Below are positions 1-64,000 of a DNA stretch of 64,000 bases, piece after piece. The notes under the pieces were generated by a model. The model did not search any database. It had not been told where the DNA came from and saw nothing but the letters and a program-made list of their open reading frames with translations. Within the stretch, counting starts at the first letter, position 1. Each line of letters starts with the position of its first letter. Source of the DNA: Auanema rhodensis. Taxonomy: Eukaryota > Animalia > Nematoda. The translations under genes were made by a program, and so were the position numbers. The stretch spans positions 8,432,001 through 8,496,000 of the forward strand of contig OZ059899.1 in assembly GCA_964057225.1 (NCBI GenBank). Reading direction: 5' to 3'.

Positions 1-1320
1 ACGTTGTAGATGTTGTTGTAGATGGAGTTGTGCTCGTTGTTGTAGATGGAGTTGTCGTTGACGTTGTAGATGTCGTTGTGGATGGCGTCGTGCTCGTTGT
101 TGTAGATGGAGTCGTCGTTGACGTTGTAGATGTTGTTGTGGATGGAGTCGTGCTCGTTGTTGTAGATGGAGTCGTCGTTGACGTTGTAGATGTTGTTGTA
201 GATGGAGTCGTGCTCGTTGTTGTAGATGGAGTCGTGCTCGTTGTTGTAGATGGAGTCGTCGTTGACGTTGTAGATGTTGTTGTAGATGGAGTTGTGCTCG
301 TTGTTGTAGATGGAGTCGTCGTTGACGTTGTAGATGTCGTCGTAGATGGAGTCGTGCTCGTTGTTGTAGATGGAGTCGTCGTTGACGTTGTAGATGTTGT
401 TGTGGATGGAGTCGTGCTCGTTGTTGTAGATGGAGTCGTCGTTGACGTTGTAGATGTTGTTGTAGATGGAGTCGTGCTCGTTGTTGTAGATGGAGTTGTC
501 GTTGACGTTGTAGATGTCGTTGTGGATGGCGTCGTCGTTGACGTTGTAGATGTTGTTGTAGATGCAGTTGTGCTCGTTGTTGTAGATGGAGTCGTCGTTG
601 ACGTTGTAGATGTCGTCGTAGATGGAGTTGTGCTCGTTGTTGTAGATGGAGTCGTCGTTGACGTTGTAGATGTTGTTGTAGATGGAGTTGTGCTCGTTGT
701 TGTAGATGGAGTTGTCGTTGACGTTGTAGATGTCGTTGTGGATGGCGTCGTGCTCGTTGTTGTAGATGGAGTCGTCGTTGACGTTGTAGATGTTGTTGTG
801 GATGGAGTCGTGCTCGTTGTTGTAGATGGAGTCGTCGTTGACGTTGTAGATGTTGTTGTAGATGGAGTCGTGCTCGTTGTTGTAGATGGAGTCGTCGTTG
901 ACGTTGTAGATGTTGTTGTAGATGGAGTTGTGGTCGTTGTTGTAGATGGAGTCGTCGTTGACGTTGTAGATGTCGTCGTAGATGGAGTCGTGCTCGTTGT
1001 TGTAGATGGAGTCGTCGTTGACGTTGTAGATGTTGTTGTGGATGGAGTCGTGCTCGTTGTTGTAGATGGAGTCGTCGTTGACGTTGTAGATGTTGTTGTA
1101 GATGGAGTCGTGCTCGTTGTTGTAGATGGAGTTGTCGTTGACGTTGTAGATGTCGTTGTGGATGGCGTCGTCGTTGACGTTGTAGATGTTGTTGTAGATG
1201 CAGTTGTGCTCGTTGTTGTAGATGGAGTCGTCGTTGACGTTGTAGATGTCGTCGTAGATGGAGTTGTGCTCGTTGTTGTAGATGGAGTCGTCGTTGACGT
1301 TGTAGATGTTGTTGTAGATG
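1..1320. repeat. Higher-order duplication, offset 660/636 bp
   Basis: Rare GGC at 84/744 (offset 660) and 528/1164 (636); rare GCA (Pro->Ala) at 564/1200 (636). The change in offset equals one 24-bp A unit. Confidence 0.8.
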
Positions 1321-4300
1321 GAGTCGTGCTCGTTGTAGTAGATGGTGTCGTCGTTGACGTTGTAGATGTCGTCGTAGATGGAGTCGTGCTCGTTGTTGTA
1401 GATGGAGTTGTGCTAGTTGTTGTAGATGGTGTCGTCGTTGACGTTGTAGATGTTGTTGTAGATGTTGTCGTAGATGGAGTCGTGCTCGTTGTTGTAGATG
1501 GAGTCGTGCTAGTTGTTGTAGATGGTGTCGTCGTTGACGTTGTAGATGTTGTTGTAGATGGAGTCGTCGTTGACGTTATAGATGTTGTTGTGGATGGTGT
1601 CGTCGTTGACGTTGTAGATGTTGTTGTAGATGGAGTCGTCGTTGACGTTGAAGATGTTGTCGTAGATGGAGTCGTGCTCGTTGTCGTTGATGGAGTCGTC
1701 GTTGACGTTGTAGATGTTGTTGTGGATGGTGTCGTCGTTGACGTTGTTGATGTCGTCGTAGATGGAGTCGTGCTCGTTGTTGTAGATGGAGTTGTGCTCG
1801 TTGTTGTAGATGGAGTCGTCGTTGACGTTGTAGATGTCGTCGTAGATGGAGTCGTGCTCGTTGTTGTAGATGGAGTCGTGCTCGTTGTTGTAGATGGAGT
1901 TGTCGTTGACGTTGTAGATGTTGTTGTGGATGGTGTCGTCGTTGACGTTGTAGATGTTGTTGTAGATGGAGTCGTGCTCGTTGTTGTAGATGGAGTTGTG
2001 CTCGTTGTTGTAGATGGTGTCGTCGTTGACGTTGTAGATGTTGTTGTGGATGGTGTCGTCGTTGACGTTGTAGATGTTGTTGTAGATGGAGTCGTCGTTG
2101 ACGTTGTAGATGTTGTCGTAGATGGAGTCGTGCTCGTTGTCGTTGATGGAGTCGTCGTTGACGTTGTAGATGTTGTTGTGGATGGTGTCGTCGTTGACGT
2201 TGTTGATGTCGTCGTAGATGGAGTCGTGCTCGTTGTTGTAGATGGAGTCGTCGTTGATGTTGTTGATGTTGTTGTAGATGGTGTCGTCGTTGACGTTGTT
2301 GATGTCGTCGTAGATGGAGTCGTGCTCGTTGTTGTAGATGGAGTCGTCGTTGACGTTGTAGATGTTGTTGTGGATGGTGTCGTCGTTGACGTTGTTGATG
2401 TCGTCGTAGATGGAGTCGTGCTCGTTGTCGTTGATGGAGTCGTCGTTGACGTTGTAGATGTTGTTGTGGATGGTGTCGTCGTTGACGTTGTTGATGTCGT
2501 CGTAGATGGAGTCGTGCTCGTTGTTGTAGATGGAGTCGTCGTTGAAGTTGTAGATGTCGTCGTAGATGGAGTCGTGCTCGTTGTTGTAGATGGAGTCGTG
2601 CTCGTTGTTGTAGATGGAGTTGTCGTTGACGTTGTAGATGTTGTTGTGGATGGTGTCGTCGTTGACGTTGTAGATGTTGTTGTAGATGGAGTCGTGCTCG
2701 TTCTTGTAGATGGAGTTGTGCTCGTTGTTGTAGATGGTGTCGTCGTTGACGTTGTAGATGTTGTTGTGGATGGTGTCGTCGTTGACGTTGTAGATGTTGT
2801 TGTAGATGGAGTCGTCGTTGACGTTGTAGATGTTGTTGTGGATGGTGTCGTCGTTGACGTTGTTGATGTCGTCGTAGATGGAGTCGTGCTCGTTGTTGTA
2901 GATGGAGTCGTCGTTGATGTTGTTGATGTTGTTGTAGATGGAGTCGTGCTCGTTGTTCTAGATGGAGTCGTCGTTGACGTTGTAGATGTCGTCGTAGATG
3001 GAGTCGTGCTCGTTGTTGTAGATGGAGTCGTCGTTGACGTTGAAGATGTTGTCGTAGATGGAGTCGTGCTCGTTGTCGTTGATGGAGTCGTCGTTGACGT
3101 TGTAGATGTTGTTGTGGATGGTGTCGTCGTTGACGTTGTTGATGTCGTCGTAGATGGAGTCGTGCTCGTTGTTGTAGATGGAGTTGTGCTCGTTGTTGTA
3201 GATGGAGTCGTCGTTGACGTTGTAGATGTCGTCGTAGATGGAGTCGTGCTCGTTGTTGTAGATGGAGTCGTGCTCGTTGTTGTAGATGGAGTTGTCGTTG
3301 ACGTTGTAGATGTTGTTGTGGATGGTGTCGTCGTTGACGTTGTAGATGTTGTTGTAGATGGAGTCGTGCTCGTTGTTGTAGATGGAGTTGTGCTCGTTGT
3401 TGTAGATGGTGTCGTCGTTGACGTTGTAGATGTTGTTGTGGATGGTGTCGTCGTTGACGTTGTAGATGTTGTTGTAGATGGAGTCGTCGTTGACGTTGTA
3501 GATGTTGTCGTAGATGGAGTCGTGCTCGTTGTCGTTGATGGAGTCGTCGTTGACGTTGTAGATGTTGTTGTGGATGGTGTCGTCGTTGACGTTGTTGATG
3601 TCGTCGTAGATGGAGTCGTGCTCGTTGTTGTAGATGGAGTCGTCGTTGATGTTGTTGATGTTGTTGTAGATGGTGTCGTCGTTGACGTTGTTGATGTCGT
3701 CGTAGATGGAGTCGTGCTCGTTGTTGTAGATGGAGTCGTCGTTGACGTTGTAGATGTTGTTGTGGATGGTGTCGTCGTTGACGTTGTTGATGTCGTCGTA
3801 GATGGAGTCGTGCTCGTTGTCGTTGATGGAGTCGTCGTTGACGTTGTAGATGTTGTTGTGGATGGTGTCGTCGTTGACGTTGTTGATGTCGTCGTAGATG
3901 GAGTCGTGCTCGTTGTTGTAGATGGAGTCGTCGTTGAAGTTGTAGATGTCGTCGTAGATGGAGTCGTGCTCGTTGTTGTAGATGGAGTCGTGCTCGTTGT
4001 TGTAGATGGAGTTGTCGTTGACGTTGTAGATGTTGTTGTGGATGGTGTCGTCGTTGACGTTGTAGATGTTGTTGTAGATGGAGTCGTGCTCGTTCTTGTA
4101 GATGGAGTTGTGCTCGTTGTTGTAGATGGTGTCGTCGTTGACGTTGTAGATGTTGTTGTGGATGGTGTCGTCGTTGACGTTGTAGATGTTGTTGTAGATG
4201 GAGTCGTCGTTGACGTTGTAGATGTTGTTGTGGATGGTGTCGTCGTTGACGTTGTTGATGTCGTCGTAGATGGAGTCGTGCTCGTTGTTGTAGATGGAGT

Positions 4301-7300
4301 CGTCGTTGATGTTGTTGATGTTGTTGTAGATGGAGTCGTGCTCGTTGTTCTAGATGGAGTCGTCGTTGACGTTGTAGATGTCGTCGTAGATGGAGTCGTG
4401 CTCGTTGTTGTAGATGGAGTCGTGCTCGTTGTTGTAGATGGAGTTGTCGTTGACGTTGTAGATGTTGTTGTGGATGGTGTCGTCGTTGACGTTGTAGATG
4501 TTGTTGTAGATGGAGTCGTGCTCGTTGTTGTAGATGGAGTTGTGCTCGTTGTTGTAGATGGAGTCGTCGTTGACGTTGTAGATGTCGTCGTAGATGGAGT
4601 CGTGCTCGTTGTTGTAGATGGAGTTGTGCTCGTTGTTGTAGATGGAGTCGTCGTTGATGTTGTAGATGTTGTTGTAGATGGAGTCGTCGTTGACGTTGTA
4701 GATGTTGTTGTGGATGGTGTCGTCGTTGACGTTGTAGATGTTGTTGTAGATGGAGTCGTCGTTGACGTTGAAGATGTTGTCGTAGATGGAGTCGTGCTCG
4801 TTGTCGTTGATGGAGTCGTCGTTGACGTTGTAGATGTTGTTGTGGATGGTGTCGTCGTTGACGTTGTTGATGTCGTCGTAGATGGAGTCGTGCTCGTTGT
4901 TGTAGATGGAGTTGTGCTCGTTGTTGTAGATGGAGTCGTCGTTGACGTTGTAGATGTCGTCGTAGATGGAGTCGTGCTCGTTGTTGTAGATGGAGTCGTG
5001 CTCGTTGTTGTAGATGGAGTTGTCGTTGACGTTGTAGATGTTGTTGTGGATGGTGTCGTCGTTGACGTTGTTGATGTCGTCGTAGATGGAGTCGTGCTCG
5101 TTGTTGTAGATGGAGTTGTGCTCGTTGTTGTAGATGGAGTCGTCGTTGACGTTGTAGATGTCGTCGTAGATGGAGTCGTGCTCGTTGTTGTAGATGGAGT
5201 CGTGCTCGTTGTTGTAGATGGAGTTGTCGTTGACGTTGTAGATGTTGTTGTGGATGGTGTCGTCGTTGACGTTGTAGATGTTGTTGTAGATGGAGTTGTG
5301 CTCGTTGTTGTAGATGGAGTCGTCGTTGACGTTGTAGATGTCGTCGTAGATGGAGTCGTGCTCGTTGTTGTAGATGGAGTCGTGCTCGTTGTTGTAGATG
5401 GAGTCGTCGTTGATGTTGTTGATGTTGTTGTAGATGGAGTCGTCGTTGACGTTGTAGATGTTGTTGTAGATGGAGTCGTGCTCGTTGTTGTAGATGGAGT
5501 CGTCGTTGATGTTGTTGATGTTGTTGTAGATGGTGTCGTCGTTGACGTTGTTGATGTCGTCGTAGATGGAGTCGTGCTCGTTGTTGTAGATGGAGTCGTC
5601 GTTGACGTTGTAGATGTTGTTGTGGATGGTGTCGTCGTTGACGTTGTTGATGTCGTCGTAGATGGAGTCGTGCTCGTTGTCGTTGATGGAGTCGTCGTTG
5701 ACGTTGTAGATGTTGTTGTGGATGGTGTCGTCGTTGACGTTGTTGATGTCGTCGTAGATGGAGTCGTGCTCGTTGTTGTAGATGGAGTCGTCGTTGACGT
5801 TGTAGATGTCGTCGTAGATGGAGTCGTGCTCGTTGTTGTAGATGGAGTCGTGCTCGTTGTTGTAGATGGAGTTGTCGTTGACGTTGTAGATGTTGTTGTG
5901 GATGGTGTCGTCGTAGACGTTGTAGATGTTGTTGTAGATGGAGTCGTGCTCGTTCTTGTAGATGGAGTTGTGCTCGTTGTTGTAGATGGTGTCGTCGTTG
6001 ACGTTGTAGATGTTGTTGTGGATGGTGTCGTCGTTGACGTTGTAGATGTTGTTGTAGATGGAGTCGTCGTTGACGTTGTAGATGTTGTTGTGGATGGTGT
6101 CGTCGTTGACGTTGTTGATGTCGTCGTAGATGGAGTCGTGCTCGTTGTTGTAGATGGAGTCGTCGTTGATGTTGTTGATGTTGTTGTAGATGGAGTCGTG
6201 CTCGTTGTTCTAGATGGAGTCGTCGTTGACGTTGTAGATGTCGTCGTAGATGGAGTCGTGCTCGTTGTTGTAGATGGAGTCGTGCTCGTTGTTGTAGATG
6301 GAGTTGTCGTTGACGTTGTAGATGTTGTTGTGGATGGTGTCGTCGTTGACGTTGTAGATGTTGTTGTAGATGGAGTCGTGCTCGTTGTTGTAGATGGAGT
6401 TGTGCTCGTTGTTGTAGATGGAGTCGTCGTTGACGTTGTAGATGTCGTCGTAGATGGAGTCGTGCTCGTTGTTGTAGATGGAGTTGTGCTCGTTGTTGTA
6501 GATGGAGTCGTCGTTGATGTTGTAGATGTTGTTGTAGATGGAGTCGTCGTTGACGTTGTAGATGTTGTTGTGGATGGTGTCGTCGTTGACGTTGTAGATG
6601 TTGTTGTAGATGGAGTCGTCGTTGACGTTGAAGATGTTGTCGTAGATGGAGTCGTGCTCGTTGTCGTTGATGGAGTCGTCGTTGACGTTGTAGATGTTGT
6701 TGTGGATGGTGTCGTCGTTGACGTTGTTGATGTCGTCGTAGATGGAGTCGTGCTCGTTGTTGTAGATGGAGTTGTGCTCGTTGTTGTAGATGGAGTCGTC
6801 GTTGACGTTGTAGATGTCGTCGTAGATGGAGTCGTGCTCGTTGTTGTAGATGGAGTCGTGCTCGTTGTTGTAGATGGAGTTGTCGTTGACGTTGTAGATG
6901 TTGTTGTGGATGGTGTCGTCGTTGACGTTGTAGATGTTGTTGTAGATGGAGTCGTGCTCGTTGTTGTAGATGGAGTTGTGCTCGTTGTTGTAGATGGTGT
7001 CGTCGTTGACGTTGTAGATGTTGTTGTGGATGGTGTCGTCGTTGACGTTGTAGATGTTGTTGTAGATGGAGTCGTCGTTGACGTTGTAGATGTTGTCGTA
7101 GATGGAGTCGTGCTCGTTGTCGTTGATGGAGTCGTCGTTGACGTTGTAGATGTTGTTGTGGATGGTGTCGTCGTTGACGTTGTAGATGTTGTTGTAGATG
7201 GAGTCGTGCTCGTTGTTGTAGATGGAGTTGTGCTCGTTGTTGTAGATGGTGTCGTCGTTGACGTTGTAGATGTTGTTGTAGATGGAGTCGTCGTTGACGT

Positions 7301-10300
7301 TGTAGATGTTGTTGTGGATGGTGTCGTCGTTGACGTTGTTGATGTCGTCGTAGATGGAGTCGTGCTCGTTGTTGTAGATGGAGTCGTCGTTGACGTTGTA
7401 GATGTCGTCGTAGATGGAGTCGTGCTCGTTGTTGTAGATGGAGTCGTGCTCGTTGTTGTAGATGGAGTTGTGCTCGTTGTTGTAGATGGTGTCGTCGTTG
7501 ACGTTGTAGATGTTGTTGTAGATGGAGTCGTCGTTGACGTTGTAGATGTTGTTGTGGATGGTGTCGTCGTTGACGTTGTTGATGTTGTTGTAGATGGAGT
7601 CGTGCTCGTTGTTGTAGATGGAGTCGTCGTTGACGTTGTAGATGTCGTCGTAGATGGAGTCGTGCTCGTTGTTGTAGATGGAGTCGTGCTCGTTGTTGTA
7701 GATGGAGTTGTCGTTGACGTTGTAGATGTTGTTGTGGATGGTGTCGTCGTTGACGTTGTAGATGTTGTTGTAGATGGAGTCGTGCTCGTTGTTGTAGATG
7801 GAGTTGTGCTCGTTGTTGTAGATGGTGTCGTCGTTGACGTTGTAGATGTTGTTGTGGATGGTGTCGTCGTTGACGTTGTAGATGTTGTTGTAGATGGAGT
7901 CGTCGTTGACGTTGTAGATGTTGTTGTGGATGGTGTCGTCGTTGACGTTGTTGATGTCGTCGTAGATGGAGTCGTGCTCGTTGTTGTAGATGGAGTCGTC
8001 GTTGATGTTGTTGATGTTGTTGTAGATGGAGTCGTGCTCGTTGTTGTAGATGGAGTCGTCGTTGACGTTGTAGATGTCGTCGTAGATGGAGTCGTGCTCG
8101 TTGTTGTAGATGGAGTCGTGCTCGTTGTTTTAGATGGAGTTGTCGTTGACGTTGTAGATGTTGTCGTAGATGGAGTCGTGCTCGTTGTTGTAGATGGAGT
8201 TGTGCTCGTTGTTGTAGATGGAGTCGTCGTTGACGTTGTAGATGTCGTCGTAGATGGAGTCGTGCTCGTTGTTGTAGATGGAGTCGTGCTCGTTGTTGTA
8301 GATGGAGTCGTCGTTGATGTTGTAGATGTTGTTGTAGATGGAGTCGTCGTTGACGTTGTAGATGTTGTTGTAGATGGAGTCGTGCTCGTTGTTGTAGATG
8401 GAGTTGTGCTCGTTGTTGTGGATGGTGTCGTCGTTGACGTTGTAGATGTTGTTGTAGATGGAGTCGTGCTCGTTGTTGTAGATGGAGTCGTGCTCGTTGT
8501 TGTAGATGGAGTCGTCGTTGATGTTGTAGATGTTGTTGTAGATGGAGTCGTCGTTGACGTTGTAGATGTTGTTGTAGATGGAGTCGTGCTCGTTGTCGTT
8601 GATGGAGTCGTCGTTGACGTTGTAGATGTTGTTGTGGATGGTGTCGTCGTTGACGTTGTTGATGTCGTCGTAGATGGAGTTGTGCTCGTTGTTGTAGATG
8701 GAGTTGTGCTCGTTGTTGTAGATGGAGTCGTCGTTGACGTTGTAGATGTCGTCGTAGATGGAGTCGTGCTCGTTGTTGTAGATGGAGTCGTGCTCGTTGT
8801 TGTAGATGGAGTCGTGCTCGTTGTTGTAGATGGAGTTGTTGTTGACGTTGTAGATGTTGTTGTGGATGGTGTCGTCGTTGACGTTGTAGATGTTGTTGTA
8901 GATGGAGTCGTGCTCGCTGTTGTAGATGGAGTTGTGCTCGTTGTTGTAGATGGAGTTGTGCTCGTTGTTGTAGATGGTGTCGTCGTTGACGTTGTAGATG
9001 TTGTTGTGGATGGTGTCGTCGTTGACGTTGTAGATGTTGTTGTAGATGGAGTCGTCGTTGACGTTGTAGATGTTGTCGTAGATGGAGTCGTGCTCGTTGT
9101 CGTTGATGGAGTCGTCGTTGACGTTGTAGATGTTGTTGTGGATGGTGTCGTCGTTGACGTTGTTGATGTCGTCGTAGATGGAGTCGTGCTCGTTGTTGTA
9201 GATGGAGTCGTCGTTGATGTTGTTGATGTTGTTGTAGATGGAGTCGTGCTCGTTGTTGTAGATGGAGTCGTCGTTGACGTTGTAGATGTCGTCGTAGATG
9301 GAGTCGTGCTCGTTGTTGTAGATGGAGTCGTGCTCGTTGTTGTAGATGGAGTTGTCGTTGACGTTGTAGATGTTGTTGTGGATGGTGTCGTCGTTGACGT
9401 TGTAGATGTTGTTGTAGATGGAGTCGTGCTCGTTGTTGTAGATGGAGTTGTGCTCGTTGTTGTAGATGGTGTTGTCGTTGACGTTGTAGATGTTGTTGTG
9501 GATGGTGTCGTCGTTGACGTTGTAGATGTTGTTGTAGATGGAGTCGTCGTTGACGTTGTAGATGTTGTTGTGGATGGTGTCGTCGTTGACGTTGTTGATG
9601 TCGTCGTAGATGGAGTCGTGCTCGTTGTTGTAGATGGAGTCGTCGTTGATGTTGTTGATGTTGTTGTAGATGGAGTCGTGCTCGTTGTTGTAGATGGAGT
9701 CGTCGTTGACGTTGTAGATGTCGTCGTAGATGGAGTCGTGCTCGTTGTTGTAGATGGAGTCGTGCTCGTTGTTGTAGATGGAGTTGTCGTTGACGTTGTA
9801 GATGTTGTTGTAGATGGAGTCGTGCTCGTTGTTGTAGATGGAGTTGTGCTCGTTGTTGTAGATGGAGTCGTCGTTGACGTTGTAGATGTCGTCGTAGATG
9901 GAGTCGTGCTCGTTGTTGTAGATGGAGTCGTGCTCGTTGTTGTAGATGGAGTCGTCGTTGATGTTGTAGATGTTGTTGTAGATGGAGTCGTCGTTGACGT
10001 TGTAGATGTTGTTGTAGATGGAGTCGTGCTCGTTGTTGTAGATGGAGTTGTGCTCGTTGTTGTAGATGGAGTCGTCGTTGACGTTGTAGATGTCGTCGTA
10101 GATGGAGTCGTGCTCGTTGTTGTAGATGGAGTCGTCGTTGATGTTGTAGATGTTGTTGTGGATGGTGTCGTCGTTGACGTTGTAGATGTTGTTGTAGATG
10201 GAGTCGTGCTCGTTGTTGTAGATGGAGTTGTGCTCGTTGTTGTAGATGGAGTCGTCGTTGACGTTGTAGATGTTGTCGTAGATGGAGTCGTGCTCGTTGT

Positions 10301-13300
10301 TGTAGATGGAGTCGTGCTCGTTGTTGTAGATGGAGTCGTCGTTGATGTTGTAGATGTTGTTGTAGATGGAGTCGTAGTTGACGTTGTAGATGTTGTTGTG
10401 GATGGTGTCGTCGTTGACGTTGTTGATGTCGTCGTAGATGGAGTCGTGCTCGTTGTTGTAGATGGAGTCGTCGTTGATGTTGTTGATGTTGTTGTAGATG
10501 GAGTCGTGCTCGTTGTTGTAGATGGAGTTGTCGTTGACGTTGTAGATGTTGTTGTAGATGGAGTCGTGCTCGTTGTTGTAGATGGAGTTGTGCTCGTTGT
10601 TGTAGATGGAGTCGTGCTCGTTGTTGTAGATGGAGTCGTGCTCGTTGTTGTAGATGGAGTTGTCGTTGACGTTGTAGATGTTGTTGTAGATGGAGTCGTG
10701 CTCGTTGTTGTAGATGGAGTTGTGCTCGTTGTTGTAGATGGAGTCGTCGTTGACGTTGTAGATGTCGTCGTAGATGGAGTCGTGCTCGTTGTTGTAGATG
10801 GAGTCGTGCTCGTTGTTGTAGATGGAGTCGTCGTTGATGTTGTAGATGTTGTTGTAGATGGAGTCGTCGTTGACGTTGTAGATGTTGTTGTAGATGGAGT
10901 CGTGCTCGTTGTTGTAGATGGAGTTGTGCTCGTTGTTGTAGATGGAGTCGTCGTTGACGTTGTAGATGTCGTCGTAGATGGAGTCGTGCTCGTTGTTGTA
11001 GATGGAGTCGTCGTTGATGTTGTAGATGTTGTTGTGGATGGTGTCGTCGTTGACGTTGTAGATGTTGTTGTAGATGGAGTCGTGCTCGTTGTTGTAGATG
11101 GAGTTGTGCTCGTTGTTGTAGATGGAGTCGTCGTTGACGTTGTAGATGTTGTCGTAGATGGAGTCGTGCTCGTTGTTGTAGATGGAGTCGTGCTCGTTGT
11201 TGTAGATGGAGTCGTCGTTGATGTTGTAGATGTTGTTGTAGATGGAGTCGTAGTTGACGTTGTAGATGTTGTTGTGGATGGTGTCGTCGTTGACGTTGTT
11301 GATGTCGTCGTAGATGGAGTCGTGCTCGTTGTTGTAGATGGAGTCGTCGTTGATGTTGTTGATGTTGTTGTAGATGGAGTCGTGCTCGTTGTTCTAGATG
11401 GAGTCGTCGTTGACGTTGTAGATGTCGTCGTAGATGGAGTCGTGCTCGTTGTTGTAGATGGAGTCGTGCTCGTTGTTGTAGATGGAGTTGTCGTTGACGT
11501 TGTAGATGTTGTTGTGGATGGTGTCGTCGTTGACGTTGTAGATGTTGTTGTAGATGGAGTCGTGCTCGTTGTTGTAGATGGAGTTGTGCTCGTTGTTGTA
11601 GATGGAGTCGTCGTTGACGTTGTAGATGTCGTCGTAGATGGAGTCGTGCTCGTTGTTGTAGATGGAGTCGTGCTCGTTGTTGTAGATGGAGTCGTCGTTG
11701 ATGTTGTAGATGTTGTTGTAGATGGAGTCGTCGTTGACGTTGTAGATGTTGTTGTGGATGGTGTCGTCGTTGACGTTGTAGATGTTGTTGTAGATGGAGT
11801 CGTCGTTGACGTTGAAGATGTTGTCGTAGATGGAGTCGTGCTCGTTGTCGTTGATGGAGTCGTCGTTGACGTTGTAGATGTTGTTGTGGATGGTGTCGTC
11901 GTTGACGTTGTTGATGTCGTCGTAGATGGAGTCGTGCTCGTTGTTGTAGATGGAGTTGTGCTCGTTGTTGTAGATGGAGTCGTCGTTGACGTTGTAGATG
12001 TCGTCGTAGATGGAGTCGTGCTCGTTGTTGTAGATGGAGTCGTGCTCGTTGTTGTAGATGGAGTTGTGCTCGTTGTTGTAGATGGAGTCGTCGTTGACGT
12101 TGTAGATGTCGTCGTAGATGGAGTCGTGCTCGTTGTTGTAGATGGAGTCGTCGTTGATGTTGTAGATGTTGTTGTGGATGGTGTCGTCGTTGACGTTGTA
12201 GATGTTGTTGTAGATGGAGTCGTGCTCGTTGTTGTAGATGGAGTTGTGCTCGTTGTTGTAGATGGAGTTGTGCTCGTTGTTGTAGATGGAGTCGTCGTTG
12301 ACGTTGTAGATGTCGTCGTAGATGGAGTCGTGCTCGTTGTTGTAGATGGAGTCGTCGTTGATGTTGTAGATGTTGTTGTGGATGGTGTCGTCGTTGACGT
12401 TGTAGATGTTGTTGTAGATGGAGTCGTGCTCGTTGTTGTAGATGGAGTTGTGCTCGTTGTTGTAGATGGAGTTGTGCTCGTTGTTGTAGATGGAGTCGTC
12501 GTTGACGTTGTAGATGTCGTCGTAGATGGAGTCGTGCTCGTTGTTGTAGATGGAGTCGTGCTCGTTGTTGTAGATGGAGTTGTCGTTGACGTTGTAGATG
12601 TTGTTGTGGATGGTGTCGTCGTTGACGTTGTTGATGTCGTCGTAGATGGAGTCGTGCTCGTTGTTGTAGATGGAGTCGTCGTTGATGTTGTTGATGTTGT
12701 TGTAGATGGAGTCGTGCTCGTTGTTCTAGATGGAGTCGTCGTTGACGTTGTAGATGTCGTCGTAGATGGAGTCGTGCTCGTTGTTGTAGATGGAGTCGTC
12801 GTTGACGTTGTAGATGTCGTCGTAGATGGAGTCGTGCTCGTTGTTGTAGATGGAGTCGTGCTCGTTGTTGTAGATGGAGTTGTCGTTGACGTTGTAGATG
12901 TTGTTGTGGATGGTGTCGTCGTTGACGTTGTAGATGTTGTTGTAGATGGAGTCGTGCTCGTTGTTGTAGATGGAGTTGTGCTCGTTGTTGTAGATGGAGT
13001 CGTCGTTGACGTTGTAGATGTTGTCGTAGATGGAGTCGTGCTCGTTGTTGTAGATGGAGTCGTGCTCGTTGTTGTAGATGGAGTCGTCGTTGATGTTGTA
13101 GATGTTGTTGTAGATGGAGTCGTCGTTGATGTTGTAGATGTTGTTGTAGATGGAGTCGTCGTTGACGTTGTAGATGTTGTTGTGGATGGTGTCGTCGTTG
13201 ACGTTGTTGATGTCGTCGTAGATGGAGTCGTGCTCGTTGTTGTAGATGGAGTCGTGCTCGTTGTTGTAGATGGAGTCGTCGTTGATGTTGTAGATGTTGT

Positions 13301-16300
13301 TGTAGATGGAGTCGTCGTTGACGTTGTAGATGTTGTTGTGGATGGTGTCGTCGTTGACGTTGTTGATGTCGTCGTAGATGGAGTCGTGCTCGTTGTTGTA
13401 GATGGAGTCGTCGTTGATGTTGTTGATGTTGTTGTAGATGGAGTCGTGCTCGTTGTTCTAGATGGAGTCGTCGTTGACGTTGTAGATGTCGTCGTAGATG
13501 GAGTCGTGCTCGTTGTTGTAGATGGAGTCGTCGTTGACGTTGTAGATGTCGTCGTAGATGGAGTCGTGCTCGTTGTTGTAGATGGAGTCGTGCTCGTTGT
13601 TGTAGATGGAGTTGTCGTTGACGTTGTAGATGTTGTTGTGGATGGTGTCGTCGTTGACGTTGTAGATGTTGTTGTAGATGGAGTCGTGCTCGTTGTTGTA
13701 GATGGAGTTGTGCTCGTTGTTGTAGATGGAGTCGTCGTTGACGTTGTAGATGTCGTCGTAGATGGAGTCGTGCTCGTTGTTGTAGATGGAGTCGTGCTCG
13801 TTGTTGTAGATGGAGTCGTCGTTGATGTTGTAGATGTTGTTGTAGATGGAGTCGTCGTTGACGTTGTAGATGTTGTTGTGGATGGTGTCGTCGTTGACGT
13901 TGTAGATGTTGTTGTAGATGGAGTCGTCGTTGACGTTGAAGATGTTGTCGTAGATGGAGTCGTGCTCGTTGTCGTTGATGGAGTCGTCGTTGACGTTGTA
14001 GATGTTGTTGTGGATGGTGTCGTCGTTGACGTTGTTGATGTCGTCGTAGATGGAGTCGTGCTCGTTGTTGTAGATGGAGTTGTGCTCGTTGTTGTAAATG
14101 GAGTCGTCGTTGACGTTGTAGATGTCGTCGTAGATGGAGTCGTGCTCGTTGTTGTAGATGGAGTCGTGCTCGTTGTTGTAGATGGAGTTGTCGTTGACGT
14201 TGTAGATGTTGTTGTGGATGGTGTCGTCGTTGACGTTGTAGATGTTGTTGTATATGGAGTCGTGCTCGTTGTTGTAGATGGAGTTGTGCTCGTTGTTGTA
14301 GATGGTGTCGTCGTTAACGTTGTAGATGTTGTTGTGGATGGTGTCGTCGTTGACGTTGTAGATGTTGTTGTAGATGGAGTCGTCGTTGACGTTGTAGATG
14401 TTGTCGTAGATGGAGTCGTCGTTGACGTTGTAGATGTCGTCGTAGATGGAGTCGTGCTCGTTGTTGTAGATGGAGTCGTGCTCGTTGTTGTAGATGGAGT
14501 CGTCGTTGATGTTGTAGATGTTGTTGTAGATGGAGTCGTCGTTGACGTTGTAGATGTTGTTGTGGATGGTGTCGTCGTTGACGTTGTAGATGTTGTTGTA
14601 GATGGAGTCGTCGTTGACGTTGAAGATGTTGTCGTAGATGGAGTCGTGCTCGTTGTCGTTGATGGAGTCGTCGTTGACGTTGTAGATGTTGTTGTGGATG
14701 GTGTCGTCGTTGACGTTGTTGATGTCGTCGTAGATGGAGTCGTGCTCGTTGTTGTAGATGGAGTTGTGCTCGTTGTTGTAGATGGAGTCGTCGTTGACGT
14801 TGTAGATGTCGTCGTAGATGGAGTCGTGCTCGTTGTTGTAGATGGAGTCGTGCTCGTTGTTGTAGATGGAGTTGTCGTTGACGTTGTAGATGTTGTTGTG
14901 GATGGTGTCGTCGTTGACGTTGTAGATGTTGTTGTAGATGGAGTCGTGCTCGTTGTTGTAGATGGAGTCGTCGTTGATGTTGTAGATGTTGTTGTAGATG
15001 GAGTCGTCGTTGACGTTGTAGATGTTGTTGTGGATGGTGTCGTCGTTGACGTTGTAGATGTTGTTGTAGATGGAGTCGTGCTCGTTGTTGTAGATGGAGT
15101 TGTGCTCGTTGTTGTAGATGGTGTCGTCGTTGACGTTGTAGATGTTGTTGTAGATGGAGTCGTGCTCGTTGTTGTAGATGGAGTTGTGCTCGTTGTTGTA
15201 GATGGTGTCGTCGTTGACGTTGTAGATGTTGTTGTAGATGGAGTCGTCGTTGACGTTGTAGATGTTGTCGTAGATGGAGTCGTGCTCGTTGTCGTTGATG
15301 GAGTCGTCGTTGACGTTGTAGATGTTGTTGTGGATGGTGTCGTCGTTGACGTTGTAGATGTTGTTGTAGATGGAGTCGTGCTCGTTGTTGTAGATGGAGT
15401 TGTGCTCGTTGTTGTTGATGGTGTCGTCGTTGACGTTGTAGATGTTGTTGTAGATGGAGTCGTCGTTGACGTTGTAGATGTTGTTGTGGATGGTGTCGTC
15501 GTTGACGTTGTAGATGTTGTTGTAGATGGAGTCGTCGTTGACGTTGAAGATGTTGTCGTAGATGGAGTCGTGCTCGTTGTCGTTGATGGAGTCGTCGTTG
15601 ACGTTGTAGATGTTGTTGTGGATGGTGTCGTCGTTGACGTTGTTGATGTCGTCGTAGATGGAGTTGTGCTCGTTGTTGTAGATGGAGTTGTGCTCGTTGT
15701 TGTAGATGGAGTCGTCGTTGACGTTGTAGATGTCGTCGTAGATGGAGTCGTGCTCGTTGTTGTAGATGGAGTCGTGCTCGTTGTTGTAGATGGAGTTGTT
15801 GTTGACGTTGTAGATGTTGTTGTGGATGGTGTCGTCGTTGACGTTGTAGATGTTGTTGTAGATGGAGTCGTGCTCGTTGTTGTAGATGGAGTTGTGCTCG
15901 TTGTTGTAGATGGAGTTGTGCTCGTTGTTGTAGATGGTGTCGTCGTTGACGTTGTAGATGTTGTTGTGGATGGTGTCGTCGTTGACGTTGTAGATGTTGT
16001 TGTAGATGGAGTCGTCGTTGACGTTGTAGATGTTGTCGTAGATGGAGTCGTGCTCGTTGTCGTTGATGGAGTCGTCGTTGACGTTGTAGATGTTGTTGTG
16101 GATGGTGTCGTCGTTGACGTTGTTGATGTCGTCGTAGATGGAGTCGTGCTCGTTGTTGTAGATGGAGTCGTCGTTGATGTTGTTGATGTTGTTGTAGATG
16201 GAGTCGTGCTCGTTGTTGTAGATGGAGTCGTCGTTGACGTTGTAGATGTCGTCGTAGATGGAGTCGTGCTCGTTGTTGTAGATGGAGTCGTGCTCGTTGT

Positions 16301-19300
16301 TGTAGATGGAGTTGTCGTTGACGTTGTAGATGTTGTTGTGGATGGTGTCGTCGTTGACGTTGTAGATGTTGTTGTAGATGGAGTCGTGCTCGTTGTTGTA
16401 GATGGAGTTGTGCTCGTTGTTGTAGATGGTGTCGTCGTTGACGTTGTAGATGTTGTTGTGGATGGTGTCGTCGTTGACGTTGTAGATGTTGTTGTAGATG
16501 GAGTCGTCGTTGACGTTGTAGATGTTGTCGTAGATGGAGTCGTGCTCGTTGTCGTTGATGGAGTCGTCGTTGACGTTGTAGATGTTGTTGTGGATGGTGT
16601 CGTCGTTGACGTTGTAGATGTTGTTGTAGATGGAGTCGTGCTCGTTGTTGTAGATGGAGTTGTGCTCGTTGTTGTAGATGGTGTCGTCGTTGACGTTGTA
16701 GATGTTGTTGTAGATGGAGTCGTCGTTGACGTTGTAGATGTTGTTGTGGATGGTGTCGTCGTTGACGTTGTAGATGTTGTTTTAGATGGAGTCGTCGTTG
16801 ACGTTGTAGATGTTGTTGTGGATGGTGTCGTCGTTGACGTGGAAGATGTTGTCGTAGATGGAGTCGTGCTCGTTGTCGTTGATGGAGTCGTCGTTGACGT
16901 TGTAGATGTTGTTGTGGATGGTGTCGTCGTTGACGTTGTTGATGTCGTCGTAGATGGAGTTGTGCTCGTTGTTGTAGATGGAGTTGTGCTCGTTGTTGTA
17001 GATGGAGTCGTCGTTGACGTTGTAGATGTCGTCGTAGATGGAGTCGTGCTCGTTGTTGTAGATGGAGTCGTGCTCGTTGTTGTAGATGGAGTTGTTGTTG
17101 ACGTTGTAGATGTTGTCGTTGATGGAGTCGTCGTTGACGTTGTAGATGTTGTTGTGGATGGTGTCGTCGTTGACGTTGTAGATGTTGTCGTAGATGGAGT
17201 CGTGCTCGTTGTTGTAGATGGAGTTGTGCTCGTTGTTGTAGATGGAGTTGTGCTCGTTGTTGTAGATGGTGTCGTCGTTGACGTTGTAGATATTGTTGTG
17301 GATGGTGTCGTCGTTGACGTTGTAGATGTTGTTGTAGATGGAGTCGTCGTTGACGTTGTAGATGTTGTCGTAGATGGAGTCGTGCTCGTTGTCGTTGATG
17401 GAGTCGTCGTTGACGTTGTAGATGTTGTTGTGGATGGTGTCGTCGTTGACGTTGTTGATGTCGTCGTAGATGGAGTCGTGCTCGTTGTTGTAGATGGAGT
17501 CGTCGTTGATGTTGTTGATGTTGTTGTAGATGGAGTCGTGCTCGTTGTTGTAGATGGAGTCGTCGTTGACGTTGTAGATGTCGTCGTAGATGGAGTCGTG
17601 CTCGTTGTTGTAGATGGAGTCGTGCTCGTTGTTGTAGATGGAGTTGTCGTTGACGTTGTAGATGTTGTTGTGGATGGTGTCGTCGTTGACGTTGTAGATG
17701 TTGTTGTAGATGGAGTCGTGCTCGTTGTTGTAGATGGAGTTGTGCTCGTTGTTGTAGATAGTGTCGTCGTTGACGTTGTAGATGTTGTTGTGGATGGTGT
17801 CGTCGTTGACGTTGTAGATGTTGTTGTAGATCGAGTCGTCGTTGACGTTGTAGATGTTGTTGTGGATGGTGTCGTCGTTGACGTTGTTGATGTCGTCGTA
17901 GATGGAGTCGTGCTCGTTGTTGTAGATGGAGTCGTCGTTGATGTTGTTGATGTTGTTGTAGATGGAGTCGTGCTCGTTGTTGTAGATGGAGTCGTCGTTG
18001 ACGTTGTAGATGTCGTCGTAGATGGAGTCGTGCTCGTTGTTGTAGATGGAGTCGTGCTCGTTGTTGTAGATGGAGTTGTCGTTGACGTTGTAGATGTTGT
18101 TGTAGATGGAGTCGTGCTCGTTGTTGTAGATGGAGTTGTGCTCGTTGTTGTAGATGGAGTCGTCGTTGACGTTGTAGATGTCGTCGTAGATGGAGTCGTG
18201 CTCGTTGTTGTAGATGGAGTCGTGCTCGTTGTTGTAGATGGAGTCGTCGTTGATGTTGTAGATGTTGTTGTAGATGGAGTCGTCGTTGACGTTGTAGATG
18301 TTGTTGTAGATGGAGTCGTGCTCGTTGTTGTAGATGGAGTTGTGCTCGTTGTTGTAGATGGAGTCGTCGTTGACGTTGTAGATGTCGTCGTAGATGGAGT
18401 CGTGCTCGTTGTTGTAGATGGAGTCGTGCTCGTTGTTGTAGATGGAGTCGTCGTTGATGTTGTAGATGTTGTTGTAGATGGAGTCGTCGTTGACGTTGTA
18501 GATGTTGTTGTAGATGGAGTCGTGCTCGTTGTTGTAGATGGAGTTGTGCTCGTTGTTGTAGATGGAGTCGTCGTTGACGTTGTAGATGTCGTCGTAGATG
18601 GAGTCATGCTCGTTGTTGTAGATGGAGTCGTGCTCGTTGTTGTAGATGGAGTCGTCGTTGATGTTGTAGATGTCGTCGTAGATGGAGTCGTGCTCGTTGT
18701 TGTAGATGGAGTCGTGCTCGTTGTTGTAGATGGAGTCGTCGTTGATGTTGTAGATGTTGTTGTAGATGGAGTCGTCGTTGACGTTGTAGATGTTGTTGTG
18801 GATGGTGTCGTCGTTGACGTTGTAGATGTTGTTGTAGATGGAGTCGTCGTTGACGTTGAAGATGTTGGCGTAGATGGAGTCGTGCTCGTTGTCGTTGATG
18901 GAGTCGTCGTTGACGTTATAGATGTTGTTGTGGATGGTGTCGTCGTTGACGTTGTTGATGTCGTCGTAGATGGAGTCGTGCTCGTTGTTGTAGATGGAGT
19001 TGTGCTCGTTGTTGTAGATGGAGTCGTCGTTGACATTGTAGATGTCGTCGTAGATGGAGTCGTGCTCGTTGTTGTAGATGGAGTCGTGCTCCTTGTTGTA
19101 GATGGAGTTGTCGTTGACGTTGTAGATGTTGTTGTGGATGGTGTCGTCGTTGACGTTGTAGATGTTGTTGTAGATGGAGTCGTGCTCGTTGTTGTAGATG
19201 GAGTTGTGCTCGTTGTTGTAGATGGTGTCGTCGTTGACGTTGTAGATGTTGTTGTGGATGGTGTCGTCGTTGACGTTGTAGATGTTGTTGTAGATGGAGT

Positions 19301-22300
19301 CGTCGTTGACGTTGAAGATGTTGTCGTAGATGGAGTCGTGCTCGTTGTCGTTGATGGAGTCGTCGTTGACGTTGTAGATGTTGTTGTGGATGGTGTCGTC
19401 GTTGACGTTGTTGATGTCGTCGTAGATGGAGTCGTGCTCGTTGTTGTAGATGGAGTTGTGCTCGTTGTTGTAGATGGAGTCGTCGTTGACGTTGTAGATG
19501 TCGTCGTAGATGGAGTCGTGCTCGTTGTTGTAGATGGAGTCGTGCTCGTTGTTGTAGATGGAGTTGTCGTTGACGTTGTAGATGTTGTTGTGGATGGTGT
19601 CGTCGTTGACGTTGTAGATGTTGTTGTAGATAGAGTCGTGCTTGTTGTTGTAGATGGAGTTGTGCTCGTTGTTGTAGATGGTGTCGTCGTTGACGTTGTA
19701 GATGTTGTTGTGGATGGTGTCGTCGTTGACGTTGTAGATGTTGTTGTAGATGGAGTCGTCGTTGACGTTGTAGATGTTGTCGTAGATGGAGTCGTGCTCG
19801 TTGTCGTTGATGGAGTCGTCGTTGACGTTGTAGATGTTGTTGTGGATGGTGTCGTCGTTGACGTTGTTGATGTCGTCGTAGATGGAGTCGTGCTCGTTGT
19901 TGTAGATGGAGTCGTCGTTGATGTTGTTGATGTTGTTGTAGATGGAGTCGTGCTCGTTGTTGTAGATGGAGTCGTCGTTGACGTTGTAGATGTCGTCGTA
20001 GATGGAGTCGTGCTCGTTGTTGTAGATGGAGTCGTGCTCGTTGTTGTAGATGGAGTTGTCGTTGACGTTGTAGATGTTGTTGTGGATGGTGTCGTCGTTG
20101 ACGTTGTAGATGTTGTTGTAGATGGAGTCGTGCTCGTTGTTGTAGATGGAGTTGTGCTCGTTGTTGTAGATGGTGTCGTCGTTGACGTTGTAGATGTTGT
20201 TGTGGATGGTGTCGTCGTTGACGTTGTAGATGTTGTTGTAGATGGAGTCGTCGTTGACGTTGTAGATGTTGTTGTGGATGGTGTCGTCGTTGACGTTGTT
20301 GATGTCGTCGTAGATGGAGTCGTGCTCGTTGTTGTAGATGGAGTCGTCGTTGATGTTGTTGATGTTGTTGTAGATGGAGTCGTGCTCTTTGTTGTAGATG
20401 GAGTCGTCGTTGACGTTGTAGATGGAGTCGTAGATGGAGTCGTGCTCGTTGTTGTAGATGGAGTCGTGCTCGTTGTTGTAGATGAAGTTGTCCTTGACGT
20501 TGTAGATGTTGTTATGGATGGTGTCGTCGTTGACGTTGTAGATGTTGTTGTAGATGGAGTCGTGCTCGTTGTTGTAGATGGAGTTGTGCTCGTTGTTGTA
20601 GATGGAGTCGTCGTTGACGTTGTAGATGTCGTCGTAGATGGAGTCGTGCTCGTTGTTGTAGATGGAGTCGTGCTCGTTGTTGTAGATGGAGTTGTCGTTG
20701 ACGTTGTAGATGTTGTTGTGGATGGTGTCGTCGTTGACGTTGTAGATGTTGTTGTAGATGGAGTTGTGCTCGTTGTTGTAGATGGAGTCGTCGTTGACGT
20801 TGTAGATGTCGTCGTAGATGGAGTCGTGCTCGTTGTTGTAGATGGAGTCGTGCTCGTTGTTGTAGATGGAGTTGTGCTCGTTGTTGTAGATGGAGTCGTC
20901 GTTGACGTTGTAGATGTCGTCGTAGATGGAGTCGTGCTCGTTGTTGTAGATGGAGTCGTGCTTGTTGTTGTAGATGGAGTTGTCGTTGACGTTGTAGATG
21001 TTGTTGTGGATGGTGTCGTCGTTGACGTTGTAGATGTTGTTGTAGATGGAGTCGTGCTCGTTGTTGTAGATGGAGTCGTCGTTGATGTTGTAGATGTTGT
21101 TGTAGATGGAGTCGTCGTTGACGTTGTAGATGTTGTTGTGGATGGTGTCGTCGTTGACGTTGTAGATGTTGTTGTAGATGGAGTCGTCGTTGACGTTGAA
21201 GATGTTGGCGTAGATGGAGTCGTGCTCGTTGTCGTTGATGGAGTCGTCGTTGACGTTATAGATGTTGTTGTGGATGGTGTCGTCGTTGACGTTGTTGATG
21301 TCGTCGTAGATGGAGTCGTGCTCGTTGTTGTAGATGGAGTTGTGCTCGTTGTTGTAGATGGAGTCGTCGTTGACATTGTAGATGTCGTCGTAGATGGAGT
21401 CGTGCTCGTTGTTGTAGATGGAGTCGTGCTCGTTGTTGTAGATGGAGTTGTCGTTGACGTTGTAGATGTTGTTGTGGATGGTGTCGTCGTTGACGTTGTA
21501 GATGTTGTTGTAGATGGAGTCGTGCTCGTTGTTGTAGATGGAGTTGTGCTCGTTGTTGTAGATGGTGTCGTCGTTGACGTTGTAGATGTTGTTGTGGATG
21601 GTGTCGTCGTTGACGTTGTAGATGTTGTTGTAGATGGAGTCGTCGTTGACGTTGAAGATGTTGTCGTAGATGGAGTCGTGCTCGTTGTCGTTGATGGAGT
21701 CGTCGTTGACGTTGTAGATGTTGTTGTGGATGGTGTCGTCGTTGACGTTGTTGATGTCGTCGTAGATGGAGTCGTGCTCGTTGTTGTAGATGGAGTTGTG
21801 CTCGTTGTTGTAGATGGAGTCGTCGTTGACGTTGTAGATGTCGTCGTAGATGGAGTCGTGCTCGTTGTTGTAGATGGAGTCGTGCTCGTTGTTGTAGATG
21901 GAGTCGTCGTTGACGTTGTAGATGTTGTTGTAGATGGAGTCGTCGTTGACGTTGAAGATGTTGGCGTAGATGGAGTCGTGCTCGTTGTCGTTGATGGAGT
22001 CGTCGTTGACGTTATAGATGTTGTTGTGGATGGTGTCGTCGTTGACGTTGTTGATGTCGTCGTAGATGGAGTCGTGCTCGTTGTTGTAGATGGAGTTGTG
22101 CTCGTTGTTGTAGATGGAGTCGTCGTTGACATTGTAGATGTCGTCGTAGATGGAGTCGTGCTCGTTGTTGTAGATGGAGTCGTGCTCGTTGTTGTAGATG
22201 GAGTTGTCGTTGACGTTGTAGATGTTGTTGTGGATGGTGTCGTCGTTGACGTTGTAGATGTTGTTGTGGATGGTGTCGTCGTTGACGTTGTAGATGTTGT

Positions 22301-25300
22301 TGTAGATGGAGTCGTCGTTGACGTTGTAGATGTTGTCGTAGATGGAGTCGTGCTCGTTGTCGTTGATGGAGTCGTCGTTGAGGTTGTAGATGTTGTTGTG
22401 GATGGTGTCGTCGTTGACGTTGTTGATGTCGTCGTAGATGGAGTCGTGCTCGTTGTTGTAGATGGAGTCGTCGTTGATGTTGTTGATGTTGTTGTAGATG
22501 GAGTCGTGCTCGTTGTTGTAGATGGAGTCGTCGTTGACGTTGTAGATGTCGTCGTAGATGGAGTCGTGCTCGTTGTTGTAGATGGAGTCGTGCTCGTTGT
22601 TGTAGATGGAGTTGTCGTTGACGTTGTAGATGTTGTTGTGGATGGTGTCGTCGTTGACGTTGTAGATGTTGTTGTAGATGGAGTCGTGCTCGTTGTTGTA
22701 GATGGAGTTGTGCTCGTTGTTGTAGATGGTGTCGTCGTTGACGTTGTAGATGTTGTTGTGGATGGTGTCGTCGTTGACGTTGTAGATGTTGTTGTAGATG
22801 GAGTCGTCGTTGACGTTGTAGATGTTGTTGTGGATGGTGTCGTCGTTGACGTTGTTGATGTCGTCGTAGATGGAGTCGTGCTCGTTGTTGTAGATGGAGT
22901 CGTCGTTGATGTTGTTGATGTTGTTGTAGATGGAGTCGTGCTCGTTGTTGTAGATGGAGTCGTCGTTGACGTTGTAGATGTCGTCGTAGATGGAGTCGTG
23001 CTCGTTGTTGTAGATGGAGTCGTGCTCGTTGTTGTAGATGGAGTTGTCCTTGACGTTGTAGATGTTGTTATGGATGGTGTCGTCGTTGACGTTGTAGATG
23101 TTGTTGTAGATGGAGTCGTGCTCGTTGTTGTAGATGGAGTTGTGCTCGTTGTTGTAGATGGAGTCGTCGTTGACGTTGTAGATGTCGTCGTAGATGGAGT
23201 CGTGCTCGTTGTTGTAGATGGAGTCGTGCTCGTTGTTGTAGATGGAGTTGTCGTTGACGTTGTAGATGTTGTTGTGGATGGTGTCGTCGTTGACGTTGTA
23301 GATGTTGTTGTAGATGGAGTTGTGCTCGTTGTTGTAGATGGAGTCGTCGTTGACGTTGTAGATGTCGTCGTAGATGGAGTCGTGCTCGTTGTTGTAGATG
23401 GAGTCGTGCTCGTTGTTGTAGATGGAGTTGTGCTCGTTGTTGTAGATGGAGTCGTCGTTGACGTTGTAGATGTCGTCGTAGATGGAGTCGTGCTCGTTGT
23501 TGTAGATGGAGTCGTGCTTGTTGTTGTAGATGGAGTTGTCGTTGACGTTGTAGATGTTGTTGTGGATGGTGTCGTCGTTGACGTTGTAGATGTTGTTGTA
23601 GATGGAGTCGTGCTCGTTGTTGTAGATGGAGTTGTGCTCGTTGTTGTAGATGGTGTCGTCGTTGACGTTGTAGATGTTGTTGTGGATGGTGTCGTCGTTG
23701 ACGTTGTAGATGTTGTTGTAGATGGAGTCGTCGTTGACGTTGTAGATGTTGTTGTGGATGGTGTCGTCGTTGACGTTGTAGATGTTGTTGTAGATGGAGT
23801 CGTGCTCGTTGTTGTAGATGGAGTCGTGCTCGTTGTCGTTGATGGAGTCGTCGTTGACGTTGTAGATGTTGTTGTGGATGGTGTCGTCGTTGACGTTGTT
23901 GATGTCGTCGTAGATGGAGTCGTGCTCGTTGTTGTAGATGGAGTCGTCGTTGATGTTGTTGATGTTGTTGTAGATGGAGTCGTGCTCGTTGTTGTAGATG
24001 GAGTCGTCGTTGACGTTGTAGATGTCGTCGTAGATGGAGTCGTGCTCGTTGTTGTAGATGGAGTCGTGCTCGTTGTTGTAGATGGAGTCGTCGTTGACGT
24101 TGTAGATGTCGTCGTAGATGGAGTCGTGCTCGTTGTTGTAGATGGAGTCGTGCTCGTTGTTGTAGATGGAGTTGTCGTTGACGTTGTAGATGTTGTTGTG
24201 GATGGTGTCGTCGTTGACGTTGTAGATGTTGTTGTAGATGGAGTCGTGCTCGTTGTTGTAGATGGAGTTGTGCTCGTTGTTGTAGATGGTGTCGTCGTTG
24301 ACGTTGTAGATGTTGTTGTGGATGGTGTCGTCGTTGACGTTGTAGATGTTGTTGTAGATGGAGTCGTCGTTGACGTTGAAGATGTTGTCGTAGATGGAGT
24401 CGTGCTCGTTGTCGTTGATGGAGTCGTCGTTGACGTTGTAGATGTTGTTGTGGATGATGTCGTCGTTGACGTTGTTGATGTCGTCGTAGATGGAGTCGTG
24501 CTCGTTGTTGTAGATGGAGTTGTGCTCGTTGTTGTAGATGGAGTCGTGCTCGTTGTTGTAGATGTCGTCGTAGATGGAGTCGTGCTCGTTGTTGTAGATG
24601 GAGTCGTGCTCGTTGTTGTAGATGGAGTTGTCGTTGACGTTGTAGATGTTGTTGTGGATGGTGTCGTCGTTGACGTTGTAGATGTTGTTGTAGATGGAGT
24701 CGTGCTCGTTGTTGTAGATGGAGTTGTGCTCGTTGTTGTAGATGGTGTCGTCGTTGACGTTGTAGATGTTGTTGTGGATGGTGTCGTCGTTGACGTTGTA
24801 GATGTTGTTGTAGATGGAGTCGTCGTTGACGTTGTAGATGTTGTCGTAGATGGAGTCGTGCTCGTTGTGGTAGATGGAGTTGTCGTTGACGTTGTAGATG
24901 TTGTTGTAGATGGTGTCGTCGTTGACGTTGTAGATGTTGTTGTGGATGGTGTCGTCGTTGACGTTGTAGATGTTGTTGTAGATGGAGTCGTCGTTGACGT
25001 TGTAGATGTTGTCGTAGATGGAGTCGTGCTCGTTGTGGTAGATGGAGTTGTCGTTGACGTTGTAGATGTTGTTGTGGATGGTGTCGTCGTTGATGTTGTT
25101 GATGTTGTTGTAGATGGAGTCGTGCTCGTTGTTGTAGATGGAGTCGTGCTCGTTGTTGTAGATGGAGTTGTCGTTGACGTTGTAGATGTTGTTGTGGATG
25201 GTGTCGTCGTTGACGTTGTAGATGTTGTTGTAGATGGAGTCGTGCTCGTTGTTGTAGATGGAGTTGTGCTCGTTGTTGTAGATGGTGTCGTCGTTGACGT

Positions 25301-28300
25301 TGTAGATGTTGTTGTGGATGGTGTCGTCGTTGACGTTGTAGATGTTGTTGTAGATGGAGTCGTCGTTGACGTTGAAGATGTTGTCGTAGATGGAGTCGTG
25401 CTCGTTGTCGTTGATGGAGTCGTCGTTGACGTTGTAGATGTTGTTGTGGATGGTGTCGTCGTTGACGTTGTTGATGTCGTCGTAGATGGAGTCGTGCTCG
25501 TTGTTGTAGATGGAGTTGTGCTCGTTGTTGTAGATGGAGTCGTCGTTGACGTTGTAGATGTCGTCGTAGATGGAGTCGTGCTCGTTGTTGTAGATGGAGT
25601 CGTGCTCGTTGTTGTAGATGGAGTCGTGCTCGTTGTTGTAGATGGAGTCGTCGTTGACGTTGTAGATGTTGTTGTGGATGGTGTCGTCGTTGATGTTGTT
25701 GATGTTGTTGTAGATGGAGTCGTGCTCGTTGTTGTAGATGGAGTCGTCGTTGACGTTGTAGATGTCGTCGTAGATGGAGTCGTGCTCGTTGTTGTAGATG
25801 GAGTCGTGCTCGTTGTTGTAGATGGAGTCGTCGTTGACGTTGTAGATGTCGTCGTAGATGGAGTCGTGCTCGTTGTTGTAGATGGAGTCGTGCTCGTTGT
25901 TGTAGATGGAGTTGTCGTTGACGTTGTAGATGTTGTTGTGGATGGTGTCGTCGTTGACGTTGTAGATGTTGTTGTAGATGGAGTCGTGCTCGTTGTTGTA
26001 GATGGAGTTGTGCTCGTTGTTGTAGATGGTGTCGTCGTTGACGTTGTAGATGTTGTTGTGGATGGTGTCGTCGTTGACGTTGTAGATGTTGTTGTAGATG
26101 GAGTCGTCGTTGACGTTGAAGATGTTGTCGTAGATGGAGTCGTGCTCGTTGTCGTTGATGGAGTCGTCGTTGACGTTGTAGATGTTGTTGTGGATGGTGT
26201 CGTCGTTGACGTTGTTGATGTCGTCGTAGATGGAGTCGTGCTCGTTGTTGTAGATGGAGTTGTGCTCGTTGTTGTAGATGGAGTCGTCGTTGACGTTGTA
26301 GATGTCGTCGTAGATGGAGTCGTGCTCGTTGTTGTAGATGGAGTCGTGCTCGTTGTTGTAGATGGAGTTGTCGTTGACGTTGTAGATGTTGTTGTGGATG
26401 GTGTCGTCGTTGACGTTGTAGATGTTGTTGTAGATGGAGTCGTGCTCGTTGTTGTAGATGGAGTTGTGCTCGTTGTTGTAGATGGTGTCGTCGTTGACGT
26501 TGTAGATGTTGTTGTGGATGGTGTCGTCGTTGACGTTGTAGATGTTGTTGTAGATGGAGTCGTCGTTGACGTTGTAGATGTTGTCGTAGATGGAGTCGTG
26601 CTCGTTGTGGTAGATGGAGTTGTCGTTGACGTTGTAGATGTTGTTGTAGATGGTGTCGTCGTTGACGTTGTAGATGTTGTTGTGGATGGTGTCGTCGTTG
26701 ACGTTGTAGATGTTGTTGTAGATGGAGTCGTCGTTGACGTTGTAGATGTTGTCGTAGATGGAGTCGTGCTCGTTGTGGTAGATGGAGTTGTCGTTGACGT
26801 TGTAGATGTTGTTGTGGATGGTGTCGTCGTTGACGTTGTAGATGTTGTTGTAGATGGAGTCGTGCTCGTTGTTGTAGATGGAGTTGTGCTCGTTGTTGTA
26901 GATGGAGTCGTCGTTGACGTTGTAGATGTCGTCGTAGATGGAGTCGTGCTCGTTGTTGTAGATGGAGTCGTGCTCGTTGTTGTAGATGGAGTTGTCGTTG
27001 ACGTTGTAGATGTTGTTGTGGATGGTGTCGTCGTTGACGTTGTAGATGTTGTTGTAGATGGAGTCGTGCTCGTTGTTGTAGATGGAGTTGTGCTCGTTGT
27101 TGTAGATGGAGTCGTCGTTGACGTTGTAGATGTCGTCGTAGATGGAGTCGTGCTCGTTGTTGTAGATGGAGTCGTGCTCGTTGTTGTAGATGGAGTTGTC
27201 GTTGACGTTGTAGATGTTGTTGTGGATGGTGTCGTCGTTGACGTTGTAGATGTTGTTGTAGATGGAGTCGTGCTCGTTGTTGTAGATGGAGTTGTGCTCG
27301 TTGTTGTAGATGGTGTCGTCGTTGACGTTGTAGATGTTGTTGTGGATGGTGTCGTCGTTGACGTTGTAGATGTTGTTGTAGATGGAGTCGTCGTTGACGT
27401 TGTAGATGTTGTCGTAGATGGAGTCGTGCTCGTTGTGGTAGATGGAGTTGTCGTTGACGTTGTAGATGTTGTTGTAGATGGTGTCGTCGTTGACGTTGTA
27501 GATGTTGTTGTGGATGGTGTCGTCGTTGACGTTGTAGATGTTGTTGTAGATGGAGTCGTCGTTGACGTTGTAGATGTTGTCGTAGATGGAGTCGTGCTCG
27601 TTGTGGTAGATGGAGTTGTCGTTGACGTTGTAGATGTTGTTGTGGATGGTGTCGTCGTTGACGTTGTAGATGTTGTTGTAGATGGAGTCGTGCTCGTTGT
27701 TGTAGATGGAGTTGTGCTCGTTGTTGTAGATGGAGTCGTCGTTGACGTTGTAGATGTCGTCGTAGATGGAGTCGTGCTCGTTGTTGTAGATGGAGTCGTG
27801 CTCGTTGTTGTAGATGGAGTTGTCGTTGACGTTGTAGATGTTGTTGTGGATGGTGTCGTCGTTGACGTTGTAGATGTTGTTGTAGATGGAGTCGTGCTCG
27901 TTGTTGTAGATGGAGTTGTGCTCGTTGTTGTAGATGGAGTCGTCGTTGACGTTGTAGATGTCGTCGTAGATGGAGTCGTGCTCGTTGTTGTAGATGGAGT
28001 CGTGCTCGTTGTTGTAGATGGAGTTGTCGTTGACGTTGTAGATGTTGTTGTAGATGGAGTTGTGCTCGTTGTTGTAGATGGAGTCGTCGTTGACGTTGTA
28101 GATGTCGTAGTAGATGGAGTTGTGCTCGTTGTTGTAGATGGAGTCGTGCTCGTTGTTGTAGATGGAGTCGTCGTTGATGTTGTTGATGTTGTTGTAGATG
28201 GAGTCGTCGTTGACGTTGTAGATGTTGTTGTAGATGGAGTCGTGCTCGTTGTTGTAGATGGAGTTGTGCTCGTTGTTGTAGATGGAGTCGTCGTTGACGT

Positions 28301-31300
28301 TGTAGATGTCGTCGTAGATGGAGTCGTGCTCGTTGTTGTAGATGGAGTCGTGCTCGTTGTTGTAGATGGAGTTGTCGTTGACGTTGTAGATGTTGTTGTG
28401 GATGGTGTCGTCGTTGACGTTGTAGATGTTGTTGTAGATGGAGTCGTGCTCGTTGTTGTAGATGGAGTTGTGCTCGTTGTTGTAGATGGTGTCGTCGTTG
28501 ACGTTGTAGATGTTGTTGTGGATGGTGTCGTCGTTGACGTTGTAGATGTTGTTGTAGATGGAGTCGTCGTTGACGTTGTAGATGTTGTTGTGGATGGTGT
28601 CGTCGTTGACGTTGTTGATGTCGTCGTAGATGGAGTCGTGCTCGTTGTTGTAGATGGAGTCGTCGTTGATGTTGTTGATGTTGTTGTAGATGGAGTCGTG
28701 CTCGTTGTTGTAGATGGAGTCGTGCTCGTTGTTGTAGATGGAGTTGTCCTTGACGTTGTAGATGTTGTTATGGATGGTGTCGTCGTTGACGTTGTAGATG
28801 TTGTTGTAGATGGAGTCGTGCTCGTTGTTGTAGATGGAGTTGTGCTCGTTGTTGTAGATGGAGTCGTCGTTGACGTTGTAGATGTCGTCGTAGATGGAGT
28901 CGTGCTCGTTGTTGTAGATGGAGTCGTGCTCGTTCTTGTAGATGGAGTTGTCGTTGACGTTGTAGATGTTGTTGTGGATGGTGTCGTCGTTGACGTTGTA
29001 GATGTTGTTGTAGATGGAGTTGTGCTCGTTGTTGTAGATGGAGTCGTCGTTGACGTTGTAGATGTCGTCGTAGATGGAGTCGTGCTCGTTGTTGTAGATG
29101 AAGTCGTGCTCGTTGTTGTAGATGGAGTTGTGCTCGTTGTTGTAGATGGAGTCGTCGTTGACGTTGTAGATGTCGTCGTAGATGGAGTCGTGCTCGTTGT
29201 TGTAGATGGAGTCGTGCTCGTTGTTGTAGATGGAGTTGTCGTTGACGTTGTAGATGTTGTTGTGGATGGTGTCGTCGTTGACGTTGTAGATGTTGTTGTA
29301 GATGGAGTCGTGCTCGTTGTTGTAGATGGAGTTGTGCTCGTTGTTGTAGATGGTGTCGTCGTTGACGTTGTAGATGTTGTTGTGGATGGTGTCGTGCTCG
29401 TTGTTGTAGATGGAGTTGTCGTTGACGTTGTAGATGTTGTTGTGGATGGTGTCGTCGTTGACGTTGTAGATGTTGTTGTAGATGGAGTCGTGCTCGTTGT
29501 TGTAGATGGAGTCGTCGTTGATGTTGTTGATGTTGTTGTAGATGGAGTCGTGCTCGTTGTTGTAGATGGAGTCGTCGTTGACGTTGTAGATGTCGTCGTA
29601 GATGGAGTCGTGCTCGTTGTTGTAGATGGAGTCGTGCTCGTTGTTGTAGATGGAGTTGTCGTTGACGTTGTAGATGTTGTTGTGGATGGTGTCGTCGTTG
29701 ACGTTGTAGATGTTGTTGTAGATGGAGTCGTGCTCGTTGTTGTAGATGGAGTTGTGCTCGTTGTTGTAGATGGTGTCGTCGTTGACGTTGTAGATGTTGT
29801 TGTGGATGGTGTCGTCGTTGACGTTGTAGATGTTGTTGTAGATGGAGTCGTCGTTGACGTTGTAGATGTTGTTGTGGATGGTGTCGTCGTTGACGTTGTT
29901 GATGTCGTCGTAGATGGAGTCGTGCTCGTTGTTGTAGATGGAGTCGTCGTTGATGTTGTTGATGTTGTTGTAGATGGAGTCGTGCTCGTTGTTGTAGATG
30001 GAGTCGTCGTTGACGTTGTAGATGTCGTCGTAGATGGAGTCGTGCTCGTTGTTGTAGATGGAGTCGTGCTCGTTGTTGTAGATGGAGTCGTGCTCGTTGT
30101 TGTAGATGGAGTCGTCGTTGATGTTGTTGATGTTGTTGTAGAGGGAGTCGTCGTTGACGTTGTAGATGTTGTTGTAGATGGAGTTGTGCTCGTTGTTGTA
30201 GATGGAGTCGTCGTTGACGTTGTAGATGTCGTCGTAGATGGAGTCGTGCTCGTTGTTGTAGATGGAGTCGTGCTCGTTGTTGTAGATGGAGTCGTCGTTG
30301 ACGTTGTAGATGTTGTTGTAGATGGAGTCGTGCTCGTTGTTGTAGATGGAGTCGTCGTTGACGTTGTAGATGTTGTTGTGGATGGTGTCGTCGTTGACGT
30401 TGTAGATGTTGTTGTAGATGGAGTTGTGCTCGTTGTTGTAGATGGAGTCGTCGTTGACGTTGTAGATGTCGTCGTAGATGGAGTCGTGCTCGTTGTTGTA
30501 GATGGAGTCGTCGTTGACGTTGTAGATGTTGTTGTGGATGGTGTCGTCGTTGACGTTGTAGATGTTGTTGTAGATGGAGTTGTGCTCGTTGTTGTAGATG
30601 GAGTCGTCGTTGACGTTGTAGATGTTGTCGTAGATGGAGTCGTGCTCGTTGTCGTAGATGGAGTCGTGCTCGTTGTTGTAGATGGAGTCGTGCTCGTTGT
30701 TGTAGATGGAGTCGTCGTTGATGTTGTTGATGTTGTTGTAGATGGAGTCGTGCTCGTTGTTGTAGATGGAGTCGTCGTTGACGTTGTAGATGTCGTCGTA
30801 GATGGAGTCGTGCTCGTTGTTGTAGATGGAGTCGTGCTCGTTGTTGTAGATGGAGTCGTGCTCGTTGTTGTAGATGGAGTTGTCGTTGACGTTGTAGATG
30901 TTGTTGTGGATGGAGTTGTGCTCGTTGTTGTAGATGGAGTCGTCGTTGACGTTGTAGATGTCGTCGTAGATGGAGTCGTGCTCGTTGTTGTAGATGGAGT
31001 CGTGCTCGTTGTTGTAGATGGTGTCGTCGTTGACGTTGTAGATGTTGTTGTGGATGGTGTCGTGCTCGTTGTTGTAGATGGAGTTGTCGTTGACGTTGTA
31101 GATGTTGTTGTGGATGGTGTCGTCGTTGACGTTGTAGATGTTGTTGTGGATGGAGTTGTGCTCGTTGTTGTAGATGGTGTCGTCGTTGACGTTGTAGATG
31201 TTGTTGTAGATGGAGTCGTGCTCGTTGTTGTAGATGGAGTTGTGCTCGTTGTTGTAGATGGTGTCGTCGTTGACGTTGTAGATGTTGTTGTGGATGGTGT

Positions 31301-34300
31301 CGTGCTCGTTGTTGTAGATGGAGTTGTCGTTGACGTTGTAGATGTTGTTGTGGATGGTGTCGTCGTTGACGTTGTAGATGTTGTTGTAGATGGAGTCGTG
31401 CTCGTTGTTGTAGATGGAGTCGTCGTTGATGTTGTTGATGTTGTTGTAGATGGAGTCGTGCTCGTTGTTGTAGATGGAGTCGTCGTTGACGTTGTAGATG
31501 TCGTCGTAGATGGAGTCGTGCTCGTTGTTGTAGATGGAGTCGTGCTCGTTGTTGTAGATGGAGTTGTCGTTGACGTTGTAGATGTTGTTGTGGATGGTGT
31601 CGTCGTTGACGTTGTAGATGTTGTTGTAGATGGAGTCGTGCTCGTTGTTGTAGATGGAGTTGTGCTCGTTGTTGTAGATGGTGTCGTCGTTGACGTTGTA
31701 GATGTTGTTGTGGATGGTGTCGTCGTTGACGTTGTAGATGTTGTTGTAGATGGAGTCGTCGTTGACGTTGTAGATGTTGTTGTGGATGGTGTCGTCGTTG
31801 ACGTTGTTGATGTCGTCGTAGATGGAGTCGTGCTCGTTGTTGTAGATGGAGTCGTCGTTGATGTTGTTGATGTTGTTGTAGATGGAGTCGTGCTCGTTGT
31901 TGTAGATGGAGTCGTCGTTGACGTTGTAGATGTCGTCGTAGATGGAGTCGTGCTCGTTGTTGTAGATGGAGTCGTGCTCGTTGTTGTAGATGGAGTCGTG
32001 CTCGTTGTTGTAGATGGAGTCGTCGTTGATGTTGTTGATGTTGTTGTAGAGGGAGTCGTCGTTGACGTTGTAGATGTTGTTGTAGATGGAGTTGTGCTCG
32101 TTGTTGTAGATGGAGTCGTCGTTGACGTTGTAGATGTCGTCGTAGATGGAGTCGTGCTCGTTGTTGTAGATGGAGTCGTGCTCGTTGTTGTAGATGGAGT
32201 CGTCGTTGACGTTGTAGATGTTGTTGTAGATGGAGTCGTGCTCGTTGTTGTAGATGGAGTCGTCGTTGACGTTGTAGATGTTGTTGTGGATGGTGTCGTC
32301 GTTGACGTTGTAGATGTTGTTGTAGATGGAGTTGTGCTCGTTGTTGTAGATGGAGTCGTCGTTGACGTTGTAGATGTCGTCGTAGATGGAGTCGTGCTCG
32401 TTGTTGTAGATGGAGTCGTCGTTGACGTTGTAGATGTTGTTGTGGATGGTGTCGTCGTTGACGTTGTAGATGTTGTTGTAGATGGAGTTGTGCTCGTTGT
32501 TGTAGATGGAGTCGTCGTTGACGTTGTAGATGTTGTCGTAGATGGAGTCGTGCTCGTTGTCGTAGATGGAGTCGTGCTCGTTGTTGTAGATGGAGTCGTG
32601 CTCGTTGTTGTAGATGGAGTCGTCGTTGATGTTGTTGATGTTGTTGTAGATGGAGTCGTGCTCGTTGTTGTAGATGGAGTCGTCGTTGACGTTGTAGATG
32701 TCGTCGTAGATGGAGTCGTGCTCGTTGTTGTAGATGGAGTCGTGCTCGTTGTTGTAGATGGAGTCGTGCTCGTTGTTGTAGATGGAGTTGTCGTTGACGT
32801 TGTAGATGTTGTTGTGGATGGTGTCGTCGTTGACGTTGTAGATGTTGTTGTAGATGGAGTCGTGCTCGTTGTTGTAGATGGAGTTGTGCTCGTTGTTGTA
32901 GATGGTGTCGTCGTTGACGTTGTAGATGTTGTTGTGGATGGTGTCGTCGTTGACGTTGTAGATGTTGTTGTAGATGGAGTCGTCGTTGACGTTGTAGATG
33001 TTGTTGTGGATGGTGTCGTCGTTGACGTTGTTGATGTCGTCGTAGATGGAGTCGTGCTCGTTGTTGTAGATGGAGTCGTCGTTGATGTTGTTGATGTTGT
33101 TGTAGATGGAGTCGTGCTCGTTGTTGTAGATGGAGTCGTGCTCGTTGTTGTAGATGGAGTTGTCCTTGACGTTGTAGATGTTGTTATGGATGGTGTCGTC
33201 GTTGACGTTGTAGATGTTGTTGTAGATGGAGTCGTGCTCGTTGTTGTAGATGGAGTTGTGCTCGTTGTTGTAGATGGAGTCGTCGTTGACGTTGTAGATG
33301 TCGTCGTAGATGGAGTCGTGCTCGTTGTTGTAGATGGAGTCGTGCTCGTTCTTGTAGATGGAGTTGTCGTTGACGTTGTAGATGTTGTTGTGGATGGTGT
33401 CGTCGTTGACGTTGTAGATGTTGTTGTAGATGGAGTTGTGCTCGTTGTTGTAGATGGAGTCGTCGTTGACGTTGTAGATGTCGTCGTAGATGGAGTCGTG
33501 CTCGTTGTTGTAGATGGAGTCGTGCTCGTTGTTGTAGATGGAGTTGTGCTCGTTGTTGTAGATGGAGTCGTCGTTGACGTTGTAGATGTCGTCGTAGATG
33601 GAGTCGTGCTCGTTGTTGTAGATGGAGTCGTGCTCGTTGTTGTAGATGGAGTTGTCGTTGACGTTGTAGATGTTGTTGTGGATGGTGTCGTCGTTGACGT
33701 TGTAGATGTTGTTGTAGATGGAGTCGTGCTCGTTGTTGTAGATGGAGTTGTGCTCGTTGTTGTAGATGGTGTCGTCGTTGACGTTGTAGATGTTGTTGTG
33801 GATGGTGTCGTGCTCGTTGTTGTAGATGGAGTTGTCGTTGACGTTGTAGATGTTGTTGTGGATGGTGTCGTCGTTGACGTTGTAGATGTTGTTGTAGATG
33901 GAGTCGTGCTCGTTGTTGTAGATGGAGTCGTCGTTGATGTTGTTGATGTTGTTGTAGATGGAGTCGTGCTCGTTGTTGTAGATGGAGTCGTCGTTGACGT
34001 TGTAGATGTTGTTGTGGATGGTGTCGTGCTCGTTGTTGTAGATGGAGTTGTCGTTGACGTTGTAGATGTTGTTGTGGATGGTGTCGTCGTTGACGTTGTA
34101 GATGTTGTTGTAGATGGAGTCGTGCTCGTTGTTGTAGATGGAGTCGTCGTTGACGTTGTAGATGTCGTCGTAGATGGAGTCGTGCTCGTTGTTGTAGATG
34201 GAGTCGTGCTCGTTGTGGTAGATGGAGTTGTCGTTGACGTTGTAGATGTTGTTGTGGATGGTGTCGTCGTTGACGTTGTAGATGTTGTTGTAGATGGAGT

Positions 34301-37300
34301 CGTGCTCGTTGTTGTAGATGGAGTTGTGCTCGTTGTTGTAGATGGAGTCGTCGTTGACGTTGTAGATGTCGTCGTAGATGGAGTCGTGCTCGTTGTTGTA
34401 GATGGAGTCGTGCTCGTTGTTGTAGATGGAGTTGTCGTTGACGTTGTAGATGTTGTTGTAGATGGAGTCGTCGTTGACGTTGTAGATGTTGTTGTGGATG
34501 GAGTCGTGCTCGTTGTTGCAGATGGAGTCGTCGTTGACGTTGTAGATGTTGTTGTAGATAGAGTTGTGCTCGTTGTTGTAGATGGAGTTGTCGTTGACGT
34601 TGTAGATGTCGTTGTGGATGGCGTCGTGCTCGTTGTTGTAGATGGAGTCGTCGTTGACGTTGTAGATGTTGTTGTGGATGGAGTCGTGCTCGTTGTTGTA
34701 GATGGAGTCGTCGTTGACGTTGTAGATGTTGTTGTAGATGGAGTCGTGCTCGTTGTTGTAGATGGAGTTCTCGTTGACGTTGTAGATGTCGTTGTGGATG
34801 GCGTCGTCGTTGACGTTGTAGATGTTGTTGTAGATGCAGTTGTGCTCGTTGTTGTAGATGGAGTCGTCGTTGACGTTGTAGATGTCGTCGTAGATGGAGT
34901 TGTGCTCGTTGTTGTAGATGGAGTCGTGCTCGTTGTAGTAGATGGTGTCGTCGTTGACGTTGTAGATGTCGTCGTAGATGGAGTCGTGCTCGTTGTTGTA
35001 GATGGAGTTGTGCTCGTTGTTGTAGATGGAGTCGTCGTTGACGTTGTAGATGTTGTTGTAGATGTTGTCGTAGATGGAGTCGTGCTCGTTGTTGTAGAAG
35101 GAGTCGTGCTAGTTGTTGTAGATGGTGTCGTCGTTGACGTTGTAGATGTTGTTGTAGATGGAGTCGTCGTTGACGTTGTAGATGTTGTTGTGGATGGTGT
35201 CGTCGTTGACGTTGTAGATGTTGTTGTAGATGGAGTCGTCGTTGACGTTGAAGATGTTCTCGTAGATGGAGTCGTGCTCGTTGTCGTTGATGGAGTCGTC
35301 GTTGACGTTGTAGATGTTGTTGTGGATGGTGTCGTCGTTGACGTTGTTGATGTCGTCGTAGATGGAGTCGTGCTCGTTGTTGTAGATGGAGTTGTGTTCG
35401 TTGTTGTAGATGGAGTCGTCGTTGACGTTGTAGATGTCGTCGTAGATGGAGTCGTGCTCGTTGTTGTAGATGGAGTTGTCGTTGACGTTGTAGATGTTGT
35501 TGTGGATGGTGTCGTCGTTGACGTTGTAGATGTTGTTGTAGATGGAGTCGTGCTCGTTGTTGTAGATGGAGTTGTGCTCGTTGTTGTAGATGGTGTCGTC
35601 GTTGACGTTGTAGATGTTGTTGTGGATGGTGTCGTCGTTGACGTTGTAGATGTTGTTGTAGATGGAGTCGTCGTTGACGTTGTAGATGTTGTCGTAGATG
35701 GAGTCGTGCTCGTTGTCGTTGATGGAGTCGTCGTTGACGTTGTAGATGTTGTTGTGGATGGTGTCATCGTTGACGTTGTTGATGTCGTCGTAGATGGAGT
35801 CGTGCTCGTTGTTGTAGATGGAGTCGTCGTTGACGTTGTAGATGTCGTCGTAGATGGAGTCGTGCTCGATGTTGTAGATGGAGTCGTGCTCGTTGTTGTA
35901 GATGGAGTTGTCGTTGACGTTGTAGATGTTGTTGTGGATGGTGTCGTCGTTGACGTTGTAGATGTTGTTGTAGATGGAGTCGTGCTCGTTGTTGTAGATG
36001 GAGTTGTGCTCGTTGTTGTAGATGGTGTCGTCGTTGACGTTGTAGATGTTGTTGTAGATGGAGTCGTCGTTGACGTTGTAGATGTTGTTGTGGATGGTGT
36101 CGTCGTTGACGTTGTTGATGTCGTCGTAGATGGAGTCGTGCTCGTTGTTATAGATGGAGTCGTCGTTGATGTTGTTGATGTTGTTGTAGATGGAGTCGTG
36201 CTCGTTGTTGTAGATGGAGTCGTCGTTGACGTTGTAGATGTCGTCGTAGATGGAGTCGTGCTCGTTGTTGTAGATGGAGTCGTGCTCGTTGTTGTAGATG
36301 GAGTTGTCGTTGACGTTGTAGATGTTGTTGTGGATGGTGTCGTCGTTGACGTTGTAGATGTTGTTGTAGATGGAGTCGTGCTCGTTGTTGTAGATGGAGT
36401 TGTGCTCGTTGTTGTAGATGGAGTCGTCGTTGACGTTGTAGATGTCGTCGTAGATGGAGTCGTGCTCGTTGTTGTAGATGGAGTCGTGCTCGTTGTTGTA
36501 GATGGAGTTGTCGTTGACGTTGTAGATGTTGTTGTGGATGGTGTCGTCGTTGACGTTGTAGATGTTGTTGTAGATGGAGTTGTGCTCGTTGTTGTAGATG
36601 GAGTCGTCGTTGACGTTGTAGATGTCGTCGTAGATGGAGTCGTGCTCGTTGTTGTAGATGAAGTCGTGCTCGTTGTTGTAGATGGAGTCGTCGTTGATGT
36701 TGTTGATGTTGTTGTAGATGGAGTCGTCGTTGACGTTGTGGATGTTGTTGTAGATGGAGTCGTGCTCGTTGTTGTAGATGGAGTTGTGCTCGTTGTTGTA
36801 GATGGAGTCGTCGTTGACGTTGTAGATGTCGTCGTAGATGGAGTCGTGCTCGTTGTTGTAGATGGAGTCGTGCTCGTTGTTGTAGATGGAGTCGTCGTTG
36901 ACGTTGTAGATGTTGTTGTAGATGGAGTCGTCGTTGACGTTGTAGATGTTGTTGTGGATGGTGTCGTCGTTGACGTTGTTGATGTCGTCGTAGATGGAGT
37001 CGTGCTCGTTGTTGTAGATGGAGTCGTCGTTGATGTTGTTGATGTTGTTGTAGATGGAGTCGTGCTCGTTGTTGTAGATGGAGTCGTCGTTGACGTTGTA
37101 GATGTCGTCGTAGATGGAGTCGTGCTCGTTGTTGTAGATGGAGTCGTGCTCGTTGTGGTAGATGGAGTTGTCGTTGACGTTGTAGATGTTGTTGTGGATG
37201 GTGTCGTCGTTGACGTTGTAGATGTTGTTGTAGATGGAGTCGTGCTCGTTGTTGTAGATGGAGTTGTGCTCGTTGTTGTAGATGGAGTCGTCGTTGACGT

Positions 37301-40300
37301 TGTAGATGTCGTCGTAGATGGAGTCGTGCTCGTTGTTGTAGATGGAGTCGTGCTCGTTGTTGTAGATGGAGTTGTCGTTGACGTTGTAGATGTTGTTGTG
37401 GATGGTGTCGTCGTTGACGTTGTAGATGTTGTTGTAGATGGAGTTGTGCTCGTTGTTGTAGATGGAGTCGTCGTTGACGTTGTAGATGTCGTAGTAGATG
37501 GAGTCGTGCTCGTTGTTGTAGATGGAGTCGTCGTTGACGTTGTAGATGTCGTCGTAGATGGAGTCGTGCTCGTTGTTGTAGATGGAGTCGTGCTCGTTGT
37601 TGTAGATGGAGTCGTGCTCGTTGTTGTAGATGGAGTCGTGCTCGTTGTTGTAGATGGAGTCGTGCTCGTTGTTGTAGATGGAGTTGTCGTTGACGTTGTA
37701 GATGTTGTTGTGGATGGTGTCGTCGTTGACGTTGTAGATGTTGTTGTAGATGGAGTTGTGCTCGTTGTTGTAGATGGAGTCGTCGTTGACGTTGTAGATG
37801 TTGTTGTAGATGGAGTTGTGCTCGTTGTTGTAGATGGAGTCGTCGTTGACGTTGTAGATGTCGTCGTAGATGGAGTCGTGCTCGTTGTTGTAGATGGAGT
37901 CGTGCTCGTTGTTGTAGATGGAGTCGTCGTTGATGTTGTTGATGTTGTTGTAGATGGAGTCGTCGTTGACGTTGTAGATGTTGTTGTAGATGGAGTCGTG
38001 CTCGTTGTTGTAGATGGAGTTGTGCTCGTTGTTGTAGATGGAGTCGTCGTTGACGTTGTAGATGTCGTCGTAGATGGAGTCGTGCTCGTTGTTGTAGATG
38101 GAGTCGTGCTCGTTGTTGTAGATGGAGTCGTCGTTGACGTTGTAGATGTTGTTGTAGATGGAGTCGTCGTTGACGTTGTAGATGTTGTTGTGGATGGTGT
38201 CGTCGTTGACGTTGTTGATGTCGTCGTAGATGGAGTCGTGCTCGTTGTTGTAGATGGTGTCGTCGTTGACGTTGTAGATGTTGTTGTAGATGGAGTTGTG
38301 CTCGTTGTTGTAGATGGAGTCGTCGTTGACGTTGTAGATGTTGTTGTAGATGGAGTTGTGCTCGTTGTTGTAGATGGAGTCGTGCTCGTCGTTGTAGATG
38401 GAGTTGTGCTCGTTGTTGTAGATGGAGTCGTCGTTGACGTTGTAGATGTTGTTGTAGATGGTGTCGTCGTTGACGTTGTAGATGTTGTCGTAGATGGAGT
38501 CGTGCTCGTTGTTGTAGATGGAGTCGTGCTAGTTGTTGTAGATGGAGTCGTGCTCGTTGTTGTAGATGGAGTCGTCGTTGATGTTGTTGATGTTGTTGTA
38601 GATGGAGTCGTCGTTGACGTTGTAGATGTTGTTGTAGATGGAGTCGTGCTCGTTGTTGTAGATGGAGTTGTGCTCGTTGTTGTAGATGGAGTCGTCGTTG
38701 ACGTTGTAGATGTCGTCGTAGATGGAGTCGTGCTCGTTGTTGTAGATGGAGTCGTGCTCGTTGTTGTAGATGGAGTCGTCGTTGACGTTGTAGATGTTGT
38801 TGTAGATGGAGTCGTGCTCGTTGTTGTAGATGGAGTCGTGCTAGTTGTTGTAGATGGAGTCGTGCTCGTTGTTGTAGATGGAGTCGTCGTTGATGTTGTT
38901 GATGTTGTTGTAGATGGAGTCGTCGTTGACGTTGTAGATGTTGTTGTAGATGGAGTCGTGCTCGTTGTTGTAGATGGAGTTGTGCTCGTTGTTGTAGATG
39001 GAGTCGTCGTTGACGTTGTAGATGTCGTCGTAGATGGAGTCGTGCTCGTTGTTGTAGATGGAGTCGTGCTCGTTGTTGTAGATGGAGTCGTCGTTGACGT
39101 TGTAGATGTTGTTGTAGATGGAGTCGTGCTCGTTGTTGTAGATGGAGTTGTGCTCGTTGTTGTAGATGGAGTCGTCGTTGACGTTGTAGATGTCGTCGTA
39201 GATGGAGTCGTGCTCGTTGTTGTAGATGAAGTCGTGCTCGTTGTTGTAGATGGAGTCGTCGTTGATGTTGTTGATGTTGTTGTAGATGGAGTCGTCGTTG
39301 ACGTTGTAGATGTTGTTGTAGATGGAGTTGTGCTCGTTGTTGTAGATGGAGTCGTGCTCGTCGTTGTAGATGGAGTTGTGCTCGTTGTTGTAGATGGAGT
39401 CGTCGTTGACGTTGTAGATGTTGTTGTAGATGGTGTCGTCGTTGACGTTGTAGATGTTGTCGTAGATGGAGTCGTGCTCGTTGTTGTAGATGGAGTCGTG
39501 CTAGTTGTTGTAGATGGAGTCGTGCTCGTTGTTGTAGATGGAGTTGTGCTCGTTGTTGTAGATGGAGTCGTCGTTGACGTTGTAGATGTCGTCGTAGATG
39601 GAGTCGTGCTCGTTGTTGTAGATGGAGTCGTGCTCGTTGTTGTAGATGGAGTCGTCGTTGATGTTGTTGATGTTGTTGTAGATGGAGTCGTCGTTGACGT
39701 TGTAGATGTTGTTGTAGATGGAGTCGTGCTCGTCGTTGTAGATGGAGTTGTGCTCGTTGTTGTAGATGGAGTCGTCGTTGACGTTGTAGATGTCGTCGTA
39801 GATGGAGTCGTGCTCGTTGTTGTAGATGGAGTCGTGCTCGTTGTTGTAGATGGAGTCGTCGTTGACGTTGTAGATGTTGTTGTAGATGGAGTCGTCGTTG
39901 ACGTTGTAGATGTTGTTGTGGATGGTGTCGTCGTTGACGTTGTTGATGTCGTCGTAGATGGAGTCGTGCTCGTTGTTGTAGATGGAGTCGTCGTTGATGT
40001 TGTTAATGTTGTTGTAGATGGAGTCGTGCTCGTTGTTGTAGATGGAGTCGTCGTTGACGTTGTAGATGTCGTCGTAGATGGAGTCGTGCTCGTTGTTGTA
40101 GATGGAGTCGTGCTCGTTGTGGTAGATGGAGTTGTCGTTGACGTTGTAGATGTTGTTGTGGATGGTGTCGTCGTTGACGTTGTAGATGGAGTCGTGCTCG
40201 TTGTTGTAGATGGAGTTGTGCTCGTTGTTGTAGATGGAGTCGTCGTTGACGTTGTAGATGTCGTCGTAGATGGAGTCGTGCTCGTTGTTGTAGATGGAGT

Positions 40301-43300
40301 CGTGCTCGTTGTTGTAGATGGAGTCGTGCTCGTTGTTGTAGATGGAGTTGTCGTTGACGTTGTAGATGTTGTTGTGGATGGTGTCGTCGTTGACGTTGTA
40401 GATGTTGTTGTAGATGGAGTTGTGCTCGTTGTTGTAGATGGAGTCGTCGTTGACGTTGTAGATGTCGTCGTAGATGGAGTCGTGCTCGTTGTTGTAGATG
40501 GAGTCGTGCTCGTTGTTGTAGATGGAGTCGTCGTTGATGTTGTTGATGTTGTTGTAGATGGAGTCGTCGTTGACGTTGTAGATGTTGTTGTAGATGGAGT
40601 CGTGCTCGTTGTTGTAGATGGAGTTGTGCTCGTTGTTGTAGATGGAGTCGTCGTTGACGTTGTAGATGTCGTCGTAGATGGAGTCGTGCTCGTTGTTGTA
40701 GATGGAGTCGTGCTCGTTGTTGTAGATGGAGTCGTCGTTGACGTTGTAGATGTTGTTGTAGATGGAGTCGTCGTTGACGTTGTAGATGTTGTTGTGGATG
40801 GTGTCGTCGTTGACGTTGTTGATGTCGTCGTAGATGGAGTCGTGCTCGTTGTTGTAGATGGAGTCGTCGTTGATGTTGTTGATGTTGTTGTAGATGGAGT
40901 CGTGCTCGTTGTTGTAGATGGAGTCGTCGTTGACGTTGTAGATGTCGTCGTAGATGGAGTCGTGCTCGTTGTTGTAGATGGAGTCGTCGTTGACGTTGTA
41001 GATGTCGTCGTAGATGGAGTCGTGCTCGTTGTTGTAGATGGAGTCGTGCTCGTTGTGGTAGATGGAGTTGTCGTTGACGTTGTAGATGTTGTTGTGGATG
41101 GTGTCGTCGTTGACGTTGTAGATGTTGTTGTAGATGGAGTCGTGCTCGTTGTTGTAGATGGAGTTGTGCTCGTTGTTGTAGATGGAGTCGTCGTTGACGT
41201 TGTAGATGTCGTCGTAGATGGAGTCGTGCTCGTTGTTGTAGATGGAGTCGTGCTCGTTGTTGTAGATGGAGTTGTCGTTGACGTTGTAGATGTTGTTGTG
41301 GATGGTGTCGTCGTTGACGTTGTAGATGTTGTTGTAGATGGAGTTGTGCTCGTTGTTGTAGATGGAGTCGTCGTTGACGTTGTAGATGTCGTAGTAGATG
41401 GAGTCGTGCTCGTTGTTGTAGATGGAGTCGTCGTTGACGTTGTAGATGTCGTCGTAGATGGAGTCGTGCTCGTTGTTGTAGATGGAGTCGTGCTCGTTGT
41501 TGTAGATGGAGTCGTGCTCGTTGTTGTAGATGGAGTCGTGCTCGTTGTTGTAGATGGAGTCGTGCTCGTTGTTGTAGATGGAGTTGTCGTTGACGTTGTA
41601 GATGTTGTTGTGGATGGTGTCGTCGTTGACGTTGTAGATGTTGTTGTAGATGGAGTTGTGCTCGTTGTTGTAGATGGAGTCGTCGTTGACGTTGTAGATG
41701 TTGTTGTAGATGGAGTTGTGCTCGTTGTTGTAGATGGAGTCGTCGTTGACGTTGTAGATGTCGTCGTAGATGGAGTCGTGCTCGTTGTTGTAGATGGAGT
41801 CGTCGTTGATGTTGTTGATGTTGTTGTAGATGGAGTCGTCGTTGACGTTGTAGATGTTGTTGTAGATGGAGTCGTGCTCGTTGTTGTAGATGGAGTTGTG
41901 CTCGTTGTTGTAGATGGAGTCGTCGTTGACGTTGTAGATGTCGTCGTAGATGGAGTCGTGCTCGTTGTTGTAGATGGAGTCGTGCTCGTTGTTGTAGATG
42001 GAGTCGTCGTTGACGTTGTAGATGTTGTTGTAGATGGAGTCGTCGTTGACGTTGTAGATGTTGTTGTGGATGGTGTCGTCGTTGACGTTGTTGATGTCGT
42101 CGTAGATGGAGTCGTGCTCGTTGTTGTAGATGGTGTCGTCGTTGACGTTGTAGATGTTGTTGTAGATGGAGTTGTGCTCGTTGTTGTAGATGGAGTCGTC
42201 GTTGACGTTGTAGATGTTGTTGTAGATGGAGTTGTGCTCGTTGTTGTAGATGGAGTCGTGCTCGTCGTTGTAGATGGAGTTGTGCTCGTTGTTGTAGATG
42301 GAGTCGTCGTTGACGTTGTAGATGTTGTTGTAGATGGTGTCGTCGTTGACGTTGTAGATGTTGTCGTAGATGGAGTCGTGCTCGTTGTTGTAGATGGAGT
42401 CGTGCTAGTTGTTGTAGATGGAGTCGTGCTCGTTGTTGTAGATGGAGTCGTCGTTGATGTTGTTGATGTTGTTGTAGATGGAGTCGTCGTTGACGTTGTA
42501 GATGTTGTTGTAGATGGAGTCGTGCTCGTTGTTGTAGATGGAGTTGTGCTCGTTGTTGTAGATGGAGTCGTCGTTGACGTTGTAGATGTCGTCGTAGATG
42601 GAGTCGTGCTCGTTGTTGTAGATGGAGTCGTGCTCGTTGTTGTAGATGGAGTCGTCGTTGACGTTGTAGATGTTGTTGTAGATGGAGTCGTGCTCGTTGT
42701 TGTAGATGGAGTCGTGCTAGTTGTTGTAGATGGAGTCGTGCTCGTTGTTGTAGATGGAGTCGTCGTTGATGTTGTTGATGTTGTTGTAGATGGAGTCGTC
42801 GTTGACGTTGTAGATGTTGTTGTAGATGGAGTCGTGCTCGTTGTTGTAGATGGAGTTGTGCTCGTTGTTGTAGATGGAGTCGTCGTTGACGTTGTAGATG
42901 TCGTCGTAGATGGAGTCGTGCTCGTTGTTGTAGATGGAGTCGTGCTCGTTGTTGTAGATGGAGTCGTCGTTGACGTTGTAGATGTTGTTGTAGATGGAGT
43001 CGTGCTCGTTGTTGTAGATGGAGTTGTGCTCGTTGTTGTAGATGGAGTCGTCGTTGACGTTGTAGATGTCGTCGTAGATGGAGTCGTGCTCGTTGTTGTA
43101 GATGAAGTCGTGCTCGTTGTTGTAGATGGAGTCGTCGTTGATGTTGTTGATGTTGTTGTAGATGGAGTCGTCGTTGACGTTGTAGATGTTGTTGTAGATG
43201 GAGTTGTGCTCGTTGTTGTAGATGGAGTCGTGCTCGTCGTTGTAGATGGAGTTGTGCTCGTTGTTGTAGATGGAGTCGTCGTTGACGTTGTAGATGTTGT

Positions 43301-46300
43301 TGTAGATGGTGTCGTCGTTGACGTTGTAGATGTTGTCGTAGATGGAGTCGTGCTCGTTGTTGTAGATGGAGTCGTGCTAGTTGTTGTAGATGGAGTCGTG
43401 CTCGTTGTTGTAGATGGAGTTGTGCTCGTTGTTGTAGATGGAGTCGTCGTTGACGTTGTAGATGTCGTCGTAGATGGAGTCGTGCTCGTTGTTGTAGATG
43501 GAGTCGTGCTCGTTGTTGTAGATGGAGTCGTCGTTGATGTTGTTGATGTTGTTGTAGATGGAGTCGTCGTTGACGTTGTAGATGTTGTTGTAGATGGAGT
43601 CGTGCTCGTCGTTGTAGATGGAGTTGTGCTCGTTGTTGTAGATGGAGTCGTCGTTGACGTTGTAGATGTCGTCGTAGATGGAGTCGTGCTCGTTGTTGTA
43701 GATGGAGTCGTGCTCGTTGTTGTAGATGGAGTCGTCGTTGACGTTGTAGATGTTGTTGTAGATGGAGTCGTCGTTGACGTTGTAGATGTTGTTGTGGATG
43801 GTGTCGTCGTTGACGTTGTTGATGTCGTCGTAGATGGAGTCGTGCTCGTTGTTGTAGATGGAGTCGTCGTTGATGTTGTTAATGTTGTTGTAGATGGAGT
43901 CGTGCTCGTTGTTGTAGATGGAGTCGTCGTTGACGTTGTAGATGTCGTCGTAGATGGAGTCGTGCTCGTTGTTGTAGATGGAGTCGTGCTCGTTGTGGTA
44001 GATGGAGTTGTCGTTGACGTTGTAGATGTTGTTGTGGATGGTGTCGTCGTTGACGTTGTAGATGGAGTCGTGCTCGTTGTTGTAGATGGAGTTGTGCTCG
44101 TTGTTGTAGATGGAGTCGTCGTTGACGTTGTAGATGTCGTCGTAGATGGAGTCGTGCTCGTTGTTGTAGATGGAGTCGTGCTCGTTGTTGTAGATGGAGT
44201 CGTGCTCGTTGTTGTAGATGGAGTTGTCGTTGACGTTGTAGATGTTGTTGTGGATGGTGTCGTCGTTGACGTTGTAGATGTTGTTGTAGATGGAGTTGTG
44301 CTCGTTGTTGTAGATGGAGTCGTCGTTGACGTTGTAGATGTCGTCGTAGATGGAGTCGTGCTCGTTGTTGTAGATGGAGTCGTGCTCGTTGTTGTAGATG
44401 GAGTCGTCGTTGATGTTGTTGATGTTGTTGTAGATGGAGTCGTCGTTGACGTTGTAGATGTTGTTGTAGATGGAGTCGTGCTCGTTGTTGTAGATGGAGT
44501 TGTGCTCGTTGTTGTAGATGGAGTCGTCGTTGACGTTGTAGATGTCGTCGTAGATGGAGTCGTGCTCGTTGTTGTAGATGGAGTCGTGCTCGTTGTTGTA
44601 GATGGAGTCGTCGTTGACGTTGTAGATGTTGTTGTAGATGGAGTCGTCGTTGACGTTGTAGATGTTGTTGTGGATGGTGTCGTCGTTGACGTTGTTGATG
44701 TCGTCGTAGATGGAGTCGTGCTCGTTGTTGTAGATGGAGTCGTCGTTGATGTTGTTGATGTTGTTGTAGATGGAGTCGTGCTCGTTGTTGTAGATGGAGT
44801 CGTCGTTGACGTTGTAGATGTCGTCGTAGATGGAGTCGTGCTCGTTGTTGTAGATGGAGTCGTGCTCGTTGTGGTAGATGGAGTTGTCGTTGACGTTGTA
44901 GATGTTGTTGTGGATGGTGTCGTCGTTGACGTTGTAGATGTTGTTGTGGATGGAGTCGTCGTTGACGTTGTAGATGTTGTTGTAGATGGAGTCGTCGTTG
45001 ACGTTGTAGATGTTGTTGTAGATGGAGTCGTGCTGGTTGTTGTAGATGGAGTTGTGCTCGTTGTTGTAGATGGAGTCGTCGTTGATGTTGTTGATGTTGT
45101 TGTAGATGGAGTCGTCGTTGACGTTGTAGATGTTGTTGTAGATGGAGTTGTGCTCGTTGTTGTAGATGGAGTCGTGCTCGTTGTTGTAGATGGAGTCGTG
45201 CTCGTTGTTGTAGATGGAGTCGTCGTTGATGTTGTTGATGTTGTTGTAGATGGAGTCGTCGTTGACGTTGTAGATGTTGTTGTAGATGGAGTCGTGCTCG
45301 TTGTTGTAGATGGAGTTGTGCTCGTTGTTGTAGATGGAGTCGTCGTTGACGTTGTAGATGTCGTCGTAGATGGAGTCGTGCTCGTTGTTGTAGATGGAGT
45401 CGTGCTCGTTGTTGTAGATGGAGTCGTCGTTGATGTTGTTGATGTTGTTGTAGATGGAGTCGTCGTTGACGTTGTAGATGTTGTTGTAGATGGAGTCGTG
45501 CTCGTTGTTGTAGATGGAGTCGTGCTCGTTGTTGTAGATGGAGTCGTCGTTGATGTTGTTGATGTTGTTGTAGATGGAGTCGTCGTTGACGTTGTAGATG
45601 TTGTTGTAGATGGAGTTGTGCTCGTTGTTGTAGATGGAGTCGTGCTCGTTGTTGTAGATGGAGTCGTGCTCGTTGTTGTAGATGGAGTCGTCGTTGATGT
45701 TGTTGATGTTGTTGTAGATGGAGTCGTCGTTGACGTTGTAGATGTTGTTGTAGATGGAGTCGTGCTCGTTGTTGTAGATGGAGTTGTGCTCGTTGTTGTA
45801 GATGGAGTCGTCGTTGACGTTGTAGATGTCGTCGTAGATGGAGTCGTGCTCGTTGTTGTAGATGGAGTCGTGCTCGTTGTTGTAGATGGAGTCGTCGTTG
45901 ATGTTGTTGATGTTGTTGTAGATGGAGTCGTCGTTGACGTTGTAGATGTTGTTGTAGATGGAGTCGTGCTCGTTGTTGTAGATGGAGTTGTGCTCGTTGT
46001 TGTAGATGGAGTCGTCGTTGACGTTGTAGATGTCGTCGTAGATGGAGTCGTGCTCGTTGTTGTAGATGAAGTCGTGCTCGTTGTTGTAGATGGAGTCGTC
46101 GTTGATGTTGTTGATGTTGTTGTAGATGGAGTCGTCGTTGACGTTGTAGATGTTGTTGTAGATGGAGTTGTGCTCGTTGTTGTAGATGGAGTCGTGCTCG
46201 TCGTTGTAGATGGAGTTGTGCTCGTTGTTGTAGATGGAGTCGTCGTTGACGTTGTAGATGTTGTTGTAGATGGTGTCGTCGTTGACGTTGTAGATGTTGT

Positions 46301-49300
46301 CGTAGATGGAGTCGTGCTCGTTGTTGTAGATGGAGTCGTGCTAGTTGTTGTAGATGGAGTCGTGCTCGTTGTTGTAGATGGAGTCGTCGTTGATGTTGTT
46401 GATGTTGTTGTAGATGGAGTCGTCGTTGACGTTGTAGATGTTGTTGTAGATGGAGTCGTGCTCGTTGTTGTAGATGGAGTTGTGCTCGTTGTTGTAGATG
46501 GAGTCGTCGTTGACGTTGTAGATGTCGTCGTAGATGGAGTCGTGCTCGTTGTTGTAGATGGAGTCGTGCTCGTTGTTGTAGATGGAGTCGTCGTTGACGT
46601 TGTAGATGTTGTTGTAGATGGAGTCGTGCTCGTTGTTGTAGATGGAGTCGTGCTAGTTGTTGTAGATGGAGTCGTGCTCGTTGTTGTAGATGGAGTCGTC
46701 GTTGATGTTGTTGATGTTGTTGTAGATGGAGTCGTCGTTGACGTTGTAGATGTTGTTGTAGATGGAGTCGTGCTCGTTGTTGTAGATGGAGTTGTGCTCG
46801 TTGTTGTAGATGGAGTCGTCGTTGACGTTGTATATGTCGTCGTAGATGGAGTCGTACTCGTTGTTGTAGATGGAGTCGTGCTCGTTGTTGTAGATGGAGT
46901 CGTCGTTGACGTTGTAGATGTTGTTGTAGATGGAGTCGTGCTCGTTGTTGTAGATGGAGTTGTGCTCGTTGTTGTAGATGGAGTCGTCGTTGACGTTGTA
47001 GATGTCGTCGTAGATGGAGTCGTGCTCGTTGTTGTAGATGAAGTCGTGCTCGTTGTTGTAGATGGAGTCGTCGTTGATGTTGTTGATGTTGTTGTAGATG
47101 GAGTCGTCGTTGACGTTGTAGATGTTGTTGTAGATGGAGTTGTGCTCGTTGTTGTAGATGGAGTCGTGCTCGTCGTTGTAGATGGAGTTGTGCTCGTTGT
47201 TGTAGATGGAGTCGTCGTTGACGTTGTAGATGTTGTTGTAGATGGTGTCGTCGTTGACGTTGTAGATGTTGTCGTAGATGGAGTCGTGCTCGTTGTTGTA
47301 GATGGAGTCGTGCTAGTTGTTGTAGATGGAGTCGTGCTCGTTGTTGTAGATGGAGTCGTCGTTGACGTTGTAGATGTCGTCGTAGATGGAGTCGTGCTCG
47401 TTGTTGTAGATGGAGTCGTGCTCGTTGTTGTAGATGGAGTCGTCGTTGATGTTGTTGATGTTGTTGTAGATGGAGTCGTCGTTGACGTTGTAGATGTTGT
47501 TGTAGATGGAGTCGTGCTCGTTGTTGTAGATGGAGTTGTGCTCGTTGTTGTAGATGGAGTCGTCGTTGACGTTGTAGATGTCGTCGTAGATGGAGTCGTG
47601 CTCGTTGTTGTAGATGAAGTCGTGCTCGTTGTTGTAGATGGAGTCGTCGTTGATGTTGTTGATGTTGTTGTAGATGGAGTCGTCGTTGACGTTGTAGATG
47701 TTGTTGTAGATGGAGTTGTGCTCGTTGTTGTAGATGGAGTCGTGCTCGTCGTTGTAGATGGAGTTGTGCTCGTTGTTGTAGATGGAGTCGTCGTTGACGT
47801 TGTAGATGTTGTTGTAGATGGTGTCGTCGTTGACGTTGTAGATGTTGTCGTAGATGGAGTCGTGCTCGTTGTTGTAGATGGTGTCGTCGTTGACGTTGTA
47901 GATGTTGTTGTAGATGGAGTTGTGCTCGTTGTTGTAGATGGAGTCGTCGTTGAAGTTGTAGATGTCGTCGTAGATGGAATCGTGCTCGTTGTTGTAGATG
48001 GAGTCGTCGTTGACGTTGTAGATGTTGTTGTGGATGGTGTCGTCGTTGAGGTTGTAGATGTTGTTGTAGATGGAGTTGTGCTCGTTGTTGTAGATGGAGT
48101 CGTCGTTGACGTTGTAGATGTTGTCGTAGATGGAGTCGTGCTCGTTGTTGTAGATGGAGTCGTGCTCGTTGTTGTAGATGGTGTCGTCGTTGACGTTGTA
48201 GATGTTGTTGTAGATGGTGTCGTCGTTGACGTTGTAGATGTTGTCGTAGATGGAGTCGTGCTCGTTGTTGTAGATGGAGTCGTCGTTGACGTTGTAGATG
48301 TCGTCGTAGATGGAGTCGTGCTCGTTGTTGTAGATGGAGTCGTCGTTGATGTTGTTGATGTTGTTGTAGATGGAGTCGTCGTTGACGTTGTAGATGTTGT
48401 TGTAGATGGAGTTGTGCTCGTTGTTGTAGATGGAGTCGTGCTCGTTGTTGTAGATGGAGTCGTGCTCGTTGTTGTAGATGGAGTCGTCGTTGATGTTGTT
48501 GATGTTGTTGTAGATGGAGTCGTCGTTGACGTTGTAGATGTTGTTGTAGATGGAGTTGTGCTCGTTGTTGTAGATGGAGTCGTGCTCGTCGTTGTAGATG
48601 GAGTTGTGCTCGTTGTTGTAGATGGAGTCGTCGTTGATGTTGTAGATGTTGTTGTAGATGGAGTTGTGCTCGTTGTTGTAGATGGAGTCGTCGTTGACGT
48701 TGTAGATGTTGTCGTAGATGGAGTCGTGCTCGTTGTTGTAGATGGAGTCGTGCTCGTTGTTGTAGATGGTGTCGTCGTTGACGTTGTAGATGTTGTTGTA
48801 GATGGTGTCGTCGTTGACGTTGTAGATGTTGTCGTAGATGGAGTCGTGCTCGTTGTTGTAGATGGAGTCGTCGTTGACGTTGTAGATGTCGTCGTAGATG
48901 GAGTCGTGCTCGTTGTTGTAGATGGAGTCGTCGTTGATGTTGTTGATGTTGTTGTAGATGGAGTCGTCGTTGACGTTGTAGATGTTGTTGTAGATGGAGT
49001 TGTGCTCGTTGTTGTAGATGGAGTCGTGCTCGTTGTTGTAGATGGAGTCGTGCTCGTTGTTGTAGATGGAGTCGTCGTTGATGTTGTTGATGTTGTTGTA
49101 GATGGAGTCGTCGTTGACGTTGTAGATGTTGTTGTAGATGGAGTTGTGCTCGTTGTTGTAGATGGAGTCGTGCTCGTCGTTGTAGATGGAGTTGTGCTCG
49201 TTGTTGTAGATGGAGTCGTCGTTGATGTTGTTGATGTTGTTGTAGATGGAGTCGTCGTTGACGTTGTAGATGTTGTTGTAGATGGAGTTGTGCTCGTTGT

Positions 49301-52300
49301 TGTAGATGGAGTCGTGCTCGTTGTTGTAGATGGAGTCGTGCTCGTTGTTGTAGATGGAGTCGTGCTCGTCGTTGTAGATGGAGTTGTGCTCGTTGTTGTA
49401 GATGGAGTCGTCGTTGACGTTGTAGATGTTGTTGTAGATGGTGTCGTCGTTGACGTTGTAGATGTTGTCGTAGATGGAGTCGTGCTCGTTGTTGTAGATG
49501 GAGTCGTGCTAGTTGTTGTAGATGGAGTCGTGCTCGTTGTTGTAGATGGAGTTGTGCTCGTTGTTGTAGATGGAGTCGTCGTTGACGTTGTAGATGTCGT
49601 CGTAGATGGAGTCGTGCTCGTTGTTGTAGATGGAGTCGTGCTCGTTGTTGTAGATGGAGTCGTCGTTGATGTTGTTGATGTTGTTGTAGATGGAGTCGTC
49701 GTTGACGTTGTAGATGTTGTTGTAGATGGAGTCGTGCTCGTCGTTGTAGATGGAGTTGTGCTCGTTGTTGTAGATGGAGTCGTCGTTGACGTTGTAGATG
49801 TCGTCGTAGATGGAGTCGTGCTCGTTGTTGTAGATGGAGTCGTGCTCGTTGTTGTAGATGGAGTCGTCGTTGACGTTGTAGATGTTGTTGTAGATGGAGT
49901 CGTCGTTGACGTTGTAGATGTTGTTGTGGATGGTGTCGTCGTTGACGTTGTTGATGTCGTCGTAGATGGAGTCGTGCTCGTTGTTGTAGATGGAGTCGTC
50001 GTTGATGTTGTTAATGTTGTTGTAGATGGAGTCGTGCTCGTTGTTGTAGATGGAGTCGTCGTTGACGTTGTAGATGTCGTCGTAGATGGAGTCGTGCTCG
50101 TTGTTGTAGATGGAGTCGTGCTCGTTGTGGTAGATGGAGTTGTCGTTGACGTTGTAGATGTTGTTGTGGATGGTGTCGTCGTTGACGTTGTAGATGGAGT
50201 CGTGCTCGTTGTTGTAGATGGAGTTGTGCTCGTTGTTGTAGATGGAGTCGTCGTTGACGTTGTAGATGTCGTCGTAGATGGAGTCGTGCTCGTTGTTGTA
50301 GATGGAGTCGTGCTCGTTGTTGTAGATGGAGTCGTGCTCGTTGTTGTAGATGGAGTTGTCGTTGACGTTGTAGATGTTGTTGTGGATGGTGTCGTCGTTG
50401 ACGTTGTAGATGTTGTTGTAGATGGAGTTGTGCTCGTTGTTGTAGATGGAGTCGTCGTTGACGTTGTAGATGTCGTCGTAGATGGAGTCGTGCTCGTTGT
50501 TGTAGATGGAGTCGTGCTCGTTGTTGTAGATGGAGTCGTCGTTGATGTTGTTGATGTTGTTGTAGATGGAGTCGTCGTTGACGTTGTAGATGTTGTTGTA
50601 GATGGAGTCGTGCTCGTTGTTGTAGATGGAGTTGTGCTCGTTGTTGTAGATGGAGTCGTCGTTGACGTTGTAGATGTCGTCGTAGATGGAGTCGTGCTCG
50701 TTGTTGTAGATGGAGTCGTGCTCGTTGTTGTAGATGGAGTCGTCGTTGACGTTGTAGATGTTGTTGTAGATGGAGTCGTCGTTGACGTTGTAGATGTTGT
50801 TGTGGATGGTGTCGTCGTTGACGTTGTTGATGTCGTCGTAGATGGAGTCGTGCTCGTTGTTGTAGATGGAGTCGTCGTTGATGTTGTTGATGTTGTTGTA
50901 GATGGAGTCGTGCTCGTTGTTGTAGATGGAGTCGTCGTTGACGTTGTAGATGTCGTCGTAGATGGAGTCGTGCTCGTTGTTGTAGATGGAGTCGTGCTCG
51001 TTGTGGTAGATGGAGTTGTCGTTGACGTTGTAGATGTTGTTGTGGATGGTGTCGTCGTTGACGTTGTAGATGTTGTTGTGGATGGAGTCGTCGTTGACGT
51101 TGTAGATGTTGTTGTAGATGGAGTCGTCGTTGACGTTGTAGATGTTGTTGTAGATGGAGTCGTGCTGGTTGTTGTAGATGGAGTTGTGCTCGTTGTTGTA
51201 GATGGAGTCGTCGTTGATGTTGTTGATGTTGTTGTAGATGGAGTCGTCGTTGACGTTGTAGATGTTGTTGTAGATGGAGTTGTGCTCGTTGTTGTAGATG
51301 GAGTCGTGCTCGTTGTTGTAGATGGAGTCGTGCTCGTTGTTGTAGATGGAGTCGTCGTTGATGTTGTTGATGTTGTTGTAGATGGAGTCGTCGTTGACGT
51401 TGTAGATGTTGTTGTAGATGGAGTCGTGCTCGTTGTTGTAGATGGAGTTGTGCTCGTTGTTGTAGATGGAGTCGTCGTTGACGTTGTAGATGTCGTCGTA
51501 GATGGAGTCGTGCTCGTTGTTGTAGATGGAGTCGTGCTCGTTGTTGTAGATGGAGTCGTCGTTGATGTTGTTGATGTTGTTGTAGATGGAGTCGTCGTTG
51601 ACGTTGTAGATGTTGTTGTAGATGGAGTCGTGCTCGTTGTTGTAGATGGAGTCGTGCTCGTTGTTGTAGATGGAGTCGTCGTTGATGTTGTTGATGTTGT
51701 TGTAGATGGAGTCGTCGTTGACGTTGTAGATGTTGTTGTAGATGGAGTTGTGCTCGTTGTTGTAGATGGAGTCGTGCTCGTTGTTGTAGATGGAGTCGTG
51801 CTCGTTGTTGTAGATGGAGTCGTCGTTGATGTTGTTGATGTTGTTGTAGATGGAGTCGTCGTTGACGTTGTAGATGTTGTTGTAGATGGAGTCGTGCTCG
51901 TTGTTGTAGATGGAGTTGTGCTCGTTGTTGTAGATGGAGTCGTCGTTGACGTTGTAGATGTCGTCGTAGATGGAGTCGTGCTCGTTGTTGTAGATGGAGT
52001 CGTGCTCGTTGTTGTAGATGGAGTCGTCGTTGATGTTGTTGATGTTGTTGTAGATGGAGTCGTCGTTGACGTTGTAGATGTTGTTGTAGATGGAGTCGTG
52101 CTCGTTGTTGTAGATGGAGTTGTGCTCGTTGTTGTAGATGGAGTCGTCGTTGACGTTGTAGATGTCGTCGTAGATGGAGTCGTGCTCGTTGTTGTAGATG
52201 AAGTCGTGCTCGTTGTTGTAGATGGAGTCGTCGTTGATGTTGTTGATGTTGTTGTAGATGGAGTCGTCGTTGACGTTGTAGATGTTGTTGTAGATGGAGT

Positions 52301-55300
52301 TGTGCTCGTTGTTGTAGATGGAGTCGTGCTCGTCGTTGTAGATGGAGTTGTGCTCGTTGTTGTAGATGGAGTCGTCGTTGACGTTGTAGATGTTGTTGTA
52401 GATGGTGTCGTCGTTGACGTTGTAGATGTTGTCGTAGATGGAGTCGTGCTCGTTGTTGTAGATGGAGTCGTGCTAGTTGTTGTAGATGGAGTCGTGCTCG
52501 TTGTTGTAGATGGAGTCGTCGTTGATGTTGTTGATGTTGTTGTAGATGGAGTCGTCGTTGACGTTGTAGATGTTGTTGTAGATGGAGTCGTGCTCGTTGT
52601 TGTAGATGGAGTTGTGCTCGTTGTTGTAGATGGAGTCGTCGTTGACGTTGTAGATGTCGTCGTAGATGGAGTCGTGCTCGTTGTTGTAGATGGAGTCGTG
52701 CTCGTTGTTGTAGATGGAGTCGTCGTTGACGTTGTAGATGTTGTTGTAGATGGAGTCGTGCTCGTTGTTGTAGATGGAGTCGTGCTAGTTGTTGTAGATG
52801 GAGTCGTGCTCGTTGTTGTAGATGGAGTCGTCGTTGATGTTGTTGATGTTGTTGTAGATGGAGTCGTCGTTGACGTTGTAGATGTTGTTGTAGATGGAGT
52901 CGTGCTCGTTGTTGTAGATGGAGTTGTGCTCGTTGTTGTAGATGGAGTCGTCGTTGACGTTGTATATGTCGTCGTAGATGGAGTCGTACTCGTTGTTGTA
53001 GATGGAGTCGTGCTCGTTGTTGTAGATGGAGTCGTCGTTGACGTTGTAGATGTTGTTGTAGATGGAGTCGTGCTCGTTGTTGTAGATGGAGTTGTGCTCG
53101 TTGTTGTAGATGGAGTCGTCGTTGACGTTGTAGATGTCGTCGTAGATGGAGTCGTGCTCGTTGTTGTAGATGAAGTCGTGCTCGTTGTTGTAGATGGAGT
53201 CGTCGTTGATGTTGTTGATGTTGTTGTAGATGGAGTCGTCGTTGACGTTGTAGATGTTGTTGTAGATGGAGTTGTGCTCGTTGTTGTAGATGGAGTCGTG
53301 CTCGTCGTTGTAGATGGAGTTGTGCTCGTTGTTGTAGATGGAGTCGTCGTTGACGTTGTAGATGTTGTTGTAGATGGTGTCGTCGTTGACGTTGTAGATG
53401 TTGTCGTAGATGGAGTCGTGCTCGTTGTTGTAGATGGAGTCGTGCTAGTTGTTGTAGATGGAGTCGTGCTCGTTGTTGTAGATGGAGTCGTCGTTGACGT
53501 TGTAGATGTCGTCGTAGATGGAGTCGTGCTCGTTGTTGTAGATGGAGTCGTGCTCGTTGTTGTAGATGGAGTCGTCGTTGATGTTGTTGATGTTGTTGTA
53601 GATGGAGTCGTCGTTGACGTTGTAGATGTTGTTGTAGATGGAGTCGTGCTCGTTGTTGTAGATGGAGTTGTGCTCGTTGTTGTAGATGGAGTCGTCGTTG
53701 ACGTTGTAGATGTCGTCGTAGATGGAGTCGTGCTCGTTGTTGTAGATGAAGTCGTGCTCGTTGTTGTAGATGGAGTCGTCGTTGATGTTGTTGATGTTGT
53801 TGTAGATGGAGTCGTCGTTGACGTTGTAGATGTTGTTGTAGATGGAGTTGTGCTCGTTGTTGTAGATGGAGTCGTGCTCGTCGTTGTAGATGGAGTTGTG
53901 CTCGTTGTTGTAGATGGAGTCGTCGTTGACGTTGTAGATGTTGTTGTAGATGGTGTCGTCGTTGACGTTGTAGATGTTGTCGTAGATGGAGTCGTGCTCG
54001 TTGTTGTAGATGGTGTCGTCGTTGACGTTGTAGATGTTGTTGTAGATGGAGTTGTGCTCGTTGTTGTAGATGGAGTCGTCGTTGAAGTTGTAGATGTCGT
54101 CGTAGATGGAATCGTGCTCGTTGTTGTAGATGGAGTCGTCGTTGACGTTGTAGATGTTGTTGTGGATGGTGTCGTCGTTGAGGTTGTAGATGTTGTTGTA
54201 GATGGAGTTGTGCTCGTTGTTGTAGATGGAGTCGTCGTTGACGTTGTAGATGTTGTCGTAGATGGAGTCGTGCTCGTTGTTGTAGATGGAGTCGTGCTCG
54301 TTGTTGTAGATGGTGTCGTCGTTGACGTTGTAGATGTTGTTGTAGATGGTGTCGTCGTTGACGTTGTAGATGTTGTCGTAGATGGAGTCGTGCTCGTTGT
54401 TGTAGATGGAGTCGTCGTTGACGTTGTAGATGTCGTCGTAGATGGAGTCGTGCTCGTTGTTGTAGATGGAGTCGTCGTTGATGTTGTTGATGTTGTTGTA
54501 GATGGAGTCGTCGTTGACGTTGTAGATGTTGTTGTAGATGGAGTTGTGCTCGTTGTTGTAGATGGAGTCGTGCTCGTTGTTGTAGATGGAGTCGTGCTCG
54601 TTGTTGTAGATGGAGTCGTCGTTGATGTTGTTGATGTTGTTGTAGATGGAGTCGTCGTTGACGTTGTAGATGTTGTTGTAGATGGAGTTGTGCTCGTTGT
54701 TGTAGATGGAGTCGTGCTCGTCGTTGTAGATGGAGTTGTGCTCGTTGTTGTAGATGGAGTCGTCGTTGATGTTGTAGATGTTGTTGTAGATGGAGTTGTG
54801 CTCGTTGTTGTAGATGGAGTCGTCGTTGACGTTGTAGATGTTGTCGTAGATGGAGTCGTGCTCGTTGTTGTAGATGGAGTCGTGCTCGTTGTTGTAGATG
54901 GTGTCGTCGTTGACGTTGTAGATGTTGTTGTAGATGGTGTCGTCGTTGACGTTGTAGATGTTGTCGTAGATGGAGTCGTGCTCGTTGTTGTAGATGGAGT
55001 CGTCGTTGACGTTGTAGATGTCGTCGTAGATGGAGTCGTGCTCGTTGTTGTAGATGGAGTCGTCGTTGATGTTGTTGATGTTGTTGTAGATGGAGTCGTC
55101 GTTGACGTTGTAGATGTTGTTGTAGATGGAGTTGTGCTCGTTGTTGTAGATGGAGTCGTGCTCGTTGTTGTAGATGGAGTCGTGCTCGTTGTTGTAGATG
55201 GAGTCGTCGTTGATGTTGTTGATGTTGTTGTAGATGGAGTCGTCGTTGACGTTGTAGATGTTGTTGTAGATGGAGTTGTGCTCGTTGTTGTAGATGGAGT

Positions 55301-58300
55301 CGTGCTCGTCGTTGTAGATGGAGTTGTGCTCGTTGTTGTAGATGGAGTCGTCGTTGATGTTGTTGATGTTGTTGTAGATGGAGTCGTCGTTGACGTTGTA
55401 GATGTTGTTGTAGATGGAGTTGTGCTCGTTGTTGTAGATGGAGTCGTGCTCGTTGTTGTAGATGGAGTCGTGCTCGTTGTTGTAGATGGAGTCGTCGTTG
55501 ATGTTGTTGATGTTGTTGTAGATGGAGTCGTCGTTGACGTTGTAGATGTTGTTGTAGATGGAGTCGTGCTCGTTGTTGTAGATGGAGTTGTGCTCGTTGT
55601 TGTAGATGGAGTCGTCGTTGACGTTGTAGATGTCGTCGTAGATGGAGTCGTGCTCGTTGTTGTAGATGGAGTCGTGCTCGTTGTTGTAGATGGAGTCGTC
55701 GTTGATGTTGTTGATGTTGTTGTAGATGGAGTCGTCGTTGACGTTGTAGATGTTGTTGTAGATGGAGTCGTGCTCGTTGTTGTAGATGGAGTTGTGCTCG
55801 TTGTTGTAGATGGAGTCGTCGTTGACGTTGTAGATGTCGTCGTAGATGGAGTCGTGCTCGTTGTTGTAGATGAAGTCGTGCTCGTTGTTGTAGATGGAGT
55901 CGTCGTTGATGTTGTTGATGTTGTTGTAGATGGAGTCGTCGTTGACGTTGTAGATGTTGTTGTAGATGGAGTTGTGCTCGTTGTTGTAGATGGAGTCGTG
56001 CTCGTCGTTGTAGATGGAGTTGTGCTCGTTGTTGTAGATGGAGTCGTCGTTGACGTTGTAGATGTTGTTGTAGATGGTGTCGTCGTTGACGTTGTAGATG
56101 TTGTCGTAGATGGAGTCGTGCTCGTTGTTGTAGATGGAGTCGTGCTAGTTGTTGTAGATGGAGTCGTGCTCGTTGTTGTAGATGGAGTCGTCGTTGATGT
56201 TGTTGATGTTGTTGTAGATGGAGTCGTCGTTGACGTTGTAGATGTTGTTGTAGATGGAGTCGTGCTCGTTGTTGTAGATGGAGTTGTGCTCGTTGTTGTA
56301 GATGGAGTCGTCGTTGACGTTGTAGATGTCGTCGTAGATGGAGTCGTGCTCGTTGTTGTAGATGGAGTCGTGCTCGTTGTTGTAGATGGAGTCGTCGTTG
56401 ACGTTGTAGATGTTGTTGTAGATGGAGTCGTGCTCGTTGTTGTAGATGGAGTCGTGCTAGTTGTTGTAGATGGAGTCGTGCTCGTTGTTGTAGATGGAGT
56501 CGTCGTTGATGTTGTTGATGTTGTTGTAGATGGAGTCGTCGTTGACGTTGTAGATGTTGTTGTAGATGGAGTCGTGCTCGTTGTTGTAGATGGAGTTGTG
56601 CTCGTTGTTGTAGATGGAGTCGTCGTTGACGTTGTATATGTCGTCGTAGATGGAGTCGTGCTCGTTGTTGTAGATGGAGTCGTGCTCGTTGTTGTAGATG
56701 GAGTCGTCGTTGACGTTGTAGATGTTGTTGTAGATGGAGTCGTGCTCGTTGTTGTAGATGGAGTTGTGCTCGTTGTTGTAGATGGAGTCGTCGTTGACGT
56801 TGTAGATGTCGTCGTAGATGGAGTCGTGCTCGTTGTTGTAGATGAAGTCGTGCTCGTTGTTGTAGATGGAGTCGTCGTTGATGTTGTTGATGTTGTTGTA
56901 GATGGAGTCGTCGTTGACGTTGTAGATGTTGTTGTAGATGGAGTTGTGCTCGTTGTTGTAGATGGAGTCTTGCTCGTCGTTGTAGATGGAGTTGTGCTCG
57001 TTGTTGTAGATGGAGTCGTCGTTGACGTTGTAGATGTTGTTGTAGATGGTGTCGTCGTTGACGTTGTAGATGTTGTCGTAGATGGAGTCGTGCTCGTTGT
57101 TGTAGATGGAGTCGTGCTAGTTGTTGTAGATGGAGTCGTGCTCGTTGTTGTAGATGGAGTCGTCGTTGATGTTGTTGATGTTGTTGTAGATGGAGTCGTC
57201 GTTGACGTTGTAGATGTTGTTGTAGATGGAGTCGTGCTCGTTGTTGTAGATGGAGTTGTGCTCGTTGTTGTAGATGGAGTCGTCGTTGACGTTGTAGATG
57301 TCGTCGTAGATGGAGTCGTGCTCGTTGTTGTAGATGGAGTCGTGCTCGTTGTTGTAGATGGAGTCGTCGTTGATGTTGTTGATGTTGTTGTAGATGGAGT
57401 CGTCGTTGACGTTGTAGATGTTGTTGTAGATGGAGTCGTGCTCGTTGTTGTAGATGGAGTTGTGCTCGTTGTTGTAGATGGAGTCGTCGTTGACGTTGTA
57501 GATGTCGTCGTAGATGGAGTCGTGCTCGTTGTTGTAGATGAAGTCGTGCTCGTTGTTGTAGATGGAGTCGTCGTTGATGTTGTTGATGTTGTTGTAGATG
57601 GAGTCGTCGTTGACGTTGTAGATGTTGTTGTAGATGGAGTTGTGCTCGTTGTTGTAGATGGAGTCGTGCTCGTCGTTGTAGATGGAGTTGTGCTCGTTGT
57701 TGTAGATGGAGTCGTCGTTGACGTTGTAGATGTTGTTGTAGATGGTGTCGTCGTTGACGTTGTAGATGTTGTCGTAGATGGAGTCGTGCTCGTTGTTGTA
57801 GATGGTGTCGTCGTTGACGTTGTAGATGTTGTTGTAGATGGAGTTGTGCTCGTTGTTGTAGATGGAGTCGTCGTTGAAGTTGTAGATGTCGTCGTAGATG
57901 GAGTCGTGCTCGTTGTTGTAGATGGAGTCGTCGTTGACGTTTTAGATGTTGTTGTGGATGGTGTCGTCGTTGAGGTTGTAGATGTTGTTGTAGATGGAGT
58001 TGTGCTCGTTGTTGTAGATGGAGTCGTCGTTGACGTTGTAGATGTTGTCGTAGATGGAGTCGTGCTCGTTGTTGTAGATGGAGTCGTGCTCGTTGTTGTA
58101 GATGGTGTCGTCGTTGACGTTGTAGATGTTGTTGTAGATGGTGTCGTCGTTGACGTTGTAGATGTTGTCGTAGATGGAGTCGTGCTCGTTGTTGTAGATG
58201 GAGTCGTCGTTGACGTTGTAGATGTCGTCGTAGATGGAGTCGTGCTCGTTGTTGTAGATGGAGTCGTCGTTGACGTTGTAGACGTTGTTGTGGATGGTGT

Positions 58301-61300
58301 CGTCGTTGACGTTGTAGATGTAGTCGTAGATGGAGTCGTGCTCGTTGTTGTAGATGGAGTCGTGCTAGTTGTTGTAGATGGAGTCGTCGTTGACGTTGTA
58401 GATGTCGTCGTAGATGGAGTCGTGCTCGTTGTTGTAGATGGAGTCGTGCTCGTTGTTGTAGATGGAGTTGTCGTTGACGTTGTAGATGTTGTTGTGGATG
58501 GTGTCGTCGTTGACGTTGTAGATGTTGTTGTAGATGGAGTTGTGCTCGTTGTTGTAGATGGAGTCGTCGTTGACGTTGTAGATGTCGTCGTAGATGGAGT
58601 CGTGCTCGTTGTTGTAGATGGAGTCGTGCTCGTTGTTGTAGATGGAGTCGTCGTTGATGTTGTTGATGTTGTTGTAGATGGAGTCGTCGTTGACGTTGTA
58701 GATGTTGTTGTAGATGGAGTCGTGCTCGTTGTTGTAGATGGAGTTGTGCTCGTTGTTGTAGATGGAGTCGTCGTTGACGTTGTAGATGTCGTCGTAGATG
58801 GAGTCGTGCTCGTTGTTGTAGATGGAGTCGTGCTCGTTGTTGTAGATGGAGTCGTCGTTGATGTTGTTGATGTTGTTGTAGATGGAGTCGTCGTTGACGT
58901 TGTAGATGTTGTTGTAGATGGAGTTGTGCTCGTTGTTGTAGATGGAGTCGTGCTCGTTGTTGTAGATGGAGTCGTGCTCGTTGTTGTAGATGGAGTCGTC
59001 GTTGATGTTGTTGATGTTGTTGTAGATGGAGTCGTCGTTGACGTTGTAGATGTTGTTGTAGATGGAGTCGTGCTCGTTGTTGTAGATGGAGTTGTGCTCG
59101 TTGTTGTAGATGGAGTCGTCGTTGACGTTGTAGATGTCGTCGTAGATGGAGTCGTGCTCGTTGTTGTAGATGGAGTCGTGCTCGTTGTTGTAGATGGAGT
59201 CGTCGTTGATGTTGTTGATGTTGTTGTAGATGGAGTCGTCGTTGACGTTGTAGATGTTGTTGTAGATGGAGTCGTGCTCGTTGTTGTAGATGGAGTCGTG
59301 CTCGTTGTTGTAGATGGAGTCGTCGTTGATGTTGTTGATGTTGTTGTAGATGGAGTCGTCGTTGACGTTGTAGATGTCGTCGTAGATGGAGTCGTGCTCG
59401 TTGTTGTAGATGGAGTCGTGCTCGTTGTTGTAGATGGAGTCGTCGTTGATGTTGTTGATGTTGTTGTAGATGGAGTCGTCGTTGACGTTGTAGATGTTGT
59501 TGTAGATGGAGTTGTGCTCGTCGTTGTAGATGGAGTCGTGCTCGTTGTTGTAGATGGAGTCGTGCTCGTTGTTGTAGATGGAGTCGTCGTTGATGTTGTT
59601 GATGTTGTTGTAGATGGAGTCGTCGTTGACGTTGTAGATGTTGTTGTAGATGGAGTCGTGCTCGTTGTTGTAGATGGAGTTGTGCTCGTTGTTGTAGATG
59701 GAGTCGTCGTTGACGTTGTAGATGTCGTCGTAGATGGAGTCGTGCTCGTTGTTGTAGATGGAGTCGTGCTCGTTGTTGTAGATGGAGTCGTCGTTGATGT
59801 TGTTGATGTTGTTGTAGATGGAGTCGTCGTTGACGTTGTAGATGTTGTTGTAGATGGAGTCGTGCTCGTTGTTGTAGATGGAGTTGTGCTCGTTGTTGTA
59901 GATGGAGTCGTCGTTGACGTTGTAGATGTCGTCGTAGATGGAGTCGTGCTCGTTGTTGTAGATGAAGTCGTGCTCGTTGTTGTAGATGGAGTCGTCGTTG
60001 ATGTTGTTGATGTTGTTGTAGATGGAGTCGTCGTTGACGTTGTAGATGTTGTTGTAGATGGAGTTGTGCTCGTTGTTGTAGATGGAGTCGTGCTCGTCGT
60101 TGTAGATGGAGTTGTGCTCGTTGTTGTAGATGGAGTCGTCGTTGACGTTGTAGATGTTGTTGTAGATGGTGTCGTCGTTGACGTTGTAGATGTTGTCGTA
60201 GATGGAGTCGTGCTCGTTGTTGTAGATGGAGTCGTGCTAGTTGTTGTAGATGGAGTCGTGCTCGTTGTTGTAGATGGAGTCGTCGTTGACGTTGTAGATG
60301 TCGTCGTAGATGGAGTCGTGCTCGTTGTTGTAGATGGAGTCGTCGTTGAAGTTGTAGATGTCGTCGTAGATGGAGTCGTGCTCGTTGTTGTAGATGGAGT
60401 CGTCGTTGACGTTGTAGATGTTGTTGTGGATGGTGTCGTCGTTGACGTTGTAGATGTTGTTGTAGATGGAGTTGTGCTCGTTGTTGTAGATGGAGTCGTC
60501 GTTGACGTTATAGATGTTGTCGTAGATGGAGTCGTGCTCGTTGTTGTAGATGGAGTCGTGCTCGTTGTTGTAGATGAAGTCGTCGTTGACGTTGTAGATG
60601 TTGTTGTGGATGGTGTCGTCGTTGACGTTGTAGATGTTGTTGTAGATGGAGTTGTGCTCGTTGTTGTAGATGGAGTCGTCGTTGACGTTGTAGATGTTGT
60701 CGTAGATGGAGTCGTGCTCGTTGTTGTAGATGGAGTCGTGCTCGTTGTTGTAGATGGTGTCGTCATTGACGTTGTAGATGTTGTCGTAGATGGAGTCGTG
60801 CTCGTTGTTGTAGATGGAGTCGTCGTTGACGTTGTAGATGTCGTCGTAGATGGAGTCGTGCTCGTTGTTGTAGATGGAGTCGTCGTTGACGTTGTAGACG
60901 TTGTTGTGGATGGTGTCGTCGTTGACGTTGTAGATGTAGTCGTAGATGGAGTCGTGCTCGTTGTTGTAGATGGAGTCGTGCTAGTTGTTGTAGATGGAGT
61001 TGTGCTCGTTGTTGTAGATGTAGATGGAGTCGTGCTCGTTGTTGTTGATGGAGTCGTCGTTGACGTTGTAGACGTTGTTGTGGATGGTGTCGTCGTTGAC
61101 GTTGTAGATGTCGTCGTAGATGGAGTCGTGCTCGTTGTTGTAGATGGAGTCGTGCTAGTTGTTGTAGATGAAGTCGTGCTCGTTGTTGTAGATGGAGTTG
61201 TGCTCGTTGTTGTAGATGGAGTCGTCGTTGACGTTGTAGATGTCGTCGTAGATGGAGTCGTGCTCGTTGTTGTAGATGGAGTCGTGCTCGTTGTTGTAGA

Positions 61301-64000
61301 TGGAGTCGTCGTTGATGTTGTTGATGTTGTTGTAGATGGAGTCGTCGTTGACGTTGTAGATGTTGTTGTAGATGGAGTCGTGCTCGTTGTTGTAGATGGA
61401 GTTGTGCTCGTTGTTGTAGATGGAGTCGTCGTTGACGTTGTAGATGTCGTCGTAGATGGAGTCGTGCTCGTTGTTGTAGATGGAGTCGTGCTCGTTGTTG
61501 TAGATGGAGTTGTGCTCGTTGTTGTAGATGGAGTCGTCGTTGACGTTGTAGATGTCGTCGTAGATGGAGTCGTGCTCGTTGTTGTAGATGGAGTCGTGCT
61601 CGTTGTTGTAGATGGAGTCGTCGTTGATGTTGTTGATGTTGTTGTAGATGGAGTCGTCGTTGACGTTGTAGATGTTGTTGTAGATGGAGTCGTGCTCGTT
61701 GTTGTAGATGGAGTCGTGCTCGTTGTTGTAGATGGAGTCGTCGTTGATGTTGTTGATGTTGTTGTAGATGGAGTCGTCGTTGACGTTGTAGATGTTGTTG
61801 TAGATGGAGTTGTGCTCGTTGTTGTAGATGGAGTCGTGCTCGTTGTTGTAGATGGAGTTGTGCTCGTTGTTGTAGATGGAGTCGTCGTTGACGTTGTAGA
61901 TGTTGTTGTAGATGGTGTCGTCGTTGACGTTGTAGATGTTGTCGTAGATGGAGTCGTGCTCGTTGTTGTAGATGGAGTCGTTGTTGACGTTGTAGATGTT
62001 GTTGTAGATGGTGTCGTCGTTGACGTTGTAGATGTTGTCGTAGATGGAGTCGTGCTCGTTGTTGTAGATGGAGTCGTCGTTGACGTTGTAGATGGAGTCG
62101 TGCTCGTTGTTGTAGATGGTGTCGTCGTTGACGTTGTAGATGTTGTTGTAGATGGAGTTGTGCTCGTTGTTGTAGATGGGGTCGTCGTTGACGTTGTAGA
62201 TGTCGTCGTAGATGGAGTCGTGCTCGTTGTTGTAGATGGTGTCGTCGTTGACGTTGTAGATGTTGTTGTAGATGTCGTCGTAGATGGAGTCGTGCTCGTT
62301 GTTGTAGATGGAGTCGTGCTCGTTGTTGTAGATGGAGTCGTCGTTGATGTTGTTGATGTTGTTGTAGATGGAGTCGTCGTTGACGTTGTAGATGTTGTTG
62401 TAGATGGAGTCGTGCTCGTTGTTGTAGATGGAGTCGTGCTCGTTGTTGTAGATGGAGTCGTCGTTGATGTTGTTGATGTTGTTGTAGATGGAGTCGTCGT
62501 TGACGTTGTAGATGTCGTCGTAGATGGAGTCGTGCTCGTTGTTGTAGATGGAGTCGTGCTCGTTGTTGTAGATGGAGTCGTCGTTGATGTTGTTGATGTT
62601 GTTGTAGATGGAGTCGTCGTTGACGTTGTAGATGTTGTTGTAGATGGAGTTGTGCTCGTCGTTGTAGATGGAGTCGTGCTCGTTGTTGTAGATGAAGTCG
62701 TGCTCGTTGTTGTAGATGGAGTCGTCGTTGATGTTGTTGATGTTGTTGTAGATGGAGTCGTCGTTGACGTTGTAGATGTTGTTGTAGATGGAGTCGTGCT
62801 CGTTGTTGTAGATGGAGTTGTGCTCGTTGTTGTAGATGGAGTCGTCGTTGACGTTGTAGATGTCGTCGTAGATGGAGTCGTGCTCGTTGTTGTAGATGGA
62901 GTCGGGCTCGTTGTTGTAGATGGAGTCGTCGTTGATGTTGTTGATGTTGTTGTAGATGGAGTCGTCGTTGACGTTGTAGATGTTGTTGTAGATGGAGTCG
63001 TGCTCGTTGTTGTAGATGGAGTTGTGCTCGTTGTTGTAGATGGAGTCGTCGTTGACGTTGTAGATGTCGTCGTAGATGGAGTCGTGCTCGTTGTTGTAGA
63101 TGAAGTCGTGCTCGTTGTTGTAGATGGAGTCGTCGTTGATGTTGTTGATGTTGTTGTAGATGGAGTCGTCGTTGACGTTGTAGATGTTGTTGTAGATGGA
63201 GTTGTGCTCGTTGTTGTAGATGGAGTCGTGCTCGTCGTTGTAGATGGAGTTGTGCTCGTTGTTGTAGATGGAGTCGTCGTTGACGTTGTAGATGTTGTTG
63301 TAGATGGTGTCGTCGTTGACGTTGTAGATGTTGTCGTAGATGGAGTCGTGCTCGTTGTTGTAGATGGAGTCGTGCTAGTTGTTGTAGATGGAGTCGTGCT
63401 CGTTGTTGTAGATGGAGTCGTCGTTGACGTTGTAGATGTCGTCGTAGATGGAGTCGTGCTCGTTGTTGTAGATGGAGTCGTCGTTGAAGTTGTAGATGTC
63501 GTCGTAGATGGAGTCGTGCTCGTTGTTGTAGATGGAGTCGTCGTTGACGTTGTAGATGTTGTTGTGGATGGTGTCGTCGTTGACGTTGTAGATGTTGTTG
63601 TAGATGGAGTTGTGCTCGTTGTTGTAGATGGAGTCGTCGTTGACGTTGTAGATGTTGTCGTAGATGGAGTCGTGCTCGTTGTTGTAGATGGAGTCGTGCT
63701 CGTTGTTGTAGATGGAGTCGTCGTTGACGTTGTAGATGTTGTTGTGGATGGTGTCGTCGTTGACGTTGTAGATGTTGTTGTAGATGGAGTTGTGCTCGTT
63801 GTTGTAGATGGAGTCGTCGTTGACGTTGTAGATGTTGTCGTAGATGGAGTCGTGCTCGTTGTTGTAGATGGAGTCGTGCTCGTTGTTGTAGATGGTGTCG
63901 TCGTTGACGTTGTAGATGTTGTCGTATATGGAGTCGTGCTCGTTGTTGTAGATGGAGTCGTCGTTGACGTTGTAGATGTCGTCGTAGATGGAGTCGTGCT
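2..64000 (-). CDS. Partial (open at both ends) giant mucin-like Thr/Ser/Pro-rich tandem-repeat (PTS) coding region, at least 21,333 codons; repeats PSTTTSTT and PSTTTSTTSTTT
   Basis: The reverse complement of + triplets starting at positions 2 mod 3 gives almost only ACN (Thr), TCN/AGC (Ser) and CCA (Pro). I saw no + strand TTA/CTA/TCA triplet in this phase, i.e. no stop. Every 60-bp line up to 60961 starts in the same 12-bp register, so there is no net frameshift; the only register change (61014-61025) is +6 bp. Common variants hit the wobble base. No start, stop or non-repeat domain lies in the window, so the product call rests on composition alone. Confidence 0.8.
1620..6930. repeat. Higher-order duplications, offsets 1392 bp and 1860 bp (three related copies)
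   Basis: Marker GTTCTT (C at 2703/4095/5955), marker TTCTAG (C at 2958/4350/6210), GAA at 1650/3042 and 2544/3936. Confidence 0.85.
18700..23600. repeat. Overlapping higher-order duplications, offsets 2340, 756 and 2556 bp
   Basis: Linked GGC...GTTATA...GACATT cassette with GGC at 18867, 21207 and 21963; CCT at 20492/23048 and CTT at 20961/23517 (offset 2556). Confidence 0.8.
28350..33990. repeat. Nested higher-order duplications, offsets 1908 bp and 4416 bp
   Basis: GAGGGA at 30141/32049, GTCGTAGAT in an A unit at 30651/32559, and hybrid GGT-GTCGTGCTC at 29391/31299 (all 1908). CCT at 28748/33164 and GTTCTT C at 28935/33351 (4416). Confidence 0.85.
36700..44950. repeat. ~3.9-kb tandem duplication (offset 3840 -> 3900 -> 3876 bp)
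   Basis: GTAGTAGATG at 37491/41391, GAA at 39228/43104, AAT at 40005/43881, truncated B unit at 40161/44037. The offset steps correspond to a 60-bp gain (~40921-41040) and a 24-bp loss (~41790). Confidence 0.85.
43206..55495. repeat. 6132-bp (2044-codon) apparently perfect tandem duplication
   Basis: Rare markers all at offset 6132: AAT 43881/50013, truncated B 44037/50169, TGCTGG 45031/51163, TATATG 46831/52963, GTCGTACT 46851/52983, AAT of GGAATC 47978/54110. The flanking mismatches are at 43205/49337 and 49364/55496. Confidence 0.9.
59150..64000. repeat. Diverged duplication, offset 3138 bp (~59.15-60.86 kb vs ~62.29-64.0 kb)
   Basis: GTTGTGCTCGTCGTT at 59511/62649 and GAA at 60348/63486; the end of the window (63961) matches 60823. 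The offset is not a multiple of 12 because the 6-bp insertion at ~61017 lies between the copies. Confidence 0.8.

What the first reader, a model, noticed from the sequence alone, without database searches (positions are those of the whole stretch)
2..64000. Uninterrupted >=64-kb reading frame: a >=21,333-aa (~2 MDa) Thr/Ser/Pro domain, candidate giant mucin-like protein
Seen: one minus-strand frame is open across the entire window and encodes only PSTTTSTT / PSTTTSTTSTTT with rare substitutions; there is no intron, linker or Cys-containing domain. Known: PTS domains of gel-forming and membrane mucins are O-GalNAc-glycosylated and usually lie in one large exon (e.g. the MUC5AC 8-aa TTSTTSAP repeat). 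Well-known very large coding exons such as those of MUC16 and TTN are on the order of 20 kb, and MUC5AC/MUC5B PTS regions are interrupted by CysD domains. Inference: if transcribed unspliced, this is about three times that exon scale and still unbounded. The repeat alone would approach titin size, with about 90% hydroxyl residues (~19,000 potential O-glycosylation sites), and could form a micrometre-scale bottle-brush for mucus, glue, cuticle or surface coat.
Basis: partly seen in the sequence, partly recalled or inferred. Interest (0 to 1): 0.85.

Follow-up and report, generated by a model that had tools for sequence, protein, structure and literature searches.

The report
Giant 100-kb-exon nematode mucin
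The window is the middle of one 99.6-kb coding exon of a roundworm gene for a secreted, sugar-coat (mucin-like) protein of about 34,000 residues, as long as the muscle giant titin, whose 3' end is shown by RNA to be spliced to thrombospondin-type adhesion modules.

Summary
Observation confirmed and enlarged. The minus-strand frame has no stop in the window (21,333 codons, 99.7% Thr/Ser/Pro). In the genome (G000:C7) it stays open for 33,228 codons.

The exon is 99,643 nt (C7:8403173-8502815). It holds about 1,540 PSTTTSTT and 1,520 PSTTTSTTSTTT units. It is coding, not satellite:
- There is no frameshift.
- Variation lies almost only at third codon positions.
- Every internal duplication offset listed is a multiple of 3.
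- A paralog on contig C6 has an 8.6-kb exon with the same two peptides in different codons.

Upstream lie a signal-peptide exon and a six-Cys domain, joined in phase by inferred splice sites. Downstream, RNA contigs from two runs of one study splice the exon's 3' end through 17 GT..AG introns. These exons encode nine thrombospondin type-1 repeats, then a stop and AATAAA.

The predicted protein is about 34,100 aa, with 3.2 MDa from the repeat alone. Uncharacterised relatives occur across rhabditid nematodes, with far shorter or unresolved arrays.

Not shown: array length by long reads, one continuous transcript, translation, glycosylation and tissue. An earlier scan note on the adjacent window (s1-387504) saw the same gene's 3' end.

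The parts
1..64000 (-). Window part of the giant exon, roughly its codons 2,271 to 23,604. Pure PSTTTSTT / PSTTTSTTSTTT repeat. The whole exon is G000:C7:8403173-8502815 (window -28827 to 70815 if extrapolated): 99,643 nt and 33,213 full codons, T 64.6%, S 25.1%, P 9.8%, 3.23 MDa.
   Evidence: The 3' boundary comes from RNA joints. The 5' boundary comes from an inferred acceptor, ttttag|TA.
43206..55495 (-). Youngest part of the array: an exact tandem duplication. A 6,158-nt block recurs at an offset of 6,132 nt (2,044 codons).
37890..44863 (-). Second exact internal duplication: a 3,098-nt block at an offset of 3,876 nt (1,292 codons).
1..60 (-). Pointer to the parts that lie beyond the window's start (the gene's 3' side). 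The exon runs on for 28,828 nt to C7:8403173, and its last 42 full codons are TSR 1. Then come 17 small exons (C7:8400084-8403126, about 757 aa) encoding TSRs 2 to 9 with eight four-Cys linkers. The stop TAA is at C7:8400086-84, AATAAA at C7:8400063-68, and the RNA contigs end at C7:8400058-61.
   Evidence: RNA joints; frame check; TSR profile against PDB; 3' end.
63941..64000 (-). Pointer to the parts that lie beyond the window's end (the gene's 5' side). The exon runs on for 6,815 nt to C7:8502815. An inferred 44-nt intron follows at C7:8502816-8502859. Two exons of a six-Cys N-domain lie at C7:8502860-8502986 and 8503029-8503222. The first coding exon has its ATG at C7:8503807 and encodes MKIWLGSLVILQVFITLALSQ (signal peptide).
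   Evidence: Inferred from sequence, without RNA support. The N-domain has no Pfam or PDB relative.

Best explanation
The window is the interior of a real protein-coding exon of 99,643 nt on the minus strand of a nematode chromosome.

The gene encodes a secreted protein of about 34,100 residues with this layout:
- a signal peptide;
- a six-Cys N-terminal domain of about 110 aa;
- 33,213 codons of PSTTTSTT / PSTTTSTTSTTT, 89.7% Ser+Thr with Pro every 8 or 12 residues;
- nine thrombospondin type-1 repeats (TSRs) interleaved with four-Cys linkers;
- no transmembrane or lipid-anchor tail.

Shown here: the sequence features and the splicing of the 3' end.

Inferred: the Thr/Ser/Pro tract is densely O-glycosylated in the Golgi and becomes a stiff bottle-brush about 8 um long. 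The TSR tail, and perhaps the N-domain, fasten it to extracellular matrix or to other copies. The result would be a hydrated, protease-resistant surface or lumen coat.

The array grew by nested in-frame segmental duplications of 0.5 to 6 kb. Selection held the peptide fixed while synonymous sites drifted.
For: Frame and exon:
- Zero stops in the window and 33,228 open codons in the genome.
- Unit census: 1,537 and 1,521 exact copies of the two peptides.
- Differences from the unit consensus: 45, 83 and 3,161 at codon positions 1, 2 and 3. That is 3,131 synonymous against 127 non-synonymous codon differences.
- The 15 commonest internal duplication offsets are all multiples of 3. The centre of the array is homogenised and its edges are diverged.

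Assembly:
- Every 8-kb stretch of the array is unique. The longest exact repeat is 6,158 nt, so accurate long reads can resolve it.

Paralog:
- A full paralog lies at C6:4579.9-4592.3 kb. It has a similar N-domain Cys pattern, an 8.6-kb exon and collinear TSR exons.
- Its unit consensus differs at 12 third positions plus a TCT to AGC serine switch, yet the peptide is 60/60 identical. The antisense frame changes to 53/59.

RNA:
- Contigs of 2,556 and 2,592 nt from runs X10 and X12 lie on C7:8400058-8403466.
- They carry intron-sized skips of 42-68 nt whose ends read CT..AC on the + strand, that is GT..AG on the minus strand.
- They end inside the giant exon's 3' part. DNA run X2 has the unspliced form.
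- All 17 introns keep the frame up to the TAA, which is followed by AATAAA.

Processing signals:
- The coding strand of the exon has no TCAG, no GTAAG, GTGAG or GTATG, and no AATAAA or ATTAAA in 99.6 kb. It therefore offers no ordinary site for internal splicing or early polyadenylation.

TSR identity:
- A profile of the gene's own exons hits properdin (8e-13), thrombospondin-1 (6e-8) and UNC5B.
- Relatives pass the Pfam TSP_1 threshold at 46-67 bits against a cut-off of 21.6.
- A Cooperia oncophora protein is collinear at 42-63% identity.

N-terminus:
- Signal peptide and in-phase 5' introns.
Against: - Its 99.6-kb length therefore rests on the assembly alone.
- RNA support is short-read contigs from one study. 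It covers only the last roughly 290 nt of the exon uniquely. Repeat-derived RNA contigs fit several places in the array.
- The 5' splice model has no RNA support.
- The V/D/G/L antisense frame is equally open and shares the wobble position, so third-position variation does not pick the strand. Only the flanking exons and the paralog do.
- The copies are not independent events, so the 25:1 synonymous ratio overstates the number of mutations.
- There is no evidence of translation, glycosylation or tissue.
- Pfam on single exons gave only sub-threshold TSP1_CFP_C hits.
Confidence: 0.8

Rival explanations
1. The gene is real, but the array length is an assembly artefact or a property of one individual. 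The true exon would be much shorter, like the 8.6-kb paralog.
For: - Tandem arrays are the classic site of assembly error.
- Relatives and the paralog have arrays of about 1 to 11 kb.
- DNA run X2 shows a small 'goes back' joint in the array.
- No read-level check of the length was possible.
Against: - All 8-kb stretches are unique, and the array has an irregular, regionally differentiated order of units.
- Assemblers usually collapse such arrays rather than expand them.
- The array sits in a 21.5-Mb contig without N.
- The own-genome search turned up no second copy or haplotig.
Confidence: 0.1
2. The exon is transcribed, but the giant protein is never made whole. Internal processing, early termination, ribosome drop-off or cleavage would yield much smaller products.
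For: - No full-length transcript or protein was shown.
- A message of about 102 kb that is 65% Thr codons is demanding to make and translate.
- Short-read RNA contigs cannot show continuity.
Against: - The exon has no consensus splice or poly(A) signals in 99.6 kb.
- The frame is kept perfectly over the whole length, which is hard to explain unless all of it is translated.
- The 3' end of the exon is joined to the tail exons in RNA.
Confidence: 0.12
3. The stretch is a non-coding satellite, or a dead gene, that is open only because its unit has no stop.
For: - Two of the six frames are open by construction.
- Only 1.4% of single-base substitutions would make a stop.
Against: - No frameshift in 99.6 kb, and in-frame duplication offsets.
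- Peptide identity with a paralog despite synonymous divergence.
- In-phase spliced flanks with a signal peptide and TSRs, supported by RNA at the 3' end.
Confidence: 0.02
4. The plus-strand V/D/G/L frame (33,193 open codons) is the coding one.
For: It is equally stop-free and shares the wobble position.
Against: - It has no flanking exons or start.
- The splice joints are GT..AG on the minus strand only.
- The peptide changes between paralogs, with D to L and D to E.
Confidence: 0.01

Closest known systems
Uncharacterised nematode TSR-tailed mucin-like proteins. Examples: Cooperia oncophora KAK6055772.1 ('thrombospondin type 1 domain protein, partial'), Strongyloides papillosus A0A0N5C1A9 ('Scaffoldin'), Rhabditophanes A0AC35UDM1, Pristionchus entomophagus GMS79559.1, and this genome's own paralog on C6.
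   Same: - The C-terminal run of TSRs with CCP..G.WSEW heads and CCPGY..CGP linkers is collinear at 42-63% identity.
- A Thr-rich repeat array sits directly upstream.
- S. papillosus has Cys-patterned N-terminal domains.
   Different: - Array size: about 350 aa in S. papillosus, at least 3,078 aa in P. entomophagus, 2,880 aa in the paralog, and 33,213 aa here.
- The repeat peptides differ: TTSEELTTIETS, ITSTTEEPTTTV and TVPTSTTT elsewhere.
- No member has a studied function.
Vertebrate mucins with one giant VNTR exon: MUC12, MUC16, MUC4, MUC5AC.
   Same: - A secreted protein whose bulk is a Pro/Thr/Ser tandem repeat in one exon.
- Growth by in-frame repeat expansion.
   Different: - No VWD/C8/TIL/CTCK, SEA, EGF or TM domains; the ends are a novel six-Cys domain and TSRs.
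- The exon is about 1.4 times the longest human MUC12 allele of 23,080 aa (PMC13345508).
- No sequence homology outside composition.
SCO-spondin (Reissner fibre glycoprotein), properdin and thrombospondin-1 TSRs.
   Same: - Tandem TSRs with WxxW and Cys layers.
- The gene's own TSR profile hits properdin and thrombospondin-1 in the PDB.
- Mollusc proteins named 'SCO-spondin-like' appear among the hits.
   Different: - No VWD, LDLa, EMI or CTCK domains.
- The TSRs carry extra Cys (TCGxCG) and a four-Cys linker.
- The bulk of the protein is mucin, not TSR.
Titin and PKZILLA-1/-2 (size comparison only).
   Same: - The length and polypeptide mass class are similar: about 34,100 aa and about 3.3 MDa here.
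- PKZILLA-1 is 45,212 aa and 4.7 MDa, about 25% larger than titin; PKZILLA-2 is 3.2 MDa (10.1101/2024.01.29.577497).
   Different: - PKZILLA-1 and -2 are multi-exon genes (17 and 12 exons) encoding enzyme domains; titin is a folded-domain muscle protein.
- Here about 97% of the protein is one low-complexity exon.
Nematode surface and plug mucins: Toxocara TES-120/MUC-1..5 and C. elegans PLG-1 (from my own knowledge).
   Same: - Secreted nematode Ser/Thr-rich glycoproteins flanked by small Cys domains.
- Some hits of this family are labelled ShKT-domain proteins.
   Different: - Those proteins are hundreds to a few thousand residues long and have ShK/SXC or no TSR domains.
- Homology was not tested.

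Membership tests
Mucin (functional class: secreted or membrane protein with a PTS tandem-repeat domain) | Long tandem-repeat domain rich in Pro/Thr/Ser, encoded in one exon | tested here: met
   33,213 codons, 99.5% T/S/P, in one stop-free exon.
Mucin (functional class) | Entry into the secretory pathway (signal peptide) | tested here: met
   MKIWLGSLVILQVFITLALSQ was read directly from the sequence and joins in phase to the N-domain exon. No signal-peptide predictor was available, and the 5' splice has no RNA support.
Mucin (functional class) | Dense O-GalNAc glycosylation of the PTS domain | not testable with these tools
   Needs glycoproteomics or lectin/mucinase assays.
Gel-forming mucins (MUC2/5AC/5B/6/19 type) | VWD-C8-TIL assemblies at the N-terminus, CysD in the repeat, CTCK at the C-terminus | tested here: not met
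   Pfam on the flanking exons gives only weak TSP1_CFP_C. No Cys lies inside the array. The tail is TSRs.
Membrane mucins (MUC1/4/12/16 type) | SEA or NIDO/AMOP/VWD module plus a transmembrane helix | tested here: not met
   The C-terminus ends ...CCPGYTRKIVSGKIVCV with no hydrophobic stretch. No SEA hit.
Thrombospondin type-1 repeat (TSR) superfamily | WxxW layer, a Cys pair around T-C-G, an Arg layer, and significant profile similarity to known TSRs | tested here: met
   An alignment of eight of the gene's own exons shows the consensus CCPxxGxWSEW...CxDTCGSCG..T..R.C...GCxC. The profile hits properdin at 8e-13, thrombospondin-1 at 6e-8 and UNC5B at 1.4e-6. Relatives pass Pfam PF00090. Single exons alone stay below the Pfam threshold.
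Nematode TSR-tailed mucin-like family (uncharacterised) | Collinear C-terminal series of TSR plus four-Cys linker modules preceded by a Thr-rich array | tested here: met
   phmmer: 80 hits at E <= 1e-3, the best at 1.3e-64 with 8 stretches. tblastn collinearity with KAK6055772.1. Upstream arrays in P. entomophagus and Cooperia contigs.
SCO-spondin | EMI, VWD, LDLa, TIL and CTCK domains together with TSRs | tested here: not met
   None of these domains was found in the flanking exons or in four family members scanned over their whole length.
Non-coding satellite DNA | No constraint on frame: indels of any length and substitutions spread over all codon positions | tested here: not met

The most novel reading that the evidence does not exclude
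The whole 99.6-kb exon is transcribed and translated as one polypeptide of about 34,100 aa (about 3.3 MDa before sugars). To my knowledge this would be the longest continuous coding exon and the largest mucin yet described, and one of the largest animal proteins. Once glycosylated, a single molecule would span about 8 um, several cell diameters of the worm. It would act as an end-anchored tether or coat whose length has itself been selected: a tenfold expansion over the paralog and relatives with the peptide held fixed.
Probability: 0.55. Interest if true: 0.8.

Novelty: new variant of a known kind. Interest (0 to 1): 0.7.

Why it matters
- It would set an upper mark for exon size and for mucin size. 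It shows that splicing, transcription and translation can handle a 100-kb exon that is 65% Thr codons in a small animal.
- It defines a nematode-wide, unstudied family of TSR-tailed mucins. Members occur in parasites (Cooperia, Necator, Strongyloides) and in free-living species. None was found among the 30 hits whose source names were looked up from C. elegans.
- The paralog pair (8.6 kb against 99.6 kb, same peptides, different codons) is a clean natural experiment on selection for repeat sequence versus repeat number.
- Such genes are invisible or truncated in short-read assemblies. The Cooperia model, for example, is 'partial' and starts at the array.
- If the product is a surface or lumen coat, it is relevant to host-parasite interfaces.

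Tried and rejected
- Pfam on ten single exons gave only sub-threshold TSP1_CFP_C and nothing for the N-domain.
- PDB sequence search with the two N-domain exons found nothing.
- BLAST of the N-domain exons against the paralog and all fetched relatives gave only E of about 0.05 to 5. Homology of the N-domain therefore rests on a similar Cys pattern alone.
- The own-genome search with the N-domain exon found only itself.
- A 56-codon open stretch (RREATIRH...) between exon 1 and the N-domain exon was considered as an exon and rejected. It cannot be joined in frame.
- The antisense V/D/G/L frame was rejected.
- Literature searches for a giant nematode mucin or a TSR-mucin found nothing relevant.
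- Look-ups of contigs for Necator P0010, P. mayeri P0021 and Logan P0015 did not add array sizes.
- The species was not identified, because names are coded or withheld. An earlier scan note and the best hits say rhabditid nematode.
- Read depth cannot give copy number, because contig depths are summed.
- Frames across introns were checked only inside scripts, exon by exon.
Those parts are now given as pointers at the window's two ends.


Full report
**Observation.** Six-frame translation of the window shows no stop in the minus-strand frame that starts at position 64000. Its 21,333 codons comprise 13,786 Thr, 5,361 Ser, 2,124 Pro and 62 others. The + strand frame 2 (Val/Asp/Gly/Leu) is also stop-free. 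The other two minus frames have only 17 and 33 stops. A tandem repeat whose unit has no stop is open by construction, so the open frame alone proves little. Tandem Repeats Finder reports periods of 24, 60 and 204 nt across the whole window.

**Extent.** The window is G000:C7:8432001-8496000 in a 181-Mb assembly of 112 contigs. I fetched 40 kb on each side.
- The G+T-rich, 47% GC array runs from about 8403 to 8503 kb. The flanks have 31% GC.
- The T/S/P frame is open stop-to-stop for 33,228 codons, from C7:8502855 down to 8403172.
- With the splice sites below, the exon is C7:8403173-8502815. That is 99,643 nt and 33,213 full codons: 64.6% Thr, 25.1% Ser, 9.8% Pro, 29,794 hydroxyl residues and 3.23 MDa.
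- The window covers roughly codons 2,271 to 23,604.

**Anatomy of the array.**
- It consists of 1,537 exact PSTTTSTT units, 1,521 exact PSTTTSTTSTTT units and about 200 variant units. Only 106 residues inside it are not T, S or P.
- The 8-mers and 12-mers follow no simple period.
- Each unit type has its own codon signature.
- Against the unit consensus there are 45, 83 and 3,161 differences at codon positions 1, 2 and 3. That is 3,131 synonymous against 127 non-synonymous codon differences.
- About half of all 301-mers have an exact second copy. The 15 commonest offsets (6,132, 3,876, 1,908, 564, 1,392 and so on) are all multiples of 3.
- Exact duplicates are dense at 8468-8488 kb and rare at both edges. 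Unit-variant frequencies shift along the array. This is the usual picture of a real array that grows by nested unequal exchange.
- The longest exact repeat is 6,158 nt, and every 8-kb stretch is unique. Accurate long reads should therefore assemble it.

**Which strand?** The wobble position of the T/S/P frame is also the wobble position of the antisense V/D/G/L frame. Third-position variation therefore cannot choose between them. Three other lines do.

1. *The ends of the frame.*
- At its 3' end the T/S/P frame runs straight from the repeat into ...CCPKNGLWSEWLAEGECSSPCGSCAQQTLRRRCVSEESGCSC.
- At its 5' end a 44-nt intron (gtaaaac...attttag) joins it in phase to an exon ending ...ENKFICD.

2. 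*A paralog at C6:4579.9-4592.3 kb.* It has the same layout: a similarly Cys-patterned N-domain, one 8.6-kb exon (2,880 open codons) and collinear TSR exons at 44-64% identity.
- Its exon encodes the same two peptides with different codons. The consensus units differ at 12 third positions and by a TCT to AGC serine switch.
- The T/S/P peptide is 60/60 identical. The antisense peptide changes to 53/59, with D to L and D to E.
- The flanking domains have diverged to about 50% identity while the repeat peptide is unchanged. Selection therefore acts on the T/S/P reading.

3. *RNA.* Runs X10 and X12 come from one study and are labelled only as probable RNA.
- They contain contigs of 2,556 and 2,592 nt that lie on C7:8400058-8403466.
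- They carry intron-sized skips of 42-68 nt whose ends read CT..AC on the + strand, which is GT..AG on the minus strand.
- DNA run X2 has the unspliced sequence and none of the joints.
- The contigs end 260-290 nt inside the giant exon, where the repeat begins.
- The same RNA runs also contain repeat contigs at least 95% identical to the array. Those fit several places, so they cannot be positioned.

**Gene model, 3' side.** Using 15 listed joints and two that I derived from contig arithmetic, all 17 introns (40-68 nt) keep the frame.
- The tail after the repeat is about 757 aa. It holds nine WxxW...C..(T/P)CGxCG...R.C...GCxC modules, the first still inside the giant exon, alternating with eight C...C..P...CC...CGP linkers.
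- It ends ...KIVCV-TAA at C7:8400086-84 without a hydrophobic tail.
- AATAAA follows about 15 nt later, and the RNA contigs stop about 5 nt after that.

**Are the modules TSRs?**
- Single exons reach only sub-threshold TSP1_CFP_C scores in Pfam.
- A profile of eight of the gene's own exons hits properdin (8e-13), thrombospondin-1 TSRs (6e-8, 1e-7), UNC5B and BAI1 in the PDB.
- Relatives scanned whole pass Pfam TSP_1 at 46-67 bits against a cut-off of 21.6.

**Gene model, 5' side (inferred, no RNA).**
- An ATG at C7:8503807 opens MKIWLGSLVILQVFITLALSQ, a typical signal peptide. A ttgtcag acceptor-like site lies 19 nt upstream of it.
- Two canonical GT..AG joins connect this exon in frame to the first N-domain exon.
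- The N-domain spans two exons of 64 and 42 codons with six Cys. It has no relative in Pfam or the PDB. It is only faintly similar to the paralog's N-domain beyond a comparable Cys pattern.
- Total predicted length is about 34,100 aa.

**Will it be processed as one exon?** The coding strand of the exon contains no TCAG (so no nematode UUUCAG acceptor). It contains no GTAAG, GTGAG or GTATG, and no AATAAA or ATTAAA, in 99.6 kb. This fits an unspliced, non-terminated passage. Continuity of the transcript was not shown.

**Relatives.** A phmmer search with one TSR exon against 1.84 billion representatives gave 80 proteins at E <= 1e-3.
- Of the 30 whose source names were looked up, 26 have a named source. 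Of those, 23 come from rhabditid nematodes: Cooperia, Necator, Strongyloides, Rhabditophanes, Steinernema, Pristionchus, Caenorhabditis auriculariae and sp. 36, Panagrolaimus, Acrobeloides, Ditylenchus, Halicephalobus, Auanema and Mesorhabditis.
- The other three are 'SCO-spondin-like' or related TSR proteins of molluscs and a sponge. None is characterised, and none was from C. elegans.
- The Cooperia protein (808 aa, 'partial') is collinear with the tail at 42-63% identity. Its 18.7-kb contig has a TVPTSTTT array at its start, about 1.3 kb upstream of the gene model.
- The Pristionchus entomophagus member lies on a 35.8-Mb contig. Upstream of it is an ITSTTEEPTTTV array open for at least 3,078 codons and called as a 3,655-aa gene.
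- Strongyloides papillosus has about 350 aa of TTSEELTTIETS-type repeats.
- The architecture is therefore old, the repeat peptide turns over, and the 33,213-codon array here is about ten times the largest relative seen.

**Mechanism.**

Shown: a secretory leader, a PTS array, a TSR tail, no membrane anchor, and a 3' splice confirmed by RNA.

Inferred from general knowledge of mucins and TSRs:
- The array is O-glycosylated at a large share of its 29,794 Ser/Thr residues.
- It becomes a stiff bottle-brush about 8 um long, taking 0.25 nm per residue.
- The nine TSRs, whose WxxW motifs are typical C-mannosylation sites, bind matrix or other copies.
- The molecule then forms a hydrated coat or tether on a surface or in a lumen. 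The tissue is unknown.

**Rivals.** The main ones are an inflated array length (0.1) and a product that is never made whole (0.12). A non-coding satellite and the antisense frame are effectively excluded.

**Comparison and novelty.**
- It works like a mucin but lacks the domains that define vertebrate gel-forming or membrane mucins. It is a member of the TSR superfamily and of an unnamed nematode family.
- The longest human MUC12 allele encodes 23,080 aa and is called the largest exon of the human genome (PMC13345508).
- PKZILLA-1 has 45,212 aa in 17 exons and is about 25% larger than titin (10.1101/2024.01.29.577497).
- This exon therefore exceeds the mucin record by about 1.4 times. That makes the protein roughly titin-sized.
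- I rate it a new variant of a known kind, extreme in scale and with an undescribed architecture.

Noticed in passing
G000:C6:4579962-4592279 (+); loci L020-L022: Full paralog of the giant gene. It has a similarly Cys-patterned N-domain, an 8.6-kb PTS exon (2,880 open codons) with the same two peptides in different codons, and collinear TSR exons.
   Followed up: yes
G000:C6:4576522-4577157 (+); L020: Directly upstream of the paralog lies an open frame of 17-aa repeats, VGGNVGGNTGKNPS(V/I)PS, flanked by small Cys-rich exons. It looks like a different repeat protein.
   Followed up: no
G000:C5:13964393-13966708 (-); L023: Two PTS exons of PSTTTT six-residue repeats separated by Cys-containing linkers. 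This is a smaller, unrelated-looking mucin-like gene that shares DNA similarity with the array.
   Followed up: partly
G000:C4:16961652-16962842 (+); L024: A cluster of TSR plus four-Cys-linker exons of the same module type. No large PTS exon lies within the 10 kb fetched.
   Followed up: partly
C7:8503335-8503502 (-), 7.3-7.5 kb beyond the window's end: A 56-codon stop-free stretch (RREATIRHLTAEFNKLHG...) lies inside the inferred first intron. It cannot be joined in frame to the N-domain exon. It may be chance or an alternative exon.
   Followed up: partly
L017:484-681 (C7:8399784-8399981): A 2,333-nt RNA contig of run X10 ends about 80 nt from the mucin's poly(A) site. It was laid in the opposite contig orientation to the mucin transcript contig, which shows no strand. 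It is probably a closely abutting neighbour transcript.
   Followed up: no
L017:4830-4868 (C7:8404130-8404168): DNA run X2 (coded organism B) shows a 'goes back' joint with 9 extra letters inside the array. This is either array polymorphism between isolates or a tangle in the short-read contig graph.
   Followed up: no
L025:2-9235 (Pristionchus entomophagus BTSX01000001.1): A family member in another nematode has an ITSTTEEPTTTV array of at least 3,078 codons upstream of its TSR exons. The array is annotated as a separate 3,655-aa gene, so the public gene model is probably split.
   Followed up: partly
C7:8524752-8525126 (-): An open frame containing a run of about 35 Lys codons (a long A-run) lies in the let-413/Scribble region beyond the window. 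This is simple-sequence DNA.
   Followed up: no
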